Source: Escherichia phage PLYYY01
Sequence record: MZ911962.1
Length of the DNA: 57,025 bases
Reading direction: 5' to 3' (one strand)
Under the pieces are notes generated by a model, which worked only from the letters and a program-made list of their open reading frames with translations, searched no databases and had not been told where the DNA came from. The position numbers were made by a program, and so were the translations under genes. How positions within the stretch are numbered: position 1 is the first letter of the stretch; every line of letters begins with the position of its first letter. Of this stretch, positions 1-57,025 are shown piece by piece.

Positions 1-879
1 GTGAGCAACACAACTCCAGCAAGCGCGAAGTTTACCCCGTTTCGTGTAACGAGTTCCGGTCTGGATATTAACATTGCGACGCTGGAGTCTGAAGAACTGC
101 GTGATGACGCAGAAACCGCAGACTTCCGTCTTGGCGCTCGAAGCGTTGAAGGTACGGTAACAGGTGAAATGTCCTTCGGTACGTTTGACGACCTCATTGC
201 GGCAGCACTGCGCGGTGAATGGCAGGACAACGTCCTTAAAGGTGGTATTGTTCGCCAGTCATTTACTTTTGTAGACTATAACGCAGATCTGCCATCAGGT
301 AAATACACAATCTATCGCGGTTGTGAAGTTAACAGCATGACTTTCTCATTGTCTGCTGAAAACATGACCACAGTAGAGTTCGGCATTGTTGGTCGCTCGA
401 TGGAAATTGCGGAATCGCTCCCATCTGGTGCAACTATCAAAGACCGTACAACTACTTCACCGATGGACGGCTTCTCCGGTCGCTTGCTGGAAGGCGGTCA
501 GGAAATTAGCGTTATCACGGAAATCGGTCTTACCGTTGAAAACGATATCGCTCCGCGCTTCGTTGTCGGCTCGAAGTTCTCCATTGAACCGTCTGCTGGT
601 CGCCGTGCTGTAACTGGTACAGCTAACGTTTACTTCCTGGATAACAAACTGCGTATGAAGTATCTGGATGAAGTGGAAACTTCAATCAAGTTTGATCTGA
701 TCGACCCAAGCAATCCGGAACAAAAATACACTGTGGAAATCCCTCGCGTGAAATTCACTGAAGCTCCGCGTCCTATTGACGGTGAAGGGGATATCATGCT
801 TAATATGGGCTACCGCGGATTGCTGGACCCAACAACCGCAAGTTCCATCAAAATTACCCGCGTTTTAGCGGCAGCATAA
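1..879 (+). CDS. major tail (tube) protein
   Basis: 292-aa ORF starting with GTG at window position 1 (N-terminus could be cut by the window edge). Sits directly upstream of the chaperone and tape-measure genes in the conserved siphovirus order. No motif-level proof. Confidence 0.6.
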   Translation: MSNTTPASAKFTPFRVTSSGLDINIATLESEELRDDAETADFRLGARSVEGTVTGEMSFGTFDDLIAAALRGEWQDNVLKGGIVRQSFTFVDYNADLPSGKYTIYRGCEVNSMTFSLSAENMTTVEFGIVGRSMEIAESLPSGATIKDRTTTSPMDGFSGRLLEGGQEISVITEIGLTVENDIAPRFVVGSKFSIEPSAGRRAVTGTANVYFLDNKLRMKYLDEVETSIKFDLIDPSNPEQKYTVEIPRVKFTEAPRPIDGEGDIMLNMGYRGLLDPTTASSIKITRVLAAA

Positions 880-888
880 GGATAAGAA

Positions 889-1296
889 ATGACCGACACC
901 AAAAAAGCCAAAGTTGCAGTAGCTAAAAGCTTCCGTGATTTTAAAACTGTGAGCCGGGCAAATGATCCGGCAAACACTAAGCCTATGAATGTGGTTATTC
1001 CTGGTGTAGGCGACACTGGCGAAAAACTCTACATTCGTAGCCGCTACTGCACAGAGTATCGTGACGCAGAATTGAAAGCACAACGTCAACTGTTGGCACT
1101 TATGCAGGGTACAGACGGGGAAGTAACGGATGCTATGAAGGAAGATATCCTTACCCGTTCACTGTGTAATCTTGTAGCAGGTTGGACGTTTGACGAGCCT
1201 CCGACTGTTGACAACGTGTTTGAATTCTTAACGGAGAACCCAACTGTTCGAGAAGACCTTAACGTATTTGCCGCTAAAGATAGTAATTTTTTCTAA
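889..1296 (+). CDS. tail assembly chaperone (lambda G-like)
   Basis: 135-aa ORF with ATG at 889 preceded by AAGGA. Lies between the tail tube and tape-measure genes and ends in the slippery run TTTTTTC followed by TAA. Confidence 0.6.
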   Translation: MTDTKKAKVAVAKSFRDFKTVSRANDPANTKPMNVVIPGVGDTGEKLYIRSRYCTEYRDAELKAQRQLLALMQGTDGEVTDAMKEDILTRSLCNLVAGWTFDEPPTVDNVFEFLTENPTVREDLNVFAAKDSNFF

Positions 1297-1694
1297 AAGC
1301 GCGCAGACAGTTAATTGATAAGAAGATCCTCCAATGGGAACTAAATAGTAAAGTCCCCGGCGGGGGATCTTCTTTATTATCGCAACTGCAAAAGGTTGAG
1401 GAACAGTCTGGTAAGACGCCACCTAAGCTTAAAGAATATCGAGAAAAGGAAATACCGATTTGCTTCGAATATCTATCTACTCTATTTGATGATATTTACA
1501 CTGGAGGAGATTTTAGTTATACAGAATTGCACAGCTATCAAGTGACAATGGGCTTACATCTTCAACCGTACGAATGCGAAATACTGCGGCAGCTATGGCT
1601 TGAAAAGCGCGTGTCAGAAGCTGAACAAAATGCTAAACTCATGGAAAGTCAAATGCAAAATCAAAATAAAGGTAGAAGAAAAAGGAGAAGATAA
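889..1694 (+). CDS. tail assembly chaperone frameshift product (lambda GT-like), predicted -1 frameshift at 1287-1293
   Basis: The -1 frame is open for about 135 codons from 1287 to its TAA at 1692-1694 and has no start codon until codon 88. Heptamer T_TTT_TTC at 1287-1293 sits just before the G stop. The extension stop overlaps the tape-measure ATG (TAATG). Inverted repeat 1321-1329/1365-1373 lies downstream. Confidence 0.55.
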
Positions 1695-4600
1695 TGGCCG
1701 AAACCGCTTCGCTAGTAATCAGAGTTGACGCGAGAGGGATTAGTACCGCGGACTCTATGTTGCGGAACTTAGCGCGTACAGGTGACACAGCGGAGCGGTC
1801 TGCTCAACGTGTTACCTCCAGCTATAAAACATTGTCTAACACATCTAACGAACTTGCAACTGTCACAAGTCGTTTAGATGCTGCAATTGTAGGAATGATT
1901 AGCGTTGACACTATTAGCCGTGTTATATCGCTATCAGACTCCTGGACCATCCTTACCAACAAACTTGAACTAGCTCGTATGGGTAATGAAACCGTTGCGG
2001 ATTCCCAGCAACGTGTATTTGATATTGCCCAGCGTTCCCGTACCAGTTTAGAAGCAACTGCAACTCTGTACTCCCGTCTCCAGCGTGCAATGAAGAATAC
2101 TGGTATGACTGGTATGGAGCTTGGACGTATCACTGAAACAATTAACAAAGCGATGATTGTTTCCGGTGCAACGTCACATGAAGCAAGCGCTGCATTGATT
2201 CAGTTTTCGCAAGCGATGGCATCCGGTGTTCTGCGTGGGGATGAATTCCGCTCTGTTGCAGAACAAGCTCCGCGCTTAACTCAAATCATGTCCGATTCTT
2301 TAGGTGTTACCATTGGACAATTGCGTGAACTAGCCTACAGCGGCAAGTTAACCGCCGATGTGGTTATCAAATCGTTGTCTGGTGCTGCGGATACAATTGA
2401 TAAAGAATTTAGCCGCACTATGCCAACGTTCAACCAGCAATGGACAGTTGCAACAAACAACCTGACTAAGTTTATGGGCGAATCCCAAAAGACTCAAGGT
2501 GCTGTTGCTGCATTGGGACAGACGTTTGTTGCATTATCCGAAAACTTAGGAACGGTTGTAACGGTTGGTTCAGCTTTAGCCACAGTAATTACCGCCCGTA
2601 TCATCACGGCAATGCTGGCCAAGACTAAAGCGTCTATAGCTGCTGCAAAAGCATCTCAGATGGAAGCTGCACAGACTGCGGCAACTACTGCGGTTATGCA
2701 AAGTTCTATTGGCGTTACCGCACAGAAAGCGGCTGCGGATCGTGCCGCTTCGCTTGCAGCGTTACAGGTTGCTCGCGGGTCATTAGCGGTTGCTAAGGGC
2801 ACGGCAGCGGAAGCAGGTGCTCGTCTTGCGCTTATTAATGCTACCCGTGCCCATTCTGCGGCAATTATGGCGGACGTACAGGCGCGGCAGGCGCTCAATG
2901 CTGCTCTTAATGCAACTGTACCAGCCGCAAGCCGGGCAGCTACAGCAATGAGCGTGCTGCGCGGTGCTATGGGGTTAATTGGTGGTCCTGTTGGTGTAGC
3001 AATGCTGGCAGCGGGTGCAATTTACTCCTATAAAGCGTCGCTGGAAGCTGGTCGTGCGGAAAACAATCAGTTTGCAGATAGTGTTGATAGTGTACGCGAA
3101 AAACTGATGCAAATGACGGAAGCTCAGCTGGCAGCTAACGCTGTCAAAGCTAGAGCAATCCTTCCGGAACTTGAAGAGCAAATGAAGCGCGAGCAAACCG
3201 CTCTTAAATCTGCAACGGAAACGCAGAAGTTCTATGAAGCACAATTGAAGCGTCGAGCTGAATCCGGTCGAGATACTGCTAGTGCGGAAAAGAACTTACA
3301 GATTGCTACGGATAACGTCAAGCTAGCTGCTGAACGCGCGGAAGACGCACAACGTCGATATAACAATGTGCTTGAAATGACAAGCCCCGCTATCGAGAAG
3401 ATAATCCCGTTAGCTCGTCAGCTTGCTGCTGATATGAAGGCTGTTCTTAACATCAAATCCGGTCCGCTTATTGACGAGAAAGTTCTTGATCGTTTTAAAA
3501 CTCAGCTAGGTGACGTTAACCGTGAGATTGACGTTAACGCTGTTAAGGGTGCTGGTAATGCTCGTCAATCTGCAATCCTTAGAGGTCTGTATCAAACACT
3601 AGGTAAAGATGCAGACACCTACGGAAGTCTGATTCGCAAAGTAGCTATGGGTCAGGACGTTAGCTCAGAGGCAACAAGCGAGTCCGCTAAAGAGCTTGTT
3701 AAATATGCTCAAGATTTAGCCCAAGCTCTTGGCAAAAACTACGATCTTGAAGAAGCAGAGAGAAACCGGACTAAAGCTACAAAAGACGCTATTAAGGCAG
3801 ATCAACAAAACGCTAAGGTTATTGACGATTTACGAAACAAGCTTAACGAAGTAACCACAGGGGTTAAGGAAAACGCCAAAGCGAAAGCGCAAGCGGTAGC
3901 ACTTAATAAGCTCAATGCGTCTGCAACGGCTGCGGAAAAAGCGGAAGTTGTTAGACTTGCTGCTGCAATCTACGATGCAGAAGAAGCTCAAAAGAAACTG
4001 GACGAGCGTAAGAAGAATCGTAAGTTTGCTCAGGGTCTGTTAGATGAAGGTATGACAGACTATGAAAAAATCGCGTACGAGCAAAATACAAAGATTGCAG
4101 AGCTTAATGCAAAACAACGAGCCGATGATCTAGCTTACTATCAGCTTTACGAAGATGCTAAAACACAAGTCCTGAAGAAAGCAAGTATGGAAAGGGAAAA
4201 CCTGGATAAAGTTCTTATGAACAGGATGATATCCTTTTCTCAAGAATCGTTGGGTGTTATATTGTCAGGTCTGGAAGAAGGTGTTAGTAAACAGAACTTT
4301 ATTTATAAAGCAATGTTTGCAGCACAGAAAGCAATGCAAATTCCCTCAATTCTTGCTAACACGGAAACAGCGGCATCTGCGGCGCTTGCGTGGGGTACAC
4401 AGCAAGGCGGTGCTACAATGGGCGCAGCTATGGCTGGTATAGTAAAAGCTATGGGTTATGCGTCGGCTGCTACTGTGGGTGGCTTAGCAATTGCCGGCAT
4501 GGCACACGACGGTATTGATAATGTTCCGCGCGAAGGTACATGGTTATTGGATAAAGGTGAACGTGTACTTAATGCTCCGTCTAATGACAAGTTAAACCGC

Positions 4601-4810
4601 TTCCTGGATAGCCAGGCTTCACAACAAGGTGGCGTGAATATGTCCGGTGGTGTTAGCATTGTTCAGTATATCACGGTGCAAGGAAATGGCGATGCTGCAC
4701 TCACGCAAGCCATGCAGCAAGCGGCTCGTGATGGCGCGGAGCAGGGATATAATAAAGTTCTTACTGACTTTGCATCCCGAGGAACAATTCGTAGAACTGC
4801 AATGGGGTAA
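1694..4810 (+). CDS. tail tape measure protein
   Basis: 1038-aa ORF, Ala-rich with long coiled-coil-like central region and Gly-rich hydrophobic C-terminal segment; position after the G/GT chaperone. Confidence 0.85.
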   Translation: MAETASLVIRVDARGISTADSMLRNLARTGDTAERSAQRVTSSYKTLSNTSNELATVTSRLDAAIVGMISVDTISRVISLSDSWTILTNKLELARMGNETVADSQQRVFDIAQRSRTSLEATATLYSRLQRAMKNTGMTGMELGRITETINKAMIVSGATSHEASAALIQFSQAMASGVLRGDEFRSVAEQAPRLTQIMSDSLGVTIGQLRELAYSGKLTADVVIKSLSGAADTIDKEFSRTMPTFNQQWTVATNNLTKFMGESQKTQGAVAALGQTFVALSENLGTVVTVGSALATVITARIITAMLAKTKASIAAAKASQMEAAQTAATTAVMQSSIGVTAQKAAADRAASLAALQVARGSLAVAKGTAAEAGARLALINATRAHSAAIMADVQARQALNAALNATVPAASRAATAMSVLRGAMGLIGGPVGVAMLAAGAIYSYKASLEAGRAENNQFADSVDSVREKLMQMTEAQLAANAVKARAILPELEEQMKREQTALKSATETQKFYEAQLKRRAESGRDTASAEKNLQIATDNVKLAAERAEDAQRRYNNVLEMTSPAIEKIIPLARQLAADMKAVLNIKSGPLIDEKVLDRFKTQLGDVNREIDVNAVKGAGNARQSAILRGLYQTLGKDADTYGSLIRKVAMGQDVSSEATSESAKELVKYAQDLAQALGKNYDLEEAERNRTKATKDAIKADQQNAKVIDDLRNKLNEVTTGVKENAKAKAQAVALNKLNASATAAEKAEVVRLAAAIYDAEEAQKKLDERKKNRKFAQGLLDEGMTDYEKIAYEQNTKIAELNAKQRADDLAYYQLYEDAKTQVLKKASMERENLDKVLMNRMISFSQESLGVILSGLEEGVSKQNFIYKAMFAAQKAMQIPSILANTETAASAALAWGTQQGGATMGAAMAGIVKAMGYASAATVGGLAIAGMAHDGIDNVPREGTWLLDKGERVLNAPSNDKLNRFLDSQASQQGGVNMSGGVSIVQYITVQGNGDAALTQAMQQAARDGAEQGYNKVLTDFASRGTIRRTAMG

Positions 4811-4813
4811 TAT

Positions 4814-5398
4814 ATGCTCACTTGGCCCGAAGAGCTTAGACCATCTGAAATGGAATGGTATCTAGTTTCAAACGCTGTAGAATTTACAAGCCCCTTCAAT
4901 GGGGCTTCCCAAACTGTGTCCTATCCTGGATCGCGATGGGAAGCTACGCTAACCTTTAGCAATTTAAATGACTGGCAATCCAGAAAGCTTGAATCGACGT
5001 TAGCTAAACTTGATGGTAAAGCTGGTCGAATCATGCTTCAGGATTTTGGTCGATGGGGGCGTGCGCCAATCGGAGCACCTGTGGTTAATGGTGCAAACAA
5101 TACAGGGACAACTTTATCTACCAAAGGGTGGAGTCCAAACCGCAAGGTTTTATGGGAAGGGGATTACATCGCTGTAAACAATGAATTGAAATTAATAACA
5201 GAAGATGCTTGGAGCGATGCTTCCGGTAACGTAATCCTAAATATTGCACCTATGCTGAGGAGTATTCCTCCAAACGGTGCTAAGATTGAAACTCAGAAGC
5301 CACAAGGAGCTTTCCGGTTAGCAGAAAATACTAACGGAGTTAAACGTCAACCTGCTTTTAATAACTCCTTTACTTTAAAATTTTCGGAGGCATTCTAA
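4814..5398 (+). CDS. minor tail protein (lambda M-like / distal tail)
   Basis: 194-aa ORF immediately after the tape measure; call by gene order only. Confidence 0.45.
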   Translation: MLTWPEELRPSEMEWYLVSNAVEFTSPFNGASQTVSYPGSRWEATLTFSNLNDWQSRKLESTLAKLDGKAGRIMLQDFGRWGRAPIGAPVVNGANNTGTTLSTKGWSPNRKVLWEGDYIAVNNELKLITEDAWSDASGNVILNIAPMLRSIPPNGAKIETQKPQGAFRLAENTNGVKRQPAFNNSFTLKFSEAF

Positions 5399-5982
5399 TG
5401 CTATTCAGTCCATTCAGCGATGACCTTCTTAGTGCAATGGAACAACCGAACGTTGCATTGGTGCTGGCTGCGGAAATAGATTTCCCGTCCGGTGTAACAA
5501 GGGTTCATACAGGAACAGGAACTGTTATTATTAACGGTCAGACTTTTCTTGGAGTAGGCACACTTGGGGATGTTGGTTCAGTTACCGAAGAGAACAGCAC
5601 AAGCTCAAGTACAATGTCTATGGTGCTTAGCGGCCTAGATATGAGTCTTGTAGGTGAAACTTTAAACGAAGAAGTTATCGGATGTAATGTTGTCTGCTAT
5701 CTTGCAGTAATGAACGATCAAGGCGTTGTTACTGGCGCCAACGTATTATTTGAAGGGTTTATTACAGATACATCCTTACAAGCAGGTCAACAAAATGCAT
5801 TGAGTTATGTCATTGCCAACGTGTTTGAGCGTTGGTCGCAAGGTTTACCGGATCGCTATACAGATGAAAGTCAACAGCGTTTGTATTCAGGTGATCGCTT
5901 TTTTAGATATGTCGCACAAATGGCCGAACGTTCAATCTTTTGGGGGAGTAAAAAAGATGCGCCAGGATTCACCTATGAGTAA
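5398..5982 (+). CDS. minor tail protein (lambda L-like)
   Basis: 194-aa ORF whose start overlaps the previous stop (ATG at 5398); call by position in tail module. Confidence 0.45.
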   Translation: MLFSPFSDDLLSAMEQPNVALVLAAEIDFPSGVTRVHTGTGTVIINGQTFLGVGTLGDVGSVTEENSTSSSTMSMVLSGLDMSLVGETLNEEVIGCNVVCYLAVMNDQGVVTGANVLFEGFITDTSLQAGQQNALSYVIANVFERWSQGLPDRYTDESQQRLYSGDRFFRYVAQMAERSIFWGSKKDAPGFTYE

Positions 5983-6391
5983 ATTACCAGGCTGGCAGAC
6001 ACGTTTATTAACCACAGTAAAGGAGTTGTCATCGACTCCTTTCTCTTGGGGAGAAAACGATTGTTGTACGTTTGCTGCTAAATGTGTTGATGCGCAATAT
6101 GGTACTAATATCTATGAACAGATAGCTGGTAAATATACCACCGAACTTGGAAGCAGACGGTTTTCAATTGAAAAGGTTGGAACAGCTTACCTTCCAACAT
6201 TGCTGGATGCTTACCTAAGCGAGCGGGTTGATAAAAATTTTGCGCAACGCGGCGATGTGGTTACATTTGAGGGAGCATTGGGCATAACTGCTGGCATATT
6301 ATGGACTGGATATGTATGGGCTATGGGTCCGAACGGTGTGGAAACTTTCCCGCTTAATAAGATCAAAATTACGGATATTTGGAGGGTCTAA
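5957..6391 (+). CDS. tail assembly protein K-like, NlpC/P60-type cysteine peptidase fold
   Basis: ATG at 5957 preceded by GGGGGAG. Product begins MRQDSPMSKLPGW and contains the NDCC Cys motif typical of NlpC/P60-like tail proteins. The ORF-track start at 5807 would overlap the upstream gene. Confidence 0.5.
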   Translation: MRQDSPMSKLPGWQTRLLTTVKELSSTPFSWGENDCCTFAAKCVDAQYGTNIYEQIAGKYTTELGSRRFSIEKVGTAYLPTLLDAYLSERVDKNFAQRGDVVTFEGALGITAGILWTGYVWAMGPNGVETFPLNKIKITDIWRV

Positions 6392-9042
6392 TGCCACCAG
6401 CAATAATTGGAGCAGCAATAGCTTTAGGCGCATCCGCTGCCGCTGCGGCGGGCTGGATTGCTACGGGTGTAGCTTTGGCCATTGGTATGGCTGCGACTGC
6501 GGCAGGTGCTCTTTTAACTAAGACACCCAATATGAACTTTAATGCATATAAAGGCCAGCAAGAACGTAAGCAGGTTCTACGGGCAGCCGCAGCTCCTCGT
6601 ACCGTAGTATATGGGACAACCGTTGCTTCCGGTGTTATGGTGTTTGCGGAGGAACAGCCTGGAGAACAGGACGAAGATGAACTGCTGCATATGGCGTTAG
6701 TTATTGCGGGACATCCTTTGGATGGGATTGGTGATATTTGGCTTGGGGACGATCCTGTTCAAACTTTTGAAGATTATGTCACTTGGGAGTTTCATAACAA
6801 CCGTCAGACAGTAGACCCTTTCATGAAAAAGAATTGTCCTTCGTGGAAGGATGATATGATTGGAAAAGGGATTGCGTGGCTTCGTATTAGTTTTAAATTT
6901 AACGCAGAAAAATTCCCTTCAGGTTTGCCGAACGTCAAAATGCTAAAACGAGGTCGACGTATATATGACCCACGTTCCGGTCAAACTGTATTTAGTGATA
7001 ATGCTGCTTTAGTAATACTCGATTACTTCCGCACTTACCTGAAACGTAAAGACGAAAATATTAACTGGGACCAGTTTAAAGAAGCAGCTAATATCTGCGA
7101 TGAATACGTTGCTAATGCTGATGGTTCTACCGAGAAACGCTATAGGATTAATGGTGAGTTTGAAGTAGACGAAGCCCCTTCTAAGATCCTGGATGCCATG
7201 CTACAAGCTTGCGGTGGCGAACTGACATATGTAGCGGGTAAACATGGTTTGCTTGTGGGCGCATATTACGGTCCGGCTACAATGACGCTTGATGAAAGTT
7301 GCATTGCTGGGGATATTAAAATTGTTCCGGAGACTTCTTACAAGGAACGTACAAACACCATTACAGGGACATTTATCGACCCGAAGCAAAACTATGTTGA
7401 AGCTGACTTCCCTCCAGTTGTGGTTAAGGAATGGGTGGAAAAGGATGGCGGAGAAATAACTCAGGACATGGATTTCCGTTTTGTTGCCAGCGAGTACCAA
7501 GCGCAACGTTTAGCTAATATTATTTTACGTCGTAAACGTGTTGGGCGCACAATTGAAATTCCTTGCAACATGAAGGGTTATAAGTTCCGTCCAGGAATGT
7601 ATGTAAAAGTTACTATTAGTCAGATTGGCATGAAGAATGTCGAAATGCGTGTTACCAAATGGTCCTTTAATCCTAAAGGTGGAGTTACCCTTACTTTACG
7701 TCAAGACTTCCTGGAGATGTGGGACGATGCTATTGGTAAACCTATGGAGCGTCCGGATCTTGTAGATTTGCCAAGTGGTGGTGTTGCTCAACCTCAAAAC
7801 CTTCAGTACCAAATATTACAGATCAGCGATGTTGTGCAGGGGGTTTTATCCTGGACCAATATGGGGCAGGTTGCGTATAACCGCGTAGCCGTGCGACAGG
7901 GGGGTACAACTATTTGGACTGCACAAGTCCCTGGCCAAAGTGTTCGCGTTACTGGGTTGCTGCGGGGCGCGTATACAGCACATGTTCAAGCGGTATCCTA
8001 TAGCGGCGCGGTGTCACCAGAAGCCTATCTGGAATTTAATATCCAGGCGCCACCTCCGCCAACGTCTGTTGAAGTCCAACAGGGTTACTTTGCAATAAGC
8101 TTAATTCCTAAGTCAGCAGACATTTCAAACGTTAGTACACAATATGACTTCTGGACTTCTGGTGAAACAAGACTTTCTTCTGCATCTACGGATGTTGTAG
8201 AACGCGATGCAACTCGTAAAGGTATGGGTACAACATGGACTTCCGAAGGGTTGAAGAATGACCACACTTATTATTGGTACGTCCGCACTATCAACGCATT
8301 TGGATCGTCTGCATTTGTAGAAGTTGCTGCATTATGTTTCACAACAGCTACAGAACTAATGCCACAGATTGATGCAGAACTCAAAAAGACGGAAACATTC
8401 AAAGAGCTTACTGCTGAAATTACAGGCGTTAAAGATGGTGTTACCCAACTCAGTCAAACTGTAGTAGAAACTGAACAACGTTTAAGTCAAAGCATTAGCA
8501 GCGTCCAGGAAAGCCTGAACGATGTTAGCGCGACTGTACAGGAGACAAGTAAAGCAGTTGTTGATCTGGAAGGTAACGTTAACGCTCAATGGGGCGCTAA
8601 GGTACAAGTTGACAGTAAAGGGCAAAAATACGTCGCTGGTATCCAGTTAGGTATGGAGGGCTCCGGTGGTGCTGTTCAATCTTACTTCATGGTAAGCGCA
8701 AACAACTTTGCTGTTTATAACCCAACAAACAGTGTAGCAGAATTAGCCTTTGCCGTTAAGAACGGCCAAGTATTCATGAAAGCTGCATTTATTGAAAACG
8801 GTACTATTGACAGCGCTAAGATATCAAACCAAATCCAATCTACAAACTATGCTAGCGGTAGTGCTGGTTGGATGATCAATAAAAATGGTACTGCGCAGTT
8901 CAATAACGTTACTATCCGCGGGACAGTATACGCTAATGCAGGTCAATTTGGCTTTAATGGTAATGGGGGTATAACAATCAATAGTAACGGGATTACCGTT
9001 CCGCTATCCGGTGGAGGTAAGGTTGTAGTCGGTAGATGGTAA
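6379..9042 (+). CDS. tail tip / host specificity protein (lambda J-like) with N-terminal I-like hydrophobic segment
   Basis: 887-aa ORF. The C-terminal half resembles lambda J as I recall it (fibronectin-III-like repeats, YYWYVRTINAFGSSAFVEV, KYVAGIQLGMEG). The first ~60 residues are Gly/Ala-rich and hydrophobic like the C-terminus of lambda tail protein I. Confidence 0.75.
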   Translation: MEGLMPPAIIGAAIALGASAAAAAGWIATGVALAIGMAATAAGALLTKTPNMNFNAYKGQQERKQVLRAAAAPRTVVYGTTVASGVMVFAEEQPGEQDEDELLHMALVIAGHPLDGIGDIWLGDDPVQTFEDYVTWEFHNNRQTVDPFMKKNCPSWKDDMIGKGIAWLRISFKFNAEKFPSGLPNVKMLKRGRRIYDPRSGQTVFSDNAALVILDYFRTYLKRKDENINWDQFKEAANICDEYVANADGSTEKRYRINGEFEVDEAPSKILDAMLQACGGELTYVAGKHGLLVGAYYGPATMTLDESCIAGDIKIVPETSYKERTNTITGTFIDPKQNYVEADFPPVVVKEWVEKDGGEITQDMDFRFVASEYQAQRLANIILRRKRVGRTIEIPCNMKGYKFRPGMYVKVTISQIGMKNVEMRVTKWSFNPKGGVTLTLRQDFLEMWDDAIGKPMERPDLVDLPSGGVAQPQNLQYQILQISDVVQGVLSWTNMGQVAYNRVAVRQGGTTIWTAQVPGQSVRVTGLLRGAYTAHVQAVSYSGAVSPEAYLEFNIQAPPPPTSVEVQQGYFAISLIPKSADISNVSTQYDFWTSGETRLSSASTDVVERDATRKGMGTTWTSEGLKNDHTYYWYVRTINAFGSSAFVEVAALCFTTATELMPQIDAELKKTETFKELTAEITGVKDGVTQLSQTVVETEQRLSQSISSVQESLNDVSATVQETSKAVVDLEGNVNAQWGAKVQVDSKGQKYVAGIQLGMEGSGGAVQSYFMVSANNFAVYNPTNSVAELAFAVKNGQVFMKAAFIENGTIDSAKISNQIQSTNYASGSAGWMINKNGTAQFNNVTIRGTVYANAGQFGFNGNGGITINSNGITVPLSGGGKVVVGRW

Positions 9043-9045
9043 CAA

Positions 9046-9065
9046 AAAGGGGCGGAAGCCCCTTT
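9046..9065. terminator. bidirectional intrinsic terminator between convergent genes
   Basis: Perfect hairpin AAAGGGGC-GGAA-GCCCCTTT with A-run on one side and T-run on the other, between the J-like stop (9042) and the minus-strand ORF end (9064). Confidence 0.6.
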
Positions 9066-10044
9066 AATACATATTGGGCAATGCAATGATTGGAGTTGGG
9101 GTAACAATGTTTCTTTCTGGCGGTCTTAGGGACGGTGAATAATAGTTTCCTATCACCTTGTTCCTTTCAGCCCTGACCTTATTCCCATACATGCGGATAC
9201 CGTTATATCTTACATGATCGTAACCACCATTGTATACGTTCTTCATTCCATAATATGCAAGTTGAATTAACCTGTTTCCAATATCCTGATCGCTTGTTGT
9301 TAAAGTTAAAGTTTTATCAAATAAGAATGGTTTCTTTACTGTGGAGAATGTAACTTGCCCAGCGGTATTTGTCATCGTAATACCGTCACCTGCTACTGGT
9401 GGCGTATTATTAAATATTACTAGCTCCATCGTAACACTGGCAGCAACATCATCCCTACCAGTGTAGGAGATGTCCCGAACTATAATGTTAGTGCCATCAA
9501 AGCCAACAGAAACGTTAGCAGAGTTCCACCTTGCAAAAGGAATACCGGATACAGGCAATTTTAAGCTACCATTAACCGTAACGCTTTTAGCGTACTGACA
9601 GGTCATTAATTTTGCATTATTTGAAATCGCTGTGAAGTTAGTAGAGTTGGACACAAATAAGCCAGTGTTGTATGTAGCGGCAGGTAATACTTCCATGATA
9701 GACCCCGCCCATTGTGGAAGTTTTCCGGTGTACCCAAAAGGGTTCCCGCCTTTCAGAATAACACCGGAGTTACCATTCCTGGAAATAGAAGAGATATAGA
9801 ATGGTGAAGGAACGACAAGACCCTGATCGTATACTTCAAATATTTCAACGGGCTTTGTAGGTATTACAAAAACTTGGGAACCTGAAGTAAGGGTTGTATT
9901 AATCGTTAACGTTTGATCGGACTGACAACGCTGATTAAAGTTGGCACAAAAAGATAAAGCCCGTAGACCGGACGTTATTTGCATTGCAGGTCTTCCGTCA
10001 TTGTAGTTTATGTAAATACCTTCAGGCATTATAGACTCCAACAA
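9064..10044 (-). CDS. hypothetical Ser/Thr/Asn/Gly-rich protein on the opposite strand inside the tail module (possible fiber or receptor-binding accessory)
   Basis: 326-aa minus-strand ORF bounded by the hairpin at 9046-9065 and a divergent intergenic region at 10045-10154. No signal peptide seen. Function not inferable. Confidence 0.4.
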   Translation of the reverse strand: MLESIMPEGIYINYNDGRPAMQITSGLRALSFCANFNQRCQSDQTLTINTTLTSGSQVFVIPTKPVEIFEVYDQGLVVPSPFYISSISRNGNSGVILKGGNPFGYTGKLPQWAGSIMEVLPAATYNTGLFVSNSTNFTAISNNAKLMTCQYAKSVTVNGSLKLPVSGIPFARWNSANVSVGFDGTNIIVRDISYTGRDDVAASVTMELVIFNNTPPVAGDGITMTNTAGQVTFSTVKKPFLFDKTLTLTTSDQDIGNRLIQLAYYGMKNVYNGGYDHVRYNGIRMYGNKVRAERNKVIGNYYSPSLRPPERNIVTPTPIIALPNMY

Positions 10045-10154
10045 TGTGGTTAAAGATGATAGGTAATATTGTTTTATATTCTAATTTAATTTACCATATT
10101 TGTATGCCATAGTGCATCCATTAATTGATCAACTCTGCGAGACAAGAGGTAAAA

Positions 10155-12707
10155 ATGGCAACTCGTTTATATGGTGTTTTGCTTGACGGATTAAAAAAAC
10201 CAATCGTTAACGCAACGGTTGTCCTCTTAGCAAAAGGGAACACAATAACAGTCCTTAACGGTAGCGAAGCAATCTTTAACACCGATGCTCAAGGCGCTTA
10301 TAATATCACAGTACAGCCTGGTTACTATAAAGTGATCATAGGTCCACAAGGTATTGAACCCTATAAAGCTGGGGAAATTGCAATATATGCTGACAGCCTG
10401 GAAGGCTCGCTTAATAGCTATTTGGTCAACTGGGCAGAAGAAGATTTAACCCCTGAAGTTATTAAACAAGTTAAAGAGCTTGTAGCAATCTCAGAAGAAT
10501 ACTCGCTTCAAGCTGGGCGTTCTGCTGCTGCGGCACAAGCTGATGCTACAGATGCTCGCAATAGCAAGGCTTCCGCTGCCCAATCCGCTTCAGATGCTCT
10601 TGTCTATAAGAATGATTCTAAGACTAATGCTGATGTAGCTAAACAAGCACAAGCTGGAGCTGCTGGGTCTGCTAACACTGCCAGTGCAGCTTTAACCACG
10701 ATTCAAGGTATTCAAAAGGATGTTACCGCATCCAAGGACCGCGCTGTAACGGCAGAAACCAATGCTATGTCCAGCGAGACTGTGGCTACGCAAGCTAAAA
10801 CCGACGCTGTTACTGCTAAAGATCAAGCTATAGCTGCTAAGGATAAAGCTCAACAAATTGCAAATTCAATAGACCCTCAATCAATTAAAAATTCTATAGG
10901 TCTTGGTGTTGAAAGACGCTACCTTTCGGATCTAACAAAGCCTTTCTCAGATGTTGGTTTTTTCATGATCAACTCTAGTACGATTGGGTATCCTTCTATA
11001 GCTGACCAATCAGCTATGTCCGGTTATGTAGCAAGGCAGGATGGTTCACCTTCCTATACGGGACTGTTTGTAGATCCTGGTCATGGTCACGCTTACACCA
11101 TGACGCAATTTAATAATGTTGCAACATTCCGCCAATTAACTTTCTCCGCAGATGTTGATAGAATTAAACAACTATCCTCAGGTACTCGCGTTTACGGCGG
11201 CCCTCAAGATGAACGTTATTTTGAAATTCACACTGGTGCATGGGGTGTTTATAACGTAACACAAAAGAAATGGCTGCCATTAGCCATTCAACAAGGCGGA
11301 ACTGGAGCTGTTAGTGCGGACGATGCATTGAAGAACATTGGTGGGTTCAAAATGCAAAGGGCGTCCCTTTATACAGAAAATTTAAATGATATTACAGGAT
11401 CCAAATGCGGCGTCTATTTTCAAAGTAGCAGTGCTAATGCGTCCAAGGATAGAAACTACCCTGTACAAGTAGCGGGTGTTTTACTCGTATACGCAAGTTT
11501 TGCGAACGGTCCTGAAAGTTGCATACAAGAATATATAGAATATAACACAGGGACAAGATATATAAGAGCTTACAATGTGGGGCCTGGTACTTGGACCCAA
11601 TGGAAGAATGTTGTAGTAGCTGGTCAAAATATAACATTTGCAGGAGTAACCACACGGGGACAGGATACCACATCCAGTTCATTTGTAAGCCAAGTTACAA
11701 ATGCTTCCGGAACTACTATCGGACAGTTTGAAGCAAGAGCAGACACGACTGGAAACGCTTCCCTTATAGTTCGGGATCTTAGCGGTTCCAATTCTAGATT
11801 TTACACATTAAATTTAAACGGGAGTTTTGACGCGCCTGAAGGTTATGCGCTAAAAACAACCTCTGACTGGAATGCATTATTGAATGTGAACGCATCATCC
11901 TTCAAAATGGTTTCCGGTCCAACAAACTCACCAGTTGAAACCGTCAACTATGGTGGGTTCCACCTAAGCTTTAGCGGTAATTACGGCGTCCAGTTTGCTG
12001 GCAGAAATAATGATTACATGCTTCGTGGAATTGAGGCCGGGGAGTATTCCGACTGGAACAGAATTATAGTTGGTACTAAAGCAAAATATATACCTTTCGA
12101 TTCCCGAGATGGTTTTATTAGCGACAATGACGGTAACACCACATGGGCTCCTAGCAATGGGGGCGGTTTCCAAGCCAGTTATGCGGAAAACCGCATTATG
12201 CAAGGATGGATTGATGGAGCTGGTCGTCTTTATGGTCGCTTCTTAACGTCAGATCAGGCAACAACTCCAAAAACCGATGTAGCTTGGAAGAGTTCCGCAA
12301 TGTTGGAGCTGGATAACAGATTCACAGGAACCAATACATTTATCGGGGATGTTGCGTGCAGTGCAGCTAACCCGTTGCGATTAAGATCGGGGAACCCGAC
12401 AATATCATTTGTTGAGTCCGACGCAAGCGAATCTACTTATTTATTTGTAGCAGATGGCGGGGGCTTTAGACTTAACAGGGATACCACAGCTGGAGCAGAA
12501 TTGTTCAGCTACAGCAGATCCCAAAACAATTTAAAGCTGGGAGTAAGCTCGTATTTCACCTTAAACACAAGATTTGATCAAGGCTGGACGTCTAAAGGTT
12601 CCGTAGATGTAACTACTACAGGCTATAGCACAGTCTCGGTTATTACAACGTCTTCTACAGACGCTGTTGGTGCACGAAACCAATTTGAACATCGAGCGTC
12701 AAGCTGA
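10155..12707 (+). CDS. tail fiber protein
   Basis: ATG at 10155 preceded by AGAGG (ORF-track start 10125 is less likely). About 850 aa with an N-terminal Ala/Ser/Thr/Gln-rich repetitive coiled region and a long beta-rich C-terminal part; follows the J-like gene. Confidence 0.65.
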   Translation: MATRLYGVLLDGLKKPIVNATVVLLAKGNTITVLNGSEAIFNTDAQGAYNITVQPGYYKVIIGPQGIEPYKAGEIAIYADSLEGSLNSYLVNWAEEDLTPEVIKQVKELVAISEEYSLQAGRSAAAAQADATDARNSKASAAQSASDALVYKNDSKTNADVAKQAQAGAAGSANTASAALTTIQGIQKDVTASKDRAVTAETNAMSSETVATQAKTDAVTAKDQAIAAKDKAQQIANSIDPQSIKNSIGLGVERRYLSDLTKPFSDVGFFMINSSTIGYPSIADQSAMSGYVARQDGSPSYTGLFVDPGHGHAYTMTQFNNVATFRQLTFSADVDRIKQLSSGTRVYGGPQDERYFEIHTGAWGVYNVTQKKWLPLAIQQGGTGAVSADDALKNIGGFKMQRASLYTENLNDITGSKCGVYFQSSSANASKDRNYPVQVAGVLLVYASFANGPESCIQEYIEYNTGTRYIRAYNVGPGTWTQWKNVVVAGQNITFAGVTTRGQDTTSSSFVSQVTNASGTTIGQFEARADTTGNASLIVRDLSGSNSRFYTLNLNGSFDAPEGYALKTTSDWNALLNVNASSFKMVSGPTNSPVETVNYGGFHLSFSGNYGVQFAGRNNDYMLRGIEAGEYSDWNRIIVGTKAKYIPFDSRDGFISDNDGNTTWAPSNGGGFQASYAENRIMQGWIDGAGRLYGRFLTSDQATTPKTDVAWKSSAMLELDNRFTGTNTFIGDVACSAANPLRLRSGNPTISFVESDASESTYLFVADGGGFRLNRDTTAGAELFSYSRSQNNLKLGVSSYFTLNTRFDQGWTSKGSVDVTTTGYSTVSVITTSSTDAVGARNQFEHRASS

Positions 12708-12912
12708 AGCTACCCGTGCGCTGATCCGTGACCAGCACGCACAGGCGCAAGCAGTTCTGATCTGTGACCTGAAATCTCAGTTGCAGGAAGCTCGCTTTGC
12801 AAACTCTCAGTTGGCACAAACGGCTGGTCTTACTTGTAAGATCAATCAGGTTGAGCAGTTAGTTAACTTTAAACTGCCAACTCCTCCGACTCCTCCGACT
12901 GGCTGCTGCTAA
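12667..12912 (+). CDS. small ORF overlapping the tail fiber 3' end in the +1 frame (possible frameshift extension or overlapping gene)
   Basis: Frame open from 12613. No ATG and no obvious Shine-Dalgarno; only TTG/GTG at 12667/12670. Coiled-coil-like product ending PTPPTPPTGCC. Confidence 0.25.
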   Translation: MVHETNLNIERQAEATRALIRDQHAQAQAVLICDLKSQLQEARFANSQLAQTAGLTCKINQVEQLVNFKLPTPPTPPTGCC

Positions 12913-12936
12913 TCGTTGAAGTGTGGTTAAACTAAA

Positions 12937-12969
12937 GCGCCTTTCGCTCCTCCGCTTGGGGCGCTTTTA
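12937..12969 (+). terminator. intrinsic terminator after tail fiber region
   Basis: Stem AAAGCGCC / GGCGCTTT followed by TTTT. Confidence 0.5.
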
Positions 12970-12983
12970 ACAGAGGTACTATC

Positions 12984-13352
12984 ATGAGCCACATTAAAAT
13001 CGCAACGATGGGAATGCCACGGGTCAAATTGCCTAAGGTTGCTTTACCTCGCATTAGCGTAGGCGAGCACCACCATGAACATGAGAAAGAGGGATATAAA
13101 CATGCTCACTCTTATGCTCGAGATCATGAACATATGGCAGCTATGTCAAATGTTCTTGACCGGATGGAAGAACCTCCGCATACGTGGGCGGCGTACCACG
13201 ACAAGCCCGGCGGTATGATGTCCATTGTTGAAATGGAATACCGCGAATTAATGGAGTGTAAGAAAGAAGGCGACCGCGCAGGGATCATGAAAGAGTTGAC
13301 CGATCTTGCCGCAGCTTGTACTTGCGCTCTTCAAAAAATGAAAGATATGTAA
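12984..13352 (+). CDS. hypothetical His-rich protein
   Basis: 122-aa ORF with ATG preceded by AGAGG. His-rich segment GEHHHEHEKEGYKHAHSYARDHEH. Weak resemblance of the C-terminal part to all-alpha NTP-pyrophosphatase (MazG-like) motifs; not confident. Confidence 0.4.
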   Translation: MSHIKIATMGMPRVKLPKVALPRISVGEHHHEHEKEGYKHAHSYARDHEHMAAMSNVLDRMEEPPHTWAAYHDKPGGMMSIVEMEYRELMECKKEGDRAGIMKELTDLAAACTCALQKMKDM

Positions 13353-13367
13353 GAATAGGAAGCCGAC

Positions 13368-13898
13368 ATGCAAAACGTAAACGCAGGAATGGGCGTAACC
13401 CAGTTCAACGGGATGAAACCGAAAAACTCCATCAACATGGGCGGTGTTGATTGGACGTTACGTCGGGACGCTACCGATTCAACTACCATGTTCCCACACC
13501 AGAAGGTCAGCTGGCTTAATGCTGGCTGTGAACCTATGGGTGATGGAAGGGTTCATTACTGTTGGATTATGGGAGTGATACCGCCTACGCCGGGCACTAT
13601 CGAACGACCCGTGAATGTGATGTATGTCGGCTTCCACCAGTTTAAAATCACGATCGCTCCAAACTCCATTAGTCAGTCTGATCTTGATCGTATGCACGTT
13701 TACGTCAGCGATGGTACAGACTTTGCAGGTGATTTTATTAATAAGTTTCTTGGTATGCAACCTGAGCAACCTGTAGAAGCTCGCGAGCACATTAGCCCGT
13801 GGCCACCAATGATTGATCAGGAAGTGTTGCAGCCAAAGACCGCTCAAACGGTCCCTCAGAAACCGGAGCAGAAGGTAAAACCAAATGACGAAGAATGA
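13368..13898 (+). CDS. hypothetical protein
   Basis: 176-aa ORF in the plus-strand operon after the tail fiber. Confidence 0.45.
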   Translation: MQNVNAGMGVTQFNGMKPKNSINMGGVDWTLRRDATDSTTMFPHQKVSWLNAGCEPMGDGRVHYCWIMGVIPPTPGTIERPVNVMYVGFHQFKITIAPNSISQSDLDRMHVYVSDGTDFAGDFINKFLGMQPEQPVEAREHISPWPPMIDQEVLQPKTAQTVPQKPEQKVKPNDEE

Positions 13899-14169
13899 AG
13901 GTATTGATAAAGTTGTTGAAGGGCTTTCTATTCGCGCTCATGTTATAGCAGATGAAGGTCATGACCAACTTACTATTATGAAATCCGCATTCAGCGATTT
14001 CAAGTCGCTTGGAAACTTAAGCGGGTTAATGACGGTGGTGTCGACCGGAAAATTAACCCAGCAGCAAATCAGTCTAGCTCAACGTATTGCTGTTAAAGTT
14101 ATTGCGGTACTTGGAATGATTGAAGCCGAAAAGCCCAGTTCCAAGCAGGATAACGAAAGCGACCTTTAA
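13885..14169 (+). CDS. hypothetical protein
   Basis: 94-aa ORF overlapping the upstream stop. Confidence 0.4.
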   Translation: MTKNEGIDKVVEGLSIRAHVIADEGHDQLTIMKSAFSDFKSLGNLSGLMTVVSTGKLTQQQISLAQRIAVKVIAVLGMIEAEKPSSKQDNESDL

Positions 14170-14180
14170 GGAGGTCTACT

Positions 14181-14384
14181 ATGTGTGGTAATACTAACCG
14201 TTGCTGTTTAGGCAGTCCTGCAACACAAGCAGGTATACTCCAGGGGCAATTGGCTCAAGCAGCGTGTAATTGCAAGACGTTTCAACCAGTAGCGCCAACT
14301 CCTGTGTTTGTAAATGCTTTTGCACCGCCTGTTTTCAATACTTTTGGCGTATACCCATACGGTGCTTTCTTTCGTATATTCTAA
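14181..14384 (+). CDS. hypothetical small Cys-rich protein
   Basis: 67-aa ORF preceded by AAGGAGG. N-terminal Cys cluster (MCGNTNRCC, CNC). Confidence 0.4.
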   Translation: MCGNTNRCCLGSPATQAGILQGQLAQAACNCKTFQPVAPTPVFVNAFAPPVFNTFGVYPYGAFFRIF

Positions 14385-14391
14385 GAAGAGA

Positions 14392-14411
14392 AAAGGGGCA
14401 AACGCCCCTTT
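14392..14411. terminator. bidirectional intrinsic terminator at convergence of plus and minus blocks
   Basis: Hairpin AAAGGGG-CAAACG-CCCCTTT flanked by A-rich and T-rich runs, between the plus ORF stop (14384) and the minus ORF end (14414). Confidence 0.6.
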
Positions 14412-14413
14412 CT

Positions 14414-14695
14414 TTAACGCTTATGAAAAGCTGACAGGATTGCAAGTGTTACAGCACCCAATCCGACGACGGTAGCATAAGTGAGTTGGTGTTGAACTTT
14501 AACAAAACCGTAATAGGTGCTAGGGATCTCCACAATCCCAAACGCCATAGCAAAGCTGGTTCCAAGCAGTGCGACAGCAAGGGCGCGTAATAACGCCCTG
14601 CTCATTGCTGTGAAACCTTTCTCGTTACTGTCTCCAGTCATTATAACCACAATAATAAGAAACAGCGCAACAATTACTAGCAGGTATTCCATCAA
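14414..14695 (-). CDS. hypothetical membrane protein
   Basis: 93-aa ORF with two or three hydrophobic transmembrane-like segments. Confidence 0.45.
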   Translation of the reverse strand: MMEYLLVIVALFLIIVVIMTGDSNEKGFTAMSRALLRALAVALLGTSFAMAFGIVEIPSTYYGFVKVQHQLTYATVVGLGAVTLAILSAFHKR

Positions 14696-14898
14696 CGTCT
14701 TCTCCTGTACATGTATTGATCATAAGTAGTCGCAATAATAGTGACTGGCCAGCAAACAAGTATGCATAGAAGACTTACAATTTTCTCCCAACGTTTCTTA
14801 TGAGCTAGCGCATAATCATAATTATTCCAACAAAAGAAATAAGTCATTGCTGCAATCACAGCACCAATAATGAAATAAATAACTACATATTCATTCAT
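14692..14898 (-). CDS. hypothetical membrane protein
   Basis: 68-aa ORF with hydrophobic segments and a C-terminal RRRR. Confidence 0.4.
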   Translation of the reverse strand: MNEYVVIYFIIGAVIAAMTYFFCWNNYDYALAHKKRWEKIVSLLCILVCWPVTIIATTYDQYMYRRRR

Positions 14899-15086
14899 TT
14901 AGTAAACTCCCATTCTAAAGTATTACGATAGCTTGATGGTACATAACGCCCAGGGCGTGGATCAAAACTTTTAACTGAAAATTCCAGCGTTCCAGCGCTA
15001 TATAGTTGTACTTTTTGCCCGTCCCACGGTCCACCAATTAGCTTAAAAGTCTGTCTGTAACCTTTTGCTGCTCTAGCCATATTCAC
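14895..15086 (-). CDS. hypothetical protein
   Basis: 63-aa ORF in the minus operon. Confidence 0.35.
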   Translation of the reverse strand: MNMARAAKGYRQTFKLIGGPWDGQKVQLYSAGTLEFSVKSFDPRPGRYVPSSYRNTLEWEFTK

Positions 15087-15123
15087 TCCTTAAAATACCC
15101 GCGCGAACGCGGGTATTATTTTA

Positions 15124-15330
15124 TTACGCTTCCGGTGTTTCCGGAGTTGGCTCATCTGGAACAACAATAACGTCGGCTAAAACTTTCAACGCTTCTTGTT
15201 GCTCAGCGGTCATATTATTCCAGTAATAGACGTGAATGTAAACTACTGGTTTATCCCCATGTTGCCACGGTTCGCGACTTACTACATCCACACCTAAATC
15301 GCTTGCTACGCTCTTTTCTTTACCAGCCAT
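15124..15330 (-). CDS. hypothetical protein
   Basis: 68-aa ORF in the minus operon. Confidence 0.35.
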   Translation of the reverse strand: MAGKEKSVASDLGVDVVSREPWQHGDKPVVYIHVYYWNNMTAEQQEALKVLADVIVVPDEPTPETPEA

Positions 15331-15362
15331 GCTAATGTACCCCTTTAAGGTTTTACACGCAG

Positions 15363-15656
15363 CTAGCCCCCAAAAGTACCCCTATGATCAAGGGTTCTAA
15401 TGCGCTGCTCCAGCCAACGTGCGTTCTTTTCAAAATGTTTATTGGTACGCGCTGCTTTGCACGCATCAATAATACCTAACTCACATCCAAGCTGCGTTTG
15501 TCCCATCACGTAAGAATGGGTTAACATGCTGGATACAAGATCTTCACATTGTAACTTAATAGGATGGTCTTGGCATAATTTCTTTGCCGCATCCTTTAAA
15601 TCCACAGCTTGGACACCAGGCGCCATCAGCAAAGCTACAAGTAATAAACGTTTCAT
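15363..15656 (-). CDS. hypothetical secreted protein
   Basis: 97-aa ORF with a signal-peptide-like N-terminus MKRLLLVALLMAPGVQA and several Cys. Confidence 0.45.
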   Translation of the reverse strand: MKRLLLVALLMAPGVQAVDLKDAAKKLCQDHPIKLQCEDLVSSMLTHSYVMGQTQLGCELGIIDACKAARTNKHFEKNARWLEQRIRTLDHRGTFGG

Positions 15657-15940
15657 TATGCTTTCCCTTTACGACATAAGGCTTGAAGTTCCAGAAGCGC
15701 ATCAATGTCTTCCTGTGGAGTTACACCAACGTGAATTGGATATTTAGCGCGACATTCGTAGCCAACTTCAACAGTGTGGTTAATGTAGCCGTAAACACAT
15801 CCACCAATAACAGTGAAGATAAGCGCAACAATCATTGTAAGGTATTTACCTTGTTTGCGTTCTTCATTTTGTTTATTAAGCTGACGGTTAAGTTCCACCG
15901 CGTCGATTTTACCTTTGTTGTAATCGTCTACTAAGCTCAT
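15656..15940 (-). CDS. hypothetical membrane protein
   Basis: Likely start at internal Met (MSLVDDYNK); one transmembrane segment LTMIVALIFTVIGGCVYGYI. Confidence 0.4.
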   Translation of the reverse strand: MSLVDDYNKGKIDAVELNRQLNKQNEERKQGKYLTMIVALIFTVIGGCVYGYINHTVEVGYECRAKYPIHVGVTPQEDIDALLELQALCRKGKA

Positions 15941-16004
15941 TTTGCATCTCCTCTTGTTGTATGCATATATTAAAACAGACCCGCGAAGGGCCTGCAAGTA
16001 GAAT

Positions 16005-18044
16005 TTAGGCATATCCCATGTCTTCGAGATACTTCTCTGCTTTAGCTATATAAGCATCATAATCTATGTCGTCCGGTATTTTATCCGGTAGCGTCATGAT
16101 TGGGACACCTCCCGCGCTACCAGCTACACGGTTGCCCGAGTTAGCATAGATTATTTCGGGAGTTTCTTCATTGGTGCTTAAATACCAGCGTACAACCTTA
16201 CCCAAAAATTCGCCATTCCATACCGCGCCGCCTTTCACCGCACGTAGGATAATGAATTTTCTAATATCGTTGCAATTGCGTATAGTACGAGAAACAGGCG
16301 TACCGTGGGCCAAACATTCACATACAGCTTCCATGATAATTTCACCAGTACAGTTCTTTTGAAGCCCTGTTTTCGCGAACCAGCCTTTACGTTTGATTTC
16401 AACATTTCCTTCCTCATCAGGTTCTTTTACTGCAACATAGTTATTGACGTTAGCACTGTACAGCTTGTCATAGTAGTTGGATTCCATTTCAAAGCCTGTC
16501 ACAGACTCCCACCACTTGATCATGTTATCAACGAAGTCCTGCATGTGGTCAGGATACTTAACCACAATACCATCCGTGTTAGCTGAAATTACTTTAACAC
16601 CGTTCAGCTCAAACGCTTCAATGAGCATTAACAGCGATAGCTGTCCGGTGATAGTTACCTGTATCAATAATTGCGGCGCGTACAATACAGACCACATTGA
16701 ACCCAATTTACCGAACGATCCGTTGATTACGATCTTCAGCGTGTTGGCTGTGTTCTTGTCCCCTGAGTGCTTAGCCGCAATACGACGGTCTACAATGCTT
16801 TTATAAACACGAAGGAACGCTGGTCCCAACTGTTCGGGGTATAAGCCCTGATTAAGAATAATTGAAGGGTAATAGGACGTTACGTCAATGTCCCGCTTCT
16901 TAATACCGGGCTCTTTACCGTGACCAGCACACTCTTCGGAGCTATGCAAACCGCCAATACCCATACGGTACACACCGTCCGCAATCTTGATTTCAAGGCC
17001 TGTTAACGCTGGGGGCAAGCTAACGCCACCGTTATCGCTAACAACAAAGCGGCAGTCCCGAACAATATCCAAAACACTATTCATCAGAGGTGTTTGAAAA
17101 CGAATAAAGTCCGGTATGTTATACGCATACTTTGTTCCAGGATAAACTTGTGGACGCTGCGGACGCACACCAGTTAACGCTTGAATCTCATGCTTAATTA
17201 CATCTTCCGCAATCTGTGCATCTGAACGTGAACGCAGATCCACACCGTATTCTTGCGACATAATTTCACGAAGGTGCAAAGGTTCTTGTAATGCAATAAA
17301 ACATTCTTCCGTCTGTACAAGGTCGTTAATACAGTACCAGCGTACAATTAGCATCTGGTCCTGCGTTAACATGGTATTGGGTTTGAACGGTAAATCCTGC
17401 ATACGGCGAGTATGTACACGTCCGCCATATTGTTTCAAACCACCAGACCCAGGCAGAACTTCCATAATATCAATGTGGTTAACGTTCTGCATACGCTTAA
17501 GACGGTAACTCTTTAACACGTCAGAAGGACGCCAGTCTTCCACGATTATCTTATCGGTTGCATCTTTAAGCTGAGCATTAGAGCAGCCGTTAAGCGCAAG
17601 CGTAGCAATGGGCATATCGTACCCGTTACCGTTAAAGCTTACGATAAGGAAGTTTGTCATTACCCAGTTAAGTAACAAGCAATTCAAACTACAACCGTGA
17701 TACATTTCAAAGTAAACAACTTTCTTAGTTCGTACTCCGCGAAATGCAATTAAGAAATAGTTTGGATAACATTCAATATCGTACACAAGCGGTTCGCGGT
17801 TAATCCATGCTTGAATAAGTTCGTCCTGCGTATACAGGTTGTATTGGAAGTTCCGCGCTTCTTCAAGGTTAGGCAGATAATCCGGGCGCTCCCAAGTGCG
17901 CTCCGGCGGTAAACGTTTAACCTTTTCTTTCTTTGCTTTTGGCTCAGGCGGTAAGTCCTGCCAAAAGAAACCAATAGCATCTGTCCGCATTAGACACGTT
18001 CTCCAATTAATACACCGCGAAGATTTTCCCCAAAGAATGCGCAA
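16005..18044 (-). CDS. DNA polymerase, family B
   Basis: Motifs YDIECYP (Exo I), DVTSYYPS (motif A), KIVINGSFGKLG (motif B) and NTDGIVV (motif C). An internal ATG at 17988-17990 overlaps the upstream TAA (TAATG), suggesting the real start is 17990. Confidence 0.75.
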   Translation of the reverse strand: MRILWGKSSRCINWRTCLMRTDAIGFFWQDLPPEPKAKKEKVKRLPPERTWERPDYLPNLEEARNFQYNLYTQDELIQAWINREPLVYDIECYPNYFLIAFRGVRTKKVVYFEMYHGCSLNCLLLNWVMTNFLIVSFNGNGYDMPIATLALNGCSNAQLKDATDKIIVEDWRPSDVLKSYRLKRMQNVNHIDIMEVLPGSGGLKQYGGRVHTRRMQDLPFKPNTMLTQDQMLIVRWYCINDLVQTEECFIALQEPLHLREIMSQEYGVDLRSRSDAQIAEDVIKHEIQALTGVRPQRPQVYPGTKYAYNIPDFIRFQTPLMNSVLDIVRDCRFVVSDNGGVSLPPALTGLEIKIADGVYRMGIGGLHSSEECAGHGKEPGIKKRDIDVTSYYPSIILNQGLYPEQLGPAFLRVYKSIVDRRIAAKHSGDKNTANTLKIVINGSFGKLGSMWSVLYAPQLLIQVTITGQLSLLMLIEAFELNGVKVISANTDGIVVKYPDHMQDFVDNMIKWWESVTGFEMESNYYDKLYSANVNNYVAVKEPDEEGNVEIKRKGWFAKTGLQKNCTGEIIMEAVCECLAHGTPVSRTIRNCNDIRKFIILRAVKGGAVWNGEFLGKVVRWYLSTNEETPEIIYANSGNRVAGSAGGVPIMTLPDKIPDDIDYDAYIAKAEKYLEDMGYA

Positions 18045-18943
18045 GGTTGCGGATACAAACTAAAGTCCGCAGTCTTAACCACATTTTCAAGCAATAGCAG
18101 GATATCAATATTGTACACTCCCGTTATTGTTCGGTCCTGTAATACGAAGCTTGCACCTTCTGCATCGTCATAATGAGTACGCGCCAGACCGTTTTCGATA
18201 TATACACGCGGTCGGTCTTCTGCGAAAGGTTTGATTTTATGCAAGCCTTCAAAAAGACCTGGATCAACAGGATGTGCATTGCATGGAACATTTAAAATAC
18301 GACGTATATCTGGCCACTCCGCATCAATAAGCTGTGTCCGCAACCAGCGACCTTCCGGATAATGGAACGTGACATTGTTCTTGCTGACCTGAATATGCGT
18401 CGGGTTAGCTTTAATGCGAAGTATTTCTTTGATTGCAACGGAAGGTATTATGCAGTCAATAGGAAACTGATTACCAAACCAGTATTCCGCAATGGTGACG
18501 TTATTTGTAGCAAATAGACTACCGTTATTAATCAGGATACCGCAAGCCCACGGACGGGAAGCATCGGAGCCTACAAACGGAGCAACGGACTTCACACCAT
18601 GAACGAAGCGAGCACCATCTATTTCGTACAAATCACCTTCAGGGAATACGTGCGGCGTTTCTTTGTCAATGCAGCGTATAGCAACACGAAACGGACCGGA
18701 CTTGATATTTAACTTACCGTTAGCCATCATTGTTAACTGTACGGTTTCATCGCAGTTCGAAATAGCTTTAATCATAGGCCCAGCTTCAGGCTTGCAATCA
18801 ATATTCAGCTCAATAGGGCTACCCAGTGCAATAACACCGTTAAAACCTTGCACTTGCCCGTCACGAATAAGAAAGCTGGTAAGCCCTTCTACCAGTTCTT
18901 TCTTTGCTACGGAGCCTTGAACAAATTTAAGAGCGTCTAACAT
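17990..18943 (-). CDS. hypothetical protein translationally coupled to the DNA polymerase (possible processivity factor)
   Basis: 317-aa ORF whose stop overlaps the polymerase start. Function is a guess from position only. Confidence 0.45.
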   Translation of the reverse strand: MLDALKFVQGSVAKKELVEGLTSFLIRDGQVQGFNGVIALGSPIELNIDCKPEAGPMIKAISNCDETVQLTMMANGKLNIKSGPFRVAIRCIDKETPHVFPEGDLYEIDGARFVHGVKSVAPFVGSDASRPWACGILINNGSLFATNNVTIAEYWFGNQFPIDCIIPSVAIKEILRIKANPTHIQVSKNNVTFHYPEGRWLRTQLIDAEWPDIRRILNVPCNAHPVDPGLFEGLHKIKPFAEDRPRVYIENGLARTHYDDAEGASFVLQDRTITGVYNIDILLLLENVVKTADFSLYPQPCAFFGENLRGVLIGERV

Positions 18944-19170
18944 TAGCGATCCTCGATTGCTCTAATTGTGGTTAAATCTAATTCACAGGTTGGAGGGTAT
19001 CCATAAAGTCCCATTTGTTTTCCTTGTGCATTAAACCATGTACCTGACGGATCCTGCCACTGCTTAGGTGTCTTGTGGAGGAATACTACTCTGTTTTCAC
19101 CGTAATAATTAATTCTTACGCCTGTGTGAGTATATTTACGTTTACCTTTTGGTCTTCTTAAGTTAGCCAT
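18943..19170 (-). CDS. hypothetical protein
   Basis: 75-aa basic ORF between the DpdA-like and polymerase-accessory genes. Confidence 0.35.
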   Translation of the reverse strand: MANLRRPKGKRKYTHTGVRINYYGENRVVFLHKTPKQWQDPSGTWFNAQGKQMGLYGYPPTCELDLTTIRAIEDR

Positions 19171-20090
19171 CAGAACAACTCCATTACACGATCACGGAAT
19201 GTGCCGTCATGGGTAGCGTTAATGTTTGCAGCAATTACACCATACGCCCATAAGTTGAAGGCGGCACGTGATTCATAGATTGTTGATAAACGTTCGTAAG
19301 TGAAACCGTTTTGCTCAAGGTATTTAAGGACAGCGTCCTGTTCAATTTCAGTTAATGTTGAAACATGCTTACCAAAATGGTGGCGGTCCGGTGACTTATC
19401 AGATACGCGCATTGGTCCCCACGGAGGAGTAACCACACTTCCAAACGCTGCCGCTTGAATCCAGGAGGATGAGTCACAGCTATACCACGGGTAACGCTCC
19501 ATAATGGTTGTGGACGTGATACCAAATGCATGAAGCTTAATCTTAGGACGACCGCTACCGTCGCAAATGTATTTGTCCCACATGCGGTCCAGCCAAGTTT
19601 TAAGCGTGTCCGTTGAACGTCCTACCATGCCCCCGATGGTGATATATTCGTAGTTCTTCATGTAATATTCAAGATAGCGGAAGTCCTCACCAAAGTGAAA
19701 GCACGGTAACGGTTTAGCACCTCGTGCTTCCATTTCAAGCTGGTTACGGTATGTCTGCAACGGATCACCGATACCATCGAGCACCGACGCCATTACTGCA
19801 CCATCTTCTACGCGAAGGATGTCTTTGTTGCGCTTAATGTATTCGCAGTATTCGACAATATCAATGTGAGCACCTAACGAGTGCGCGGAGAATGCACCAG
19901 AGTCGAGAAACACTTTAGCCCCATCCGCACGCATTTGATCAACATACTTCTGACGCCCAACGTAGTGGTAGGATTCCAAAATATGGGGCAGATTGCGCGT
20001 GATATTTTTCTCATGCTCAGACAGTTTTTCATAACGCTGCTGTCCAGGCATATATCCGTTCGTGTAAACTGCTGCCATAAAAACGTTCAT
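19170..20090 (-). CDS. dpdA: DpdA-like DNA 7-deazaguanine transglycosylase (tRNA-guanine transglycosylase family)
   Basis: 306-aa ORF next to folE/queD/queC/queE. The FLDSGAFS segment and length fit the TGT-like fold. Assignment rests mainly on operon context. Confidence 0.55.
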   Translation of the reverse strand: MNVFMAAVYTNGYMPGQQRYEKLSEHEKNITRNLPHILESYHYVGRQKYVDQMRADGAKVFLDSGAFSAHSLGAHIDIVEYCEYIKRNKDILRVEDGAVMASVLDGIGDPLQTYRNQLEMEARGAKPLPCFHFGEDFRYLEYYMKNYEYITIGGMVGRSTDTLKTWLDRMWDKYICDGSGRPKIKLHAFGITSTTIMERYPWYSCDSSSWIQAAAFGSVVTPPWGPMRVSDKSPDRHHFGKHVSTLTEIEQDAVLKYLEQNGFTYERLSTIYESRAAFNLWAYGVIAANINATHDGTFRDRVMELF

Positions 20091-20320
20091 TTTTGGAATG
20101 GTCCTCCAAACTGATCAATTAATTCTAAAGTACGCCAAGCTTCATTAAATGCTTCGTCCGCTCGATGTTTAGCGTCAATAAGCTGCTGCTTTAAAACATC
20201 TGTAGGCGCATCATTCTGTATTGCAGAGCAAGCATCCGCAGTACCTGCTTTAAGCTGGTAGAATGCTGTCTCTAAGATTAGTTGTCTTGACATATTTCCT
20301 CCAATGACTAAAAAGCCCAT
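20087..20320 (-). CDS. hypothetical protein
   Basis: 77-aa ORF between the dpdA-like gene and folE. Confidence 0.35.
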   Translation of the reverse strand: MGFLVIGGNMSRQLILETAFYQLKAGTADACSAIQNDAPTDVLKQQLIDAKHRADEAFNEAWRTLELIDQFGGPFQK

Positions 20321-20364
20321 ACCAGTATTATGACCGATATGGGCTTGATCTGTAAAGCTATCTA

Positions 20365-21006
20365 TTATTTACAAGCTTCAAGGAACTCCCGGCGCCATTC
20401 TTTACCAATATTGCTACCATGCTCCAGTTCTGTAGCGCCCCGGAAAGCTTTAGTAATGGTAGAGCTTCCGCATACCTGCTTAACCCCGCGCGATTCCATG
20501 CACATATGTTTAGCATCAATATAGACACAAACAGCTTTCGGGTCTAAATGCTCCTGGATAGCATCTGCAATCTGGTTAGTAAGACGTTCCTGAACTTGCA
20601 GTCGACGACTAAAAGCATCCACAACGCGAGACAGCTTACTAAGCCCAACGATCTTCCCATTGGGGACATAACCCACAACAGCACGCCCGATAATAGGAGC
20701 CATGTGATGCTCACAATGACTGTATACAGGAATATCACGGACAATGACCATTTCATCCGTACCTTCCGCACCATCTTCAAAGGTTTTAAACAATCCAGCG
20801 ATATCTACATCGTAACCGCTAAACCACGTTGCATAAGCTTTCGCTACACGCTCCGGAGTTTCCTCCAGCCCTGGTCGCAGAACCGCGCTAACTTCAATTT
20901 GGGATAGTAAAGCACGCACAGCGTTAGCAATACGGAATTGAACACCTTCACTATTAATACTATATTTAGACATGGTTTGCAGTTTCCTTGTTGTTAATGT
21001 GGTCAT
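20365..21006 (-). CDS. folE: GTP cyclohydrolase I
   Basis: 213-aa ORF with the FolE signature region SHCEHHMAPIIG and downstream GKIVGLSKLSRVVD. Confidence 0.8.
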   Translation of the reverse strand: MTTLTTRKLQTMSKYSINSEGVQFRIANAVRALLSQIEVSAVLRPGLEETPERVAKAYATWFSGYDVDIAGLFKTFEDGAEGTDEMVIVRDIPVYSHCEHHMAPIIGRAVVGYVPNGKIVGLSKLSRVVDAFSRRLQVQERLTNQIADAIQEHLDPKAVCVYIDAKHMCMESRGVKQVCGSSTITKAFRGATELEHGSNIGKEWRREFLEACK

Positions 21007-21007
21007 A

Positions 21008-21544
21008 TTACAGGCTATAGTTTACGTGACATTTCGAAGTTTCTTCGATGGTGCATTCTACAAGTTGAACGCCATGTTCGTCAAGCAGTAGCGGACCAAT
21101 TACTTCAACCATATAGGCAGCTAGGTTTTCCGCAGTTGGGTTGAACGGCAAAGATACCAGTGAATCGTTAAAAGCTTTAAGATCTTCATCCCCTTCACCG
21201 AAAGTAGGCCAACCGCGTTCAGATTGAGTATCCGTTTCAATACAACATTGCAGTCCGTTGATCAACATATCCTTTTCCCAATGCAGAAACTTATGATCCC
21301 AGTTATCTTCCAGCCACTGGCAGAGCGTAGTTTTAACCACACTAAAGTCAATCACGCGCCCAACGCTGTCCAGACCGTCCTCAATCAGCTTTCCTCGTGT
21401 CACTACTTTTCCGCATCCATGCTTCGGAGCAACCTTAAAGTGAAACTTATAGTTGTGACCGTGGAGGTGGCGACATTTGCTTTCGTGACCTACAACACGA
21501 TGTCCGGCGCAAATTTCATGTGAACGAATTACTGTATAGCTCAT
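21008..21544 (-). CDS. queD: 6-carboxy-5,6,7,8-tetrahydropterin synthase
   Basis: 178-aa ORF with CxxxHGH motif (CRHLHGHNY) and catalytic-region similarity to the QueD/PTPS family. Confidence 0.75.
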   Translation of the reverse strand: MSYTVIRSHEICAGHRVVGHESKCRHLHGHNYKFHFKVAPKHGCGKVVTRGKLIEDGLDSVGRVIDFSVVKTTLCQWLEDNWDHKFLHWEKDMLINGLQCCIETDTQSERGWPTFGEGDEDLKAFNDSLVSLPFNPTAENLAAYMVEVIGPLLLDEHGVQLVECTIEETSKCHVNYSL

Positions 21545-22137
21545 TTTAATACCTCTTTAGACTGTTCAATTTCTAATGCACGCTGTGCGGATGCAATAAT
21601 GTCTTTCAAGTCTTCTACCAGACTTTTATGACCGCGTTCGCCTGGCTGCAACGCCTTTTTAATCAAATGTTGTAAAGCTGGGTTAGTTGTTTTCCAAGCT
21701 TCTAAGACATCATACACGTCCACGATGCATTTTACAACATTGCCGTTTTGATCTTTACCATAAATAATTTTCTGATATTTATTCATGGGAATTTTAGATG
21801 GTTCATATTTCGTAAAAACTGCGGTTTTATCAATTCTCCAGTCGGGCAAATTTGCTTCAATAGATTGTTTGACGTAATCATCTGCAACGATATATCGCCA
21901 GGCTATAATATCTTGAACTTTATAAGGGCTATTTTCATCCATAGCTGAACGCCCTTCTATAGCCCAATCCCATCCATGTAATAGATTCTTAACGTGTGTG
22001 CCGTTGCGCAAACGAACTTCAAACTTCTCATTACGAAGAAAAATAGGCATTCCTTTACCGTCGTGCTGGTGCCAAATTTTATTAAGATTATCTTTCATTT
22101 TACGCTCTCGCTGTACGTGAATGAACTTCGTAAACAA
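21541..22137 (-). CDS. hypothetical protein embedded in the deazaguanine cluster
   Basis: 198-aa ORF (alternative start at Met14, 22098) between queD and the transporter gene. No recognisable motif. Confidence 0.45.
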   Translation of the reverse strand: MFTKFIHVQRERKMKDNLNKIWHQHDGKGMPIFLRNEKFEVRLRNGTHVKNLLHGWDWAIEGRSAMDENSPYKVQDIIAWRYIVADDYVKQSIEANLPDWRIDKTAVFTKYEPSKIPMNKYQKIIYGKDQNGNVVKCIVDVYDVLEAWKTTNPALQHLIKKALQPGERGHKSLVEDLKDIIASAQRALEIEQSKEVLK

Positions 22138-22579
22138 CCCAAAGGATGGCAGATGCTGTGAACTTACTTAAGCTCATTGCTACCATTGATCCCGGATTAA
22201 CAATGCCTATAATACTTAAGAACACAATGGAATCAATTGGTACAGCTACCAAAGAGCTGATAAATACACGTTGATGAAACGGCTTCTTAGTAATCGTGTA
22301 TACCGCATAGTCCGCAAACTCGCTAAGAGCAAAGGATGCAACGGATGCAACTACAACAGCAGGATCCCCAAATACCCAGCTAAGGATGCAACCGACAATC
22401 ATTGCAGGGATGACGCCTTTGCCAGCGTTACGCTGTGCGTAATCACGCAGCACAAAGATAATACCTACAAAGAAAGCCATCATTGGGACTACACCGAGTG
22501 GTGTATTAAGCATCGGAAGGTAGGAAAAGCCCAGGTTTACGAATGTAATTGCAGCCAGATAAGCAACGATAAATTTCAT
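22100..22579 (-). CDS. YhhQ-like queuosine-precursor transporter (membrane protein)
   Basis: Start at the internal ATG 22579 preceded by GGAGA. Multi-pass hydrophobic protein in the que cluster. Confidence 0.55.
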   Translation of the reverse strand: MKFIVAYLAAITFVNLGFSYLPMLNTPLGVVPMMAFFVGIIFVLRDYAQRNAGKGVIPAMIVGCILSWVFGDPAVVVASVASFALSEFADYAVYTITKKPFHQRVFISSLVAVPIDSIVFLSIIGIVNPGSMVAMSLSKFTASAILWVVYEVHSRTARA

Positions 22580-22699
22580 ACTTTTGTTCTCCAGTTTTAA
22601 CAGCGTTATTCGCTGGTTGTTGGGTTTAAAAGCTTTAGTAGTATAGTTGGGTTCCCGCACCCTAAACAATGCGCTAGCGGTGCGGTTTTCGCGGTAAGA

Positions 22700-23407
22700 T
22701 CAAGCTTTGCTAATAAATTCGCTGTACCCTTTAGCACGCAGTTTGCACGCAGGACATTCACCGCAACCATATCCCCAGTCATGCAGAGTGCGGCGGACGC
22801 CATTATAGCAAGTATGGGACTGTTCAATTACTGTGGTTAAGAAGCCAACCTTATCAGCGAGTTCAAACGTTTCCGCTTTGTTTAAACGCATAAGCGGTGT
22901 AACAAAATGGATATCTGTTTCATATCCAACGTTTAATGTAGCTTCAAGCAGGTCTACAAACTGCTGGCGGCAATCCGGATAACCGCTATAGTCTGTTTCA
23001 CAAACGCCTGTAACCACATATCTGGCGCCAACTTTCTGCGCGTAGGCGTGCGCGGTAGTCAGGAAAAGCGCATTACGGTTTGGCACAAAGCTTGCCGGAA
23101 GGTTGTTGTGCTGTTCGTGATGTTCGTTAACATCACCTTCGTTCCCGATTAAAGCGCTATTGCCAATCTGTTTCAAAGCAGGTAATTCAAAGACAACAAA
23201 TGGGACATCGTGCTCTTTACAAATTTGATCAGCACAAGCCAGCTCAATGTTATGACGTTGACCGTATGCAAAACCAATAGCGTAGACCTTATCATAGTTA
23301 TTAAGTGCAAGACCTAAACAGGTCACGCTGTCCTGGCCGCCAGACAGGACCACAACGGCGGAGTTATGATTTTTTACAGGGAATACCAGTTTATCTAATT
23401 TATTCAT
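22700..23407 (-). CDS. queC: 7-cyano-7-deazaguanine synthase
   Basis: Start at internal ATG 23407. PP-loop motif VLSGGQDS and C-terminal Cys cluster CYNG...CGECPAC. No amidotransferase extension. Confidence 0.85.
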   Translation of the reverse strand: MNKLDKLVFPVKNHNSAVVVLSGGQDSVTCLGLALNNYDKVYAIGFAYGQRHNIELACADQICKEHDVPFVVFELPALKQIGNSALIGNEGDVNEHHEQHNNLPASFVPNRNALFLTTAHAYAQKVGARYVVTGVCETDYSGYPDCRQQFVDLLEATLNVGYETDIHFVTPLMRLNKAETFELADKVGFLTTVIEQSHTCYNGVRRTLHDWGYGCGECPACKLRAKGYSEFISKA

Positions 23408-23408
23408 T

Positions 23409-23597
23409 TTAGAAACCTTTAAGGCTAATATTAAGATTAACGACCACTTGTTCAACTACATCATCAGATGTCATCTGACGTTTATGAATTTCAAGCTCCG
23501 AATGTATGTTCTTGGATGCAGCACGACAGATGGCGTCATTCAGCTCGTCTTGTAAACGTTGCATCTTCTGCATAAGAATCACAGTCTCTTCATTCAT
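23409..23597 (-). CDS. hypothetical small protein (tandem paralog 1)
   Basis: 62-aa ORF; similar in pattern to the adjacent 23590-23802 product (LNDAICRAASKNIHSELEIH vs LNSAIAHATMQGVHVELDIN). Confidence 0.4.
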   Translation of the reverse strand: MNEETVILMQKMQRLQDELNDAICRAASKNIHSELEIHKRQMTSDDVVEQVVVNLNISLKGF

Positions 23598-23802
23598 CTT
23601 CTACACCTTTAATATCACAAGGATTGATTGTTACATTTGACATCACAATCGGATGATTGCGTGCTCCGATTGTACTAACGTGGTTAATATCTAATTCAAC
23701 ATGCACACCCTGCATAGTAGCGTGGGCAATTGCAGAATTAAGTTTTTCTACCAGCTCAGTGATCATTTCCTGATGCTGTTTCGCTTCTTCCAAAGTGATC
23801 AT
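23590..23802 (-). CDS. hypothetical small protein (tandem paralog 2)
   Basis: 70-aa ORF; see paralog relation to 23409-23597. Confidence 0.4.
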   Translation of the reverse strand: MITLEEAKQHQEMITELVEKLNSAIAHATMQGVHVELDINHVSTIGARNHPIVMSNVTINPCDIKGVEDE

Positions 23803-24057
23803 TTAAACCTCCGTTAATGTTTGAGTCCAGTCTAAGCCTTCAAGGTCTACATCAGCTATTTCATCGTACTCGTAAGCTCCCGGATCTGCTGGCAGCCATC
23901 TATCAAATCGATGGCTGAGTTCTGGAGGAATTGCTTCATACCCCCAAACCTTCCCATCCTTGTCGGCTGCCAGATAATCAACTCGACTTGGAACGGTTAA
24001 AGTGACACCACAAAAATTAACATCTTTAGTATGCACAACCTGACTTAATACACGCAT
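23803..24057 (-). CDS. hypothetical small protein (paralog of 45074-45376 product)
   Basis: 84-aa ORF sharing AADKDGKVWGYEA...VDLEGLDWTQTLTEV with AVDADGKVHCYDA...VDLEGMDWRDTLMEI. Confidence 0.45.
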   Translation of the reverse strand: MRVLSQVVHTKDVNFCGVTLTVPSRVDYLAADKDGKVWGYEAIPPELSHRFDRWLPADPGAYEYDEIADVDLEGLDWTQTLTEV

Positions 24058-24764
24058 TATTCCACCCCGATATATTTGTGAACCTGAAGCTGCAACGTGT
24101 ACCCGTGTTTCATACAGCTTTTGACAACCGCTTGGATGTTACTGTGGTTAAGATCTTCATCCTGCTCGTCCATTGGCTGCAAATATATCTTACCCTTGAA
24201 CCCCTTCGGAGGTCTAGCGATAAATGGCGTAGCTTGATGATCTAATGCTTGAAGCGGTAAACCGTCTTCCACGTTTACACAGCACGCTTTAAGCACATAT
24301 TTAAATGCATTTGCACGGTACAGCACAGAAGGATGAATTTTTGAAGTCTTAGGACTGCATACAATTACAGGTAACTGGGAAAAGTTCTTAGGTAAAGGCA
24401 TAGACCCGTTAGTTTCAATCTGTACAAGATACCCGCGCGATAACAGTTGTTCAATAAACGGGTTAATTTGCTGACGGAACGGTTCACCCCCAGTAATAAC
24501 CACAAGTGATGTGCTATTGCCTGATTCCAGCTTACGGCTTTCGATTAAACGCATGATATCAACAATGTGGTAAAGAGAACGACCAACAGTATAATCAGTA
24601 TCACAGCCCGGACATTGCAGGTTACACCCGGCAAGACGCACAAATACAGCAGGTTGACCGCAGAATGGACCTTCACCCTGAATGGTAGAGAATACCGAAT
24701 GCACGTCTAAATACATATCGTTTTCTTTAGAACGAGACTCGGGAGCTTGTTGATTAATATTCAT
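24057..24764 (-). CDS. queE: 7-carboxy-7-deazaguanine synthase (radical SAM)
   Basis: 235-aa ORF with radical-SAM Cys motif CNLQCPGC near the N-terminus, adjacent to queC. Confidence 0.8.
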   Translation of the reverse strand: MNINQQAPESRSKENDMYLDVHSVFSTIQGEGPFCGQPAVFVRLAGCNLQCPGCDTDYTVGRSLYHIVDIMRLIESRKLESGNSTSLVVITGGEPFRQQINPFIEQLLSRGYLVQIETNGSMPLPKNFSQLPVIVCSPKTSKIHPSVLYRANAFKYVLKACCVNVEDGLPLQALDHQATPFIARPPKGFKGKIYLQPMDEQDEDLNHSNIQAVVKSCMKHGYTLQLQVHKYIGVE

Positions 24765-24833
24765 CTTAAATCCTCTCGTGAAAAAGAAAGCGCCTCATTG
24801 GGCGCCTTCATTATAACGTGATATGTTTTGATA

Positions 24834-25646
24834 TTACAAGCCGTTCAGGGCTTCCGGTACTGGTACAGGTACGCGACCAGTCACACCATTAAATTTCTTC
24901 CAGCGTGCATACTGGGTTTTAACGGTATCTTCGTTCAGACCATGTCGACCAGCCAGGTTCAGAACATAAGAGATCGGAGCAGGCTGACCCAGCGTAGCGC
25001 TAATCTGGTCCATCAGAGCCCAGGCACGACCGCAGGAAGTTTCCGGTTGCGGACGGCGAACACCGTTCTGTTCAGGCATACGATTAGCTTCTTTTTCTTT
25101 CTCGCGGAGCTCTTTAGCGCGTGCTTTTTCCGCTTCTTTTTCTGCCTGTTTTGCAGCACGGATCTTGTCTTTGAAGCCTTTAATAGTAGCTTCCAGACCA
25201 TCCACCAGACCCTGGGCAGAAGTTACAGCACCGGACAGGTCTTCACCTTTAGACTTCTTAACGACAGCTTTCAGCTCTTTCAGAGCTTCTTTAATGGTCT
25301 TCAGGTTTGCAGATCCCTGAGTTTCTGCTTCCGTGATCTGTTCAACAGTGCTTTCGTCGGTGACGGTAGCCAAAGAGTTTTTCAGGATTTCAGCAGCGTT
25401 AGCAATCGCATTGAATTTGTTTTCCGCTTCAGTGCGGATTTCAGCTTGTTTCTTTTCAGCGGCAGCTTTTTTCTCTGCTTCTTTTTTCTCTTTTGCTACG
25501 CGTGCAGCTTCAGCGGCTGCGGCTTTCTTAGCTTCTGCATCATTCACAGTAGCTTCTTTCTTTGCAGGTTTAGCAGATTTTGCAGCGGCGGCAGCAGCGG
25601 CTGCGGCAGCAGCTTTTTTGTCTTCAATGTTGCTCATTCTCTTCAC
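24834..25646 (-). CDS. hypothetical Lys/Ala/Glu-rich protein with a C-terminal domain shared with the 41235-41909 product
   Basis: 270-aa ORF with a poly-Ala run and histone-H1-like AKK/EKK repeats. C-terminal segment ends YARWKKFNG. Confidence 0.5.
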   Translation of the reverse strand: MKRMSNIEDKKAAAAAAAAAAAKSAKPAKKEATVNDAEAKKAAAAEAARVAKEKKEAEKKAAAEKKQAEIRTEAENKFNAIANAAEILKNSLATVTDESTVEQITEAETQGSANLKTIKEALKELKAVVKKSKGEDLSGAVTSAQGLVDGLEATIKGFKDKIRAAKQAEKEAEKARAKELREKEKEANRMPEQNGVRRPQPETSCGRAWALMDQISATLGQPAPISYVLNLAGRHGLNEDTVKTQYARWKKFNGVTGRVPVPVPEALNGL

Positions 25647-25764
25647 TCCGAATTGTTATGGGTTCGTTTGTTACCAACGGGGTTAAATGTACCAAAGGAT
25701 TTTGTGACACGCAACCCCTTATCTGAATATTTTTAAAAATATTTTTGATCAAGCTTAGAACTTA

Positions 25765-26259
25765 CTAACTCTTCGCCCCTCGGCCGGGTGTCCATGCGGC
25801 TTGCAATGGGGGTTGCTCACAAACGACCCTGGCACCGGAAATAATACCACCCTCCCGTTCAGCATCGTATTTGACACGGGCAGGTTTCCAAAGTCCTTCA
25901 TCCATTGACGGAACGTATTGCCCAATTTGAGGTGAGCAAAAGCCTTGGATATCGTATTCCACACAGAATTCGGCTTGTGCGCTGATTTGGGCGTGATCCA
26001 GGATTGTTTCTGGAAGTTGTGTAAAGTAATCAAACAAAATGCGCTCAACGGTTTCCCGTTCATAAGGTGCAGCTCCTAAGTTTTCTGTCAAGTTAATATA
26101 AAGCATTTGAAGATCAACATCTTCAAGATCATGTAAATCGTCTACTGGTGCCACCAGTGTTGACTCAGGGCAACAAATAATTCCAAGTTGGTGTAGTGTC
26201 AGCCAATTGGGATGCTTTGCCAAGAGTTCAAATTTATCTGTATCAATCAGGACGTACAT
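25765..26259 (-). CDS. hypothetical protein
   Basis: 164-aa acidic ORF in the minus operon. Confidence 0.4.
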   Translation of the reverse strand: MYVLIDTDKFELLAKHPNWLTLHQLGIICCPESTLVAPVDDLHDLEDVDLQMLYINLTENLGAAPYERETVERILFDYFTQLPETILDHAQISAQAEFCVEYDIQGFCSPQIGQYVPSMDEGLWKPARVKYDAEREGGIISGARVVCEQPPLQAAWTPGRGAKS

Positions 26260-26280
26260 TGCAATCCCCTATAAATAAGT

Positions 26281-26304
26281 AATGCCCCAATAGTAGGGGC
26301 ATTA
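26281..26304 (-). terminator. intrinsic terminator (minus strand) after helicase gene
   Basis: Hairpin AATGCCCC-N7-GGGGCATT followed on the minus strand by a T-rich run. Confidence 0.5.
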
Positions 26305-26318
26305 GATGTTGAAGTCAA

Positions 26319-28301
26319 TTAGAACGGAACGTAATCTGGATCATCTGCTTGTACAGGATTAACCACATTGTTCACTGTTATACCTTGCGTATTCTGCGAA
26401 ACAATATCATCCCAGCTCACATCATCGTTATAGCTTGGACCTTCGGTTGTTCCATCTTGCCCGTATACTTTAACTTGAATAGCTTCGTCGTCCTGTGGGG
26501 CTTCAAACTTACCGAAACATGTACCATCATAATCATAGTTCAATATCTCAGGCCATTTCTTATTTGTATGAACTTTGATGTATTTCGGTGTTTTAAGCAT
26601 TGCAGCAACATCAAGAGCTTCTTCAATAGTTTGTGGTAAAGGAAGATGAGTCCTTTTCTTCCACCATGCGACCGCTTTACGACCCGCCCAGTCACCATGA
26701 AGTAGAGCTACCCATTCGCTGAATATTTTACTACCGCAATAATAAGTCACCTTCATTGTTGGAGGTTTGGAGCTGTCATTGCGTTTAGTGTGCTTCGCAT
26801 AAGTCACATGCGTAACTTTGAAGTCTTCAACTACCGGAATGTCCTGTTTGATCAGTGCTTCGGTACTTGCTGCCTTTTTAAGTTTCGTCTGGAACTTAAA
26901 CTCATGACCGCAAAATCCTTCTTTAACATAATCCGTTCCACGTAGTCTAAATCCCTTCAAATATAATTGTTGAACTTGTTCCTGTGTAACGCTGTCCATA
27001 GGAATTGGTGCAAAGCCACCACAATAGCGAGCAGATGCATGATTATACGACCCGCACACATCGCATTCTTTAACCGGAGCAGTACCAGCACCTTTTTCGC
27101 CCGGGCGCTGGGGTTTAACAGGGTCGTTAATAGGGCCCAAACGACGCGTATTACCGCTGAAATCCAGTACAAGGCAGTTCTGCTTAGGGCTTGCTGCAAT
27201 AGCTTGCAAGCGACCTTCCTGCGTGGAAAGATCAAAGCCCTCCGCATATACCGGACGCGTACCGCGACCCAACATCTGAACCCATAGCACCGCCGAGGCA
27301 GTTGGGCGAAGCATGATAATCAGATCAAGCATTGGATGGTCGAAACCTGTGGTTAAGACGTTGTTATTTGTCAGCGCTCGAAACTCTCCACGCTTGAACT
27401 TTTCAATAATCTCGTCACGCTCTTTTGCATCGAGCTTTGAGTGAATACATCCGCAACTAATACCCATATCGTTCAGCATATCACACGCATCTTTAGCGTG
27501 TTCAATACCAGAACAAAATATAAGCCAACTTTGACGGTCTTCACCACATTCAATGGCTTCCTCAAGCGCGCGGAGTGTTGCATCGTCGCGGTTCACCGCG
27601 CTTTGCAGCTCACTCTGGATAAACTCACCGCCGCGTTTACCTACCCCGTTGAGGTCCAGCTCCATCTTAGTACGCTTTGGCACAACCGGAAGCAAATAGC
27701 CTTGCTCCAGGAACCAGTTAAAGGCTTCAGGGGTAGTTGCATCAAACGTTACTTTATCAAATAAAGCATCATCGTCTTCGTTTTCCTTAACAATTGAGCC
27801 GTAACCCAGTCTGTAAGGTGTAGCGGTAAGACCGATGATTTTTAAATACGGGTTAACTTCACGCAATGCTGCAAAGAACTTCTTATACATTGTTGCATCA
27901 CGCGGACTAATAAGGTGCGCTTCATCCACAAAGATTAGATCAACCTTGCCGAACTTTTTAGGATGCTTAGCAACAGATGCAATCCCCGCAAATGTGATAA
28001 GATTATAAACTTCTTTACGCTTCAAACCTGCGCTGTAAATACCTGCTGGCGCTTCAGGCCAGACTTTCATTAATTTATCATAGTTTTGTGCAATTAACTC
28101 TTTGACGTGAGTTAACATCATTACGCGCTGGTTTGGATACCATTTATAAAGCAGATCGAGGAACCCCGCGATAACGAGCGATTTTCCTGTCCCTGTTGGT
28201 AACAGGATCAAAGGGTTCCCCGCGTTACCCTTTTCAGCATCAAAATAGCGGAATACGCTATAAACTGCTTCCTGTTGATAATCGCGGAGCTGCATAATCA
28301 A
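26319..28301 (-). CDS. DEAD/DEAH-box (SF2) DNA helicase
   Basis: 660-aa ORF with Walker A LPTGTGKS, DEAH box FVDEAHL and motif III GLTATP; C-terminal extension with a Cys pair. Confidence 0.8.
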   Translation of the reverse strand: MIMQLRDYQQEAVYSVFRYFDAEKGNAGNPLILLPTGTGKSLVIAGFLDLLYKWYPNQRVMMLTHVKELIAQNYDKLMKVWPEAPAGIYSAGLKRKEVYNLITFAGIASVAKHPKKFGKVDLIFVDEAHLISPRDATMYKKFFAALREVNPYLKIIGLTATPYRLGYGSIVKENEDDDALFDKVTFDATTPEAFNWFLEQGYLLPVVPKRTKMELDLNGVGKRGGEFIQSELQSAVNRDDATLRALEEAIECGEDRQSWLIFCSGIEHAKDACDMLNDMGISCGCIHSKLDAKERDEIIEKFKRGEFRALTNNNVLTTGFDHPMLDLIIMLRPTASAVLWVQMLGRGTRPVYAEGFDLSTQEGRLQAIAASPKQNCLVLDFSGNTRRLGPINDPVKPQRPGEKGAGTAPVKECDVCGSYNHASARYCGGFAPIPMDSVTQEQVQQLYLKGFRLRGTDYVKEGFCGHEFKFQTKLKKAASTEALIKQDIPVVEDFKVTHVTYAKHTKRNDSSKPPTMKVTYYCGSKIFSEWVALLHGDWAGRKAVAWWKKRTHLPLPQTIEEALDVAAMLKTPKYIKVHTNKKWPEILNYDYDGTCFGKFEAPQDDEAIQVKVYGQDGTTEGPSYNDDVSWDDIVSQNTQGITVNNVVNPVQADDPDYVPF

Positions 28302-29206
28302 TCTTTCCCGTAATAGTTAGCTACTTGATAGTTTTGACAACCAACTTTTTGACCCTGAGTATCTACTGCAACGGAATGGAAATTGCAATACCATGTTCCA
28401 TCATCTTTTGGCTCAAGAAATTGACATGTGCGACAGTTTACCTCCGGCATAGTTTTACGCCAGCACAATGAGGAATGGTCGCACCATTTGCATTCGAAGA
28501 AGGTAGAGTCTTTGAATGCACGGTCAGGAATATCCGTAGCAATAGCAATCTGCACACCACGATCAATATACATGTCCGCAGTGACCGGATCAAATGGAAT
28601 AATTTCTGCGTAAACTTCATCATCGTTCTTGTTTACAGCAAGATATAACGCTGCGCCAAGTCCAAGCTTTCGCATGTACACGTTCATCTGTACATAGTGC
28701 TCAGGTTTAGCTTCTTTGACACCTTTAGCTTTCAGTTTCTTGAAAGACTTATCGTTGTGGGTCTTCATTTCAGTAAGCACAGGCATCCCAGGCTGAACGT
28801 CCGGGCAACCTATAACCACACCATCGCAGGAACCGCCAAAGTGTCCGCCAGCTTCGCTAATACGGAACTGGTGTCCGTTTTCATCCTGCTGGTAGACCTG
28901 CATACCTGCCGCAAGAAGCATAGCAATGAAACGCGCTTCTTCCAGATGTCCGCGGTTAAATAGGCGGAGCTGGCGTCCATCGAACTCTTTACGCGTAGCC
29001 CAGCGATATCCGTAGAACAGCTTGCGAGCACATTGCTGTCCAATAAGGGAAGCGCCTAAGTGGCTGCGGTTTCCGCTTTCAGGGCGATATGCGTCTTCAA
29101 TTGTGGGAATGACTACGCCAAGATACTTACGGTAAGTCCCACCCTGATCTTTTTGCACACCGTCATTGATCGCTTGAAGTGTTTTCTCTGCAATATAAAT
29201 AGCCAT
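28298..29206 (-). CDS. PD-(D/E)xK nuclease, Cas4/RecB-like exonuclease
   Basis: 302-aa ORF with QxxxY-like motif (YVQMNVY) and C-terminal Cys cluster CKWC...C...CRTC typical of Cas4/RecB-family iron-sulfur nucleases. Confidence 0.5.
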   Translation of the reverse strand: MAIYIAEKTLQAINDGVQKDQGGTYRKYLGVVIPTIEDAYRPESGNRSHLGASLIGQQCARKLFYGYRWATRKEFDGRQLRLFNRGHLEEARFIAMLLAAGMQVYQQDENGHQFRISEAGGHFGGSCDGVVIGCPDVQPGMPVLTEMKTHNDKSFKKLKAKGVKEAKPEHYVQMNVYMRKLGLGAALYLAVNKNDDEVYAEIIPFDPVTADMYIDRGVQIAIATDIPDRAFKDSTFFECKWCDHSSLCWRKTMPEVNCRTCQFLEPKDDGTWYCNFHSVAVDTQGQKVGCQNYQVANYYGKD

Positions 29207-29227
29207 TGGAATACCTTAGAAAAATAA

Positions 29228-29247
29228 GCCGTCTTTCGACGGCTTAG
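29228..29247 (-). terminator. intrinsic terminator (minus strand)
   Basis: Perfect hairpin AAGCCGTC-TTTC-GACGGCTT followed on the minus strand by ATTTTTCT. Confidence 0.55.
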
Positions 29248-29271
29248 GGACACTACAGAGGGAGGGTTAAC

Positions 29272-30153
29272 TTACTGCTGCCACGGCGGGACTGCTGCTT
29301 GTGCCGGATGCGGTTCAGCTTGCTGCTGTGGCTGCGCTTGCTGCTGCGGTGCTGCTGCCTGACCCGGCTGTGCTACCTGCTGCGCCCACGGTTGCTGAGC
29401 TGCTTCCGGTGCTACTGGCTGTTGTACCGGAGCTTGCTGAACTGGCTGCTGTGGCGCTGCGTTTTGAGCAGGGTTATCCCACGGCTGCGGTGCGGCATTC
29501 TGCCACGGTTGAGCTGCTGCGCCCTGCTGCGGTGCTGGTTGCTGAACAGGCTGCTGAACTGGCTGCTGTTGTTGTACCGGAACTTGCTGTTGCACAGGCG
29601 CTTGCTGTTGCTGAGCAAACGGGTTAGCTGCTGGCTGCTGCGGTGCTGCGCCCGGGAAAGTCGGCTGCTGTGCTGGAGCACCTGCACCGAACGGGTTAGC
29701 TACTGCTGAAGCACCCATTGATGGAGCCTCTGCTGCTTTTTCTGCATACTTAACCGGATCGTTGATGTTAGCGTAACCGTTGGGCTCGTTGCTGTCTTCA
29801 TAACCTTCCTGAGAACGAACTTTCAGACGCAGGTTCAGCGGAATGTTATGCAGTTGAGCAGGAGTATCCCAGCGAATTACGCCTACTGCGTGGGAAAGTG
29901 CGCCCAGTTGCTCGTATGCGATGCGTACAGTATCTTCGTTGTCGTTAATGACGTTGTAACGAGCGAAAATCTTACGACCTTTAGCAAAACCGTCGATGAT
30001 GCTAAACGTTACCTGGATCGCCATACCGCCGTTTTTCGTCGCTTTAAACTCAGACGCTTCAATTACTGCTTTATACCAACCTTTTGGCAATGCGCCGTAA
30101 GAAGGTGCTTGATATTGGCTCGCGTCAAAGGTGAATTTAGTTGGCATAGTCAT
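29272..30153 (-). CDS. putative ssDNA-binding protein with Gln/Pro/Ala-rich C-terminal tail
   Basis: 293-aa ORF. N-terminal ~130 aa globular domain followed by ~150 aa of low-complexity QQP/APQ repeats. Position between the Sak4-like ATPase and the nuclease. Confidence 0.4.
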   Translation of the reverse strand: MTMPTKFTFDASQYQAPSYGALPKGWYKAVIEASEFKATKNGGMAIQVTFSIIDGFAKGRKIFARYNVINDNEDTVRIAYEQLGALSHAVGVIRWDTPAQLHNIPLNLRLKVRSQEGYEDSNEPNGYANINDPVKYAEKAAEAPSMGASAVANPFGAGAPAQQPTFPGAAPQQPAANPFAQQQQAPVQQQVPVQQQQPVQQPVQQPAPQQGAAAQPWQNAAPQPWDNPAQNAAPQQPVQQAPVQQPVAPEAAQQPWAQQVAQPGQAAAPQQQAQPQQQAEPHPAQAAVPPWQQ

Positions 30154-30881
30154 TAGTTGATACCTTTCATTTTGTTGATAACAGAACCTAAGTGTGGGAC
30201 TTCAACCGCATCTAAACGTCCCGAACGATCCTTAGCGATTGTATTAAAGTCCGGTTGAGTTTGCAAGTAACGATACGAGTTACCTTGCTGATCCTTATTT
30301 ACATTCAGACGAAACACTTCGTCGAAGAAATAAGGGAGCATTTGTCCCAATTTGGACCCAGGCATAGATGGAGCATACGCGGTAACACCGGAGACTTCAT
30401 CTTTGTCTTTGCCCATTTTAGCAGACATATAAACATGTTTGCCAGGAATATCGCGAAATTTACGGATCAGATCTTGCATCTTTTCAAGCAAAGTACCATA
30501 AGCTTGACGAGGATCTTTTGTTCCTTTTTTCGCATTGTTTAAACATTGTTCAGCAATTTCGCTCAAGCTGTCAAGCGCAATAGAATTGAAATACTGCTGG
30601 TTAGCTGGAGTTACACACCACTGATAAGCAGCTTCAACGTCCTCCAGACATTTAACTTCGATAACAGGAATGTCATAAACGATCGGCAATCCCATGTTAC
30701 CATAAACGCGATTAAGGTTTTCCGCTGCAATAGATAACAGACCGGACTCTGCGCTGATCAAAATTGGTTTAGGTAGTGTGGCTACAAGGCTGGTTTTACC
30801 CATACCCGCTTCACCGTAAACCAGAATTTTAACGCCTGTGTCTTGCACTACTTGTGAAGACATTTTAATTTCAATGGCCAT
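30153..30881 (-). CDS. Sak4-like RecA-fold recombination ATPase (AAA_24 type)
   Basis: 242-aa ORF with Walker A GEAGMGKTS near the N-terminus and Walker-B-like hydrophobic-D segment; size and context typical of phage Sak4. Confidence 0.65.
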   Translation of the reverse strand: MAIEIKMSSQVVQDTGVKILVYGEAGMGKTSLVATLPKPILISAESGLLSIAAENLNRVYGNMGLPIVYDIPVIEVKCLEDVEAAYQWCVTPANQQYFNSIALDSLSEIAEQCLNNAKKGTKDPRQAYGTLLEKMQDLIRKFRDIPGKHVYMSAKMGKDKDEVSGVTAYAPSMPGSKLGQMLPYFFDEVFRLNVNKDQQGNSYRYLQTQPDFNTIAKDRSGRLDAVEVPHLGSVINKMKGIN

Positions 30882-30946
30882 TTAACGCCTCTCTTTTAAG
30901 TTCGTGCTCATTGTAACGTAATATACTTTGAACCCTCAATTACTTT

Positions 30947-31867
30947 TTAATCTAAAGCCTGATCAGTTTCGTCGCGGAAATGCATAAAGTTAGCAAAACG
31001 CGGTTTATCTTTAACGCCATGAGGGAAGTGTTTATATGAAATAGTCCGACCTTTAATCTTGTCAGGGTTATTCCAATAATAAATCTTATCCTCTTGCGTT
31101 AATTTACCAGGACTAACGTTGATTGTATTGCCCGTCTTAACGTCTTTACAAACAAGCGTCCCGATCATACCGTTAGGAACTTTATTTTCCTGATGTGAAG
31201 ATCGTGTAGTCCTTCCCAGCTCGTTAACGGTAGCTTCATTAAGATTAGTTTCACCCTCAATAATATCGAGGACAATAGCATCTTCCTGAATAAAGCGTTT
31301 AATACGAAGGTATCCGCCTTCTCGAACTGTACCGCGCCCATGTTTGTAAGGCTTGTTTGGATCACGGATAATAATACCTTCATAACCCATATCAAGCCAG
31401 ATGTTTTCCCAGTAAAGCAGCTCTTGCAAAGACTTAACCACGTACATCGGCACAACTTGCAGATCGAGCAGTTCGCCTTTCGCGTGCTGTGTGGTTATAA
31501 AATCTTTCATCATGTTGTAGCGTGCTTCATAGCCCAGGTCTGCAACACTTTCAGCGCACAGATCAAAGATGTGCCATTTCAGGAACGGTTCGCCTTCAAT
31601 TGTGTTTACCGCACTGGTTGTTTTACGGCACAGGTCGGGATCTGTTTCAACTCCGGCCGCAAGCTCACCGTCATAGCCCATGTACTGGGGACCACTGAAA
31701 ATCGCGCTTGTATGGCGGTTTTTAAACAGCTTTAAACTGCGCCCTACTATTTGCCCATCCGGATTTAAACCGCGTACACCGTCGATTTTAGGCCGTATAC
31801 AGCATGGAAACTTAATCTTTTCTTCAACCGCGTCAGTTGCTAAATGTGGTTTAAATGCCATTTGCAC
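30947..31867 (-). CDS. ATP-dependent DNA ligase
   Basis: 306-aa ORF with adenylation motif I KIDGVR and downstream nucleotidyltransferase motifs. Confidence 0.85.
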   Translation of the reverse strand: MQMAFKPHLATDAVEEKIKFPCCIRPKIDGVRGLNPDGQIVGRSLKLFKNRHTSAIFSGPQYMGYDGELAAGVETDPDLCRKTTSAVNTIEGEPFLKWHIFDLCAESVADLGYEARYNMMKDFITTQHAKGELLDLQVVPMYVVKSLQELLYWENIWLDMGYEGIIIRDPNKPYKHGRGTVREGGYLRIKRFIQEDAIVLDIIEGETNLNEATVNELGRTTRSSHQENKVPNGMIGTLVCKDVKTGNTINVSPGKLTQEDKIYYWNNPDKIKGRTISYKHFPHGVKDKPRFANFMHFRDETDQALD

Positions 31868-32513
31868 CTCTATTCATGAAAGAATGTACGAATTTTAATT
31901 TACGAATACGCTCATTACGTTCTGCAACGGCTTTATCGTCTTCTGAACGAGCAGCCAAACAAGCTTTCTCTTTCATACGGGTATTACGACGTAAATGCCC
32001 GCTACCCTTTTTAGGTCTGTTTTCCTTTTTCTTTGCTTCGGAAATAAGCTCTTTGCATTCCTGCAAACGGATCTTGCTTCTTTCCAATCGCATAGCAGAA
32101 CGCGCACGTTCATCACAAAATCTTTGAGCTTTGCTACGCTGGTCCTGATTACTTGTATGACCTTTAACGTGGCGAAACTCAATAGTAAGGTTATATTTAC
32201 GAAGTTGATCGTTCAACCATTTGAAAGCTGTACCTTCCTGTTCGCTTTTCCAGCTTGCCTCTTTATACACTTTAATAGCTGTTGAACAATCTGTTTGCAC
32301 AATTAAATGATCACCCGATTGAATTAAATTAGCTTTCAATCCTTCCCAAATGACATTACAAATTGCCATTGTTTCAGCTGCATTGTTATCCGGAGCACCG
32401 CGTAATGGACCACCGTTAGCATTATTTCCACGGTTACAAACTACCCATCCACCATATCCCGCGGCTTTTGTATTTGGGCAAAAACTTGCATCAGAAATAA
32501 TTGTTACTCTCAT
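31851..32513 (-). CDS. ribonuclease H
   Basis: 220-aa ORF with RNase H-like N-terminal domain (ISDASF, GYGGW, VQTDCSTA) and a basic C-terminal tail. Confidence 0.65.
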   Translation of the reverse strand: MRVTIISDASFCPNTKAAGYGGWVVCNRGNNANGGPLRGAPDNNAAETMAICNVIWEGLKANLIQSGDHLIVQTDCSTAIKVYKEASWKSEQEGTAFKWLNDQLRKYNLTIEFRHVKGHTSNQDQRSKAQRFCDERARSAMRLERSKIRLQECKELISEAKKKENRPKKGSGHLRRNTRMKEKACLAARSEDDKAVAERNERIRKLKFVHSFMNRGANGI

Positions 32514-32557
32514 TGTTTTTCCTTAATAAAAAGGGGATCGAAAGACCCCCTTGTAAG

Positions 32558-32746
32558 TTATGCAGGAATAGATTCTTCCGGTTCTTCAGGGATCACGATT
32601 TCAATCTCTTCTTCATTTTGGAAGGTTAGACGGAAACCATCTCCTGGGCGCCCGAAAGCAAAGGTAAGGGTTATCGTATTATCCTGCTCGTAATGACAGA
32701 TACTTTCTACTTTCATTTCGTTACCGTAAAAGTCACGGTAAATCAT
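32558..32746 (-). CDS. hypothetical protein
   Basis: 62-aa acidic ORF. Confidence 0.3.
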   Translation of the reverse strand: MIYRDFYGNEMKVESICHYEQDNTITLTFAFGRPGDGFRLTFQNEEEIEIVIPEEPEESIPA

Positions 32747-32799
32747 TCCAGGAAGCGCATCGGTCGCTTTGATCTTTCTTACAGCCCTTATTCCCCCGT

Positions 32800-33591
32800 T
32801 TACAGTTTGTCTTTGAACTCTTCGATATATTGCTCGATCGGATACTGCTTACGCTTGAAACGATCAAACAAGATTTTAGCAGATTCTACGTCTTCGTCGC
32901 TCTCTTTACTTGCGCCCGGTGCCATAAAATCACGCCATGTAAAACCGTTCAGATTATGCATCTTAGCGATGTGTTTATTGTAACGACTTTCCCAGTCCAC
33001 ACGCGGACCTTCCATCTTGCGTAAACCGCGCCCAAGCACCTGTACATATAAATCTTTCTGACGTTGTACAGCTTCGCCATTATAAGGTCCGGTTTTAAAC
33101 TCAACAACACTACCGTTAAGATCTGCACCATCCGCAAAGTTGTGTAGCATAGTTTCAATAACGTCATTCAATGTTGGAACCGTCACTTTGCCCTGGGCAA
33201 TACCTGCCAAATAACCGACATTTTCTTCACCGTACAACTCGATCAGTTCTTTCTTGGTCGCTTCTGCTTCTTTGTTTGCGGACAAAGCCAACATCTGTTG
33301 TTCGAACATGTGTTCCTGTTCCAGGAAGTGAGCATAGCGCTCTTCATCCACTTTGCACACAATCCATTTATATTCAACATCCTTGCTGAAGTCCGGATAC
33401 TGATCCACTTCTACTACTTCCGTAGTAAAGAACTTGCCGTTATATTGAATAACAACAGTATCGCCCGGTTGTAGTTCGTCGCTTTCCAGGGCACGGTAGG
33501 TATAAAGACGACCACCTGCTTCAAACTTAACTTTGACAGTTACAACACCTTTTAACAGGGCATGATAAGCTTTCTGAAATTCTTTACGCAT
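32800..33591 (-). CDS. hypothetical protein
   Basis: 263-aa ORF in the replication operon; no motif recognised. Confidence 0.45.
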   Translation of the reverse strand: MRKEFQKAYHALLKGVVTVKVKFEAGGRLYTYRALESDELQPGDTVVIQYNGKFFTTEVVEVDQYPDFSKDVEYKWIVCKVDEERYAHFLEQEHMFEQQMLALSANKEAEATKKELIELYGEENVGYLAGIAQGKVTVPTLNDVIETMLHNFADGADLNGSVVEFKTGPYNGEAVQRQKDLYVQVLGRGLRKMEGPRVDWESRYNKHIAKMHNLNGFTWRDFMAPGASKESDEDVESAKILFDRFKRKQYPIEQYIEEFKDKL

Positions 33592-33632
33592 TTTTAGTTT
33601 CCTCTTGGGCGGATTGACCGCCGTTAATGTGG

Positions 33633-34103
33633 TTAAGCTTTATTTGGAACGATTTCCAGTGACGCAGATCCAACTTTAGATTCAACGCACTGGTTGAAGA
33701 CTGCGGCTTGCTCCGCTGTAAGTTTACGCCAAGCCGCAACTTTCAATACAGGTTTATTTTCCACAAGCTGATCAACGTTAACACCAACTTTAATCAGATC
33801 GCCCAGGATTCCGTTAAGACTTGGAAGATCAATCTTACGATCAATCTTGTGGGTCATTTTCATAACCCCGCCAGTAATTTCAACTTTATTAGTCCCCTCA
33901 GACGGCGCTGGGAAATAGGACTTAATAATCTTATCACGGAGTGCTCGCTCGCGAGCTTGCAGCTTCTGCAATTCCGCTTTAGTTTTATACCACTCAATTA
34001 CATCTGCTTCTGTTGCTTGTACTGCTTTATCTGCGTCGAACATTTTTCTGTCCTCTGTTGTGTTTCGATGTATGTATAGTAGCACATCCATGTGCTTAGG
34101 CAA
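33633..34103 (-). CDS. hypothetical protein
   Basis: 156-aa ORF; real start may be an internal Met. Confidence 0.4.
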   Translation of the reverse strand: MPKHMDVLLYIHRNTTEDRKMFDADKAVQATEADVIEWYKTKAELQKLQARERALRDKIIKSYFPAPSEGTNKVEITGGVMKMTHKIDRKIDLPSLNGILGDLIKVGVNVDQLVENKPVLKVAAWRKLTAEQAAVFNQCVESKVGSASLEIVPNKA

Positions 34104-34106
34104 GAC

Positions 34107-34697
34107 TTATTTTTTATCTAAATGACGTGAAGTCATGATCGGATGCGTAGCAGCTTCTTCCTCTGCTGTAACCACATTGGCAGATGTACCAGTGGACCCA
34201 AAGCCATTAGCACCGCGCTCAGTAGTTTTGAGCTCGTCTACTTCTACCAGTTGCACGCAAGGCACCTTAATAAGCATAGCTTGCGCAACACGGCTACCGT
34301 GCTCAACAATGAAGCCTTCTTCATTATCAATGGTAAGCTTAATCTTAACTTCCCCAGTGTAATCGCTGTCAATAACGCCCACGCAGTTAGCTAGTCGCAC
34401 GTCATTTTTAAATCCGTGCCCGCTGCGGGAATAGATCATAAGCGCGTAGCCTTCAGGGATATCAAATGCTAATCCTGTGCGAATAACTTCACTTTCTCTG
34501 AAGTACACCTGATTATACCCATCCGCACGTAGATCCGCGTGCAGGTCAAAACAAGCTGCCCCGGCAGTGGCGAACGCTGGTAGAATTGCGGTGTCTGTTA
34601 AGCGCTTCACACCGACAGGAATTGTGCTTAATGATGCGGCAAATTTTTCAACATCAATTGCAAAAGAATTTTTTGTGATATTTAATACGTCAGTCAT
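34107..34697 (-). CDS. dut: dUTP diphosphatase (dUTPase)
   Basis: 196-aa ORF with dUTPase motifs AGAACFDL, RSGHG, GVIDSDYTGE and C-terminal RGANGFGSTG. Confidence 0.85.
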   Translation of the reverse strand: MTDVLNITKNSFAIDVEKFAASLSTIPVGVKRLTDTAILPAFATAGAACFDLHADLRADGYNQVYFRESEVIRTGLAFDIPEGYALMIYSRSGHGFKNDVRLANCVGVIDSDYTGEVKIKLTIDNEEGFIVEHGSRVAQAMLIKVPCVQLVEVDELKTTERGANGFGSTGTSANVVTAEEEAATHPIMTSRHLDKK

Positions 34698-34706
34698 AAT
34701 TTCACC

Positions 34707-35174
34707 TTATTGAATTGAACCGCGATCAATTAACCATTGTTTCGCGTGCGCTTTAAAAATAATGCGATAGTCATCAAGACTAATCTCCGCGCGGATGGAA
34801 TCTTTAACTTCGTACCACTGCCACTCACCATTGCTAAAGACAACTGGATTGAGTGGTAGAACAACCTTCCATCCTTTACGTTCTATTTTATACATCAGAA
34901 CTGGATATCTGCCAAGCTCTTTAGCGGATTGAACAGTCTGCTTCCACCATGTGTTCACCTGTGGTGTAGCATGGTTTTTTACTTCAACCGCATGGTGGCA
35001 CGTATTGCTAATGTCGCAACCACCAACCGCACTTTGATTCTGGTTACGCTGAGCAATAGGTTTTTCCGGTAACTGCATCCCCAGCTCTGCGTAGATTTCG
35101 GCATAAATTGCATTAAAGAAATCGCATACTTCCCGCTCACCGCGTTGACCTTTAGCGCGAATATTTACTGCCAT
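34707..35174 (-). CDS. putative PD-(D/E)xK nuclease (Holliday-junction-resolvase-like)
   Basis: Start at internal Met (MAVNIRAKGQRGEREV). E...D...EVK arrangement (GEREV, GGCDIS, VEVKN) resembles Hjc/VRR-NUC-type nucleases. Tentative. Confidence 0.35.
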   Translation of the reverse strand: MAVNIRAKGQRGEREVCDFFNAIYAEIYAELGMQLPEKPIAQRNQNQSAVGGCDISNTCHHAVEVKNHATPQVNTWWKQTVQSAKELGRYPVLMYKIERKGWKVVLPLNPVVFSNGEWQWYEVKDSIRAEISLDDYRIIFKAHAKQWLIDRGSIQ

Positions 35175-35253
35175 GTTTGTCTCCATAACTTTAATGTAAA
35201 ACACTTCATAAAGAATTTTATATTGAAGTTCTGTTGATCTCAAGGAACAAAAA

Positions 35254-35278
35254 AGCCCAGGCATAAGGATTCCTGGGC
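35254..35278 (-). terminator. intrinsic terminator (minus strand)
   Basis: Hairpin GCCCAGG-N11-CCTGGGC followed on the minus strand by TTTTTTG. Confidence 0.5.
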
Positions 35279-35591
35279 TCTCTTGATTGTCGGATAGCTT
35301 ACTTTGTCCGCCGACTTCGTCTATCCTGGCCTACTTGTACAGCCTCGCCAAAGGCTGGTGACGGTTTGGTACATCTGGCGCCGTCGAGTTAAACATTGTT
35401 CACATCGTTCAGTAAGTTGCGGGTTTACCCTGTCCGCTCCAGGAAGCCCAGCGAAAGTAGTTGCTGTAAGGAGGTACAGCTACCGCTTTCAAGGGCTTGA
35501 GTTAAGCATCGTTCACTAAGTTAATGTTGTTAAATTGTTAAACCTCGTTAACTGTGGTTATCTTAAAGGATGCAGTCTTGAATGGCAAGCT
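35265..35591. promoter_or_regulatory. structured non-coding region with GTTAA-containing direct repeats
   Basis: About 330 bp without convincing ORF. Repeated CATCGTTCA(G/C)TAAGTT at 35403-35420 and 35509-35526. Several short hairpins (CAGCCT/AGGCTG, GCTGTA/TACAGC). Clustered GTTAA and one TGTGGTTA. Confidence 0.4.
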
Positions 35592-35906
35592 TCAATTTTG
35601 CGCGGTTCCCTTTGCCGCTTTTGGTGCTAAAGTACCATCATTTAACATCAACTCAAAACCTGTTACTTGATCGGTTGGAACAATAGGGTAATTCATGATA
35701 GCCATGTGGATACGACACCCTCCATCACATTCGTCGATGTATTCACTACCCCAATAGTATAAATGACCATCTCTTCGAATATCCATTGCTGTAGGGAAAT
35801 CTACAAGAATTCTTTTGATTTCTTTTCGTCCTTCTTTATGCAGATTAGTTTCAATACGGATAAGCTCCGCATAAATTGCTTCACAGATAGTATTTACAAT
35901 ACTCAT
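35592..35906 (-). CDS. hypothetical protein
   Basis: 104-aa ORF. Confidence 0.4.
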   Translation of the reverse strand: MSIVNTICEAIYAELIRIETNLHKEGRKEIKRILVDFPTAMDIRRDGHLYYWGSEYIDECDGGCRIHMAIMNYPIVPTDQVTGFELMLNDGTLAPKAAKGTAQN

Positions 35907-36316
35907 TTTTCGTTCCTCACAATCTCATTAGCTTCTTTCCACATAGCTTCACCGTACTTGTCAATGCAAGAGCGAGCAAAGTACCCGTCACCATAGCAGA
36001 AATTCATCATACTGCGATACTTACCCTTACCCTGAATGCGACGAGCGTCGTCCAGACATTTAGCGGACGGTATTCTTTTACCTGAGGCAGCTTTTTGGAC
36101 TTTTTCTTCCGTGGCATCTTTTTGGTCTTTTACTTTACCGTTCATAAAGCGATAGCCGTTTTTTCTAGCAACGGAACGGGCTTCATCTTCGGTAATCATA
36201 AATACTGTATGATACCCTGGCTCCAGAATTTCCGTCTCGGTTACGCAACCATAACCGACTTTCATATGAAGATGACCAATATTCACTTCAAAGTAATGTA
36301 AGTATTTCATTATCAA
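35903..36316 (-). CDS. hypothetical protein
   Basis: 137-aa ORF overlapping the upstream stop. Confidence 0.4.
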   Translation of the reverse strand: MIMKYLHYFEVNIGHLHMKVGYGCVTETEILEPGYHTVFMITEDEARSVARKNGYRFMNGKVKDQKDATEEKVQKAASGKRIPSAKCLDDARRIQGKGKYRSMMNFCYGDGYFARSCIDKYGEAMWKEANEIVRNEK

Positions 36317-36681
36317 CTCCTTAAATTCTGAATCATTCTATCACAGGCAGCTTTTACGGATGAGTTCTGCCAGTCTTCTTCAATTTGTGAAGGTTCTTCA
36401 GGCGAATAAGCAGCACTAATTAGACACTGATTATAACCTTCAATATAAGCTTGCTTTGCGGTATCTATTATTGCTTGTAAAGCAATATTAAATAATTGTT
36501 GATCCATCTCACACCTCACAGAATATACATAAACCAGAAATAACCAGCTACGAAAATAGCACCCGCAAATAATTTTAAAAGCTCGAACATTGTTCCCTCC
36601 GTTAACTTTATGCTGTAAGTATAGCAGGACTTGCGATGTATGCAACAACTTTAGACTTGAAATGCATCTATAAAATAGCAC
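36313..36681 (-). CDS. hypothetical protein (start uncertain)
   Basis: 122-aa ORF; an internal Met (MDQQLFN) may be the real start. Confidence 0.3.
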   Translation of the reverse strand: MLFYRCISSLKLLHTSQVLLYLQHKVNGGNNVRAFKIICGCYFRSWLFLVYVYSVRCEMDQQLFNIALQAIIDTAKQAYIEGYNQCLISAAYSPEEPSQIEEDWQNSSVKAACDRMIQNLRS

Positions 36682-36748
36682 GATTTGCCTTTACATCTGA
36701 TCAGTCTAACTGTACCATTAACCCATAAACAGAGCGGAGGATTACAAA

Positions 36749-36973
36749 ATGGTCATGCTGAATAAAGTATATAGCACAATGGGCGCGGATTATAAAGTTG
36801 TACGTCACCCGCGTACTGGCAAATTTGAAGCATATATCCGTCCAATGGGTGAAGGTTGGATGTATTACGGTACTTATGACGACGCTGAGCAAGCTTATGA
36901 AGAAGCGGAAAGTGCGGCGGAAGCATCCGAAATTATGGCAAGGTACGACGTCGATGATTACTATCTCAACTAA
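36749..36973 (+). CDS. hypothetical small acidic protein, lone plus-strand gene in the minus block
   Basis: 74-aa ORF with GGAGG 8 nt before the ATG, followed immediately by hairpin AAAGGGCC-TTTC-GGCCCTTT plus a T-rich run. The antisense ORF 36701-36976 looks non-coding. Confidence 0.5.
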   Translation: MVMLNKVYSTMGADYKVVRHPRTGKFEAYIRPMGEGWMYYGTYDDAEQAYEEAESAAEASEIMARYDVDDYYLN

Positions 36974-36975
36974 CA

Positions 36976-36996
36976 ATAAAGGGCCTTTCGGCCCTT
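36976..36996. terminator. intrinsic terminator, probably bidirectional
   Basis: Perfect 8-bp GC-rich stem AAAGGGCC/GGCCCTTT with tetraloop. T-run on the plus side and A/T-rich on the minus side. Sits at the convergence of the 36749 gene and the primase-helicase stop (37000). Confidence 0.6.
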
Positions 36997-36999
36997 TAT

Positions 37000-39336
37000 T
37001 TATTTGCTTAAGTCTTTGAAAACACTCTCAATTGACTCGTCTATATACCATCCCAACCCCCTGAAATTACGCTTCAATGCATCCTCACGCGTAACCGGAA
37101 CAAGCGCGCCCATGTCTACAAGTTGTTTGATAGTGAGGTCTGTTGCAGTACCTGCTCCCATCCTGTGATTCTTGAATGCTGCTAACCCGTAGGTTCTGCG
37201 TGTGATAGTTGCCTTCGGAATAATACCGTCAACTCGCAGCTCCTTACGATCACATGCAATTTTACCGCCAAGATAATCTTTGCAGACCTGACAGATAGCC
37301 TTCACACGCGTTTCATCATCACCGCCAATAGTACCTTTTTCCCATGCATTGATCATGATGTCCTGCCCATGCGTAACAAAATCTACCGCCCATTGCATGT
37401 GATTTGGCTGAACGACAGGGTTGATCCAGTTTTCCCCTACCGCTAGCAGGGAGGCAAGACGCAGAGCTTTAAGGTGCGCACGGTTCCACGGCTGACGGAT
37501 AGCTTCGTCTTTAGTTGCGTTAATGTGTTCATCACATAACAAGTTAAACTCCCGCTCAATCCTTTCCGCTTCAGGGCTTAACTGGACGGTAACGGTCTGG
37601 AACTTTGCCATTGTCACTAACGTGTGGTTAACGAGATGGCAGACCATGTCCTTTAATTGTTGTGGCATTGTGATTTCAGGATTTTCGTTTGCAGGAACAC
37701 GATCCCCTTCATATTGCACAATGTGGAAACGGGACAAGAAACCGTCTTCCATCATTTCACGTGTTAACGCTTCAAAGAAGGTGTCCGGTGTTGTTTCGCC
37801 CAGTACGCTGAACGCTACCCCTTCCATCGTTTTGGTATTATTAGCCTTATCAGAATATCCAATACCACCAACAACATCCATCGCACCAGATTTTTGATAC
37901 ACATCTGTAATAGTTTGCTTCAAGGTGTAGTTCGCAGTGCCTGGCTGAGCTGTCGCCATACCTTTAATGGTTTTACCAAACTCACCGTTAATATTCACAA
38001 ACGAAGTATGATCCGCAAAACTTTTACGCAAGGCAGGACCGGAAGCATAGTTAGTCATGTCTACAAATTCATGCACTTGCGGTAATTGCTCGCCTACTTG
38101 CTTGCAGATATAGCTGGGCCCGGCGTGAAGCATTTCTTTGCCCACACCTGATCGGGCGATAAGCACAAAGTAACCGTTCAGTCCAGTGTTGGTGATAGTA
38201 TTCCATACCTTACCGCATACACCTGACAAGAATGCTAACGATGCAGTGATTGCAATTTCTTTCACCGGACGCTGCGATGCCTTGTAGATATACTTCGCAA
38301 GCTCACCAGCAAGACCCGGCGGCCATTCAATAGCGGTTGCATCAATGGACGTGCTTTCTGCAACTACTATTTCACCGGACGGGCTGACTGTGGTTACAGG
38401 CATTTCCGTTACCTGCTGCATTGCACTGTGTGCGGCTTGCATACGGGCAGCGTAATCCCGCGCCAGCGCCGCTACGTTTTCCTGGGCAATGCGTTCACGC
38501 TCCATGCGACCGCGACACATACGCAGGCAACGGTCAATATGAACATTGTTCTTATTAGCCTTCTCACGTTTGCCCAGTGCGCTGTAACGGAACAGACGAC
38601 GACATTGCTCATTACTTTCTGTGTAGAATGCATACATAGAAATAAGAGCAAGATCTGCTTCAGACTGGGAAGGGAATCCCATTTCAACCCATTCGCCATT
38701 GAATAGGCGTGCATACTTATCCCCGTTGTCCGCTTCAAGTGCGCGCTGGTGAATAGTTGCATCGTCTTCTACCGGATCTTTTTCTACCAGTTCGATTTCA
38801 TATGTCTTGCGCTGAAGATCAATTTCATTCACAAGCATAGTAAGATAATGATCACGTTCTGCAACTGGTTTGTTATAGACAGGATTGCCCGTGCAGATAA
38901 TAAAACGCTCCTGACTATAAACCTCGACACCATCACGTCGACGACCTTTACCGATATTTCCTCTTAACCACAGGTGAACACCCAAGCCTGAGCGACTTAC
39001 TTCGGTGTAAGTATCGAACGCGGTCATGATCTGTTCGAAGCGGCGCAACTGTTCCGGCGTCGTGTGCTTCTTGGGATCCGGTTCATTGGTTGCGTTCTTC
39101 ACATCCAGGTCGATGCAGGTGAACGGGTCTTGCGCAGTAAGCACGAAGCCAATATAAGGTTTGTTGAAATGAGCGGCGCAACCTTTAGCAGCTTCAAACG
39201 TCATAAGCATATCCGGATCGGTAACGTCCGCCGCCATCAGGCGCCCGATATCGTTATCCCATACAAGAGGCTTTTTATCCGCATCGGCGACCGCCCATTG
39301 TGGGAAAGCTTTAATTTCAGCGGGAAACAATTCCAT
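37000..39336 (-). CDS. DNA primase-helicase (primase-polymerase-like N-terminal domain plus P-loop helicase)
   Basis: 778-aa ORF. N-terminal region with acidic CIDLDVKN motif typical of prim-pol folds. Central/C-terminal P-loop LIARSGVGKE and helicase-like region. Confidence 0.6.
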   Translation of the reverse strand: MELFPAEIKAFPQWAVADADKKPLVWDNDIGRLMAADVTDPDMLMTFEAAKGCAAHFNKPYIGFVLTAQDPFTCIDLDVKNATNEPDPKKHTTPEQLRRFEQIMTAFDTYTEVSRSGLGVHLWLRGNIGKGRRRDGVEVYSQERFIICTGNPVYNKPVAERDHYLTMLVNEIDLQRKTYEIELVEKDPVEDDATIHQRALEADNGDKYARLFNGEWVEMGFPSQSEADLALISMYAFYTESNEQCRRLFRYSALGKREKANKNNVHIDRCLRMCRGRMERERIAQENVAALARDYAARMQAAHSAMQQVTEMPVTTVSPSGEIVVAESTSIDATAIEWPPGLAGELAKYIYKASQRPVKEIAITASLAFLSGVCGKVWNTITNTGLNGYFVLIARSGVGKEMLHAGPSYICKQVGEQLPQVHEFVDMTNYASGPALRKSFADHTSFVNINGEFGKTIKGMATAQPGTANYTLKQTITDVYQKSGAMDVVGGIGYSDKANNTKTMEGVAFSVLGETTPDTFFEALTREMMEDGFLSRFHIVQYEGDRVPANENPEITMPQQLKDMVCHLVNHTLVTMAKFQTVTVQLSPEAERIEREFNLLCDEHINATKDEAIRQPWNRAHLKALRLASLLAVGENWINPVVQPNHMQWAVDFVTHGQDIMINAWEKGTIGGDDETRVKAICQVCKDYLGGKIACDRKELRVDGIIPKATITRRTYGLAAFKNHRMGAGTATDLTIKQLVDMGALVPVTREDALKRNFRGLGWYIDESIESVFKDLSK

Positions 39337-39357
39337 TATTTATCACCTCCAATCACT

Positions 39358-39657
39358 TTAGCCATAAATCTGTTTCCTCCGCCATTCTTCATATGCTGAA
39401 TTATTTGCATCATATACTTCGCAAGCGTCTTTCATGCTGTCGTATAGTCCAAGGAAAGTTCGCCTTGTTTCCCCGCCTGCATCCACCCATGTTAATCGGG
39501 CAAGCCATTTACCCGTTTTATAATCGAAAGTGACACCCTCACGCCCGCTCACATTCTCCCGAGGCACTCGCGGTTTCCGGCGTGCGAGCCCGCGACCTTT
39601 GAAATTACTGCCCGGGACAGTCCTGCACTTACGACCCACGACCAACCTCCGACACAA
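39358..39657 (-). CDS. AP2-domain-like DNA-binding protein
   Basis: 99-aa basic ORF with GVTFDYKTGKWLARLTW...LGLYD pattern resembling AP2/HNH-associated DNA-binding domains. Confidence 0.4.
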   Translation of the reverse strand: MCRRLVVGRKCRTVPGSNFKGRGLARRKPRVPRENVSGREGVTFDYKTGKWLARLTWVDAGGETRRTFLGLYDSMKDACEVYDANNSAYEEWRRKQIYG

Positions 39658-39844
39658 TCCGACCAGCGTGCAACATTAAGACAGGCTCTGCAACTTCGCG
39701 CACGTAAACGTACACATTAGCAATTTTAACTTCGCCCGGCAGTTTACCGCGTAGCGAACACAACTTGCGACGGCTAAGGCCGAAGCGCTTCTCGATTTCT
39801 GATGTGGTTATGTATTTAAGATCAAATTCTTTTTGACAGTCCAT
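39629..39844 (-). CDS. putative helix-turn-helix DNA-binding protein
   Basis: 71-aa ORF, first gene downstream of the large intergenic region. Segment TSEIEKRFGLSRRKLCSL looks HTH-like. Confidence 0.4.
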   Translation of the reverse strand: MDCQKEFDLKYITTSEIEKRFGLSRRKLCSLRGKLPGEVKIANVYVYVREVAEPVLMLHAGRIVSEVGRGS

Positions 39845-40673
39845 ACCTACCTCCTAACAGCACTATACACAATCCATAGTAATGCAGCCACAATTATTCC
39901 ACCTGAAGTTATGATGTGAGCGGATTGTTAATATATAACCACATGTGATGGAAAGTTTTGGGTAGGAATAGTTGGTGCTCCACAGTTTGCGCAATGTGAC
40001 CGAAAGTTTTGTGAGTTTTGCGAAGTTTTGCGAAGTTTTGTGGTGCCACTGTTGCTAAAAACTTTAATAAAAACAATAAGTTGGTGCAGTAAGTTTTTGC
40101 GTTTTGGGGTAAAACGCATTTTTACCCTAACACCCCAAATCCCGACTATTAGTAAAAAACGTATATAAATCAATAGCATAGATACTAAATGAATAGTGAT
40201 TGGAATGGGTAGAAATCCAAATGATGGAAGTGGAATAAATTATTCCTACTTGATAGAATAATGGAATCGGTACTCCAGAGCGCAAAAACCTAAAACTTTC
40301 AGTCAACAGACTAAAAACGGATAGAAACTAAAAGTTAATAAGTAATACCATAAATATATATAAAATAAGGATTTATTAGTAATGTATATAGTACATATTG
40401 GTATTATTTGAATGTTTTTGGGTCATTGTTAAAAAGTCCCAAAACTCACAAAAAGTGAAAGAATACAATTCGTGACAGGATTGTTAATGGAATATGGTGT
40501 ATGGATATACAGTATTATTCCAGATTCCGGAATAATTGGAATAATGGAATAAATTATTGAACTATTGTGATCGGAAGGTATATCAAGCTATAATGCGCTT
40601 AATCGCGGGATATTGGAGGAGGACTTTATTGCGCGGTTAACCGGACCAGTAGGAGGGCTGGCCCGGAAGTAGT
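39845..40673. promoter_or_regulatory. AT-rich intergenic region with iterons (candidate replication origin and/or early promoter cluster)
   Basis: About 830 bp without ORFs >60 aa. Tandem 10-bp units at 40001-40040. Multiple GGAAT(A) repeats, the palindrome GGAATAAATTATTCC (40232-40246) and a second copy of GGAATAAATTATT at 40546-40558. 14-bp inverted repeat TTTTGTGAGTTTTG (about 40007-40020) versus CAAAACTCACAAAA (about 40440-40453). Confidence 0.5.
40001..40040. repeat. tandem array of four ~10-bp direct repeats (consensus CGAAGTTTTG)
   Basis: cgaaagtttt-gtgagttttg-cgaagttttg-cgaagttttg read directly; a fifth copy gaaagttttg at 39951-39960. Confidence 0.8.
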
Positions 40674-41000
40674 TTAGAGCTGTACAGGTGTGAAGTGGGC
40701 TAGCGTATCGTCGGACATAATACCCGACAGTTTTTCGCTTACCCAGTCGGACCAAATGCTATCCGGTTCCTGGCGATGCACAAACCAGATTTCGGATGTG
40801 CCTTCTTTGCGCATCGGTTGCACTTCTGCAAGGAACTTGTCCTGCATAAGGCGGGTGAAGCAGACGCTGGTCATTGGAACCGGCTTTTCGTCTTTATTGT
40901 AATAAGGGACCAATATTTTATTCCCGAAGTCGGCAACTTCATAAACCGTTCCTTTTCGCAAGCCTCGGATGTCAGTGTAAGAGCGGATGAACTTTTTCAT
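40674..41000 (-). CDS. hypothetical protein
   Basis: 108-aa ORF with ATG at 41000 preceded by AAGGA. Confidence 0.45.
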   Translation of the reverse strand: MKKFIRSYTDIRGLRKGTVYEVADFGNKILVPYYNKDEKPVPMTSVCFTRLMQDKFLAEVQPMRKEGTSEIWFVHRQEPDSIWSDWVSEKLSGIMSDDTLAHFTPVQL

Positions 41001-41002
41001 AT

Positions 41003-41179
41003 TTATTTCCTTACGAACACAGAGCCTACGAATAATGTTGACTGAGTGGCAGCTTGCTCGATTAATTCGCCAACAAGCTGGGACTGGTTTAGAGGTTTAA
41101 GGCCTTCTTTGGCGCGTGCTTCATTTACACGACGTTGAAGGTCTTTTAAGTATTGAGTTGCGAAGCTATCTAATTGCAT
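41003..41179 (-). CDS. hypothetical small protein (58 aa, below ORF-track cutoff)
   Basis: ATG at 41179 preceded by AAGGA. Stop at 41003-41005 directly abuts the start of the downstream gene. Confidence 0.35.
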   Translation of the reverse strand: MQLDSFATQYLKDLQRRVNEARAKEGLKPLNQSQLVGELIEQAATQSTLFVGSVFVRK

Positions 41180-41234
41180 CTTCTTATCCTTAGGGCTCCC
41201 GCAGAAGCCCGTCAGTGAACAGTGTGGTTATAGA

Positions 41235-41909
41235 TTATGCGTCCAGGCCGTTGTATTTGCGCCAGGCGTAGAACTGAATGGCTACCGTTGTTCCGTTGTA
41301 AGAAGGCATTGCAGCTTTCATCTCTTTCAGCTCCGGCGTGCGGCCCAGCTCCTTCAGAAGCTTGTCACCCATTGCCCACACTTCGGCAGTTTTTCCTTTC
41401 AGCGGCTTGCGAGCGCCATTTTTGAAATCACAGCGAGCAGCTTTTGCATCCTGTTTTGGTGCGGCAGCTTTTGGCTCTTCAATTTTGATTTCAGAAACCT
41501 GCGTGGCAGCTTTTGCGTGTTTCATATCTTTCTCTTCCTCCTGCTCCAGAGCTTCGAGGCAGCTTTTGACAATTTCCGGATTTACCATCGGACGCAGTAC
41601 CGAGACGCTAGCAGCTGGCGCGGCGGTCGGTGCTGGGACTTTCTGCTCGGGCTTTTGCGCTTTTTCGTGATCGCGCAGAACCTGAAGGACTTCCTTTTCG
41701 ATGATGTAAAAACCGATATCGTCCTGATGGATTAACTGTTCGTGTGCGTCGCGTGCAACCTGGCCCCAGCGGGTCTTAAGAGCGCGGCGTGCATTCGTTT
41801 TCATGGTGTAGCGCATTTTGTCCTGTTCGCGGTGAGTTACTTTAGACATGGTATAGCTCCTTTCGTTAAAGTTAGTTTGCTTATTATTGCCTACCGTGAT
41901 AGTAGGCAA
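41235..41909 (-). CDS. hypothetical charged protein sharing a C-terminal domain with the 24834-25646 product
   Basis: Likely start at internal ATG 41849 (AAGGAG 7 nt upstream). Lys/Ala/Glu/Pro-rich middle. C-terminus ends FYAWRKYNGLDA, like YARWKKFNG in the other protein. Confidence 0.5.
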   Translation of the reverse strand: MPTITVGNNKQTNFNERSYTMSKVTHREQDKMRYTMKTNARRALKTRWGQVARDAHEQLIHQDDIGFYIIEKEVLQVLRDHEKAQKPEQKVPAPTAAPAASVSVLRPMVNPEIVKSCLEALEQEEEKDMKHAKAATQVSEIKIEEPKAAAPKQDAKAARCDFKNGARKPLKGKTAEVWAMGDKLLKELGRTPELKEMKAAMPSYNGTTVAIQFYAWRKYNGLDA

Positions 41910-41917
41910 GGTATAAG
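41881..41917 (-). promoter_or_regulatory. promoter-like element with dyad symmetry (minus strand)
   Basis: Minus-strand reading gives TTGCCT, a 16-17 nt spacer and A/T-rich -10-like AATAAT. The -35 is embedded in the inverted repeat TTGCCTAC-N7-GTAGGCAA. About 30 nt upstream of the 41849 start. Confidence 0.4.
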
Positions 41918-41922
41918 AAAAC

Positions 41923-42171
41923 TTATTGCACGATTGCTACGAAATCGACGGTTGCGATGTCCATGCTAGCGAAAGCAACGATGCCATAGTCGGTGTCGTG
42001 TTCGGCGGTAAACGCTTTGAGGAACTGCTGTACTGCTGCTTTATGGTTAAGCGTTACGTCGATAGTATAGTCCCAGCTATAGACTTTGCGCTTGCCAAAA
42101 CCTTTAACTGCAATGCGTGCGCCTTTGGTGTTAGTTGGTGCCAAAAATTTGGTGACGATAGAAGTAGCCAT
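41923..42171 (-). CDS. hypothetical protein
   Basis: 82-aa ORF with ATG at 42171 preceded by GAGGA. Confidence 0.45.
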   Translation of the reverse strand: MATSIVTKFLAPTNTKGARIAVKGFGKRKVYSWDYTIDVTLNHKAAVQQFLKAFTAEHDTDYGIVAFASMDIATVDFVAIVQ

Positions 42172-42200
42172 GATGTATATCCTCGTTTTGTTTAAGTTGA

Positions 42201-42239
42201 CTTATTATTGCCCAGTCGGATCAACTAGGCAAGATATAA
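42201..42239 (-). promoter_or_regulatory. second copy of the promoter-like element (minus strand)
   Basis: Shares CTTATTATTGCC...AGGCAAG(A/G)TATAA with the 41881-41917 element; same position relative to the downstream start codon. Confidence 0.4.
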
Positions 42240-42240
42240 A

Positions 42241-42453
42241 TCACTTAATTTGTACCAAATCGTATTCTTTGTAAATTTCGCTAATGTACATATCGAACTG
42301 GCCCATTAAGAAGATTTCGGCCTCCTCCCAGCTTGGGGCAGATACATAACCAGCTATTTTACCGGACGCGAGTTCCACTAATTTGAATTCCATGATGCAA
42401 CCCTTAATGTGGTTAAGCAGTATTGCTTTGTTGAAGTAATAATAGCCTTGCAT
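42241..42453 (-). CDS. hypothetical protein
   Basis: 70-aa ORF; real start may be the internal Met (MEFKLVEL) at 42393. Confidence 0.35.
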   Translation of the reverse strand: MQGYYYFNKAILLNHIKGCIMEFKLVELASGKIAGYVSAPSWEEAEIFLMGQFDMYISEIYKEYDLVQIK

Positions 42454-42714
42454 CGTGATATTGAATAGGCCAAAAGTGCTATTTTGATATTGTTTTGCAT
42501 CTAGTGAAAATTATGCTTGCCTTGCATGTTTAGCACTAATGGCCTAACTAACATCACACCATCTGGAGTATTCGCGCGGGCACACACACATACATATAAA
42601 GCTGCCAAATATTTTTATAAAAAGATGCAAAAAGGTGTAGACACATGATCGGTCTAGCACTACTATATACACATACCGCAAGGGTACTACAAATTAACTT
42701 AAAGGGTTCACATC

Positions 42715-42999
42715 ATGTCCATCGTTACTATGTCGTTCTTCGACTATTGCAATAACGAAAAACAAATTATCGTTAACCTGCAAAAAGGATCTGTTGTCGC
42801 ACGCAATGCTAACCGCCAATGCATCGCGCTAACCGATTTTGCTTTCCGGCTTAACGTGGACAACACCACCGCCAAAAATATCGTTCACGATACGGCGATG
42901 GAAGCCGCTCATGCTGCGAAGGATAAAGGTATCCGCGCAGCACGCGAAATCATGCACAAAGCGCTCGGCATCACGTTCTTCGTTGGCATTAAGGGGTAA
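42715..42999 (+). CDS. hypothetical protein
   Basis: 94-aa ORF, first plus-strand gene after the divergent AT-rich region 42454-42714. Confidence 0.4.
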   Translation: MSIVTMSFFDYCNNEKQIIVNLQKGSVVARNANRQCIALTDFAFRLNVDNTTAKNIVHDTAMEAAHAAKDKGIRAAREIMHKALGITFFVGIKG

Positions 43000-43447
43000 C
43001 TACTATGGCACGCAAATACTCGCTTACACGCGCGCAGCACGCGCTATTATTGCAGGTTATGCGCATGGAGTACGAGGAGACTACATGGGCGCAGGCTATG
43101 CAAACTGGGCGCGAGTTCTACGCGCAATTAATAGCACAAAATGCCTAGACAACATGATCGGTCTGGTGGATACTACACACATCAACCAAACAACGGGGGT
43201 AAACAAAATGCGTAGTTTCAAATGTGTAAGCGTAAACGATAATGCTAAGGCTAGTGCTAAGGGTCTGTTCACAGTAGGTAATGTGTATGACTTCAACATG
43301 GAAAGTTATATACACATGACCCTCACGGGCGTAATGTTCGGCGACGTTGGTGCGGTGCGCTGCGAATTAAACAAGTACACGGAAAAGGAATATGCTCTTA
43401 TCAGCCGCTACACGGGCGAGCCGTTAGCTGTGTTCCATGCAGCTTAA

Positions 43448-43881
43448 GCTATAACGCACACAGCGCCACGCTAGCGAGCTAATGCACAAAGGTAATGGTA
43501 ATGCATTAGCTCGGGCGAAACAGGCGCACAGCGTCGCGCACAGCTCGCACAGCGCACACCGACCCACGCAGGCCCAGCCTCGCGACCCCACCCATCCTTT
43601 TCCAGGTACTTGGATCGCTGGGGCGTGCCCTATCCATCCTGATAGTAAGTCCACGCCTAAATCTCACCCATCACATAGCCTATCCACCTACATCCATGAC
43701 CCCACCTACCTTCTTTTTGAATATATTGCGCTCATCCTTTCTAAATATATGGATTTTGGTAGTAAATTCTAAGTCGTCAACGTATAATTCGTCTTGTAGC
43801 TACTCCATAGCTACCATCTTTAAGCGGATGCGACCAATTTCTATCAATTCTTACCAGTTTTAGAGCATCAAGGAGGTATTT
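43448..43881. promoter_or_regulatory. non-coding region with a long palindrome and GC-rich short repeats
   Basis: 11-bp perfect inverted repeat GAGCTAATGCA / TGCATTAGCTC at 43476-43512. Repeated CGCACAG units around 43520-43560. C-rich repeats (TATCCATCC, TATCCACCTACATCCATGACCCCACCTACC). Palindrome GTAGCTA-N5-TAGCTAC about 43797-43815. Confidence 0.4.
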
Positions 43882-44139
43882 ATGTGCGACTCCAGTGCAA
43901 GCACCACGACAAACTCCTCCAGCAATGTGGTTACAGAGGTAAATGCAATGCGATTAGGTCCATATCGCGGCTATTATGGTCGTGCTGCATGGAATGACGC
44001 TACTCAACGTTTTGAAGGCTGGATTATCTGCCCGGAACGTGTTAAATTTCACTCCGTAAAAGAGAAAAATATCGTTCTTAATTTTCAAAAATGTGTCACT
44101 AAATATGTAGAGGAGCAAGAAGAATGTCTTATCAATTAG
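43882..44139 (+). CDS. hypothetical early protein
   Basis: 85-aa ORF with AAGGAGG before the ATG. Confidence 0.45.
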   Translation: MCDSSASTTTNSSSNVVTEVNAMRLGPYRGYYGRAAWNDATQRFEGWIICPERVKFHSVKEKNIVLNFQKCVTKYVEEQEECLIN

Positions 44140-44480
44140 CATTAGAAGCTGCTGGATGCGAAGTATTAGATTTTGTTGAGTTTGGTTGTTATCAGGGTGA
44201 ATGGCTTGCCCTGATAAGAAAAGATGGTGTATTGGGGGTTTGTGAAGGTTCTTATGGATCGTGCTCGGGTTGTGATTCATTTGAAGCTGAATTTGGCTGG
44301 CATAATGAGGAAAGTCCCGATTATCAGAAACGTCTTGCTGAATTTGGTGAAAGTTACTTACCAGCTAACAGCTTTGAAGAAATGATCGCCAAACTTCAAA
44401 AGGATGTTGAGAATTATGATTGGGATGACGATTATAAATCTATGTTAGAAACTGTTCGTCAATGGCAGAAAAATATATAA
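44124..44480 (+). CDS. hypothetical protein with Cys cluster
   Basis: 118-aa ORF; CxxC-like pairs (GCYQ, CSGCDS). Confidence 0.4.
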   Translation: MSYQLALEAAGCEVLDFVEFGCYQGEWLALIRKDGVLGVCEGSYGSCSGCDSFEAEFGWHNEESPDYQKRLAEFGESYLPANSFEEMIAKLQKDVENYDWDDDYKSMLETVRQWQKNI

Positions 44481-44743
44481 AGGAAAGAAGAATGCGTGTA
44501 GGGGATGGTGAAAAGGTTGTTAACTATTTCGGGACTCAGGTTATAGTACCTGCTTGGGTAAATTGGCTCGCGGTTGATAAATGTGAAGAGCTCTATGCTT
44601 ACGAAAACGAGCCTTATGTAGATAAATCTGATGATTGCGACCGTTGGTATGAGGATACGGGTGAATCCATCTTTATTGGCGAGTTTCCTTTCGAAGAAGG
44701 TCGTTGGGTAAATTCTTTAGTTAATGTTAGTTCGGAGGCTTAA
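44462..44743 (+). CDS. hypothetical protein (member of small paralog family)
   Basis: 93-aa ORF; PAWVNWLAVDKCEELYAYENEP resembles the PWANFIAVDADGKVHCYDAKP motif of the 45074 product. Confidence 0.4.
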   Translation: MAEKYIKERRMRVGDGEKVVNYFGTQVIVPAWVNWLAVDKCEELYAYENEPYVDKSDDCDRWYEDTGESIFIGEFPFEEGRWVNSLVNVSSEA

Positions 44744-45022
44744 ATGCGTGTAGAAGAGATTGTTGAAGGTAAAGAGTATCGTTTACTGACCGATATTGGC
44801 GGTGTTGGGTATACTCCGGGCGATGGTGTTGAGTTCCGGGAACTGAAAGCTGGTTCTATTGTCACTGTTAATAAGGTGGTGTTTGATCTGCATAGCCTTT
44901 TCGGGCAGTGGAACCATACTGTAATTGTTAGCCAGGGTAGCGATGAATACGATGAAGAAGAGGATGCTTACGAAATTAGTTATACTGGTCTTGTAGGCGC
45001 CAATTTCCTGGAAGAAGTATAA
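44744..45022 (+). CDS. hypothetical protein
   Basis: 92-aa acidic ORF. Confidence 0.4.
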   Translation: MRVEEIVEGKEYRLLTDIGGVGYTPGDGVEFRELKAGSIVTVNKVVFDLHSLFGQWNHTVIVSQGSDEYDEEEDAYEISYTGLVGANFLEEV

Positions 45023-45073
45023 TTATCAATCTATAATGGGCTCTACGGAGCCCTTAATTATCTGGAGGTTGTT

Positions 45074-45376
45074 ATGCTTTATTTAGGAATGGATGAAACT
45101 GGACACGAAATTCCTTCTGTTAACAAGGAGACGCAAGTATTTACCGACTATTATGGGTTTGCTGTCCCTGTTGAGCCCTGGGCTAACTTTATCGCTGTAG
45201 ACGCAGACGGTAAAGTACATTGTTATGACGCTAAACCTTCTTGCTATGAATCTGGTAAGCAATGGATGCTTAGCGTATACGGTTTGCATGTGCGCTACTG
45301 CGGTGAAGTTGACCTTGAAGGTATGGACTGGCGCGATACTCTAATGGAAATTAAAGAATATAGGCTTAACCCATGA
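45074..45376 (+). CDS. hypothetical protein (paralog of 23803-24057 product)
   Basis: 100-aa ORF; shared C-terminal motif VDLEGMDWRDTLMEI. Confidence 0.45.
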   Translation: MLYLGMDETGHEIPSVNKETQVFTDYYGFAVPVEPWANFIAVDADGKVHCYDAKPSCYESGKQWMLSVYGLHVRYCGEVDLEGMDWRDTLMEIKEYRLNP

Positions 45377-45597
45377 AAATATTCATGATATTAGGTGCTA
45401 TAATTGCCGCTTTCGTTGTATTTGCAATTGTAGACTCTAAAGAAATGGAGCGGCAAAACTGCCAACGTACTGGTAACAGCCGGGAGGATATTATTTGGCA
45501 ATATATTTACGATGCAAAAGGTAATGTTGTGTCGACATATCCTCAGGTTATTACCGAGTATGAATATAAATGCAATGACCGTAACAGGTGGAGATAA
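45373..45597 (+). CDS. hypothetical membrane-anchored protein
   Basis: 74-aa ORF with N-terminal hydrophobic segment IFMILGAIIAAFVVFAIV. Confidence 0.4.
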   Translation: MKIFMILGAIIAAFVVFAIVDSKEMERQNCQRTGNSREDIIWQYIYDAKGNVVSTYPQVITEYEYKCNDRNRWR

Positions 45598-45869
45598 TAA
45601 TGGAAGTTACTGAAGCTGCTAAACGCATGGTGAAATTCTATGTTGGTTCTGATTCACCTTTAATTCGCGCTTTTGGTCAGGAGCTTTATGTTTTCCAGGG
45701 TGATCGAGAGGAGGCTGAAGAGGTCGCTCAGAAGATTCTTGATTTACAAGAAAAAGCTAAACGGGCGGATGCCCTGGAAGCTGTAGCAAAGGACTTCCTG
45801 CGTCGTAATAAATATGGTCCTTTGTTCTATCGTGATTTGTATAACCGTTTTAAGGAGATTGTGAAATGA
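45588..45869 (+). CDS. hypothetical protein
   Basis: 93-aa ORF. Confidence 0.4.
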   Translation: MEIIMEVTEAAKRMVKFYVGSDSPLIRAFGQELYVFQGDREEAEEVAQKILDLQEKAKRADALEAVAKDFLRRNKYGPLFYRDLYNRFKEIVK

Positions 45870-46135
45870 TTACTGCTCAAGAAGCTCGTGAATTAAGTGA
45901 TAAGCTGGATATTAGTGAAGATATTGCAGTCATTAGTGATAGTATTCGCGCAGCTGCTACAAAGGGATACAATAAAGTATTACTGGTAACTAAATACGGA
46001 GCTGTTGGTAATCCTGACACTCAAGACCCGACCACTATGAAGATTGCTAAATGGTTAGCTGATTCTGGTTTTACTGTCCTATACTATCCTTCAATGGACC
46101 AACGGGATAACGAGCGTACTGAGGTGGCCTGGTGA
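45866..46135 (+). CDS. hypothetical protein
   Basis: 89-aa ORF overlapping the upstream stop. Confidence 0.4.
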   Translation: MITAQEARELSDKLDISEDIAVISDSIRAAATKGYNKVLLVTKYGAVGNPDTQDPTTMKIAKWLADSGFTVLYYPSMDQRDNERTEVAW

Positions 46136-46202
46136 TTGAAGAAAATATCAAATATTGGAAAGGTTTTATTGACGAAATGCTGAAACCATTGGAGAAGAAA
46201 TA

Positions 46203-46595
46203 ATGCTATTAGTTGTCACCGGAGGGCGTAATTTTAAACATGTAGAGTATATTTATGCTCAACTGGATAAGTTGCATATGCAAAGAAGGATAACCACACT
46301 TCGCCACGGTGACGCTGACGGTGTTGACCGCATTTGCGCACATTGGGCGGAGCGGAACGGTATTAAGACGGAGGCGTTTCCTGCGCCGTGGGACAATCTT
46401 TCACTGCCAAATACCAAGATACGATATAACGCCAAAGGAGCTTATAATGCGCAAGCAGGCGCTTACCGTAATCAATTAATGCTGGATACTGATCCTAAAC
46501 CAGATCACGCTATTGTGTTTCCGGGCGGAGCTGGTACTATGGACATGTACAGACGGATTAAAGCATCCGGTATTCCTTACACATTAGCGGAGTAA
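46203..46595 (+). CDS. hypothetical Rossmann-like protein (SLOG/DprA-like fold suspected)
   Basis: 130-aa ORF with LLVVTGGRNF...HGDADGVD...IVFPGGAGT pattern reminiscent of nucleotide-binding SLOG-type domains. Tentative. Confidence 0.3.
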   Translation: MLLVVTGGRNFKHVEYIYAQLDKLHMQRRITTLRHGDADGVDRICAHWAERNGIKTEAFPAPWDNLSLPNTKIRYNAKGAYNAQAGAYRNQLMLDTDPKPDHAIVFPGGAGTMDMYRRIKASGIPYTLAE

Positions 46596-46598
46596 ATA

Positions 46599-47069
46599 AT
46601 GGCTGACGTTAAAACTATTGTTGATGCAATGGACGAATCCAAAGACTGCCAACTGAAGAAGTCGTTTGAAGTAAAACAGGTTACAGAGACTCAGTTGATA
46701 AGCAACTTTGCGCGTTATTGCGGATTGGGTCGCGGGAAGGACTGGAATGGGCTCATTGTAATGCCTACATCGCAGATCCTGCTATATATCCGCAACGTTG
46801 TAGAAGATGTTCTGCGTCTTCAGGTTGAAATCGGTGATGTAGAAATTAACATGACCGCGAGCTCTACCATTGTGGTTAAATGGCAGTCGGGCGAGACACT
46901 TCGTTTAGAAGCGTGCCATTGCGCTAAGAGCTTGCATCACCTACGCGGTTGTCACTACCAGTTTGTTGGGTTTGTGCATCTACAAGGGTTAAGCGGGCGT
47001 ACGGCGATGGTAGCGCGTTTGCTGCTGCGTCCTTATAATAACGAGCCGGAAGTCATATACGAGGCATAA
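46599..47069 (+). CDS. hypothetical protein
   Basis: 156-aa ORF. Confidence 0.4.
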   Translation: MADVKTIVDAMDESKDCQLKKSFEVKQVTETQLISNFARYCGLGRGKDWNGLIVMPTSQILLYIRNVVEDVLRLQVEIGDVEINMTASSTIVVKWQSGETLRLEACHCAKSLHHLRGCHYQFVGFVHLQGLSGRTAMVARLLLRPYNNEPEVIYEA

Positions 47070-47070
47070 G

Positions 47071-47277
47071 ATGGAAACTCCATTGGCTAAACAAATGATA
47101 GAGCGTGCTGATCGGGACGGTTTGTCCGAAGACCATGCTATGCGTCGAACTGCACAAGCGTTTGACGAAATTAGCGTTAATTACGCTATGGGAAAGAGCA
47201 CGCCTAAAGGCTTACTGGGCGCATGGGCTCGCGCTCGTCGCTGCTGGTGCAACTACACCGGAGAACCGCTTGTATGA
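47071..47277 (+). CDS. hypothetical protein
   Basis: 68-aa ORF; stop overlaps the next start (ATGA). Confidence 0.35.
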   Translation: METPLAKQMIERADRDGLSEDHAMRRTAQAFDEISVNYAMGKSTPKGLLGAWARARRCWCNYTGEPLV

Positions 47278-47696
47278 TTAAACATGTCAAACAGCCAACT
47301 TTAAATACATGCGTTTCTGCGTGTTTGGCAATGATCCTTAATAAACCTGTTGAGAAGGTGATTGAGGAATTTCATAGTCGTGATTATAACAACTGGGAAA
47401 TCACTATCAGCGAATATTTGACTAAAAACGGCGTCCAGCATCATTGTTCAGAAGGTGGTGGGCGCGAAACTTTGCATATGGGAGGTTTGTTCCTGTGCAC
47501 GGTGCCAAGTCTTAATATTCCGGGCGCATTGCACCAGATTGTGATTGATATGACAGATCACAAGTTTATTGTGCATGATCCAATTAAAGGATGGGAAGGT
47601 AAAAAGTTCTATGTTGGTCCGGATCAAGATCCTGAAGAGCCTGGAGCTTTTATCATTCATACTTGGGTCAAAGACGTTGAAATCCTACCTTATTAA
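47274..47696 (+). CDS. C39-like (papain-fold) cysteine peptidase
   Basis: Start at ATG 47274. Motif QPTLNTCVSACLAMIL matches the C39 catalytic Cys region. Downstream HQIVIDMTDHKFIVHDP matches the His/Asp region. Confidence 0.5.
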   Translation: MIKHVKQPTLNTCVSACLAMILNKPVEKVIEEFHSRDYNNWEITISEYLTKNGVQHHCSEGGGRETLHMGGLFLCTVPSLNIPGALHQIVIDMTDHKFIVHDPIKGWEGKKFYVGPDQDPEEPGAFIIHTWVKDVEILPY

Positions 47697-47758
47697 TTTT
47701 CTTGCTATCACATAACCCTTCATTGTATTGTGTACCCATCGAATAAGAGGGGTACACA

Positions 47759-47944
47759 ATGACCAAACTATACGCCGGATTGTTTTTATTTGCGACGTTA
47801 ATGTTCGCTGGGCTTTATACCTATACAGTAGTCGAACAACCTTCCACGGTTATCCGAATCTTTGCAAGTACAGGACTGTGCATCTGCCTTATTCTGTTTG
47901 TTTTATGTATTGTTATTATCCAAGACCAAAGGAAAATTAAATGA
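47759..47944 (+). CDS. hypothetical small membrane protein
   Basis: 61-aa ORF with two hydrophobic transmembrane-like segments. Confidence 0.4.
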   Translation: MTKLYAGLFLFATLMFAGLYTYTVVEQPSTVIRIFASTGLCICLILFVLCIVIIQDQRKIK

Positions 47945-48405
47945 CCACAATTGCGTTTGATGGAAAAGTATTAGCTGCGGACCGTGGAGTTATGCGCGGG
48001 GAAGCTGTGACTGCTTATAAGAAAGTTCATAGCGTAAATGGACATCGTGGACGGTTTTTACTGGGCTTGTGCGGCCTTACAGCATTTACCGATCAGGTGT
48101 TGCGTTATTTTAATAGCGCGGAACCTGTTAAGTTCCCTGATATTAAACTTTACAGCAAAGATGATGATTACGGGCAAACTTGCGGTCTTGCGGTTACTCC
48201 GGAAGGTACTTGCCATTTTATTTATAATGATGGTACTTTGAGCGAACCCATGCTGGATGGATGGGGATCTGAGGGTAGCGGTTGTGTGTTTGCTGCTGGC
48301 GCGTTAGCTGCTGGTGCAAGTGCGAGCGAAGCTATTGAGTTAGCAATTAAACACACCACATGCGCATTCCTGGGAGTTGATACAATATCATTTGAGGGTT
48401 TTTAA
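47941..48405 (+). CDS. HslV-like N-terminal-nucleophile hydrolase (proteasome beta-subunit fold)
   Basis: ATG 47941 preceded by AAGGA. N-terminus MTTIAFDGKVLAADRG (Thr right after Met, as in HslV). C-terminal GSEGSGCVFAAGALAAG...AIELAIKH resembles the HslV GSGG region. Confidence 0.45.
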   Translation: MTTIAFDGKVLAADRGVMRGEAVTAYKKVHSVNGHRGRFLLGLCGLTAFTDQVLRYFNSAEPVKFPDIKLYSKDDDYGQTCGLAVTPEGTCHFIYNDGTLSEPMLDGWGSEGSGCVFAAGALAAGASASEAIELAIKHTTCAFLGVDTISFEGF

Positions 48406-48666
48406 ATGACTACATTCAGTCACCTGATCCCACCTGCTTATCATAGTAAGGTAGTTGACCACGGGACGCATGTTGTAATTGGTGGCGAAATCTTTATCAC
48501 AGATAACGAGGAAATCGCCATTGCAATTATTGACAGCACTCAGCATGACTTTATGGTTATCCTGCAACACGAACCAGATAACTTCACTTTTTACTCCAGC
48601 TACGGGGTCGATAAAGGTGGAAAAAGCCTTGTCAGCTGGTACATTAGCGAGTGGTTTGACGGGTAA
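48406..48666 (+). CDS. hypothetical protein
   Basis: 86-aa ORF. Confidence 0.35.
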   Translation: MTTFSHLIPPAYHSKVVDHGTHVVIGGEIFITDNEEIAIAIIDSTQHDFMVILQHEPDNFTFYSSYGVDKGGKSLVSWYISEWFDG

Positions 48667-48748
48667 TCTCCTTAGATCAATTCTCCTTGCGCCGTATCAA
48701 GTTTCTCTGTTACCCTTGAGTGGTTCATGTCAAGCGGAGGAACTCGAT

Positions 48749-49186
48749 ATGGCACTTCAACCTCGTGGTATTCGTAATAACAATCCAGGTAATATTCGCT
48801 GGGGTGACAATTGGCAGGGATTGGTCCCTGTTGATAAGCGGACCGACAAATCTTTTGCACAATTTACGCAACCGATCTACGGCATCCGCGCTCTGGCGAA
48901 AGTCCTGACCAACTACACCAAACGTGAAGGCGTGCCCAATGTGGGTAAGAAAAACATCGACACTGTACGTGAAATTATCGCTCGCTGGGCCCCGCCTAAC
49001 GAAAACGATACGGAAGCGTATATTCGTTCTGTTGCCAAAGCAATTGGTGTTGAACCTAACGATCCAATCAATGTCTTCGACAAGACGATAATGTCAGGTT
49101 TGGTGAAAGCAATCATTCGTCATGAAGATGGCATGATGCCTTATACTGATGACGTAATCGACCGCGCTATTGCAATGGTAATTTAA
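48749..49186 (+). CDS. putative endolysin (call by position in lysis cassette)
   Basis: ATG 48749 preceded by GCGGAGG. 146-aa product begins MALQPRGIRNNNPGNIRWGDNWQG. Immediately upstream of a holin-like gene and the spanins. Confidence 0.4.
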   Translation: MALQPRGIRNNNPGNIRWGDNWQGLVPVDKRTDKSFAQFTQPIYGIRALAKVLTNYTKREGVPNVGKKNIDTVREIIARWAPPNENDTEAYIRSVAKAIGVEPNDPINVFDKTIMSGLVKAIIRHEDGMMPYTDDVIDRAIAMVI

Positions 49187-49189
49187 CTG

Positions 49190-49567
49190 ATGGGGCGTCA
49201 GCCCCTTTTTATTGGAGGGAACATGTTCAACTCATCAAACGAACATTGGGCAGTTCTAGCGGGGTTTGCTCTGATTTCCCTCATTGGGGGAGCTCTCGGT
49301 TACGTCATGCGCACAATTGACGCTGGTAAGAAAGTACGGTTAAGCATTGCATGTCTTGAAGGCTTATCCGCCGCGTTCTTCGGCGTTATAATGTACGCGA
49401 TCTACAGGGAGTTTAATATCAGCCTTTGGTTCGCTTTTGGCCTCGCTGGCCTATTCGCTTGGGCGGGTTCACGTGCTACGTTAAAAGCTCTAAAGTCGCT
49501 TCTAGCATCGCGGACAGGGATCAAACTCGACTCAGAGGACTGCAAACATGAAAATGATTCTAAATAA
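49190..49567 (+). CDS. holin-like membrane protein
   Basis: 125-aa ORF with three hydrophobic transmembrane-like segments and a charged C-terminus; lies between the endolysin-like and spanin genes. Confidence 0.45.
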   Translation: MGRQPLFIGGNMFNSSNEHWAVLAGFALISLIGGALGYVMRTIDAGKKVRLSIACLEGLSAAFFGVIMYAIYREFNISLWFAFGLAGLFAWAGSRATLKALKSLLASRTGIKLDSEDCKHENDSK

Positions 49568-50024
49568 CTTCTTCGGCTTCATAAAAGCTAAGCCCCGTCT
49601 GTTTATCGAGTACCTGATGATCGGCGCGGTTGTGTTTTTATGCGGAGTGGCCGCCTACCTGTGGTCACAGAACGAGCTTAACAAATCAAATTTAAGTTTG
49701 GCTGAAGAACGTTTAACCGTTGTGGAGAAAGACAATGCAAATCTGGGCGAGGCTGTTGTATTTCTTGCTGCACAAAGGGAGAAGGACACGGACTCTTTCA
49801 AGAAACTAACTTCTGCAATTCAAGATGAACAACATAACCACAAGTTGCTTCAGGACAAGTTGCAGACACTGGAGAAAAGCAATGCCGACGTCAAAGCTTA
49901 TCTTAACGAGCGTATTCCTGATGATTTGCGCAGGTTGCTCGACGCAGACTCAACCTCCCCCAGCTCCACAGATAGTGAAGGTAAGACTACCAGCGCATCT
50001 ACTGGTGGAATGTCGGGAAGTTGA
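49548..50024 (+). CDS. i-spanin (Rz-like)
   Basis: 158-aa ORF with N-terminal transmembrane segment, coiled-coil periplasmic region and a Ser/Thr-rich C-terminus. Confidence 0.6.
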   Translation: MKMILNNFFGFIKAKPRLFIEYLMIGAVVFLCGVAAYLWSQNELNKSNLSLAEERLTVVEKDNANLGEAVVFLAAQREKDTDSFKKLTSAIQDEQHNHKLLQDKLQTLEKSNADVKAYLNERIPDDLRRLLDADSTSPSSTDSEGKTTSASTGGMSGS

Positions 50025-50187
50025 GAAAATTCCTTTGGTTTACACAAGAGATATTATCCGACGTTTACAGGATACAGAAACTGCTCTGACTGAATGTAAG
50101 CTAAGGGTTAAGGAAATCATACGCTATGAAGCTGAAAATGTTTCGCTTGATTTTGTAGGATCAAGCAATTATATTCAGCCTAAATAG
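49882..50187 (+). CDS. o-spanin (Rz1-like lipoprotein), overlapped with i-spanin in the +1 frame
   Basis: ATG 49882 preceded by GGAGAAAAG. Product MPTSKLILTSVFLMICAGCSTQTQPPPAPQ has a signal-like segment with Cys (non-canonical lipobox) followed by a Pro-rich stretch. Confidence 0.55.
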   Translation: MPTSKLILTSVFLMICAGCSTQTQPPPAPQIVKVRLPAHLLVECREVEKIPLVYTRDIIRRLQDTETALTECKLRVKEIIRYEAENVSLDFVGSSNYIQPK

Positions 50188-50207
50188 CAATAAGAAGGGG
50201 AGCTTCC

Positions 50208-50765
50208 ATGAACGGGGCAAGTCAAGAGCAATATGATCGTGACTGGACGAACTATATCCAGTATGCAAATAGCTTGTCCGCTGACGAGATGGCAATACGT
50301 GACAAAGTTGTTGCTGAGTATATGTTCGACTACAATTGGACTAACGCTTGCATGAGATGCGGGTTCAATGCTATGTTTGCACAGGAGCTTGGCCAACGCT
50401 TTGCCACGGACTGTTACGTTCGATGGAAGCTCAAGGAGATTGAAAGATCCCGTGTTCAACGTACTTCTGAGCAAGCTAACATTGAAGCAGACCTTGAGCG
50501 TCAGCATATCATTGAAGCATTAAAACGTGAAGCTCATTATACAGGACCGGGATCTTCTCAAGCTGCTAGAGTAGCTGCATTGGGCAAGCTTGCACAAATT
50601 TATGATTTGGATGCGCCCAAGAAGGCTAAAATTGATGTTACTAACAGAGGCGGCGTAATGATAGTCCCTGCTGTAGCAAATATTGACGAATGGGAAAAAA
50701 CTGCATCCGAGTCTCAACAACGACTAGTTAAAGAGACTGAAGATGGAGCTAAACCGACAACCTGA
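50208..50765 (+). CDS. terminase small subunit
   Basis: 185-aa ORF directly upstream of and overlapping the large terminase gene; assignment by position. Confidence 0.5.
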   Translation: MNGASQEQYDRDWTNYIQYANSLSADEMAIRDKVVAEYMFDYNWTNACMRCGFNAMFAQELGQRFATDCYVRWKLKEIERSRVQRTSEQANIEADLERQHIIEALKREAHYTGPGSSQAARVAALGKLAQIYDLDAPKKAKIDVTNRGGVMIVPAVANIDEWEKTASESQQRLVKETEDGAKPTT

Positions 50766-52302
50766 TAACATGCCGCGAGTAGTCTGGAAGCCACATCCAG
50801 GTTCACAGACGCTCGCTTTATCCTGTCCTGCTGATATCATTTTATACCACGGTACTCGCGGTCCTGGAAAGACGGACTGTCAGCTTATGCGTTTCCGTAA
50901 GAATGTTGGCGTAGGGTACGGTAAATTCTGGAAGGGTATTATATTCGACCGTGAATATAAAAACCTTGATGACCTTGTAACTAAGTCACAGCGTTGGTTT
51001 CCTGAATTTAAAGACGGTGCTAAATTCCTTAGTTCCAAGTCTGATTATAAATGGGTTTGGCCTACTGGGGAAGAATTGCTGTTCCGTGTTGCTTGCAAAG
51101 AAAAGGATTATTGGTCTTATCATGGTCACGAATACCCGTTTATCGGATGGAACGAATTAACAAAGTATCCGGACGGGCGTTTGTTTGAAGCAATGATGTC
51201 CTGTAACCGTTCATCCTTCCTACCCGAAGATAATCCAATTATCAATCCGGACGGTACTGTTACATATTTACCAGACATTCCTCTGGAAGTGTTTGCTACC
51301 AGTAACCCGTTTGGTGCGGGGCATAACTGGGTTAAGAAACGCTTCATTGACGCTGCACCGATGGGTAAGATACTCAGGAAAACTACGCGAGTGTTTAACC
51401 CGCGGACGCAGAAAGAGGAAGATGTGGTTACGACGCAATGTCATATCTTCGGATCTTACCGTGAGAACAAAAACCTAAGTCCGAAATATATTGCAGAGCT
51501 TATGTCTATCACAGACCCGAACAAACGCGCTGCATGGTTGGGCGGTAGCTGGGATATCACCTCCGGTGGTATGTTCGATGATCTGTGGCGTAGCACTGTT
51601 CATAAAATACGTCCATTTCCAATTCCTTCAAGCTGGAAGATTACACGTTCTTTCGACTGGGGTTCTTCAAAACCATTCTCTGTTGGCTGGTGGGCTATTA
51701 GTGATGGTTCGGATGTTGTACGTGAAGATGGTACTACATTCTCTACTGTTCGCGGTGACTTATTCCGTATTAACGAGTGGTACGGCACTAACGGTAAAAC
51801 AAACGAAGGTCTACATTTGCTGGACTCAGAGATTGCAAGCGGTATACTGGAGCGGGAATTGGCCTGGGGTATACACGATCGTGTAGTTCCTGGACCTGCG
51901 GATAACTCTATTTGGGATCTGGAGAACAATAACTCTACCGCCGCAACAATGGCGAAGAAAATCCGTCTTAACGGCAAGCTGTATAACGGCATCCATTGGA
52001 AGAGAAGTGATAAATCTGCTGGGTCGCGTAAACGCGGATGGCAGAAAATGCGTGAGTTTCTTAAAGCTGCATTGCGGGAAGATGCAAACGGTAAGCCTTT
52101 GCCGGGACCACGTGAAAATCCAGCAATGTATGTTTTCGATAACTGCAATTATTTCTTTGAACTTGTTCCAAGTCTTCCGCGCGATGAAGTAGATCAGGAC
52201 GACGTTGATACGGAATGTGAAGACCATATGGGCGATGAAGTACGTTATATGGTTCTGGATCAAGCTGTTTATACAGGTGTCGGTAAAACTATCGGTATTT
52301 AA
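50743..52302 (+). CDS. terminase large subunit
   Basis: 519-aa ORF with Walker A GTRGPGKTD and C-terminal nuclease-like acidic motifs. Confidence 0.85.
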   Translation: MELNRQPDNMPRVVWKPHPGSQTLALSCPADIILYHGTRGPGKTDCQLMRFRKNVGVGYGKFWKGIIFDREYKNLDDLVTKSQRWFPEFKDGAKFLSSKSDYKWVWPTGEELLFRVACKEKDYWSYHGHEYPFIGWNELTKYPDGRLFEAMMSCNRSSFLPEDNPIINPDGTVTYLPDIPLEVFATSNPFGAGHNWVKKRFIDAAPMGKILRKTTRVFNPRTQKEEDVVTTQCHIFGSYRENKNLSPKYIAELMSITDPNKRAAWLGGSWDITSGGMFDDLWRSTVHKIRPFPIPSSWKITRSFDWGSSKPFSVGWWAISDGSDVVREDGTTFSTVRGDLFRINEWYGTNGKTNEGLHLLDSEIASGILERELAWGIHDRVVPGPADNSIWDLENNNSTAATMAKKIRLNGKLYNGIHWKRSDKSAGSRKRGWQKMREFLKAALREDANGKPLPGPRENPAMYVFDNCNYFFELVPSLPRDEVDQDDVDTECEDHMGDEVRYMVLDQAVYTGVGKTIGI

Positions 52303-52313
52303 CTGGAGGGTAT

Positions 52314-53810
52314 ATGGGTATTGATGCAACTCACCCGCTATATGACAAGTGGAAGGATGCATGGGTTAAGTGCAACGACTGCTATGAGGGTGAAGATAAA
52401 ATTAAGGAAGAAGGTGTTAAATATCTACCACCTTTAGCTTCCATGATTATTGATGGGATGAATAATCCTAATGATTTGGGCTTTCAACGTTGGCTTGCTT
52501 ATCGTCTGCGTGCTAACTTCCCTGACGATTATTCAAGTGCTGTTACAAACAATTTAGGTCTGCTGCACCAGAAGCCGCCTACAATCCAGCTTCCTCCTGA
52601 AATGGAGTACATGCGGGAGCTGTGTACTGCGGACGGTGAAGACATTATTGCTCTGCTACGTCGCATCAACGAAATGCAGTTAAAAAATGGACGTTTGGGC
52701 CTGCTGCTGGACTTGCCAAAAGGTGAGGATGTAAATAACAGACCGTATATTAGCGTTTATGATGCTTTATCCATTATCAACTGGGATGATGGTAAAGATG
52801 AATTAGGCAATATCAACTTGAACATGGTTGTTCTGGATGAAAGCGGGCCTGTACGTGTCAATCAGTTTGACTGGAAAGAAGAGAAGCGTTATCGCGTCCT
52901 GCAATTAGGCCCGATGGACACAGATGAAGTTGCAGGTGGAGCGGTCTACTCCCAGCATTTATTTATCAACAATACCAATTATGATGAAGGGCAAATGATT
53001 GCTCCTTATTATAAAGGTAATACGCTGGACGAAATACCTTTCCAGTTTGTTAATACAACAGATATTACACCAGCACCGGAAGCGCCTCCATTGTTGGGGC
53101 TAGCTAACATCTGCCTAAGCATGTACCGAAGCGACGCTGATTACCGTCAAAGTCTGCATATGCAGGGTCAGGACACGTTAGTTGTTGTTGGTGGCTCGGG
53201 TGAGAATGGAGATAAAGCCCCTCAGCGCATCGGTCCCGGAGCGGTCATTAACGTTGCTCTTGGGGGTGACGCTAAATATGTAGGCGTTAGCGGTGACGGT
53301 TTGTCCGAGCAACGCCTTGCCCTAGCAGCGGATAAGCAGGAAGCTCAGATTAAAGCTGGGCAGATGGTAAACAACACCAAGAGCACGCAGGAATCAGGCG
53401 AAGCTATGAAAACGCGTATTGCTGCGCGTACCGCTAGCCTGATTCGAATTGCGTATACTGGCGCGGCAGGTTTGGAAAACTTGCTGAAGGTCTGCGCTAA
53501 ATGGATGGGTGCTGATCCAGAGAAAGTTGTGGTTAAGCCTAATCTTGAATTTACCAAGAGTATGTTCAATGGTCAGGACTTTGTTCAAATTATTACTGCA
53601 CGCAACCTTAAGGCTCCGATCAGCTTGCAGTCTATTCATGGCTGGCTTGTTGATCAGGGCTTAACCACACTAAGCTTTGAAGAAGAAATGGCAATTCTTG
53701 AAGAAGAGCTTAAGAAGTGGCCTCTGCCCGATGATGCTAAAGCTGATTTAAACGCAGAGCAGCAAGTAAACAAAGATCCTAAGGAAGACGACGCTTCCGA
53801 TAAAGAATAG
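52314..53810 (+). CDS. portal protein
   Basis: 498-aa ORF immediately after the large terminase with an acidic C-terminal tail; assignment by order and size. Confidence 0.65.
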   Translation: MGIDATHPLYDKWKDAWVKCNDCYEGEDKIKEEGVKYLPPLASMIIDGMNNPNDLGFQRWLAYRLRANFPDDYSSAVTNNLGLLHQKPPTIQLPPEMEYMRELCTADGEDIIALLRRINEMQLKNGRLGLLLDLPKGEDVNNRPYISVYDALSIINWDDGKDELGNINLNMVVLDESGPVRVNQFDWKEEKRYRVLQLGPMDTDEVAGGAVYSQHLFINNTNYDEGQMIAPYYKGNTLDEIPFQFVNTTDITPAPEAPPLLGLANICLSMYRSDADYRQSLHMQGQDTLVVVGGSGENGDKAPQRIGPGAVINVALGGDAKYVGVSGDGLSEQRLALAADKQEAQIKAGQMVNNTKSTQESGEAMKTRIAARTASLIRIAYTGAAGLENLLKVCAKWMGADPEKVVVKPNLEFTKSMFNGQDFVQIITARNLKAPISLQSIHGWLVDQGLTTLSFEEEMAILEEELKKWPLPDDAKADLNAEQQVNKDPKEDDASDKE

Positions 53811-53905
53811 TTGCAACTTGCAAGTTGATCGGTTTATATTAACGAACACGGGGCTGGGACGGCTCAGCTCCAAAAACGTCACACGGGTGACAACGGAGAT
53901 AAGAA

Positions 53906-54778
53906 ATGAAAAAGAGTTCTGTAGCTATTAGTGTTGGTTTTGCTCTAATTAATCCACGCGCTCGCGGTGAAGGTGATGTGGAACTGGAATACGAATATGC
54001 ATCTGCGGAAGAGATCCCGGCAGAGTTTGCTGCTCTTTACGCAGAGCAGGGTGGTAAATACGTTCTTGCAAAAGTTAAAGGTGTAGCCCCTGCTGATAGC
54101 GTTCGTCGTCTGGAAAGTGCATTAGCAAAAGAACGTAACGATCATCGTCAGGTGAAGCAACAGATTAGCGCACTTGGGCGTCCGGTTGAAGAAGTTCTTG
54201 CGGACCTTGATCGTATCCCTCAACTGGAAGCTGCCGCTAACGGTAAAGGTACTCCGGAAGACATCGAAAAGATGGTTAAAGCCCGTCTTGCGCCGCTTGA
54301 GCGCCAATTGCAAACTGTTATCACCGAGCGTGACACGGTTAAGCAGGAAATTGAAGGATACCGCACTCGCGAAACTAAAGCGAAGATTAAAGATGCAGTT
54401 ATTGCCGCTGCTTCTGGTGCTAAATTGCGTCCATCTGCTATCGAAGACGCTGTAACTTATGCACAGTTGCAGATGACCGTCGACGAGAACGGCAATGTGG
54501 TTACGAAAGATGGGGCTGGTGTAACTCCTTACCTGACTCCGGCGGACTGGCTGAACGAAATCCTTCCGAAGCGTCCGCACTGGGTTGAAGGATCTGCTGG
54601 TGGCGGTGCATCTGGTCCGGGTGCTGGCGGCCATCACGGTGAAGACCCATACAGTCACGACGGCTGGAACATCTCTAAGCAGATGAACCTCTGGAAAACT
54701 AACCAATCTTTAGCTAAACGTTTAGCTGAAAAGAATGGCGTAGACCCGCTGAAGCCTGTACGTCCTGCTAAGAAATAA
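53906..54778 (+). CDS. scaffolding protein (putative)
   Basis: 290-aa ORF, Ala/Glu/Lys-rich helical-looking, between portal and major capsid genes. Confidence 0.45.
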   Translation: MKKSSVAISVGFALINPRARGEGDVELEYEYASAEEIPAEFAALYAEQGGKYVLAKVKGVAPADSVRRLESALAKERNDHRQVKQQISALGRPVEEVLADLDRIPQLEAAANGKGTPEDIEKMVKARLAPLERQLQTVITERDTVKQEIEGYRTRETKAKIKDAVIAAASGAKLRPSAIEDAVTYAQLQMTVDENGNVVTKDGAGVTPYLTPADWLNEILPKRPHWVEGSAGGGASGPGAGGHHGEDPYSHDGWNISKQMNLWKTNQSLAKRLAEKNGVDPLKPVRPAKK

Positions 54779-54792
54779 GTTGACATCCCGAC

Positions 54793-54825
54793 GTCCCTGA
54801 TGTTAAGTTTCAACACATCAGGGAC
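54793..54825 (+). promoter_or_regulatory. long perfect hairpin upstream of major capsid gene
   Basis: 11-bp perfect stem GTCCCTGATGT / ACATCAGGGAC with 11-nt loop, no following T-run. TTGACA hexamer at 54780-54785 just upstream. Confidence 0.4.
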
Positions 54826-54900
54826 ACGGGTTCCTAAACAGCCTTCCACGGGGAAAGGCTACCAACAGTAAACAAATCAATCCTTTTCCTGGAGACAAGT

Positions 54901-55962
54901 ATGTCTAAATCTAAAATTATTCTACCATTTGGTCGTGGTGAAACTGACCTGACTCGTTTGAAGGATGTCATTGTCCCTGAAATCTTCACTGGTTATGTGC
55001 AGACGCAGACCGCTGAACTTTCTGCTCTGATTCAATCCGGTGCAGTTGTAATGGACGAGCGTTTATCTGCTAACCTTGCTGGTGCAGGTTTGACTTTTAA
55101 CGAGCCGTTCTATAACGACCTGAAAGATGAAGACGAAGATATCGCGGTTGATAAAGGTAATCCGTCCAAACCGTCAAACATCACTACCGGATCTGAAGTT
55201 CAGGTTCGTATGAGTCGTTCAAAATCCTGGGGTTCTGCGGATCTGGTATCTGCTTTGATTGGTAACGACCCAATGACCGCTATCGGCAACCGCGTGTCTG
55301 CGTGGTGGGTTCGCCGTCTGCAAGCTGCATACATCGCAACCTGGAAAGGTGTATTTGCTAATGCGAAGAAATCCCATAACGACGATTTGACTTTCGATAT
55401 TTCCGGTTCTTCGTTTGTAAACAACCAGACCAACTTTACCGCGTCTAACTTCATCAACGCAACGGCAACGATGGGTGATGCTGCTCGTGGTCTGACCATG
55501 ATTATGGTACACTCTACCGTTCGTAACCGTATGCGTCAGTTGAACCTGATCGACTTCATTCCAGATGCTCGCGGTGAAACTCAGTTTGAGTATTATCAGG
55601 GTCTGCGTATTATTGAAGACGACTCCATGCCGCACGATCCGTCTACTGGTGTCTTCGAAAGCTGGCTGTTCGGTCCGGGCGCCACTGCAATGGGTGCTGG
55701 TTCACCAAAAGTTCCGACCGCTGTGGTTCGTGACGAAGCTGCTAACAATGGCGCTGGTGAAGAAGTTCTTCACAACCGTGTTGAATGGATTCTGCATCCG
55801 GTCGGTCATGCTTGGGCTGCTGCTCAAACTGCTAAAGGTGGTCCGTCTAACGCTGCAACCACTAACAACCTGGCCCATGAAGATTCCTGGCGTCGTGCGT
55901 TCCCTGAGCGCAAGCAGCTTAAAGTTGCTCGCCTGATCACTCGTGAGTATCAGGGTTCCTAA
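54901..55962 (+). CDS. major capsid protein
   Basis: 353-aa ORF after the scaffold-like gene with AGGAG-type RBS context; size and position typical of HK97-fold capsid proteins. Confidence 0.65.
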   Translation: MSKSKIILPFGRGETDLTRLKDVIVPEIFTGYVQTQTAELSALIQSGAVVMDERLSANLAGAGLTFNEPFYNDLKDEDEDIAVDKGNPSKPSNITTGSEVQVRMSRSKSWGSADLVSALIGNDPMTAIGNRVSAWWVRRLQAAYIATWKGVFANAKKSHNDDLTFDISGSSFVNNQTNFTASNFINATATMGDAARGLTMIMVHSTVRNRMRQLNLIDFIPDARGETQFEYYQGLRIIEDDSMPHDPSTGVFESWLFGPGATAMGAGSPKVPTAVVRDEAANNGAGEEVLHNRVEWILHPVGHAWAAAQTAKGGPSNAATTNNLAHEDSWRRAFPERKQLKVARLITREYQGS

Positions 55963-56031
55963 GGCTTCACTCAACGCCGCGCTGTAGTATTTTGGGGACA
56001 TTTATGTCCCCTCTTTTTTAGGAGAACAACC

Positions 56032-56355
56032 ATGCGTTATCAACGTTATGAACGACATGACTTGATGGAAAAATCGTTGCAGGTGGAGCCAATTTCGATT
56101 ACTCTCGATCCTGCTAAGATTGACACCACAACTTCAGAAGTAAAAACGGTTACTGTTAAAATAAACTTTGTCCCAGGCGGAACTACAAACAAAGCGTATA
56201 GCGCGTCAGTTGACGGTTCCTCTGCTACAATTAAAGACAACGGGGACGGTACAATTACTGTGACCACAACCGCAAGCAGTGGTACTTCAAACTTGACAGT
56301 AACGTCCAAGGCAAAGGATAGTGTTACTGGTACATGTGTTATTAATGTGACCTAA
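56032..56355 (+). CDS. Ig-like (Big_2-type) domain protein, possible head decoration
   Basis: 107-aa ORF (start may be internal Met); Thr/Ser/Val-rich beta pattern ending GTCVINVT typical of bacterial Ig-like domains. Confidence 0.45.
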   Translation: MRYQRYERHDLMEKSLQVEPISITLDPAKIDTTTSEVKTVTVKINFVPGGTTNKAYSASVDGSSATIKDNGDGTITVTTTASSGTSNLTVTSKAKDSVTGTCVINVT

Positions 56356-56371
56356 AAATAAGGATTAAACA

Positions 56372-57025
56372 ATGAAGACATTAATTGAAGCATTGTTAGA
56401 ACTTGATCCGGATAACCCGAATCATTGGACTAGCGACGGTCTACCTAAAGTTGACGCTCTGCGTTTCGCTACTGCTAACCCGTCTTTAACCCGCGACGAT
56501 ATTACAACTGCTGCTCCGCTGTTTACCCGCGATAACCGCGTGCTGGAAGAGCCAGAGCCAGTGGAACCTGTTAAATCTGCTGATCCAGTTTTACATGAAG
56601 CTGTCAAACAGGAGAAAGCTCATGAAGAACAAAAGAAAGTCGCGGTTGCAACGATGCAAATCGAAGTTAAGATTAGCGAAGCACTGCGTGCTCTTCTGGA
56701 GCCGGAAAAAATCGGTGACACTTCCAGCCTAAGCGATGAAGAGCTAAAAGCGAAGCGTGAAAAGCTTAGCGATGTGGTTAAAGAGATTGCCCACACTAAG
56801 CACGCGCTGGAGCTTGCTATTGCCGACGTTCAAGCAGATCTGGATAAGATTATCGTTGAGCAGGAAAGTCGTCGTCCTAAGTCCGGTCTTACTGCAACTC
56901 AGATGTATCTCGAGGCGCAGAAAAAACGTAAACCTGAAGACATGCTTTCTGACCATCGCTTCCAGAACCCTATTGATGATCCGGTTGCCCGTATGGTTGC
57001 ACGTAATATGATGCGTCGAGGTTAA
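56372..57025 (+). CDS. hypothetical virion-associated protein
   Basis: 217-aa ORF ending exactly at the window end with TAA; between capsid genes and (if circular) the tail tube gene. Confidence 0.4.
   Translation: MKTLIEALLELDPDNPNHWTSDGLPKVDALRFATANPSLTRDDITTAAPLFTRDNRVLEEPEPVEPVKSADPVLHEAVKQEKAHEEQKKVAVATMQIEVKISEALRALLEPEKIGDTSSLSDEELKAKREKLSDVVKEIAHTKHALELAIADVQADLDKIIVEQESRRPKSGLTATQMYLEAQKKRKPEDMLSDHRFQNPIDDPVARMVARNMMRRG

What the first reader, a model, noticed from the sequence alone, without database searches (positions are those of the whole stretch)
1287..1694. Programmed -1 ribosomal frameshift extending the tail assembly chaperone (G/GT-like)
Seen directly: the chaperone ORF (889-1296) ends in T_TTT_TTC immediately before its TAA. 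The -1 frame is then open for 135 codons to a TAA at 1692-1694 that overlaps the tape-measure ATG; by my estimate a stop-free run of that length is expected by chance only about 0.2 percent of the time. That frame has no start codon until codon 88. An inverted repeat at 1321-1329/1365-1373 lies about 28 nt downstream. Established knowledge: a conserved G/GT frameshift just upstream of the tape-measure gene is typical of long-tailed phages. The six-frame track shows nothing here because the extension has no start.
Basis: partly seen in the sequence, partly recalled or inferred. Interest (0 to 1): 0.45.

Follow-up and report, generated by a model that had tools for sequence, protein, structure and literature searches.

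The report
Tail chaperone G/GT ribosomal frameshift
This is the standard programmed -1 ribosomal frameshift that lets a long-tailed phage make a short and a long tail-assembly chaperone from one gene; it looks real from comparative evidence, but the same site is already annotated in the closely related phage Seurat, so it is ordinary.

Summary
ORF 889-1296 ends AAT TTT TTC TAA. The heptamer T_TTT_TTC (1287-1293) is in slip phase. The -1 frame is then open to a TAA at 1692-1694 that overlaps the tape-measure ATG. The first TTG, GTG and ATG in that frame are at 1527, 1542 and 1548, and none has a Shine-Dalgarno sequence.

The window is a Seuratvirus, 96% identical to phage CSP1 and 94% to Seurat. 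GenBank KM236243 already annotates this slip as a joined 'tape measure chaperone' CDS, and UniProt holds the 268-aa fusion.

Comparative evidence is strong. Every related locus examined, across Escherichia, Pseudomonas, Alteromonas and metagenomic phages, keeps a U-rich slippery site at the homologous position. The exception is L061, whose record breaks the frame. Protein homology starts directly after the slip. Substitutions in the start-less part are almost all synonymous in the -1 frame.

In 30 of 30 non-redundant relatives the 99 nt after the slip site fold more stably than codon-permuted controls. In the window its strong stem starts 22 nt after the heptamer, beyond the usual 4-10 nt, so a stimulatory role is plausible but unproven.

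Verdict: interpretation supported, already known, low interest. No experimental proof was found in the papers searched.

The parts
1..879 (+). 3' part of the tail tube (major tail) gene, directly upstream of the chaperone gene
   Evidence: Pfam PF18906 Phage_tube_2 E=3e-39 and PHROG 290 E=7.5e-77. Annotated as tail tube or major tail protein in relatives.
889..1296 (+). G: short tail assembly (tape measure) chaperone, 135 aa, the zero-frame product ending at TAA 1294-1296
   Evidence: ORF listed. PHROG 569 E=2.8e-26 and PHROG 313 'tail assembly chaperone' E=1.5e-11; Pfam Phage_TAC_4 is below its cut-off (E=0.046). AAGGA lies 9 nt before the ATG. 15 synonymous and 2 non-synonymous codon changes against Seurat.
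1287..1293 (+). Slippery heptamer T_TTT_TTC in X_XXY_YYZ phase of the G frame. tRNA-Phe in the P and A sites can re-pair one base back.
   Evidence: The same in-phase heptamer sits at the homologous position in 9g, Vid5, PSTCR4, Kpn2-P2, Ab18, PSA28, R7M, ZQG1 and many IMG/VR loci. Variants are TTTTTTA/TTTAAAG, AAATTTT, AAAAAAG and a few imperfect forms. The motif is under-represented in the window, 10 copies against 19.4+/-3.9 expected.
1294..1296 (+). UAA stop of G directly after the heptamer ('shifty stop' context)
   Evidence: The adjacent stop is kept in Seuratvirus, 9g and Kpn2-P2. It lies 3-93 nt further on in Vid5, EC151, PSTCR4, Ab18, PSA28, R7M and Baskent, so it is not essential for the family.
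1293..1694 (+). T extension: 133 codons in the -1 frame (LKARRQ...RRKRRR) plus TAA 1692-1694, which overlaps the tape-measure ATG. It has no usable start of its own.
   Evidence: Pfam PF23812 Phage_TAC_18 E=2.2e-9 (37.7 bits against a cut-off of 27) and PHROG 569 E=7.4e-47. tblastn homology starts at residue 1 in relatives at 35% identity. In 1293-1526, codon changes in this frame are 11 synonymous to 0 non-synonymous against VogelGryff and 16 to 5 against Skure.
889..1694 (+). GT: predicted 268-aa frameshift fusion (889..1293 read in the zero frame, then 1293..1691 in the -1 frame; GenBank style join 889..1290,1290..1694)
Evidence: UniProt A0A0A0RTG6 is 268 aa and 99% identical.
1316..1379 (+). 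P2: long imperfect RNA hairpin whose core is the perfect repeat 1321-1329/1365-1373. Its base lies 22 nt after the heptamer.
   Evidence: MFE -34.3 kcal/mol, z=-3.2 against dinucleotide shuffles and z=-3.81 against synonymous-codon permutation, with 2 of 300 as stable. Its nucleotides are invariant in relatives 66-74% identical over 880-1700. Different sequences form a hairpin at the same place in 9g, Kpn2-P2, EC151 and Vid5.
1304..1410 (+). Possible composite structure: P1 (CAGAC 1304-1308 / GUCUG 1406-1410), P2, and P3 (1383-1387/1394-1398). P1 begins 10 nt after the heptamer.
   Evidence: Found with the hairpin rule of Sharma et al., dG -38.4 kcal/mol. Four P1 pairs are kept in STP-SP5 and yong3, with one A-U to U-A swap. 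By my estimate a 4-5 bp closing helix of this kind is expected by chance, so P1 is tentative.
1682..1687 (+). Shine-Dalgarno sequence (AAGGAG) of the tape-measure gene, lying inside the Arg/Lys codons of the T tail
   Evidence: An RBS is annotated at 1683-1687 in the Seurat record.
1694..4810 (+). Tape measure protein gene (1038 aa), directly downstream
   Evidence: TIGR02675 tape_meas_nterm E=3.8e-24. Annotated as tape measure protein in all relatives.

Best explanation
This is the G/GT tail-assembly-chaperone recoding site of a Seuratvirus.

Most ribosomes translate 889-1293 and terminate at UAA 1294-1296, giving the 135-aa chaperone G. A minority slip back one nucleotide on U_UUU_UUC (1287-1293). 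Two routes are possible. In the first, the two tRNA-Phe on UUU and UUC re-pair together to UUU and UUU. In the second, the P-site tRNA-Phe slips alone (UUC to UUU) while the adjacent UAA waits for a release factor. Either way the ribosome next reads CUA AAA GCG... and continues for 133 codons to UAA 1692-1694. The product is the 268-aa fusion GT (...KDSNFF-LKARRQ...).

By analogy with lambda gpG/gpGT, the G part would coat the tape measure protein encoded just downstream. The rare T domain would recruit the tail tube protein encoded just upstream. The G:GT ratio would be set by the slip frequency.

A conserved RNA structure after the site (strong hairpin 1316-1379, possibly closed by 1304-1308/1406-1410) probably tunes the slip frequency.

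Shown here: the sequence anatomy, the conservation, purifying selection on the start-less frame, and selection for RNA structure. Inferred: the slip itself, its efficiency, the protein partners, and the role of the hairpin.
For: 1. Anatomy: an in-phase heptamer, an adjacent stop, and 133 open -1 codons ending on the tape-measure ATG. The chance of such an open run is about 5e-4.

2. No independent start. The first TTG, GTG and ATG are at codons 81, 86 and 88 and none has an SD, whereas G and the tape-measure gene have clear SDs.

3. The start-less part is translated. In 1293-1526, codon changes in the -1 frame are 11 synonymous to 0 non-synonymous against VogelGryff and 16 to 5 against Skure. 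Over 1293-1691 the other two frames give 3:15 and 1:17 against VogelGryff, and 2:35 and 0:37 against Skure. The T peptide is 100% identical in VogelGryff although the DNA of 880-1700 is 94.9% identical.

4. Deep conservation. An in-phase TTTTTTC (or TTTTTTA/TTTAAAG, AAATTTT, AAAAAAG, or a near-heptamer) lies at the homologous position in 15 named phages from 9 host genera and about 60 IMG/VR loci. The -1 frame runs 105-147 codons, and in the 15 annotated phage records it ends at the tape-measure start. In Ab18, PSA28, R7M, PSTCR4 and Baskent, G continues 12-31 codons past the heptamer, yet T-frame homology (FFRE...) still begins at the heptamer. That pins the shift point and rules out re-initiation after the G stop.

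5. Family evidence: PHROG 569 spans both halves, Pfam Phage_TAC_18 hits T, and tube and tape-measure genes flank the pair.

6. Independent annotation: the Seurat record joins the CDS at the same base, and UniProt holds the 268-aa fusion.

7. Motif quality. In E. coli, UUN codons and all-pyrimidine heptamers are frameshift-prone, and cognate A-site re-pairing (UUC to UUU, same tRNA-Phe) is the main rule (PMC4066793).

8. RNA structure. The 99 nt after the site are more stable than synonymous-codon permutations in 30 of 30 non-redundant loci (mean z -2.47, Wilcoxon p=2e-9). A control region in the same ORF gives mean z -0.43. The deepest MFE dip across -360..+420 lies at +24..+36. In the A_AAT_TTT clade a stem starting 6 nt after the heptamer shows covariation: 95.7% of cells paired, 5 pairs with changes on both sides, 0 of 500 shuffles as good.
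Against: - No protein, reporter or ribosome-profiling data for this site were found for any Seuratvirus or Queuovirinae phage. The Seurat join is itself a prediction.
- The strong hairpin starts 22 nt after the heptamer, outside the 4-10 nt window typical of bacterial stimulators (PMC4066793). Only a weak 5-bp helix, indistinguishable from chance, brings the structure to 10 nt.
- Several GenBank records annotate two separate genes instead.
- Insertion of one U by RNA polymerase on the T6 run would give the same protein.
- The fold of G could not be checked (single-sequence model, pLDDT 41).
Confidence: 0.9

Rival explanations
1. Transcriptional slippage. RNA polymerase adds one extra U on the T6 run (1287-1292), so a fraction of the mRNAs carry G and T in one frame. 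The protein would be identical (...NFFLKAR...).
For: The site is a homopolymer run, and the product cannot be told from the ribosomal one by mass spectrometry (my derivation). Transcriptional slippage is a documented alternative in bacteria and phages (review PMC5009743).
Against: - Six T is short for efficient slippage by bacterial RNA polymerase, which usually needs runs of about 8-9 or more (my knowledge, not tested here).
- The phase of the run relative to the G frame is kept in all loci, which matters for ribosomes but not for polymerase.
- Relatives replace the run with non-homopolymeric tandem-slip sites at the same position: A_AAT_TTT, T_TTA_AAG, C_AAT_TTT, G_GTT_TTT.
- A structure downstream of the site, with covariation at a 6-nt spacer in one clade, fits a ribosomal stimulator.
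Confidence: 0.05
2. Two independent genes: G (889-1296) and a small protein started inside the -1 frame (ATG 1548, 48 aa, or TTG 1527). This is how CSP1C, the BASEL phages and Skure are annotated.
For: Records PQ202980 and MZ501110 annotate 1548-1694 as a separate 'tape measure chaperone', and Skure uses a TTG start. More distant relatives have an NTG 15-30 codons into the frame that annotators chose as a start.
Against: - No SD precedes 1527, 1542 or 1548.
- The 78 codons upstream of the first NTG (1293-1526) are under purifying selection in this frame and are homologous down to 25-35% identity, starting from the residue after the slip.
- The position of the first NTG varies from codon 15 to beyond codon 80 among relatives, so it is not conserved.
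- PHROG 569 and the Seurat protein are fusions.
Confidence: 0.02
3. The hairpin is not a frameshift stimulator. It could be a partial intrinsic terminator or an mRNA-stability or processing element that lowers tape-measure expression relative to tube and G. In that case the frameshift runs on the heptamer and the stop codon alone.
For: The scan flags GTCCCCGGCGGGGGAT followed by CTTCTTTATT (1353-1368 plus tail) as terminator-like. The A-rich 5' arm and U-rich 3' arm resemble a terminator layout. The stem lies too far (22 nt) from the heptamer for a classical stimulator. After the G stop the mRNA is only sparsely translated, so a structure there could matter for stability (inference).
Against: - Terminator-like hits in 1-5000 are at chance level, 7 against 5.7+/-2.0.
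- The equivalent hairpins of 9g, Kpn2-P2 and EC151 have no U-tract.
- No promoter-like site lies between the hairpin and the tape-measure gene, which must be transcribed.
- In sister clades the homologous structure sits at the canonical 5-7 nt spacer.
Confidence: 0.15
4. Artefact: a one-base homopolymer sequencing error splits a single G-T gene, so there is no recoding.
For: T-runs are error-prone on several sequencing platforms (general knowledge).
Against: The same T6C run and frame arrangement appear in more than 30 independently sequenced Seuratvirus genomes and in distant clades with different heptamers. The stop directly after the heptamer and the separate conservation of the short G form argue the same way.
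Confidence: 0.01

Closest known systems
Phage lambda gpG/gpGT programmed -1 frameshift (Levin et al. 1993; Xu, Hendrix & Duda 2004, 2013, 2014; summarised in PMC5009743)
   Same: The gene pair lies between the major tail gene and the tape-measure gene. The downstream ORF is in the -1 frame and has no start. There is an X_XXY_YYZ heptamer near the end of G. The T frame ends overlapping the tape-measure start; the lambda layout is shown. The expected outcome is a major short product and a minor fusion.
   Different: - The heptamer is U_UUU_UUC, not G_GGA_AAG.
- The G stop follows the heptamer directly, whereas in lambda it lies 15 nt further on.
- None of the family searches run here linked these proteins to lambda G or T, and no direct comparison with the lambda proteins was made. 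Membership rests on position, architecture and other TAC profiles.
- A strong conserved hairpin follows at 22 nt.
- Efficiency and binding partners are untested here.
Escherichia phage Seurat 'tape measure chaperone' CPT_Seurat13/14 (GenBank KM236243; UniProt A0A0A0RTG6)
   Same: This is the orthologous locus, 97% identical in DNA over 880-1700. It has the identical heptamer, stop, junction and 268-aa fusion, annotated with ribosomal slippage at the same base.
   Different: The two differ by 23 nucleotide differences (mostly synonymous) and one residue in T (I/L). The Seurat annotation is a prediction, and its paper does not discuss it.
IS3-family and dnaX-type bacterial -1 frameshift signals (heptamer plus a downstream hairpin, three-way junction or pseudoknot; PMC4066793)
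   Same: A heptamer is followed by a stable, possibly branched structure of 60-110 nt. In the A_AAT_TTT, Baskent and R7M relatives the structure starts 5-7 nt after the motif, as in IS elements.
   Different: In the window the strong stem starts 22 nt after the motif. No upstream SD-like stimulator was seen on reading the sequence. The gene context is a phage structural module, not a transposase or a polymerase.
Phage T7 gene 10A/10B frameshift (G_GUU_UUC)
   Same: Both are U-rich heptamers decoded by tRNA-Phe in the A site. From my memory of Condron et al. 1991, not checked here, T7 also depends on a distant 3' element rather than an adjacent hairpin. The imperfect G_GTT_TTT sites in loci L053 and L056 resemble it.
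   Different: T7 recodes a capsid gene rather than a chaperone. There is no adjacent stop. The relationship is one of mechanism only.

Membership tests
Tail assembly chaperone G/GT frameshift system of long-tailed phages (Xu et al. 2004) | The gene pair sits between the major tail (tube) gene and the tape measure gene | tested here: met
   1-879 matches Phage_tube_2 (E=3e-39). 1694-4810 matches tape_meas_nterm TIGR02675 (E=3.8e-24).
Tail assembly chaperone G/GT frameshift system of long-tailed phages (Xu et al. 2004) | The second ORF overlaps the end of the first in the -1 frame and lacks its own start and RBS | tested here: met
   The -1 frame is open over 1287-1691. The first NTG is at 1527, and there is no SD before 1527, 1542 or 1548.
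Tail assembly chaperone G/GT frameshift system of long-tailed phages (Xu et al. 2004) | A slippery X_XXY_YYZ heptamer in the zero-frame phase lies inside the overlap | tested here: met
   T_TTT_TTC at 1287-1293. It is one of only two in-phase copies in long ORFs of the window.
Tail assembly chaperone G/GT frameshift system of long-tailed phages (Xu et al. 2004) | The arrangement is conserved among diverged relatives | tested here: met
   15 named phages and about 60 IMG/VR loci keep the site and the open -1 frame, and homology starts at the slip.
Tail assembly chaperone G/GT frameshift system of long-tailed phages (Xu et al. 2004) | Sequence or profile membership in known chaperone families | tested here: met
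   T matches Pfam PF23812 Phage_TAC_18 at 37.7 bits, above the cut-off of 27. G matches PHROG 313 'tail assembly chaperone' (E=1.5e-11). Both match PHROG 569. Pfam Phage_TAC_4 on G is below its cut-off (14.4 against 21.1 bits).
Tail assembly chaperone G/GT frameshift system of long-tailed phages (Xu et al. 2004) | The G domain has the chaperone fold | tested here: inconclusive
   The single-sequence AlphaFold model of G has pLDDT 41. There is no PDB sequence relative. The T model (pLDDT 83.8, all helical) only retrieves its own family.
Tail assembly chaperone G/GT frameshift system of long-tailed phages (Xu et al. 2004) | Two proteins, G and GT, are made at a fixed ratio, both needed for tail assembly and absent from virions | not testable with these tools
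   This needs western blot, mass spectrometry and genetics. No such data were found for Seuratvirus.
Bacterial -1 frameshift stimulatory hairpin (empirical rule of Sharma et al. 2014, PMC4066793) | A hairpin of 17-140 nt that starts 4-10 nt after the motif, is closed by a G-C pair plus at least 3 further pairs, and needs at least 7.6 kcal/mol to unfold | tested here: inconclusive
   The strong stem P2 starts at 22 nt and so fails the rule. A composite closed by CAGAC/GUCUG starts at 10 nt, spans 107 nt and has dG -38.4, so it meets the rule at its limit. The closing helix is short and expected by chance. Sister clades meet the rule clearly.
Intrinsic (Rho-independent) terminator | A compact GC-rich hairpin directly followed by a U-tract, conserved as such | tested here: not met
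   The pattern is present in the window. However, the hit count is at chance level, the element lies inside a conserved coding frame, and the U-tract is absent in the 9g, Kpn2-P2 and EC151 equivalents.
Transcriptional slippage site | A long homopolymer run, usually about 8-9 or more A/T, with no dependence on reading phase | tested here: not met
   The run is T6. The phase is conserved, and relatives use non-homopolymeric heptamers. The threshold length comes from my own knowledge.
Described RNA families (Rfam 15) | A match reaching a family's gathering score | tested here: not met
   Only generic hairpin-like hits appear, all far below the gathering score (best 24.8 bits against 85).

The most novel reading that the evidence does not exclude
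The 65-107-nt RNA structure after the slip site is a conserved functional part of this chaperone frameshift signal across a large phage family. Selection for it shows in 30 of 30 non-redundant loci, and one clade shows covariation. In Seuratvirus and Nonagvirus it acts from an unusually long distance, 15-22 nt for the strong stem. It may work together with the adjacent stop codon through P-site slippage while the ribosome waits for a release factor. If so, G/GT frameshifting is not always stimulator-free. The family would also offer a natural series of spacer lengths (5-7 nt against 10-22 nt) for studying how structure distance and stop codons set a fixed low shift ratio.
Probability: 0.3. Interest if true: 0.4.

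Novelty: already known. Interest (0 to 1): 0.15.

Why it matters
In practice this is an annotation point. The window should carry a joined 268-aa tape-measure chaperone CDS (889..1290,1290..1694). The stand-alone 48-aa ORF given in several sister records is wrong. Many GenBank entries of Seuratvirus, Nonagvirus, Vid5-, EC151- and Ab18-like phages could be corrected in the same way.

Biologically it confirms that this phage group sets its G:GT chaperone ratio by recoding, as lambda does.

[quoted passage not shown] Its distance from the heptamer differs between clades, and that could be tested with simple reporters.

Tried and rejected
- **Empirical control for the open frame.** I measured how far the -1 frame stays open past the stop of all 84 ORFs of at least 100 aa. 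The result is dominated by the next gene overlapping the stop, so I used the composition-based probability instead.
- **PDB sequence search** with the fusion: no hit even at E=10.
- **NCBIfam** on the fusion: no hit.
- **Rfam** on 1150-1750 at E up to 10: only sub-threshold generic hairpin hits.
- **Structure prediction.** G alone gave pLDDT 41, which is useless. T alone gave a helical model whose BFVD matches are only its own family.
- **Second MFE dip.** The family profile has a second dip at about -342. In the window that region is not significantly structured (z=-0.64), so I dropped it.
- **Column-wise covariation for the window's own hairpin.** Seuratvirus sequences are nearly invariant there. 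The hairpins of 9g, EC151 and Vid5 are out of register by a few nucleotides, so they support 'a hairpin here' but not the same pairs. I used the codon-permutation test instead.
- **Re-initiation after the G stop.** Rejected because in clades where G runs 12-31 codons past the heptamer, T-frame homology still starts at the heptamer.
- **A -2 (or +1) shift on the U6 run.** That frame closes after 8 codons, so it would give only a short tail.
- **The large protein-database searches.** I did not run them because their result would not change the verdict.
Full report
**1. Observation**

- ORF 889-1296 encodes 135 residues and ends ...AAA GAT AGT AAT TTT TTC TAA.
- The heptamer T_TTT_TTC (1287-1293) is therefore in the X_XXY_YYZ phase of that frame, and the stop follows directly.
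- The -1 frame is open from 1287 to a TAA at 1692-1694. That is 135 codons, 133 of them after the slip.
- The TAA shares its last base with the ATG (1694) of a 1038-aa ORF.
- At the window's base composition a stop-free run of this length has a probability of about 5e-4.
- In the -1 frame the first TTG, GTG and ATG are at 1527, 1542 and 1548 (codons 81, 86, 88). None has a Shine-Dalgarno sequence. The G start has AAGGA and the downstream ORF has AAGGAG.
- The 9-nt inverted repeat 1321-1329/1365-1373 is exact.

**2. Identity of the locus**

The window is a Seuratvirus (Queuovirinae). Positions 1-5000 are 96.3% identical to Cronobacter phage CSP1 and Escherichia phage CSP1C, and 93.8% identical to phage Seurat.

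The flanking genes are a tail tube gene (Pfam Phage_tube_2, E=3e-39) and a tape measure gene (TIGR02675, E=3.8e-24).

Family matches for the two halves:

| Part | Match | Score |
|---|---|---|
| G | PHROG 313 'tail assembly chaperone' | E=1.5e-11 |
| G | PHROG 569, profile positions 11-126 | E=2.8e-26 |
| G | Pfam Phage_TAC_4 | E=0.046, below cut-off |
| -1 extension | PHROG 569, profile positions 130-256 | E=7.4e-47 |
| -1 extension | Pfam Phage_TAC_18 | 37.7 bits, cut-off 27 |

PHROG 569 covers both halves, so that family is built on fused proteins.

**3. Already annotated**

That position corresponds to window 1290. A structure search returned UniProt A0A0A0RTG6, 'Tape measure chaperone [Escherichia phage Seurat]', 268 aa. 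This is exactly 135 + 133 residues.

The Seurat genome announcement names the chaperone only. None of the Seuratvirus, Vid5 or EC151 papers in the library discusses the frameshift, and I found no experimental test.

Other records annotate a separate small ORF equivalent to 1548-1694 or a TTG-started version. These include CSP1C, the BASEL phages and Skure.

**4. Comparative evidence that the -1 frame is translated from the slip site**

*Selection within the genus.* Codon changes in the start-less part, 1293-1526, read in the -1 frame:

| Compared with | Synonymous | Non-synonymous |
|---|---|---|
| VogelGryff | 11 | 0 |
| Skure | 16 | 5 |

Over 1293-1691, read in the other two frames (synonymous:non-synonymous), the same substitutions give:

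| Compared with | G frame | Third frame |
|---|---|---|
| VogelGryff | 3:15 | 1:17 |
| Skure | 2:35 | 0:37 |

*Distant relatives.* tblastn with the extension finds relatives down to about 26% identity. In many of them the alignment starts at residue 1.

*Slip site in 15 named phages.* I examined Seurat, Skure, STP-SP5, yong3, Vid5, EC151, 9g, HdK1, PSTCR4, Kpn2-P2, Baskent_P4_1, PSA28, R7M, Ab18 and ZQG1.
- Each has an in-phase TTTTTTC in the overlap (EC151 has TTTTTTA/TTTAAAG).
- Each has an open -1 frame of 117-144 codons that ends at the tape-measure start.

*Slip site in 63 further IMG/VR loci.* These were fetched with an alignment of the T domains. They show TTTTTTC, TTTTTTA/TTTAAAG, AAATTTT or AAAAAAG at the homologous position. 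A few carry imperfect forms (C_AAT_TTT, G_GTT_TTT, A_CTT_TTT). One locus, L061, has a -1 frame broken by a stop just upstream of an in-phase AAATTTT, so it could not be scored; I did not examine it further.

*The shift point is pinned.* In Ab18, PSA28, R7M, PSTCR4 and Baskent the G frame runs 12-31 codons past the heptamer. T-frame homology (FFRE...) nevertheless begins at the heptamer. This excludes re-initiation after the G stop.

*No conserved internal start.* The position of the first NTG in the -1 frame ranges from codon 15 to beyond codon 80.

**5. Mechanism**

U_UUU_UUC lets tRNA-Phe in both sites re-pair one base back, UUU to UUU and UUC to UUU. In E. coli, UUN codons and all-pyrimidine heptamers are frameshift-prone. 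[quoted passage not shown]

Because UAA follows directly, a second route is possible. The P-site tRNA-Phe could slip alone while the stop codon waits for a release factor. This 'shifty stop' idea comes from my own knowledge of Weiss et al. 1987, which is cited in PMC5009743. Both routes give ...NFF-LKAR....

The motif is under-represented in the window, with 10 copies against 19.4+/-3.9 expected. Only one other copy is in phase in a long ORF, at 10958, and there the -1 frame closes after 4 codons.

By analogy with lambda, G would bind the tape measure protein and the T domain would bind the tube protein, with a large excess of G (PMC5009743). That part is inference.

**6. The downstream RNA structure**

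- MFE of 1287-1400 is -34.3 kcal/mol, z=-3.2 against dinucleotide shuffles.
- Its nucleotides are invariant in STP-SP5 and yong3, although these phages are only 74% and 66.5% identical over 880-1700.
- Among codons for identical residues, synonymous sites are more conserved in codons 6-42 than in the rest of the first 100 codons. This holds for Skure (p=0.0025) and yong3 (p=0.018), but not for STP-SP5 (p=0.25).

*In relatives.* 9g, Kpn2-P2, EC151 and Vid5 have hairpins of quite different sequence at the same place.
- Across 29 loci less than 85% identical, the deepest dip of a 60-nt MFE profile between -360 and +420 lies at +24 to +36 from the heptamer start.
- The 99 nt after the heptamer are more stable than versions with synonymous codons permuted within the same ORF in 30 of 30 loci. 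Mean z is -2.47 and Wilcoxon p is 2e-9. For the window z is -3.81.
- A control region, codons 46-78, gives mean z -0.43.
- In the A_AAT_TTT clade a long-range stem starts 6 nt after the heptamer. It has 95.7% of cells paired and 5 pairs with changes on both sides. No shuffle out of 500 reaches its covariation score, and slid controls pair at 23-52%.

*Spacing.* In Baskent, R7M and others the structure also starts 5-7 nt after the motif. In the window the strong stem starts 22 nt after the motif, and 16 nt after it if a 4-bp AGUU/AACU extension is counted. The empirical bacterial rule is 4-10 nt (PMC4066793).

A composite structure closed by CAGAC (1304-1308) and GUCUG (1406-1410) starts at 10 nt, with dG -38.4. 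It keeps four pairs in STP-SP5 and yong3, with one A-U to U-A swap. By my estimate several such short closing helices are expected by chance, so I treat it as tentative.

*Conclusion on the structure.* It is real and under selection. Its role as a stimulator is well supported for sister clades and plausible but unproven for the window.

*Terminator reading.* This alternative rests on a GC hairpin plus U-rich tail at 1353-1378. It is weak for three reasons. Such hits are at chance level in 1-5000. The U-tract is not conserved in relatives. The tape-measure gene downstream has no promoter-like site of its own. Rfam has no matching family.

**7. Rivals**

- *Transcriptional slippage on T6* would give the same protein and cannot be excluded from sequence alone. 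It fits poorly with the conserved phase, with the non-homopolymeric heptamers in relatives, and with the short run.
- *Two independent genes* is contradicted by selection and homology upstream of any start.
- *A sequencing error* is excluded by more than 30 concordant genomes.

**8. Verdict**

It is a textbook kind of element. The very site is already annotated in the closely related phage Seurat, so I rate novelty as 'already known' and interest as low.

The modest added value has two parts. One is the family-wide evidence for a selected RNA structure after the slip site, with clade-specific spacing. The other is the finding that many sister records mis-annotate the extension as a small separate gene.

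Noticed in passing
window 1548-1694; L002 1548-1694; L003 1548-1694; L004 1203-1415: Several GenBank records of the same genus (CSP1C, BASEL phages such as VogelGryff, Skure) annotate a stand-alone 48-70-aa 'tape measure chaperone' ORF instead of the joined frameshift CDS. More distant relatives (9g, Vid5, EC151, yong3, STP-SP5, PSTCR4) start the second gene at a non-conserved internal NTG. These look like systematic mis-annotations of the GT extension.
   Followed up: yes
L013 1001-1270 (Aeromonas phage AP1, MT713136, 240650-240919): A 254-kb Straboviridae record carries a T-domain-like stretch (34.6% identity, E=1e-11). It has no upstream G ORF and no slippery site, and it lies on the strand opposite to the annotated gene. 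It may be a captured fragment or an assembly chimera.
   Followed up: partly
L012 about 1290-1394 and 1389-2297 (phage HdK1, MK373794): The HdK1 T frame diverges from its near-identical relative 9g after ...ELIR and overruns the tape-measure start. The tape-measure gene is annotated in two pieces. This suggests indel errors in that record.
   Followed up: no
window 10958-10964: This is the only other in-phase T_TTT_TTC in a long ORF (860 codons) of the window. The -1 frame closes after 4 codons, so a slip there would only truncate the protein. Overall TTTTTTC is about half as frequent as expected (10 against 19.4+/-3.9).
   Followed up: yes
window 4814-6391: Three ORFs of identical length (194 aa) follow the tape-measure gene: 4814-5398, 5398-5982 and 5807-6391. 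The third overlaps the second by 176 nt in another frame, so one of the start calls is probably wrong. Alternatively there is another overlap worth checking.
   Followed up: no
L082 1110-1194 (phage lambda, 10109-10193): Applying the same hairpin rule to lambda gives a 71-nt structure starting 7 nt after G_GGA_AAG (dG -34.8 kcal/mol). I ran no shuffle control and did not check the literature on whether it matters.
   Followed up: no
window 1671-1694: The highly basic C-terminal tail of T (GRRKRRR) is encoded by the purine-rich stretch AGAAGAAAAAGGAGAAGA. The same stretch contains the Shine-Dalgarno sequence of the tape-measure gene, and the T stop overlaps its ATG (TAATG). T termination and tape-measure initiation may therefore be coupled.
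   Followed up: no
one search hit list (KY982929, MH230177): Phages 95-96% identical to this E. coli-type Seuratvirus are recorded with Cronobacter sakazakii and Aeromonas schubertii as hosts. That is surprising for such close relatives and may reflect broad host range or labelling.
   Followed up: no
family profile, about -342 to -324 nt from the heptamer (window about 945-1005): The MFE profile averaged over 29 relatives shows a second dip inside the 5' part of G (mean z about -1). In the window itself this region is not significantly structured (z=-0.64).
   Followed up: partly

Follow-up and report, generated by a model that had tools for sequence, protein, structure and literature searches.

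The genome of Escherichia phage PLYYY01 (MZ911962.1), a Seuratvirus (Queuovirinae) coliphage whose 57,025 nucleotides form the window analysed here, raises the question of why a single octamer, TGTGGTTA, recurs along its whole length, and which protein reads it. An exact search finds 45 copies, 27 on the plus and 18 on the minus strand (Table 1), which corresponds to one per 1.27 kb. The original prediction, made by eye, counted at least 32 copies against about two expected by chance. The chance level is borne out by 100 dinucleotide shuffles (1.81 copies, sd 1.4, maximum 6) and by Markov models of orders 0–3 (2.1–2.4), so that the enrichment stands after Markov correction; the count was too low and the enrichment, put at 16-fold, is about 20-fold.

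Over-representation and codon framing of the octamer

Most of the positions listed earlier were exact, namely 20 of 21 on the plus strand (17453 should read 17474) and 9 of 11 on the minus strand (19431 and 26359 become 19430 and 26360), and 13 copies are added (plus strand: 990, 5080, 18967, 27348, 31490, 53528; minus strand: 3852, 6009, 14644, 16559, 24497, 38965, 49835). The two 15-mers reported to be shared by pairs of sites both exist, with starts at 33624/42404 and 22828/24139. The core is an 8-mer, as TGTGGTT occurs 47 times, GTGGTTA 49 times and TGTGGTTA 45 times, and it is the top over-represented outlier for k = 6 to 10. The close relatives, in which enrichment had been proposed as a check, carry similar numbers of TGTGGTTA (WildeMaa 46, CAjan 47, Seurat 42).

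Genes contain 37 of the 45 copies (82%), in both orientations relative to transcription. The copies had been described as lying in several reading frames; this holds for the antisense copies, which use two (Thr-Thr, 10; Asn-His, 5), but not for the sense copies, of which 21 out of 22 share the frame xxT GTG GTT Axx, encoding Val-Val. Where Val-Val is flanked as T_ _A, GTG-GTT is used in 21 of 28 cases, and Thr-Thr is written ACC-ACA 20 times against 4.4 expected. When synonymous codons are shuffled over 43.4 kb of coding DNA, holding all proteins and the codon usage fixed, about 2 coding copies are expected and 31 are seen. The sites are conserved in relatives at 90–97%, in comparison with 57–67% for random 8-mers, and the 8 intergenic copies represent an approximately 2-fold excess over the 8.5% of non-coding DNA. 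The DNA word itself is under selection, and its sites are mostly set by synonymous codon choice.

Table 1. Copies of TGTGGTTA located by exact search (“site”) and genes and domains of the window discussed in the text.
Feature	Position	Strand	Remarks
Site	990-997	+	Val-Val frame
Site	2359-2366	+	tape measure gene, Val-Val frame
Site	3852-3859	-	antisense, Thr-Thr
Site	5080-5087	+	
Site	6009-6016	-	
Site	6256-6263	+	
Site	7419-7426	+	
Site	10045-10052	+	intergenic
Site	11647-11654	-	
Site	12922-12929	+	intergenic
Site	14644-14651	-	
Site	15775-15782	+	
Site	16559-16566	-	DNA polymerase gene
Site	17474-17481	+	
Site	18076-18083	-	
Site	18967-18974	+	
Site	19430-19437	-	DpdA gene
Site	21334-21341	-	
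Site	22832-22839	+	
Site	23011-23018	-	
Site	24143-24150	+	
Site	24497-24504	-	
Site	26360-26367	-	
Site	27348-27355	+	
Site	28813-28820	-	
Site	31490-31497	+	
Site	33628-33635	+	intergenic
Site	34169-34176	-	
Site	35553-35560	+	intergenic
Site	37623-37630	+	antisense in primase gene
Site	38389-38396	+	antisense in primase gene
Site	38965-38972	-	primase gene; only sense copy in Leu-Trp-Leu frame
Site	39803-39810	+	+/- pair, 133 bp from 39936 site
Site	39936-39943	-	
Site	41223-41230	+	intergenic
Site	42408-42415	+	intergenic, divergent-transcription region
Site	43926-43933	+	
Site	46291-46298	-	
Site	46871-46878	+	
Site	49835-49842	-	
Site	51423-51430	+	terminase large subunit gene
Site	53528-53535	+	+/- pair, 134 bp from 53662 site
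Site	53662-53669	-	
Site	54496-54503	+	
Site	56773-56780	+	
Primase-helicase	37000-39336	-	778 aa; proposed reader; Pfam PF22763 + PF13148
AEP prim-pol catalytic core	38737-39336	-	~aa 1-200 of primase
NrS-1-type helix-bundle domain	38512-38736	-	~aa 201-275 of primase
DUF3987 P-loop helicase	37297-38316	-	~aa 341-680 of primase
DNA polymerase	16005-18044	-	annotation of collinear relatives WildeMaa, CAjan
Sliding clamp/processivity factor	17990-18943	-	annotation of collinear relatives WildeMaa, CAjan
SF2 helicase	26319-28301		candidate Chi-like reader
Cas4/RecB-type exonuclease	28298-29206		candidate Chi-like reader
DUF7173 protein	33633-34103		candidate duplex binder
AP2-like ORF	39358-39657		candidate duplex binder
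Small HTH protein	39629-39844		upstream of primase; candidate duplex binder

Spacing and strand alternation

The sites are evenly spaced and alternate between the strands. The coefficient of variation (CV) of the gaps is 0.56 in the window against 0.97 for random placement, and 0.51–0.74 against about 0.96 across 10 genomes, in which the density is one site per 1.1–1.9 kb. Neighboring sites in these genomes switch strand 263 times vs. 184.6 expected (z = 8.4). The sites showed no strand bias with reference to a defined origin.

The word and the primase-helicase family

In 12 of 12 named phages encoding a full-length member of the primase-helicase family, a word of the type TGTGG-N-Y-A, the family consensus, which ends in pyrimidine-A, is the most over-represented one, irrespective of host or GC content. 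De novo counts put TGTGGTTA first among the 8-mers in Pantoea phage Vid5 (41 vs. 3.1 expected), TGTGGTCA in the Pseudomonas phages PaMx25 (33 vs. 1.1) and 9g (34 copies), TGTGGTCA/TGTGGCCA in Vibrio phage 033B, TGTGGGCA in Pseudomonas phage 73 (19 vs. 0.3) and Acinetobacter phage Ab_SZ3 (23 vs. 1.0), and TTGTGGGT in Salmonella phage SE4 (31 vs. 1.9), whose primase belongs to the family at full length but is divergent. The E. coli phage Halfdan has TGTGGGCA as its top 8-mer (20 vs. 0.2) and no copy of TGTGGTTA. The 63 environmental contigs examined, 1.11 Mb in all, have TGTGG..A at the top of 1,024 ranked cores (1,046 vs. 443), with at least 2-fold enrichment in 50 of the 63 loci. Moraxella phage Mcat25 and Salicola phage CGphi29 have neither a member of the primase family nor enrichment of a TGTGG word. 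By phylogenetic profiling, no enzyme with a plausible sequence-reading role other than the primase is present in all the positive genomes and missing from these two; the DNA polymerase and the clamp, the latter in every word-positive genome, co-occur with the word, but their presence or absence does not separate the genomes. On this comparative evidence, the word follows the primase family across hosts and not the host.

The primase of the window is recognizable as a putative archaeo-eukaryotic (AEP) prim-pol related to the polymerase of phage NrS-1, although the overall identity is only ~17%. Its single sequence matches NrS-1 N300 structures in the PDB (E about 2e-7), and a family profile built without NrS-1 matches the NrS-1 prim-pol structures at 3e-40 over positions 9–256. 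The aligned primases share the catalytic DxD and SxH residues: D76 and H121 are invariant and D78 nearly so in alignment A1, while D78 and H121 are invariant in alignment A2. Primase columns co-varying with the word variant showed no concentration in the helix-bundle domain.

The recognition sequences published for the NrS-1 prim-pol are 5′-TTTGGTTA-3′ and 5′-GTGG/GTGA-3′, bound by the helix-bundle domain, and an efficient template is 5′-(T)14TTGTGGTT-3′ (PMC8718748); primer synthesis is “largely dependent on one 8-nt recognition sequence” (PMC7102993). The 8-nt site is spelled in two ways, as TTTGGTTA (PMC8718748) and in an oligonucleotide ending in GTTTGACCATT (PMC7102993), and the specificity is called flexible, with GTG as the minimal site (PMC8718748). 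TGTGGTTA is identical to TTTGGTTA in 7 of 8 positions, includes GTGG and shares TGTGGTT with the efficient template; by our own arithmetic, a random 8-mer lies within one mismatch of TTTGGTTA with a chance of about 4e-4. Two copies of the NrS-1 8-mer are described at the genome center, a proposed origin (PMC7102993). By our own count, the NrS-1 sites gather in an origin-like iteron region adjoining the primase gene, and the genomes of NrS-1 and phi105, which encode related prim-pol domains, show no genome-wide tiling by sites. Since the NrS-1 sites are clustered and not tiled, a genome-wide use in the window phage is an extrapolation.

Proposed function and alternative explanations

We consider it probable that TGTGGTTA marks strand-specific priming sites, placed at the spacing of Okazaki fragments and co-evolving with the phage's own NrS-1-type primase. 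The primase-helicase would read the word on the single-stranded template exposed at the fork, in vivo priming would start at or beside it, and the separate DNA polymerase and clamp would extend the primer, so that the function would be lagging-strand priming. Each strand is tiled every 2–3 kb, which would match the Okazaki-fragment scale. As chance alone would supply an 8-nt site about two times in 57 kb, the ~45 copies would be the work of selection, mostly through synonymous codons, and co-evolution of word and primase would have led to the family consensus. Against this proposal, the base at –1, 5′ of the site, shows no richness in pyrimidines, which would be expected if synthesis began there with a purine. 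A primase recognition site was among the candidates of the original prediction and is the one that gains support; nicking and packaging, also in that list, and a Chi-like signal agree badly with how the sites are distributed and with the comparative data. The literature searched holds no description of a genome-wide grid of primase sites; if the proposal is true, the silent choice of codons has inscribed a grid of start sites for DNA synthesis in the genome.

A phage helicase-nuclease, or a host nuclease, might instead read the word on single-stranded DNA as a Chi-like signal, switching from degradation to recombination and thereby shielding phage DNA from both ends. Such a signal would likewise be strand-specific, over-represented and present on both strands, the exonuclease, the helicase and a Sak4 ATPase occur in every positive genome, and NrS-1 too has genes for a helicase and a RecB-like protein. 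This explanation is nevertheless unlikely, as Mcat25 and CGphi29 carry a Cas4 exonuclease (48 and ~38% identity), an SF2 helicase and a Sak4-ATPase homologue, yet the TGTGG word is not enriched in them; moreover, a specificity for a TGTGGTTA-like sequence has been published for the primase homologue (PMC8718748) but is not known for a Cas4-type nuclease. Host RecBCD is rejected as the reader, since E. coli Chi, GCTGGTGG, has only 3 copies in the window and the Seuratvirus and Halfdan, both phages of E. coli K-12, use different words. Equally improbable is that a different phage protein, for instance a nucleoid-organizing, transcription or helicase-loading factor, binds the word in duplex DNA. 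The intergenic excess would agree with such binding, and most positive phages have a small HTH-like gene beside that of the primase; however, the small proteins upstream of the primase fall into at least two BLAST-unrelated families among TGTGG phages, with sub-threshold Pfam matches, and Halfdan, Ab_SZ3, Vibrio 033B and SE4 lack DUF7173. The AP2-like ORF has a homologue in none of WildeMaa, CAjan, Seurat and the other positives, though their site density is equal, so that the binder suggested earlier among the AP2/HTH-like ORFs (39358–39844) finds no backing. A duplex binder, in addition, predicts neither the strand alternation nor the regular spacing per strand, and it sits poorly with mostly genic sites in both orientations.

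Sites at which a phage nicking enzyme would interrupt one strand of the virion DNA, as happens in T5 or tf-like Pseudomonas phages, are very improbable. Nick-associated motifs are also conserved 8–9-mers, clade-enriched and mostly genic, but the known motif, WACTRTGAC, is unrelated and occurs ~13 times per genome, in a cluster at one end with most copies on a single strand (PMC11780129), in contrast with the ~45 evenly spaced, strand-alternating sites described here. Relatives do carry HNH endonucleases, e.g., CAjan gp67, but no nicking enzyme is common to all the positive genomes, and the term “nick” is absent from the nanopore study of native CAjan DNA (PMC7544227). We give still less credence to a target or anti-target of DpdA for 7-deazaguanine (dPreQ0) modification, or to the shaping of the word by host factors, DnaA for instance. 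In CAjan, the nanopore modification signal is slightly higher in the context GGTT, which is part of the word, but the modification contexts of that phage are GA and GGC (PMC7544227). Only 47 of 569 GGTT sites belong to a copy of the word, and phage 73, Halfdan, Ab_SZ3 and SE4 have a TGTGG-type word at equal density without queuosine/DpdA genes. The DnaA box consensus is TTATCCACA, and 23 of the 45 copies extend to TTAACCACA, one mismatch away; the extra T required for the box is thus present in only half of the copies, and the earlier statement that the word is neither Chi nor a perfect DnaA box was correct. Phages of one host differ in their word, which excludes host factors, and the comparative data contradict both the DpdA and the DnaA readings.

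Comparison with known systems

The closest known system is the NrS-1 polymerase, homologous in its AEP prim-pol core, helix-bundle domain and C-terminal hexameric-type helicase, with a near-identical sequence (TTTGGTTA and GTGG vs. TGTGGTTA) read on a single-stranded template, as we propose for the window primase. The two differ in that NrS-1 has an iteron cluster, whereas the window word covers the whole genome on both strands and sits in lytic phages that encode a distinct DNA polymerase and a clamp as well; the Pfam domains of the C-terminal part differ too (DUF3987 in the window; DUF5906 with head and tail domains in NrS-1). Another AEP prim-pol, ORF904 of pRN1, recognizes 5′-GTG-3′, contained in TGTGG, through its helix-bundle domain (Boudet et al., 2019, cited in PMC8718748), but this enzyme replicates a plasmid, its site is 3 nt long, and no genome-wide tiling is known for it.

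Strand-specific template signals for lagging-strand priming, as proposed for the window phage, are familiar from the primases T7 gp4 and T4 gp61, and the pyrimidine-A end of the consensus resembles their logic of an initiating base plus a cryptic 3′ base. The T7 site is 5′-GTC-3′ and the T4 site 5′-GTT/GCT-3′, both with a cryptic 3′ base. These enzymes, however, are DnaG/TOPRIM primases, unrelated to AEP prim-pols, and their sites of 3–5 nt are frequent by chance, unlike the enriched and positionally conserved 8-nt site of the window; to our knowledge, T7 and T4 sites are not written into the genome by selection. Chi, the KOPS of FtsK and DNA uptake sequences are likewise strand-specific, highly over-represented 8–10-mers accommodated in coding DNA by codon choice and co-evolving with a dedicated reader protein. 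Their readers and functions are other ones, and they are features of host chromosomes with a strong replication-strand skew, whereas the word of the window alternates between the strands and its proposed reader is encoded by the phage.

Abundance of the Octamer

The window is approximately 97% identical to the Escherichia phages OddieOddie, WildeMaa and CSP1 (genus Seuratvirus, subfamily Queuovirinae) and is akin to CAjan, Seurat and 9g, siphophages that swap part of their guanine for 7-deazaguanines. The octamer TGTGGTTA occurs in it 45 times by exact search over the 57,025 bp, 27 copies on the plus and 18 on the minus strand. The enrichment claimed in the original prediction is thus borne out, but its count of 32 had missed 13 copies; the coordinates listed there are exact except for three (17453, 19431 and 26359, which become 17474, 19430 and 26360). 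Dinucleotide-preserving shuffles of the window give 1.81 expected copies (sd 1.4, maximum 6), and Markov models of order 0–3, the check that had been proposed, predict 2.1–2.4 against the 45 observed. In a stricter null model, 43.4 kb of coding DNA was shuffled among synonymous codons, with all proteins and the general codon usage left unchanged: about 2 copies are expected in this DNA and 31 are observed, while the whole-window totals, in which 14 untouched sites are included, have a mean of 16.1 and a maximum of 22, against 45.

The core is exactly eight bases long (TGTGGTT occurs 47 times, GTGGTTA 49 and TGTGGTTA 45), and the octamer is the top outlier among all words of k = 6 to 10 in the window. 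Its flanks are weakly informative, with A at –2 in 26/45 copies, G at –3 in 2/45 and G at +9 in 0/45. A second tier of over-represented words, unrelated to the octamer, shows a modest, 2–3-fold excess (TCCGGT/ACCGGA, 73 vs. 33; ACGCAGA/TCTGCGT, 25 vs. 8).

Coordinates of the features discussed in the window and in two other phage genomes
Sequence	Position	Strand	Feature
Window	1–14.2 kb	rightward	Tail genes
Window	14.4–42.2 kb	leftward	DNA polymerase, clamp, DpdA and queuosine genes, helicase, exonuclease, primase
Window	42.7–57 kb	rightward	Early genes, lysis, terminase, head
Window	37000–39336	–	778-aa primase-helicase
Window	39358–39657	–	AP2-like ORF, between HTH gene and primase
Window	39629–39844		Small HTH gene
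Window	39803/39936	+/–	Octamer pair, 133 bp apart
Window	53528/53662	+/–	Octamer pair, 134 bp apart
9g	21992–22231	–	gp26, recorded as "hypothetical protein"
NrS-1	17060–17440	both	Iteron AGTGTAACC/GGTTACACT, 11 copies, directly downstream of the primase gene
NrS-1	17165	+	GTGGTTA, in the iteron cluster
NrS-1	17198	–	TTTGGTTA, in the iteron cluster
NrS-1	17210; 17438	–; +	TGTGGTTA, in the iteron cluster

Spacing, Strand Alternation and Selection

The copies are evenly spaced: the coefficient of variation (CV) of the gaps in the window is 0.56, vs. 0.97 under random placement (P < 1e-4), and the largest gap is 2,964 bp, vs. 5,415 expected (P = 0.002), the smallest being 133 bp. On each strand taken alone the mean spacing is 2.1 kb (plus, CV 0.46) and 2.9 kb (minus, CV 0.56). 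The strands also alternate, with 32 switches in the 44 neighbouring pairs of the window, vs. 21.6 expected (P = 0.0008). The same holds for all of ten complete or near-complete genomes, in which the gap CV is 0.51–0.74, there is one site per 1.1–1.9 kb and the strand switches sum to 263, vs. 184.6 expected (z = 8.4). Strand-specific use and spacing on the scale of Okazaki fragments, as would befit a primase site, are therefore both found for the octamer. In the window there is no significant overall strand bias (27 vs. 18), nor was any found with respect to an origin that could be identified; switches in GC skew coincide with changes in the direction of transcription and so do not locate an origin. 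Two plus/minus pairs have nearly equal spacing (see the table of coordinates) and both are oriented for outward-diverging priming, if the sites prime; the first of them, situated among the small genes immediately upstream of the primase, could mark an origin.

Thirty-seven copies are genic (22 sense, 15 antisense) and 8 intergenic, about twice the non-coding fraction. Twenty-one of the 22 sense copies are spelled xxT-GTG-GTT-Axx (Val-Val), and the antisense copies are spelled xTA-ACC-ACA (Thr-Thr, 10) or AAC-CAC (Asn-His, 5). Val-Val dipeptides in a T_ _A context use GTG-GTT in 21/28 cases, for which codon usage predicts approximately 7%, and ACC-ACA spells Thr-Thr 20 times, vs. 4.4 expected; these excesses therefore indicate that silent positions are the route by which the DNA word is selected. 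Comparison with relatives, proposed earlier as a check, shows that 90%–97% of the sites are conserved in Seurat, CAjan and WildeMaa, vs. 57–67% for random 8-mers; in the same genomes the per-base mismatch is 0.3–2.2% within the octamer and 6.5–8.5% genome-wide. In 9g, belonging to another genus, 2/12 aligned sites are retained and the density is kept.

Distribution of the Word Among Phages

In distant phages encoding a homologue of the window primase, the most over-represented 8-mer was determined de novo, and in close relatives the enrichment of the octamer itself recurs, its absence having been named as grounds for rejecting the original prediction.

Over-represented words in phages encoding a homologue of the window primase
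Phage	Word	Copies	Expected
WildeMaa	TGTGGTTA	46	
CAjan	TGTGGTTA	47	
Seurat	TGTGGTTA	42	
9g	TGTGGTCA (top word)	34	
9g	TGTGGTTA	18	
Pantoea phage Vid5	TGTGGTTA	41	3.1
Pseudomonas PaMx25 (58% GC)	TGTGGTCA	33	1.1
Pseudomonas phage 73	TGTGGGCA	19	0.3
Pseudomonas phage 73	TGTGGGC	30	1.3
E. coli phage Halfdan	TGTGGGCA	20	0.2
E. coli phage Halfdan	TGTGGTTA	0	
Acinetobacter Ab_SZ3	TGTGGGCA	23	1.0
Vibrio 033B	TGTGGTCA	20	
Vibrio 033B	TGTGGCCA	17	
Salmonella myovirus SE4	TTGTGGGT	31	1.9

An environmental set of 63 independent viral contigs of at least 10 kb (1.11 Mb), all encoding the primase family, extends the observation: TGTGG..A is rank 1 of 1,024 five-base cores (1,046 observed vs. 443 expected), its reverse complements take the next two ranks, and 50/63 loci show an enrichment of at least 2-fold. 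When 72 sources were pooled without any assumption on the 3′ end of the word, the triplets enriched 3′ of TGTGG were TCA (z = 54), TTA (37.5), GCA (22.7) and CCA (10.6), from which the consensus TGTGG-N-Y-A follows, with A favoured at –2. The presence of the word thus tracks the primase, since 12/12 named genomes with a full-length family member and 50/63 environmental loci are positive, vs. 0/2 genomes having the recombination module without the primase family. The word travels with the phage gene set and not with the host.

Some primase-family contigs have a different top 7-mer or 8-mer: GCCTGGG/GCCCAGG in L031, L033 and L059, CTGTGAT in L047 (20 vs. 3.6), GATTTTC in L054 (28 vs. 2.8) and TTGTTAG in L094 (37 vs. 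10.9); in PaMx25, GGCTTGCC occurs 21 times vs. 3.4. A few of these words contain GTGA, the other NrS-1 site, and they may be tandem repeats, terminator stems or alternative recognition words of those lineages.

The Primase Family and Its Probable Recognition Site

By its sequence, the 778-aa window primase is not a DnaG-type enzyme; Pfam identifies in it the helix-bundle domain of the NrS-1 polymerase, a phage prim-pol, and a DUF3987 helicase. The helix-bundle match (PF22763) is marginal in the window primase (28.4 bits vs. a cutoff of 27.9) and reaches 34.8 bits in the phage 73 orthologue; the domain follows the catalytic core. The N-terminal 200 residues match the solved NrS-1 prim-pol domain (E about 2e-7), and a family profile built excluding NrS-1 aligns with the NrS-1 N300 structures at E = 3e-40 through position 256, covering both the catalytic core and the helix-bundle domain. 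The AEP catalytic motifs (DxD metal ligands and SxH) are present, IDLD and SGLGVH of the window aligning with IDLD and SGDGLH of NrS-1. In one alignment that includes NrS-1 (A1), D76, S114, S116, G119 and H121 do not vary and D78 hardly does; in another (A2), the invariant residues are D78 and H121. The helicase halves belong to different Pfam families, DUF3987 (47 bits) in the window primase vs. DUF5906 with head and tail domains in NrS-1, and align with a few invariant residues (K438, F520, N550). The sequence-profile evidence is decisive for the membership of the window primase in the family. In 9g, gp26 starts with MLELFPQEIKQYEQWAV, the conserved N-terminus of the primase family, so the primase gene is split in that record, upstream of gp25, by a frameshift or by an error in sequencing.

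NrS-1 primer synthesis "is largely dependent on one 8-nt recognition sequence" (PMC7102993), given as 5′-TTTGGTTA-3′; a second, more efficient site is 5′-GTGG-3′, in which GTG is essential, and 5′-(T)14TTGTGGTT-3′ (T19) is a good template (PMC8718748). The octamer is identical to TTTGGTTA at 7/8 positions, contains GTGG whole and has the seven bases TGTGGTT in common with T19, and thus agrees with a site established by experiment for a homologue of the primase. The octamer is probably the recognition site of the window primase. Binding of the NrS-1 site has been assigned to the helix-bundle domain (PMC8718748). When primase columns were ranked by co-variation with the word variant, in 15 non-redundant sequences only, this domain accounted for 4 of the 40 highest columns, where 4 were expected, and the helicase half for 27, where 18.5 were.

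Alternative Readers of the Word

All positives have in common a module comprising the primase, an SF2 helicase, a Cas4/RecB-type exonuclease, a Sak4 ATPase, a DNA polymerase and a clamp, and another DNA-binding protein might read the octamer, which we consider unlikely. Among all window genes, only six have homologues in all eight positives outside Seuratvirus, namely portal, primase, Sak4, exonuclease, helicase and clamp, and Sak4, exonuclease and helicase are found in the negatives as well. Moraxella Mcat25 and Salicola CGphi29 encode the exonuclease and helicase together with a Sak4 homologue, but have no primase-family member by tblastn or profile search, and neither TGTGG enrichment nor any strongly enriched 8-mer. 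The word-positive SE4 encodes a primase whose N-terminal half seems unrelated by BLAST but which hhalign recognizes as a full-length, divergent family member (probability 99.7%, E = 3e-26). From this phylogenetic profile, the primase is the only plausibly sequence-reading enzyme whose distribution matches that of the word; polymerase and clamp are inseparable from it by presence or absence across genomes. DUF7173 is missing from four positive genomes, and the small HTH genes found upstream of the primase in the positives fall into two or more unrelated families, so both were rejected as readers. The AP2-like ORF, singled out in the original prediction, fails on phylogenetic distribution, since none of the relatives, WildeMaa, CAjan and Seurat included, has a homologue. 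Its Pfam AP2 match (E = 2.5e-4) is below threshold and, lacking homologues in relatives, it looks like a genome-specific insertion, possibly the remnant of a homing-endonuclease-type element.

A Chi-like signal is improbable to a similar degree: the host Chi sequence GCTGGTGG occurs only 3 times in the window, as the earlier statement that the octamer is not Chi would have it, phages with the Cas4 exonuclease and helicase without the family primase have no word, and words differ between phages of one host. Halfdan and the Seuratviruses share E. coli K-12 and have different words, which excludes host readers such as RecBCD/Chi and DnaA. The DnaA box consensus is the 9-mer TTATNCACA; the closest extension of the octamer, TTAACCACA, is mismatched at position 4, in line with the earlier remark that it is not a perfect box, and is present in 23/45 copies only, and TGCCCACA in Halfdan is still further from the consensus. 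A nicking site is very unlikely, since nick-site motifs (T5, tf-like) number about 10–15 per genome and are irregularly distributed, with most of them on a single strand, in contrast to 45 even and alternating copies. Least credible of all is an origin in DNA modification or host factors. A nanopore study of CAjan left unexplained a partial signal shift at GGT, above all GGTT (PMC7544227), which the octamer cannot alone explain because it accounts for 47/569 GGTT sites. DpdA contexts are GA or GGC (CAjan), while the G's of the octamer strand stand in GT and GG and its complement has none; moreover, phage 73, Halfdan, Ab_SZ3 and SE4 are word-positive without deazaguanine genes, which excludes DpdA.

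Proposed Mechanism and Implications

If the window primase is the reader, the prim-pol/helicase would recognize the word on the single-stranded template at the fork, its binding being presumed, and would start a primer at or beside it, which a separate polymerase and clamp would extend. An 8-nt requirement yields only about two sites by chance, and the genome would therefore be selected for one per approximately 2–3 kb per strand. Bacterial and phage Okazaki fragments are typically about 1–2 kb long, and tiling every 2–3 kb per strand would match this length. Initiation may occur 5′ of the site, as in NrS-1, or inside it; the invariant pyrimidine-A at positions 7–8 would also be compatible with a start within the site that uses a cryptic 3′ base, as in T7 and T4.

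Sequence-specific priming by NrS-1-type prim-pols is already known, from NrS-1 alone. In the literature searched, TGTGGTTA, TAACCACA, TGTGGGCA and TGTGGTCA appear only in primers, RUNX sites and an incidental listing of ribosome-binding sites (KL1 paper), and no genome-wide enrichment of the word is described. Undescribed there are also a genome-wide, even, strand-alternate site written through synonymous positions in a large clade of lytic phages, and a 3′ half of the word apparently co-evolving with the enzyme. We tentatively propose, as a possibility, that a large group of lytic phages (Queuovirinae, Vidquintavirus, Lokivirus, Septimatrevirus, Loughboroughvirus and many uncultured relatives, spanning hosts) carry a "priming grid," a lineage-specific A-N-TGTGG-N-Y-A word of 8–10 nt placed at synonymous sites every 2–3 kb per strand, which would set the Okazaki starts of the prim-pol, co-evolve with the specificity of the enzyme and, chance occurrences of the word being rare, restrict efficient priming to DNA of the phage itself. 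If this is true, the grid would be a form of self-recognition at the level of replication, and Okazaki start sites would be predictable from sequence alone.

Primase recognition sites are usually viewed as short and abundant words that leave no evolutionary trace; the 8-nt site described here seems to be subject to selection that is both strong and measurable, fixing codons at dozens of Val-Val and Thr-Thr dipeptides. It is held within a genus and turns over between genera at constant density, its 3′ half apparently changing with the primase. Confirmation would provide a readable map of lagging-strand initiation for a whole phage clade and a natural series of primase/site pairs (TTA, TCA, CCA, GCA, GTA) from which it could be learned how AEP prim-pols read their template, a question left by the NrS-1 structural papers. 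It would also constrain the engineering or recoding of therapeutic coliphages of this group, because silent recoding could destroy priming sites.

Comparison With NrS-1 and phi105

The NrS-1 prim-pol is a distant homologue of the window primase, its specificity is reportedly flexible and it initiates opposite the template base that immediately precedes the site on its 5′ side (PMC8718748). The spelling of this site differs between papers: TTTGGTTA in PMC8718748, and a template oligonucleotide ending in ...CCCGTTTGACCATT-3′, without TTTGGTTA, in PMC7102993; the NrS-1 genome has 4 copies of TTTGACCA/TGGTCAAA and 1 of TTTGGTTA. Its top 6-mer is GTGGTT (31 vs. 11), and its iteron cluster, probably the replication origin, contains more than the "two copies of the 8-nt site" reported (PMC7102993). 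The authors of the NrS-1 studies regard the 8-mer as a rare origin signal (PMC8718748, PMC7102993), a view that the present reading would reframe. The genomes of NrS-1 and phi105 are not tiled with the word; unlike the lytic phages proposed to carry the grid, these are temperate, and their prim-pol is the sole replicase or is without the helicase half of the family. Their untiled genomes fit the idea that tiling evolves where the lagging strand is primed by this enzyme on behalf of a dedicated replicase.

Follow-up and report, generated by a model that had tools for sequence, protein, structure and literature searches.

Results

The tail-tip gene cluster of PLYYY01

The window analysed here is the complete 57,025-nucleotide stretch of Escherichia phage PLYYY01 (MZ911962.1), which belongs with the Seuratvirus-like (Queuovirinae) siphophages of E. 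coli. The genes for its tail tip lie in the order tape measure protein (TMP), distal tail protein (Dit), hub-like protein, DUF6950 peptidase-like protein and J-like protein (Table 1). The hub-like protein, which contains 2 cysteines only, is 43% identical to its counterpart in PY54 and 38% identical to that in FV3, and the DUF6950 protein, whose start was set by homology to Seurat gene 18, shows 40% and 44% identity to the respective counterparts. Lambda K combines NLPC_P60 and Prok-JAB domains, whereas Pfam detected no JAB/MPN domain on the K-like DUF6950 protein. A Ub-like I gene was not found across the window with tblastn or a gpI-family HMM, and neither a Ub-like I domain nor a JAB domain was detected in the tail module.

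Table 1. Coordinates of tail genes and of N-terminal features of the J-like protein (positions in the window)
Feature	Position	Strand	Size	Basis or remark
Tape measure protein	1694..4810	+	1038 aa	Pfam TMP_3, E=5.1e-59
Distal tail protein (Dit-like)	4814..5398	+	194 aa	phrog_1302, E=2.5e-71
Hub-like tail protein	5398..5982	+	194 aa	phrog_2048, E=6.3e-90
DUF6950 gene, K-like (NlpC/P60-related)	5975..6391	+	138 aa	Pfam DUF6950, E=7.3e-40
Shine-Dalgarno GGAGG	6381..6385	+		five bases before ATG 6391, read from the sequence
J-like tail-tip gene (baseplate hub / central fibre)	6391..9042	+	883 aa	stop codon included
Uncharged Gly/Ala-rich hydrophobic segment	6391..6519	+	residues 1-43	composition, hydropathy
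Polar linker	6520..6585	+	residues 44-65	conserved Q-ERKQVLR motif
Beta-strand core (AAAPRTVVYGTTVASGVMVFAEEQPGEQDED)	6586..6678	+	residues 66-96	matches last gpI strands (GN.LPVLYGEMRVGSRVVSQE)
Start of J proper (ELLHMALVIAGHPLDGIGDIWLGDDPVQT)	6679..6765	+	residues 97-125	counterpart of lambda J start proper (LLSVIDAISEGPIEGPVDGLKSVLLNSTPV); residue-level match made by eye

The J-like protein follows the pattern of the lambda J/baseplate hub family, in which hub domains precede FN3/Ig domains and a tail-tip fibre domain. It matched the Pfam models Phage-tail_3, Ig_J, Ig_J_second and Phage_Tail_Tip as well as phrog_31, labelled 'central tail fiber J' (E=3.9e-188), and lambda J is among its sequence matches in the PDB. 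A Foldseek search with the AlphaFold model returned lambda gpJ as the top PDB match (8iyk_F, E=4.6e-35); the other best fold matches were T5/DT57C pb3, the T1 tip and the RcGTA structure 6tba.

The first-pass annotation had given this protein 887 residues. That length belongs to an ORF extended to TTG 6379 and is mechanical only; as read from the sequence, the most likely start of the gene is ATG 6391, which yields 883 residues. This ATG shares bases with the stop codon of the upstream gene (TAATG) and is preceded by a Shine-Dalgarno sequence. The Seurat annotation has the same MPPAIIG start with a marked RBS, and proteins in the database with 98% identity also have 883 residues.

A hydrophobic segment, a polar linker and a strand core

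The peptide originally quoted from the J-like N-terminus was found to be exact: PPAIIGAAIALGASAAAAAGWIATGVALAIGMAATAAGALL, followed by TPNMNFNAYKGQQ...VVYGTTVASG. Its description as Gly/Ala-rich and hydrophobic was borne out, but the length of about 60 residues was an overestimate, as the segment comprises 43 residues (nt 6391-6519). Within it there is not a single D, E, K, R, H, N or Q; Gly and Ala together make up 57% of residues, versus 19% across the J-like protein; and the Kyte-Doolittle 19-residue mean (KD19) reaches 1.6-1.85, the sole such run in the protein. A chance low-complexity run was considered and rejected, as only 1 in 20,000 shuffles of the protein produced a run of at least 43 such residues (median longest run, 16). 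AlphaFold predicts two helices here, at residues ~3-17 and ~28-43, but with low confidence; residues 1-55 have a pLDDT of about 30, which makes the helix hairpin a tentative feature.

The linker that follows carries the sequence QQERKQVLR at nt 6556-6582, and in an alignment of 51 diverse N-termini Q61 and R64 are kept in at least 90%. In the adjoining strand core G75 and G81 are invariant among the same N-termini. AlphaFold predicts strands at residues 71-74, 76-79 and 82-88, with 10-residue block means of pLDDT of 92, 85 and 79 over residues 71-100, and residues 70-96 sit inside the folded body of the protein (pLDDT about 79-92).

The segment is native to J-like proteins of this group

A phmmer search with residues 1-100 against 1.84 billion representatives gave 72 matches at E<=1e-3, counted as clusters at 50% identity. 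All 72 cover target positions 1 to ~100, and most of the targets are J-like proteins of 700-3300 aa. A downstream motif could be recognised in 147 J-like relatives, and in all 147 of these the N-terminal segment is strongly hydrophobic (maximum KD19, 1.44-2.54). The same fused architecture was seen in PY54, a Klebsiella phage, Vibrio phages and rV5-like phages. In a tblastn search of residues 1-100 against phages, residues 1-45 were masked as low complexity and relatives were located through residues 46-100.

The segment is thus a native part of the J-like proteins in this group, because all 72 relatives, and R4C/GTA-type megatrons as well, carry the module at their N-termini. The first-pass annotation had suggested a gene fusion or a loss of the N-terminal domain of I. 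The Ub-like domain is indeed absent, but a module found in 72 of 72 relatives gives no support to a noteworthy fusion event in PLYYY01.

A natural contrast comes from the rV5-like myophage FV3, whose version of the four-gene cassette is 32-54% identical and in whose relatives the J-like gene is annotated as a lateral fibre. The N-terminus of FV3 J is equally long but hydrophilic, with a maximum KD19 of 0.31 versus 1.85 in PLYYY01 and 11 charged residues versus 1.

Profile-level relationship with the C-terminal half of gpI

In lambda, residues 101-223 of gpI, the tail assembly or 'insertion' protein I (TAPI), form a trimer in the lumen that has predicted TM helices H1 and H2 and a plug at residues 159-175; its strands augment the gpJ sheets, and density for H1/H2 is gone after opening (PMC11101478, PMC10721106, PMC12617516). 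The proposal that the PLYYY01 segment corresponds to this half of gpI is supported by profile mapping. On phrog_31, residues 1-96 of the J-like protein aligned to positions 174-283 (E=2.9e-8), lambda I 54-209 to positions 132-276 (E=3.5e-8) and lambda I 102-209 to positions 176-276 (E=9.1e-5), while lambda J 1-1117 occupied positions 263-1199. The order in phrog_31 is therefore collinear, with the C-terminal half of I followed by J; the module and gpI share positions 174-276, and residue 1 of lambda J falls on position 263, ahead of the point at which residues 1-96 end.

Profile-profile comparison gave the same correspondence. An hhalign alignment of the J-like N-terminal profile (J-N) with a diverse gpI C-terminal profile (gpI-C) scored 32.7 (P=6.2e-5, probability 65%), compared with 17.1 for the reversed control and a maximum of 13.4 over 30 column shuffles. 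A search for related loci with a lambda I alignment had yielded near-identical lambda prophage loci only, and the diversity of gpI-C comes from 11 individual phage loci. The aligned core is short, at 24-34 columns. In the global hhalign alignment the linker (residues 44-65) appears to be the positional equivalent of the gpI plug.

The link to gpI shows at profile level only, and other searches were negative. Pairwise BLASTP of residues 1-120 with lambda I gave no meaningful alignment, and the gpI-family HMM gave no score on the J-like ORF. PF06805 (Lambda_tail_I) did not match the J-like N-terminus at E<=10 and scored 1.1e-28 on lambda I itself; this model is unable to test the C-terminal half of gpI because it covers the Ub-like part alone, a beta-grasp N-domain that ends in a conserved Gly. 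The remaining Pfam hits to the N-terminus at E<=10 were noise (OATP, QCR10). An HMMER profile built from the 51 N-termini matched no PDB chain at E<=10 and, with filters off, gave no significant score on lambda I or the R4C megatron. When the segments were split, residues 44-100 reached only E=0.094 on phrog_31 and lambda I 153-223 alone gave no match; given these weak halves, some of the PHROG signal may come from shared hydrophobic composition.

The resemblance extends to layout. Both the module and the C-terminal half of gpI (~100-223) have a Gly/Ala-rich, uncharged hydrophobic stretch of ~45-55 aa, a polar linker containing K and P, and a P..(V)YG....G strand with acidic residues at its end, and both are encoded after a K-like peptidase and ahead of the body of J. 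They differ in that the module is covalently part of J in PLYYY01, whereas gpI is the product of a separate gene; in that PLYYY01 has no Ub-like N-domain (PF06805) and its K-like neighbour no detected JAB; and in the length of the hydrophobic stretch, 43 aa versus about 55 in lambda.

Comparison with megatrons and other tail tips

The megatron proteins of RcGTA and roseophage R4C carry an iris/penetration domain at residues 1-46 (PMC7296036, PMC10276861). Like the PLYYY01 protein, RcGTA g15 and the R4C megatron are large hub/fibre proteins with a hydrophobic, Gly/Ala-rich N-terminal helix-loop-helix of ~45 residues, in PLYYY01 a low-pLDDT prediction, and a collinear YG-strand motif follows the hydrophobic segment. 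The N-terminal hydrophobic pattern is the same in R4C and 19 related megatrons. R4C also has the PLYYY01 gene order of Dit, hub, cell-wall peptidase and megatron (genes 013-016), with the TMP ahead, and the AlphaFold model of the J-like protein matches RcGTA chain 6tba_8A with E=1.1e-13. By hhalign, gpI-C matched the megatron N-terminal profile (megatron-N) with P=2.5e-6 and a probability of 89%, while J-N matched it weakly (P=1.7e-3, 15%), the indirect connection via gpI-C being the stronger; all three pairwise comparisons of J-N, gpI-C and megatron-N align the same motif. There are also differences. Sequence similarity between megatrons and J-N is weak, with no HMMER match; the PLYYY01 hub-like protein, at 194 aa and 2 Cys, lacks the 4-Cys iron-sulfur domain of the RcGTA type; and the C-terminal part of the PLYYY01 protein is a lambda-J-type fibre (Ig_J, Phage_Tail_Tip) rather than a megatron fibre-binding domain.

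Three further systems offer partial parallels. In the Aeromonas siphophage Avs-1, the N-terminus of gp23 forms a gpI-like tripod (PMC13612043), an in-cis arrangement like that proposed for PLYYY01, compared here by its published description only. TAPI-TAPJ fusions, in which I-type sequence is joined to J, were noted in some prophages in 2006 by Iyer, Burroughs and Aravind (PMC1779556); those were described with the whole of TAPI including its Ub-like domain, whereas PLYYY01 has the Gly-rich segment and TAPI-C only. T5 pb3 forms a trimeric plug that shuts the lumen of the tip, with a proposed outer membrane interaction (PMC10721106), and matches the AlphaFold model at the fold level (E=5.5e-29); however, the plug of pb3 is inserted within the HDII-insertion domain instead of forming an N-terminal segment. 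We found no experiment on, or structure of, any Queuovirinae tail tip in the literature.

Discussion

The sequence and profile comparisons make it probable (roughly 0.8) that the first ~96 residues of the J-like protein constitute a native, conserved N-terminal module that corresponds, in cis, to the C-terminal half of gpI (TAPI-C) and to the RcGTA/R4C iris/penetration N-terminus. Its parts would be a hydrophobic two-helix segment (residues 1-43), the polar ERKQVLR linker (44-65) and strands within the hub-domain fold (66-96). We propose that residues 1-43 are the equivalent of lambda gpI helices H1/H2 and of the megatron iris/penetration domain.

An alternative is that the resemblance to gpI is one of analogy, the N-terminus being a convergent membrane-active or low-complexity leader that shares no ancestry with gpI. 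The negative BLASTP and HMMER-level tests and the weak split-segment PHROG matches are in keeping with this, as is the fact that profile scores can be raised by Gly/Ala-rich hydrophobic stretches. The hhalign signal, however, comes from the strand region, which is not hydrophobic, and is much stronger than in the reversed and shuffled controls, three independent family pairs share the motif in the same order, and the module keeps its place after the K-like gene and ahead of the J body and maps collinearly on phrog_31; we therefore consider analogy unlikely. A scenario in which an I-like gene was joined to J and the Ub-like domain lost as a recent, lineage-specific event in PLYYY01 or its genus is rather more improbable still. 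I is separate in lambda-like and T1-like phages, full TAPI-TAPJ fusions occur in some prophages (PMC1779556), and phrog_31 has ~170 profile positions upstream, to part of which lambda I 54-101 maps. Against these points, the architecture is spread over 72 clusters at 50% identity, including PY54, Klebsiella, Vibrio and rV5-like phages, and is shared with GTA/R4C-type megatrons, which makes it old and widespread; a split on the lambda side is just as possible.

The first-pass annotation had also raised an unannotated short I-like gene followed by a J gene that starts downstream, for example at Met48 or Met101. In-frame ATG codons do occur at residues 33, 48, 83 and 101, and a few of the phmmer matches are short (106-255 aa), but the frame is open throughout 6391-9042 as a single ORF, no Shine-Dalgarno sequence precedes Met33, Met48 or the other internal ATGs, and the J-like proteins of four translated relatives (Seurat, PY54, K21lambda1 and FV3) are continuous. 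The short entries that were inspected have out-of-frame-looking tails or come from short contigs; a word-index search with a 140-aa N-terminal query returned 5 short entries only (123-238 aa), two of them labelled partial. With residues 70-96 folding into the body of the protein at high pLDDT, a two-gene arrangement is very improbable. We regard as equally hard to credit a role as a Sec-type signal peptide or inner-membrane anchor during assembly. It would account for an N-terminal hydrophobic stretch, and a few homologues (P0042, P0051, P0071) have an extra signal-like extension; yet there is no positively charged n-region, the 43-residue h-region is far too long, no cleavage-site pattern is evident, and nothing points to periplasmic assembly of the tail module. 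In relatives with solved structures, the equivalent helices lie in the lumen of the tail (PMC11101478, PMC7296036).

For the module as an in-cis counterpart of gpI-C, we infer from solved relatives a lumenal location, a role as a plug and insertion into the membrane. Following the structures of lambda, RcGTA, R4C and Avs-1, three copies would point into the lumen of the tail tip in the virion and shut the channel, as the helix 1 trimer of the megatron iris does. The closed plug would support the C-terminus of the tape measure, a contact suggested by the lambda structures (PMC10721106, PMC12617516). Upon receptor binding the tip would open and the two hydrophobic helices would be released into the outer membrane, where they might help to form or line an exit for the tape measure and DNA.

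A further suggestion, which we offer tentatively and consider doubtful, is that the fused form could be the ancestral, minimal plug of siphophage tips, with lambda gpI (Ub-like domain added) and a JAB-bearing K arising by later fission, to which a delivery or processing device was added. If so, hydrophobicity of the hairpin would be selected only where the module stands at the DNA exit, and the co-opted rV5-like myophage cassette, in which length and strand core are kept and hydrophobicity is lost, would be evidence of this. Seurat-like phages would then offer the simplest genetic system for asking whether a gpI-type hairpin forms an outer-membrane channel.

The N-terminal segment of PLYYY01 is genuine but ordinary: it is most probably a widely conserved, built-in form of the lambda gpI plug/insertion piece, of a kind known from I-J fusions since 2006, and it does not overturn current understanding. 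Its presence on J would explain the absence of gene I from such genomes. For annotation, a gpI-C/iris-penetration module can be marked over the first ~96 residues in J-like proteins of the Seuratvirus/Nonagvirus type, and likewise in many J-like proteins of PY54-like, Klebsiella and Vibrio phages. The module supports a view of lambda gpL, gpI and gpJ as parts of a single hub protein, which other phages encode in fewer polypeptides. The fused version, free of Ub-like and JAB domains, would provide a cleaner system in which to study entry of the hairpin into the outer membrane, with the hydrophilic rV5-type module as a natural control.

Results

The mechanical ORF of the J-like gene, which encodes the predicted tail-tip (hub/central fibre) protein, opens at TTG 6379, and its true start is almost certainly ATG 6391. 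This ATG shares bases with the upstream gene's stop codon (TAATG) and is preceded by GGAGG at 6381-6385; the Seurat gene is annotated from an identical MPPAIIG start, with an RBS, and database proteins 98% identical to the J-like protein are 883 aa long. Residues 1-43 completely lack D, E, K, R, H, N and Q, are 57% Gly+Ala (vs. 19% overall) and form the sole run in the protein with Kyte-Doolittle 19-residue means (KD19) of 1.6-1.85. When the protein was shuffled 20,000 times, a run of this length arose only once. The hydrophobic Gly/Ala-rich N terminus described in the first-pass annotation is real, and the peptide quoted there is found in the window translation, but these composition, hydropathy and shuffling results limit it to 43 residues rather than ~60. 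A polar linker (44-65) and a strand core (66-96) complete what we term the module.

Residues 1-100 were used as a phmmer query against 1.84 billion cluster representatives (E<=1e-3). All 72 proteins recovered, most of them 700-3300 aa long, matched at target positions 1 to ~100. Their common pattern consists of an uncharged stretch of ~40-55 residues, often MPP-initiated, a K/P boundary, Q-ERKQVLR, and the motif aP..vYG.t..SG.L.FAEE, in which G75 and G81 are invariant. Upstream of the motif, maximum KD19 was at least 1.44 in 147 of 147 J-like relatives in which the motif was recognisable, and tblastn hits to the motif fell within genes annotated as J or tail fibre in Queuovirinae, rV5-like myophages, and Pantoea, Serratia, Yersinia PY54, Klebsiella and Vibrio phages. 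Distant homologues P0042, P0051 and P0071 carry an additional signal-peptide-like extension of 20-30 residues ahead of the hydrophobic segment, which may reflect miscalled starts or a real variant.

These data bear on how an I-like segment came to lie on J. One proposal, a short unannotated I-like gene followed by a downstream J start, was rejected: the frame is open, with no stop codon supporting a split gene and no Shine-Dalgarno sequence ahead of internal Met codons, and the ORF is likewise unbroken in Seurat, PY54, K21lambda1 and FV3, beginning ~47 codons ahead of the motif. The "proteins" P0021, P0037, P0052 and P0005, which match the module but span only 116-150 aa, have out-of-frame-looking tails and resemble J genes that are frameshifted or truncated, not free-standing I-like genes. 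The other proposal, a special fusion event in this phage, is not supported because the segment is native to J-like proteins of this group and the architecture is widespread; fusion in these phages and fission in the lambda lineage are equally possible.

Lambda tail protein I (gpI, or TAPI) has a Ub-like domain (PF06805) at 14-97 and a Gly/Ala-rich hydrophobic stretch at ~100-155, and its C-terminal part ends ...GNVLPVLYGEMRVGSRVVSQEISTADE.... Direct BLASTP of the J-like N terminus against lambda I, a HMMER profile of J-type N termini searched against the PDB and lambda I, and a gpI-family HMM searched against all window ORFs were negative. In PHROG comparisons, window residues 1-96 mapped to phrog_31 positions 174-283 (E=2.9e-8), lambda I 54-209 to 132-276 (E=3.5e-8), lambda I 102-209 to 176-276 (E=9.1e-5) and lambda J 1-1117 to 263-1199, which makes the window protein collinear with the C-terminal half of I, followed by J. 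Split segments matched weakly (window 44-100, E=0.094), and shared composition may have partly raised the PHROG scores. hhalign of 51 J-type N termini against a diverse gpI C-terminal (gpI-C) alignment, in which 12 of the 16 sequences came from diverse phages (loci L001 and L087-L097) and 4 were close relatives of lambda I, gave P=6.2e-5 (probability 65%, score 32.7), with a reversed template scoring 17.1 and 30 column-shuffled templates <=13.4. The match fell on the strand core (AP..VYG...SG..FAEE with G.PVP.LYGE..VGS.VIS). The I-like assignment made on first reading is therefore supported at the profile level, and from these sequence comparisons we estimate the probability of homology to gpI-C at roughly 85-90%. 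One annotated "tail tip assembly protein I", from Yersinia phage P400 (L087:684-1112), is only 142 aa and starts within the Ub-like domain; tblastn at this locus matched lambda I residues 1-216, and the true start probably lies upstream of the annotated one.

Gene order in roseophage R4C is identical to that in the window (tape measure, Dit, hub ["gene transfer agent"], cell-wall peptidase, megatron). The R4C megatron, a large hub/fibre protein, and 19 related sequences open with a hydrophobic stretch rich in Gly and Ala, after which comes ...EGAPIPRVYGRARLAGQVIWATKLEE. Megatron N termini aligned by hhalign with gpI-C (P=2.5e-6, probability 89%) and with the window J-like family (P=1.7e-3). 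Both alignments lie on the same motif, and the three groups therefore form a consistent triangle.

An AlphaFold model of the J-like protein, built from a 50-sequence alignment (mean pLDDT 78), matched lambda gpJ (8iyk_F, E=4.6e-35), DT57C pb3 (E=1.1e-29), T5 pb3 (E=5.5e-29), the T1 tail tip (E=8.3e-25), the JBD30 baseplate (E=2.1e-19), the Chi tail tip (E=1.2e-17) and RcGTA (6tba, E=1.1e-13) in Foldseek searches of the PDB. Confident strands at 71-74, 76-79 and 82-88 lie within the globular body (10-residue block pLDDT means over 71-100: 92, 85 and 79), so the I-like strands are integral to the fold. Helices 3-17 and 28-43 have pLDDT ~30; the hairpin is not resolved in this monomer model, as would be expected of a lumenal trimer element.

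This E. coli siphophage is Seuratvirus-like (Queuovirinae) and, over bases 4800-9100, ~84% identical to RCIP0359, CSP1, slur01, Seurat and CAjan. Since its hub-like protein is only 194 aa with 2 cysteines, it cannot hold the 4-Cys iron-sulfur cluster of lambda gpL and the RcGTA/R4C hub proteins. The DUF6950 gene overlaps the hub gene by 8 nt; a mechanical ORF at 5807-6391 (194 aa) is this gene called too long. Two uncharged Gly/Ala-rich hydrophobic stretches in the tape measure protein recall segments of lambda gpH and of the tape measure of R4C that have been discussed as TM-like.

Tail-tip genes and segments (window positions)
Feature	Position	Strand	Basis or remark
Tape measure protein	1694-4810		Pfam TMP_3
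Tape measure residues 424-446	2963-3031		KD19 1.8
Tape measure residues 919-937	4448-4504		KD19 1.37; near C terminus
Distal tail protein	4814-5398		phrog_1302
Hub-like protein	5398-5982		phrog_2048
DUF6950 K-like protein, 138 aa	5975-6391		MSKLPGWQ...; ATG start by homology with Seurat gene 18
J-like protein	6391-9042	+	Phage-tail_3, Ig_J, Ig_J_second, Phage_Tail_Tip; phrog_31 E=3.9e-188
DUF6453 protein, 326 aa	9064-10044	-	E=8.9e-123; directly downstream of J

Seurat carries a small lipoprotein moron at the position of the DUF6453 gene and its J-like protein is 1040 aa (vs. 883 aa here), while the last ~190 residues of the window protein (8460-9042) match "J-like tail tip protein gp24" (PDB 23gd_D, E=5.9e-35). 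Together these differences suggest that the receptor-binding end of the locus has been exchanged.

The rV5-like myophage FV3 (NC_019517; L005:1792-7132; proteins P0303-P0315) carries the same cassette: Dit (32% identity to the window protein), hub (38%), DUF6950 (44%) and J-like (54%), the last annotated as lateral tail fibre in relatives. Its J-like N terminus keeps the length and strand core yet is hydrophilic, as are the first ~47 residues of the J-like protein in rV5-like myophages, with a maximum KD19 of 0.31 (vs. 1.85 in the window protein) and 11 charged residues among its first 50 (vs. 1). The gene upstream of the rV5-like cassette is annotated as tail fibre, not tape measure. This contrast, drawn from annotation and inference, would fit a need for hydrophobicity only in modules positioned at the DNA exit.

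Discussion

In lambda, gpI residues ~101-223 form a trimer within the tip lumen, and the tape measure's C-terminal coiled coil rests on this trimer; plug residues 159-175 block the channel and gpI strands augment gpJ sheets. LamB binding loosens the plug, the predicted TM helices H1/H2 are lost from density, and their insertion into the outer membrane has been proposed (PMC11101478, PMC10721106, PMC12617516). In RcGTA and R4C, megatron residues 1-46 are an iris shutting the channel, with a proposed role in outer-membrane penetration (PMC7296036, PMC10276861). On the precedent of these solved relatives, the J-like N terminus most likely works in the same way, with plug and hairpin encoded in cis.

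TAPI has been described as a Ub-like domain joined by a Gly-rich linker to TAPI-C, with cleavage of the Ub-like domain by the JAB domain of K predicted; TAPI-J fusions were noted in some prophages, and a table note records that NlpC/P60 partners of the fused versions almost always lack JAB (Iyer et al., PMC1779556). Neither tblastn nor the gpI-family HMM found a Ub-like I domain in the 57 kb window, Pfam found none in the J-like N terminus, and the K-like protein is DUF6950 only, the NlpC/P60-related part without JAB, in contrast to lambda K (Prok-JAB + NLPC_P60). This arrangement fits the published pattern. The feature is of a known kind, a gpI-C/iris-penetration/plug module, and I-J fusions have already been described; the N terminus of J in this phage is, in effect, a pre-processed I-C carried on J.

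Follow-up and report, generated by a model that had tools for sequence, protein, structure and literature searches.

The minus-strand gene of Escherichia phage PLYYY01 that is flanked by the genes for the J-like tail-tip protein and the lateral tail fibre almost certainly encodes a receptor-binding protein (RBP) of the Rtp44/RBP-Oeko family (DUF6453), and homology predicts that its receptor is very probably LptD. The locus was studied in a window of 57,025 nt (MZ911962.1), which is the whole stretch of DNA that was analysed. Nothing at the locus is new in kind, and the locus type, its receptor and the structure of a homologue have all been published already.

Extent, family and predicted receptor of the minus-strand gene

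In the list of open reading frames the gene appears as a 326-aa frame with a TTG start codon (9064..10044, minus strand), and its neighbours are plus-strand frames of 887 aa (6379..9042) and 860 aa (10125..12707). When the proteins were aligned, the starts of the homologues coincided with an ATG (10027-10029) five codons inside the listed frame, and the N-termini across the homologues read MPEGIY, MGAGIL or MPQGIL. As all homologues begin there, we place the true start at the ATG at 10029, which gives a gene of 9064-10029 including the stop codon and a product of 321 aa. The length of 326 aa stated in the earlier note thus holds for the TTG-started frame and not for the real product. A Shine-Dalgarno sequence, GGAG (10036-10039, minus strand), is read from the sequence 6 nt 5′ of this ATG and is conserved in an alignment of five phages. 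The position of the gene between the tip gene and the fibre gene was confirmed, and so was its described richness in Ser, Thr, Asn and Gly (N 9.0%, T 9.0%, G 8.7% and S 7.8%, in sum 34.6%).

The protein matches the Pfam family DUF6453 with an E-value of 8.4e-123 (profile positions 1-290 of 291) and PHROG 1265 with an E-value of 1.2e-115. Its sole match in the PDB is to 9rpt_C / 9rpw / 9rqi (E 4.2e-136, residues 2-321 of 321). These entries are cryo-EM structures of the RBP of phage Oekolampad on Shigella LptDE in the open state (Dunbar et al., 2025; PMC12685063). There, the RBP sits deep in the extracellular lumen of LptD with an interface of about 1,700 Å2 and touches the extracellular loops 3-5 and 11; Gln299 is the sole RBP residue named as an LptD contact in the main text (PMC12685063). 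The protein studied here and the Oekolampad RBP are about 64% identical in a full-length alignment, and from this identity the fold is predicted to be the same as that of RBP-Oeko. The earlier note had suggested structure prediction and a search for receptor-binding folds. A single-sequence AlphaFold2 model of the 321-aa protein reached a pLDDT of 31 and a pTM of 0.18 and was discarded. No match to the protein was found in NCBIfam or PADLOC, and there is therefore no sign of a role in defence or counter-defence.

Closer homologues are found in FritzHoffmann (Bas20, 93% amino acid identity), VogelGryff (Bas25, 85%) and ChristophMerian (Bas19, 68%), and a more distant one in SU57 (40%). In a tblastn search the family was found in 341 phage records, 330 of which covered at least 80% of the query; it extends to phages of Klebsiella, Salmonella and other hosts, with identities of 33-57%. 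Three records of about 47 kb labelled 'Campylobacter phage', MG065670 (A121), MG065671 (A120) and MG065665 (A131), have an RBP that is 81% identical; they also carry Rtp45-like lipoproteins typical of coliphages, and the Campylobacter host label looks doubtful.

The receptor assignment draws on published genetics. Maffei et al. (2021; PMC8594841) described 'bona fide RBP loci' beside gpJ in Drexlerviridae, Dhillonvirus, Nonagvirus and Seuratvirus, and found that two small loop deletions in lptD fully block seven phages with the RBP module (Bas01, Bas02, Bas14, Bas18, Bas19, Bas20 and Bas25). Bas19, Bas20 and Bas25 belong to the Queuovirinae, and Bas25 was complemented with lptD (PMC8594841). 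A comparison of this locus among related phages, as the earlier note had recommended, revealed the same module in LptD-dependent phages (68-93% RBP identity). Receptor binding, one of several functions which that note had offered, is borne out by the DUF6453 assignment, the match to 9RPT and these LptD-dependent relatives.

The C-terminal loop around Gln299 is wholly different in the two proteins, reading SRQQFQMPGK in Oekolampad and YSPSLRPPER here, and the atomic details of binding can therefore not be transferred from 9RPT. This loop contacts extracellular loop 4 (EL4) of LptD in 9RPT, and its replacement, along with the occurrence of family members at 33-57% identity in phages of Klebsiella, Salmonella and other hosts, could mean that this allele now recognises some receptor other than LptD. 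We consider such a switch very unlikely, as Bas20 and Bas25, both of which depend on LptD in experiments, share this loop variant (SPSLRPPER), and as the protein is 93% identical to that of Bas20. LptD thus stands as the predicted receptor.

The J-like tip protein and the adjoining cassette

Only 21 bp separate the stop codon of the RBP gene (9064) from that of the gpJ-like gene (9042), and the adjacency of the two genes was seen in every homologue locus inspected. The J-like tail-tip (central fibre) protein is a short form encoded at 6391..9042 on the plus strand (Pfam Phage_Tail_Tip and Ig_J_second; PHROG 31, 'central tail fiber J'), with homologues aligning from codon 5 of the listed frame. 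Up to residue 857 it is 83% identical to J of CAjan and Seurat at the amino acid level, and it lacks a receptor-binding domain at its own C-terminus. Its last 35 codons (8936..9042, plus strand; ...GFNGNGGITINSNGITVPLSGGGKVVVGRW) form a cassette-specific tail, homology to KS_W4 and CAjan ending at 8935. A tail of ~35 aa is common to FritzHoffmann, VogelGryff, ChristophMerian, Oekolampad and SU57 and is missing in CAjan and Seurat, where an unrelated C-terminal domain of some 150 aa takes its place. The tail is presumed to be the docking site of the RBP, which fits its co-occurrence with a separate RBP in LptD-type phages. LptD-specific features of the GpJ C-terminus have been reported in an independent preprint (10.64898/2026.04.02.716166), in agreement with the pattern of J tails seen here.

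The backbone of the genome is that of a Seuratvirus, with positions 15000-39000 being 97% identical to KS_W4 and 96.5% identical to GottfriedDienst. In KS_W4, CAjan and Seurat the same slot holds a J of 1040 aa with its own C-terminal domain and a minus-strand gene for a 77-aa lipoprotein. This lipoprotein (gp20 in Seurat) also has a bidirectional terminator in common with J; it differs from the gene studied here in encoding a small lipoprotein and not a 321-aa RBP, and in being paired with the 1040-aa J. When compared to KS_W4 and CAjan by blastn, homology stops at 8935 and resumes exactly at the ATG of the fibre gene at 10155, and from this ATG on the fibre gene is 88.7% identical to that of CAjan at the nucleotide level. 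With these breakpoints, the exchanged cassette is 8936-10154 and consists of the J tail, the hairpin between the J and RBP genes, the RBP gene and the intergenic region. On the basis of these alignments we consider 8936-10154 to be an exchangeable host-range cassette that replaces the 'long J + lipoprotein' of the closest relatives. The earlier description of the gene as inserted in the tail module is therefore valid as a cassette swap relative to KS_W4 and CAjan only, since one cassette has taken the place of another.

The same locus architecture is found in FritzHoffmann (bas20_0020, Nonagvirus), VogelGryff (bas25_0021, Seuratvirus) and ChristophMerian (bas19_0020, Nonagvirus), namely J, a hairpin, a minus-strand RBP gene, about 116-125 bp and the lateral fibre gene, with no exclusion gene and with the same invariant intergenic block. 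PLYYY01 differs from these phages in being another mosaic, with a backbone nearest to Seuratviruses that carry the other cassette (KS_W4, 97%). The host-recognition module is itself mosaic. The J body is 83% identical to those of CAjan, Seurat and VogelGryff (Seuratvirus), 82% to that of ChristophMerian (Nonagvirus) and 69% to that of FritzHoffmann, and despite these values the RBP is 93% identical to FritzHoffmann and 68% to ChristophMerian.

The lateral tail-fibre gene (10155..12707, plus strand; Pfam phage_tail_N from residue 1, PHROG 6578) belongs to the backbone and lies outside the cassette. The RBP gene is immediately upstream of it and divergent from it, with a common control region, an arrangement that would also suit a tail-fibre assembly factor or an accessory structural component, for example a lateral-fibre chaperone or adaptor. 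We find this highly improbable: the lateral fibre and its N-terminus are retained when the cassette changes, the gene co-varies with the C-terminus of J and not with the fibre, and its homologue binds the receptor directly in the cryo-EM structure.

Two small frames in this part of the genome were observed to have unusual, Cys-containing ends. One of 81 aa (12667-12912, plus strand) overlaps the end of the fibre gene and ends in ...PTPPTPPTGCC; the DNA around it (12665-13494) is 97.7% identical to CAjan. The other, of 67 aa (14181-14384, plus strand), begins MCGNTNRCCLGSP and lies beyond the stretch compared with CAjan.

Hairpin and divergent intergenic region

The gap between the convergent stop codons of J and the RBP gene is filled by a GC-rich hairpin (9046-9065, both strands) with an 8-bp stem. 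Its arms are AAAGGGGC (9046-9053) and GCCCCTTT (9058-9065), separated by the loop GGAA, and it amounts to about -15 kcal/mol on each strand, with z-scores of -2.0 and -2.7 relative to shuffled sequences. The T-run is good for the minus-strand transcript only (TTTTTGTT), while the plus strand reads TTTAATA. A consensus terminator scanner did not call the hairpin at 9046-9065, because the T-run is partly within the stem. At the same site, seven related phages carry a GC-rich hairpin built on other stem sequences, the polarity being swapped in two of the seven, and the hairpins are annotated as bidirectional terminators in the records of SA80RD, SU57, Rogue1 and Seurat. We argue the conservation of the hairpin from these raw sequences and not from RNAalifold, which was uninformative over eight terminator regions, as hairpins of unequal length and polarity gave no alignment. 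The hairpin probably terminates the RBP transcript and, more weakly, that of J. Of the bidirectional terminator proposed earlier, the hairpin itself and its ability to fold on both strands are retained, and a convincing T-run is restricted to the minus-strand transcript.

On its other side the RBP gene is separated from the lateral tail-fibre gene by a divergent intergenic region of 125 bp (10030-10154) when measured from the ATG, and not of 110 bp as first reported. A block of about 65 nt (~10043-10109) within this region is near-invariant in a nucleotide alignment of five LptD-type Queuovirinae. The coding DNA on either side is less conserved than the block, with 76-81% identity to the window in the two relatives for which the alignment spans the full region. 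The interval between the RBP and fibre genes was about 116-125 bp and collinear in every LptD-type member of the Queuovirinae examined, and the region is unrelated to those of CAjan, Seurat and Oekolampad. A scan of 10030-10154 for the sigma-70 consensus gave no match at the scanner threshold. Nor do any words from the region recur elsewhere in the genome as a shared promoter motif would, apart from the 8-mer TGTGGTTA. A near-consensus sigma-70-like site (TTAACA-17-TATAAT, 11 of 12 matches) was observed at 10276-10304 on the plus strand, within the 5′ part of the fibre gene.

As the RBP gene is convergent with J, divergent from the fibre gene and followed by a hairpin, we conclude that it is transcribed on its own, in line with the independently transcribed unit postulated at the outset. 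Its promoter must lie in 10030-10154, and that of the tail-fibre gene probably does so as well.

A copy of TGTGGTTA in the divergent region had been pointed out in the earlier note. The 8-mer is indeed present at 10045-10052 (plus strand), in the same position in all five aligned phages. It is one of 45 copies in the window, where 1.8 are expected, and TGTGGTTA is by far the commonest 8-mer, with one-mismatch variants at background frequency. The copies are on both strands and mostly within genes, with no enrichment in non-coding DNA. They are distributed more evenly than random placement would give (gap coefficient of variation 0.56, compared to 0.97 ± 0.13), with a maximum gap of 2964 and sites that include 990, 2359, 5080, 7419, 10045, 12922 ... 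56773. Among the coding copies, 21 of 38 read NNT-GTG-GTT-ANN in the sense frame. The 8-mer is similarly frequent in every Queuovirinae locus compared and not so in Oekolampad or SU57. Every G in it falls in a GT/GGT context, and such contexts escape 7-deazaguanine modification in CAjan, whose modified contexts are GA and GGC. A literature search found no phage-related mention of TGTGGTTA. Since the 8-mer occurs genome-wide and is not enriched in non-coding DNA, its copy in the intergenic region is no evidence of a local operator, and we regard TGTGGTTA as a separate genome-wide feature and not as a signal specific to the control region.

An opposite-strand gene with its own terminator may also bring to mind a moron or an accessory membrane protein that acts on the host. 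This was implied by the terms 'moron-like' and 'host-interaction factor' in the earlier note, and it is how PHROG 1265 ('membrane protein; moron, auxiliary metabolic gene and host takeover') and the Seurat annotators, who wrote of an 'apparent moron' in the same slot, have labelled such genes. With regard to the features of a moron, the terminator-like hairpin is present, and a promoter of its own is required by the orientation of the gene, with none recognised by the scanner. We give this reading a next to negligible probability, because no hydrophobic segment is found in the protein (Kyte-Doolittle values over 19 aa peak at 1.0), a homologue with 64% identity is soluble and binds LptD on its extracellular face, 'membrane protein' is an annotation carried over from older records, the Seurat 'moron' is a different gene (the 77-aa lipoprotein), and the slot is always held by host-recognition genes in the phages compared. 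A dispensable, host-acting role is contradicted by the homologue being a virion RBP with a solved receptor complex. Both terms thus lack support, and the gene is instead a core component of host recognition, which occupies the same slot in hundreds of small siphoviruses (341 records). The family is called 'membrane protein' or 'moron' in many GenBank records as well as in PHROG 1265, a label that is outdated in the light of the structure and the lack of a hydrophobic segment.

Proposed adsorption and the missing exclusion lipoprotein

We hold it to be highly probable that the minus-strand gene encodes the terminal receptor-binding protein of the phage and that adsorption would proceed by docking on LptD as follows. 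Expression of the gene would be late and driven by a promoter of its own within the 125-bp divergent region, with termination at the 9046-9065 hairpin; we infer both the timing and the promoter type of this transcription. The RBP would sit at the distal end of the short J-like protein, held there by non-covalent contacts, and conservation suggests that the family-conserved N-terminus of the RBP probably meets the cassette-specific C-terminal tail of J. The lateral fibres would first bind surface glycans reversibly, and the RBP would then bind LptD irreversibly, which would trigger DNA ejection.

A functional analogue is pb5 of phage T5, a monomeric RBP that is held non-covalently on the tail tip and binds the outer-membrane beta-barrel FhuA. 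The tail-proximal part is poorly ordered in the complexes of both pb5 and the Oekolampad RBP. The pb5 family appears unrelated, in that searches of Pfam (E ≤0.1) and the PDB (E ≤10) returned only DUF6453 and 9RPT. T5 has an exclusion lipoprotein, Llp, which acts on FhuA, and FhuA is a different receptor from LptD.

The RBP gene has a frequent companion in other phages of this type. The Rtp45 family consists of superinfection-exclusion factors that bind the periplasmic side of LptD, and a gene for such a lipoprotein of 73-81 aa directly precedes the RBP gene, as part of one operon, in Oekolampad, SU57, AugustePiccard, Rogue1, SH6 and XJA18. This pairing is typical of the members from Drexlerviridae and Dhillonvirus and not universal. 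Oekolampad (Bas18, Dhillonvirus) resembles PLYYY01 in the length of the RBP (gp25), the slot beside J, the convergence with J across a GC-rich hairpin and the divergence from the lateral fibre gene. It differs in having its own exclusion lipoprotein gene (gp26, 73 aa) directly upstream in the operon, and also in the EL4-contacting C-terminal loop and in the intergenic control region. The Rtp44/Rtp45 modules of Drexlerviridae (Rtp, AugustePiccard, Rogue1, SU57, SH6 and OzMSK) encode RBPs of the same family (36-43% identity), convergent with J and with a terminator; they are two-gene operons, with the exclusion lipoprotein followed by the RBP, whereas the RBP gene stands alone here.

No Rtp45-type gene is present beside the RBP gene of PLYYY01, where the 125-bp interval leaves no room for one. 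When we searched the window by tblastn with two exclusion lipoproteins the best E-value was about 1, and an HMM built from six exclusion lipoproteins gave a best E-value of 3.2 against the 1,229 six-frame segments of the window. A lipobox scan of all open reading frames in the window yielded implausible candidates only. Judged by these searches, the phage appears to be without any Rtp45-family gene in its 57 kb. The exclusion gene is likewise absent at the RBP site in Bas19, Bas20 and Bas25, which are experimentally LptD-dependent, and it does therefore not define membership of the family. In Klebsiella Weberviruses and in Salmonella phage Oslo the RBP homologue is co-directional with J and follows it, with no adjacent lipoprotein gene, and in Weberviruses an Rtp45-like gene is found about 10 kb from the RBP homologue. 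We conclude that the exclusion gene is a frequent, non-obligatory companion of the RBP gene.

Podoviruses that resemble phiEco32, with genomes of about 77 kb, were also observed to have Rtp45-type homologues (E 1e-7 to 5e-9). Examples among the phage records with such homologues are phiEco32 (NC_010324, 66053-66298) and Domnhall (NC_049835, 30257-30481). These homologues hint that phiEco32-like podoviruses and Weberviruses may deal with LptD too.

As a tentative explanation, which we regard as possible and rather doubtful, the cassette exchange may have left the backbone without a receptor-blocking exclusion gene, LptD-type Queuovirinae either doing without such a gene or using a non-homologous factor, and the ~65-nt block may be a dedicated late control element that acts in both directions and moves together with the cassette. 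If the absence is true, the RBP may bind only open, translocating LptDE, so that lysis debris would not trap the progeny. The Queuovirinae cassette without an exclusion lipoprotein is the sole point at the locus that has maybe not been spelled out in the literature consulted, and this RBP-only arrangement is the only aspect that might be of further interest.

Taken together, the locus is a clear case of host-range cassette exchange, in which the backbone is 97% identical to KS_W4 and the cassette has its closest relative in a Nonagvirus. The RBP gene determines which outer-membrane protein is used for irreversible adsorption. From the genome alone, the phage is thus predicted to need LptD, which is essential and conserved, and this is relevant to phage therapy and to 'phage steering'.
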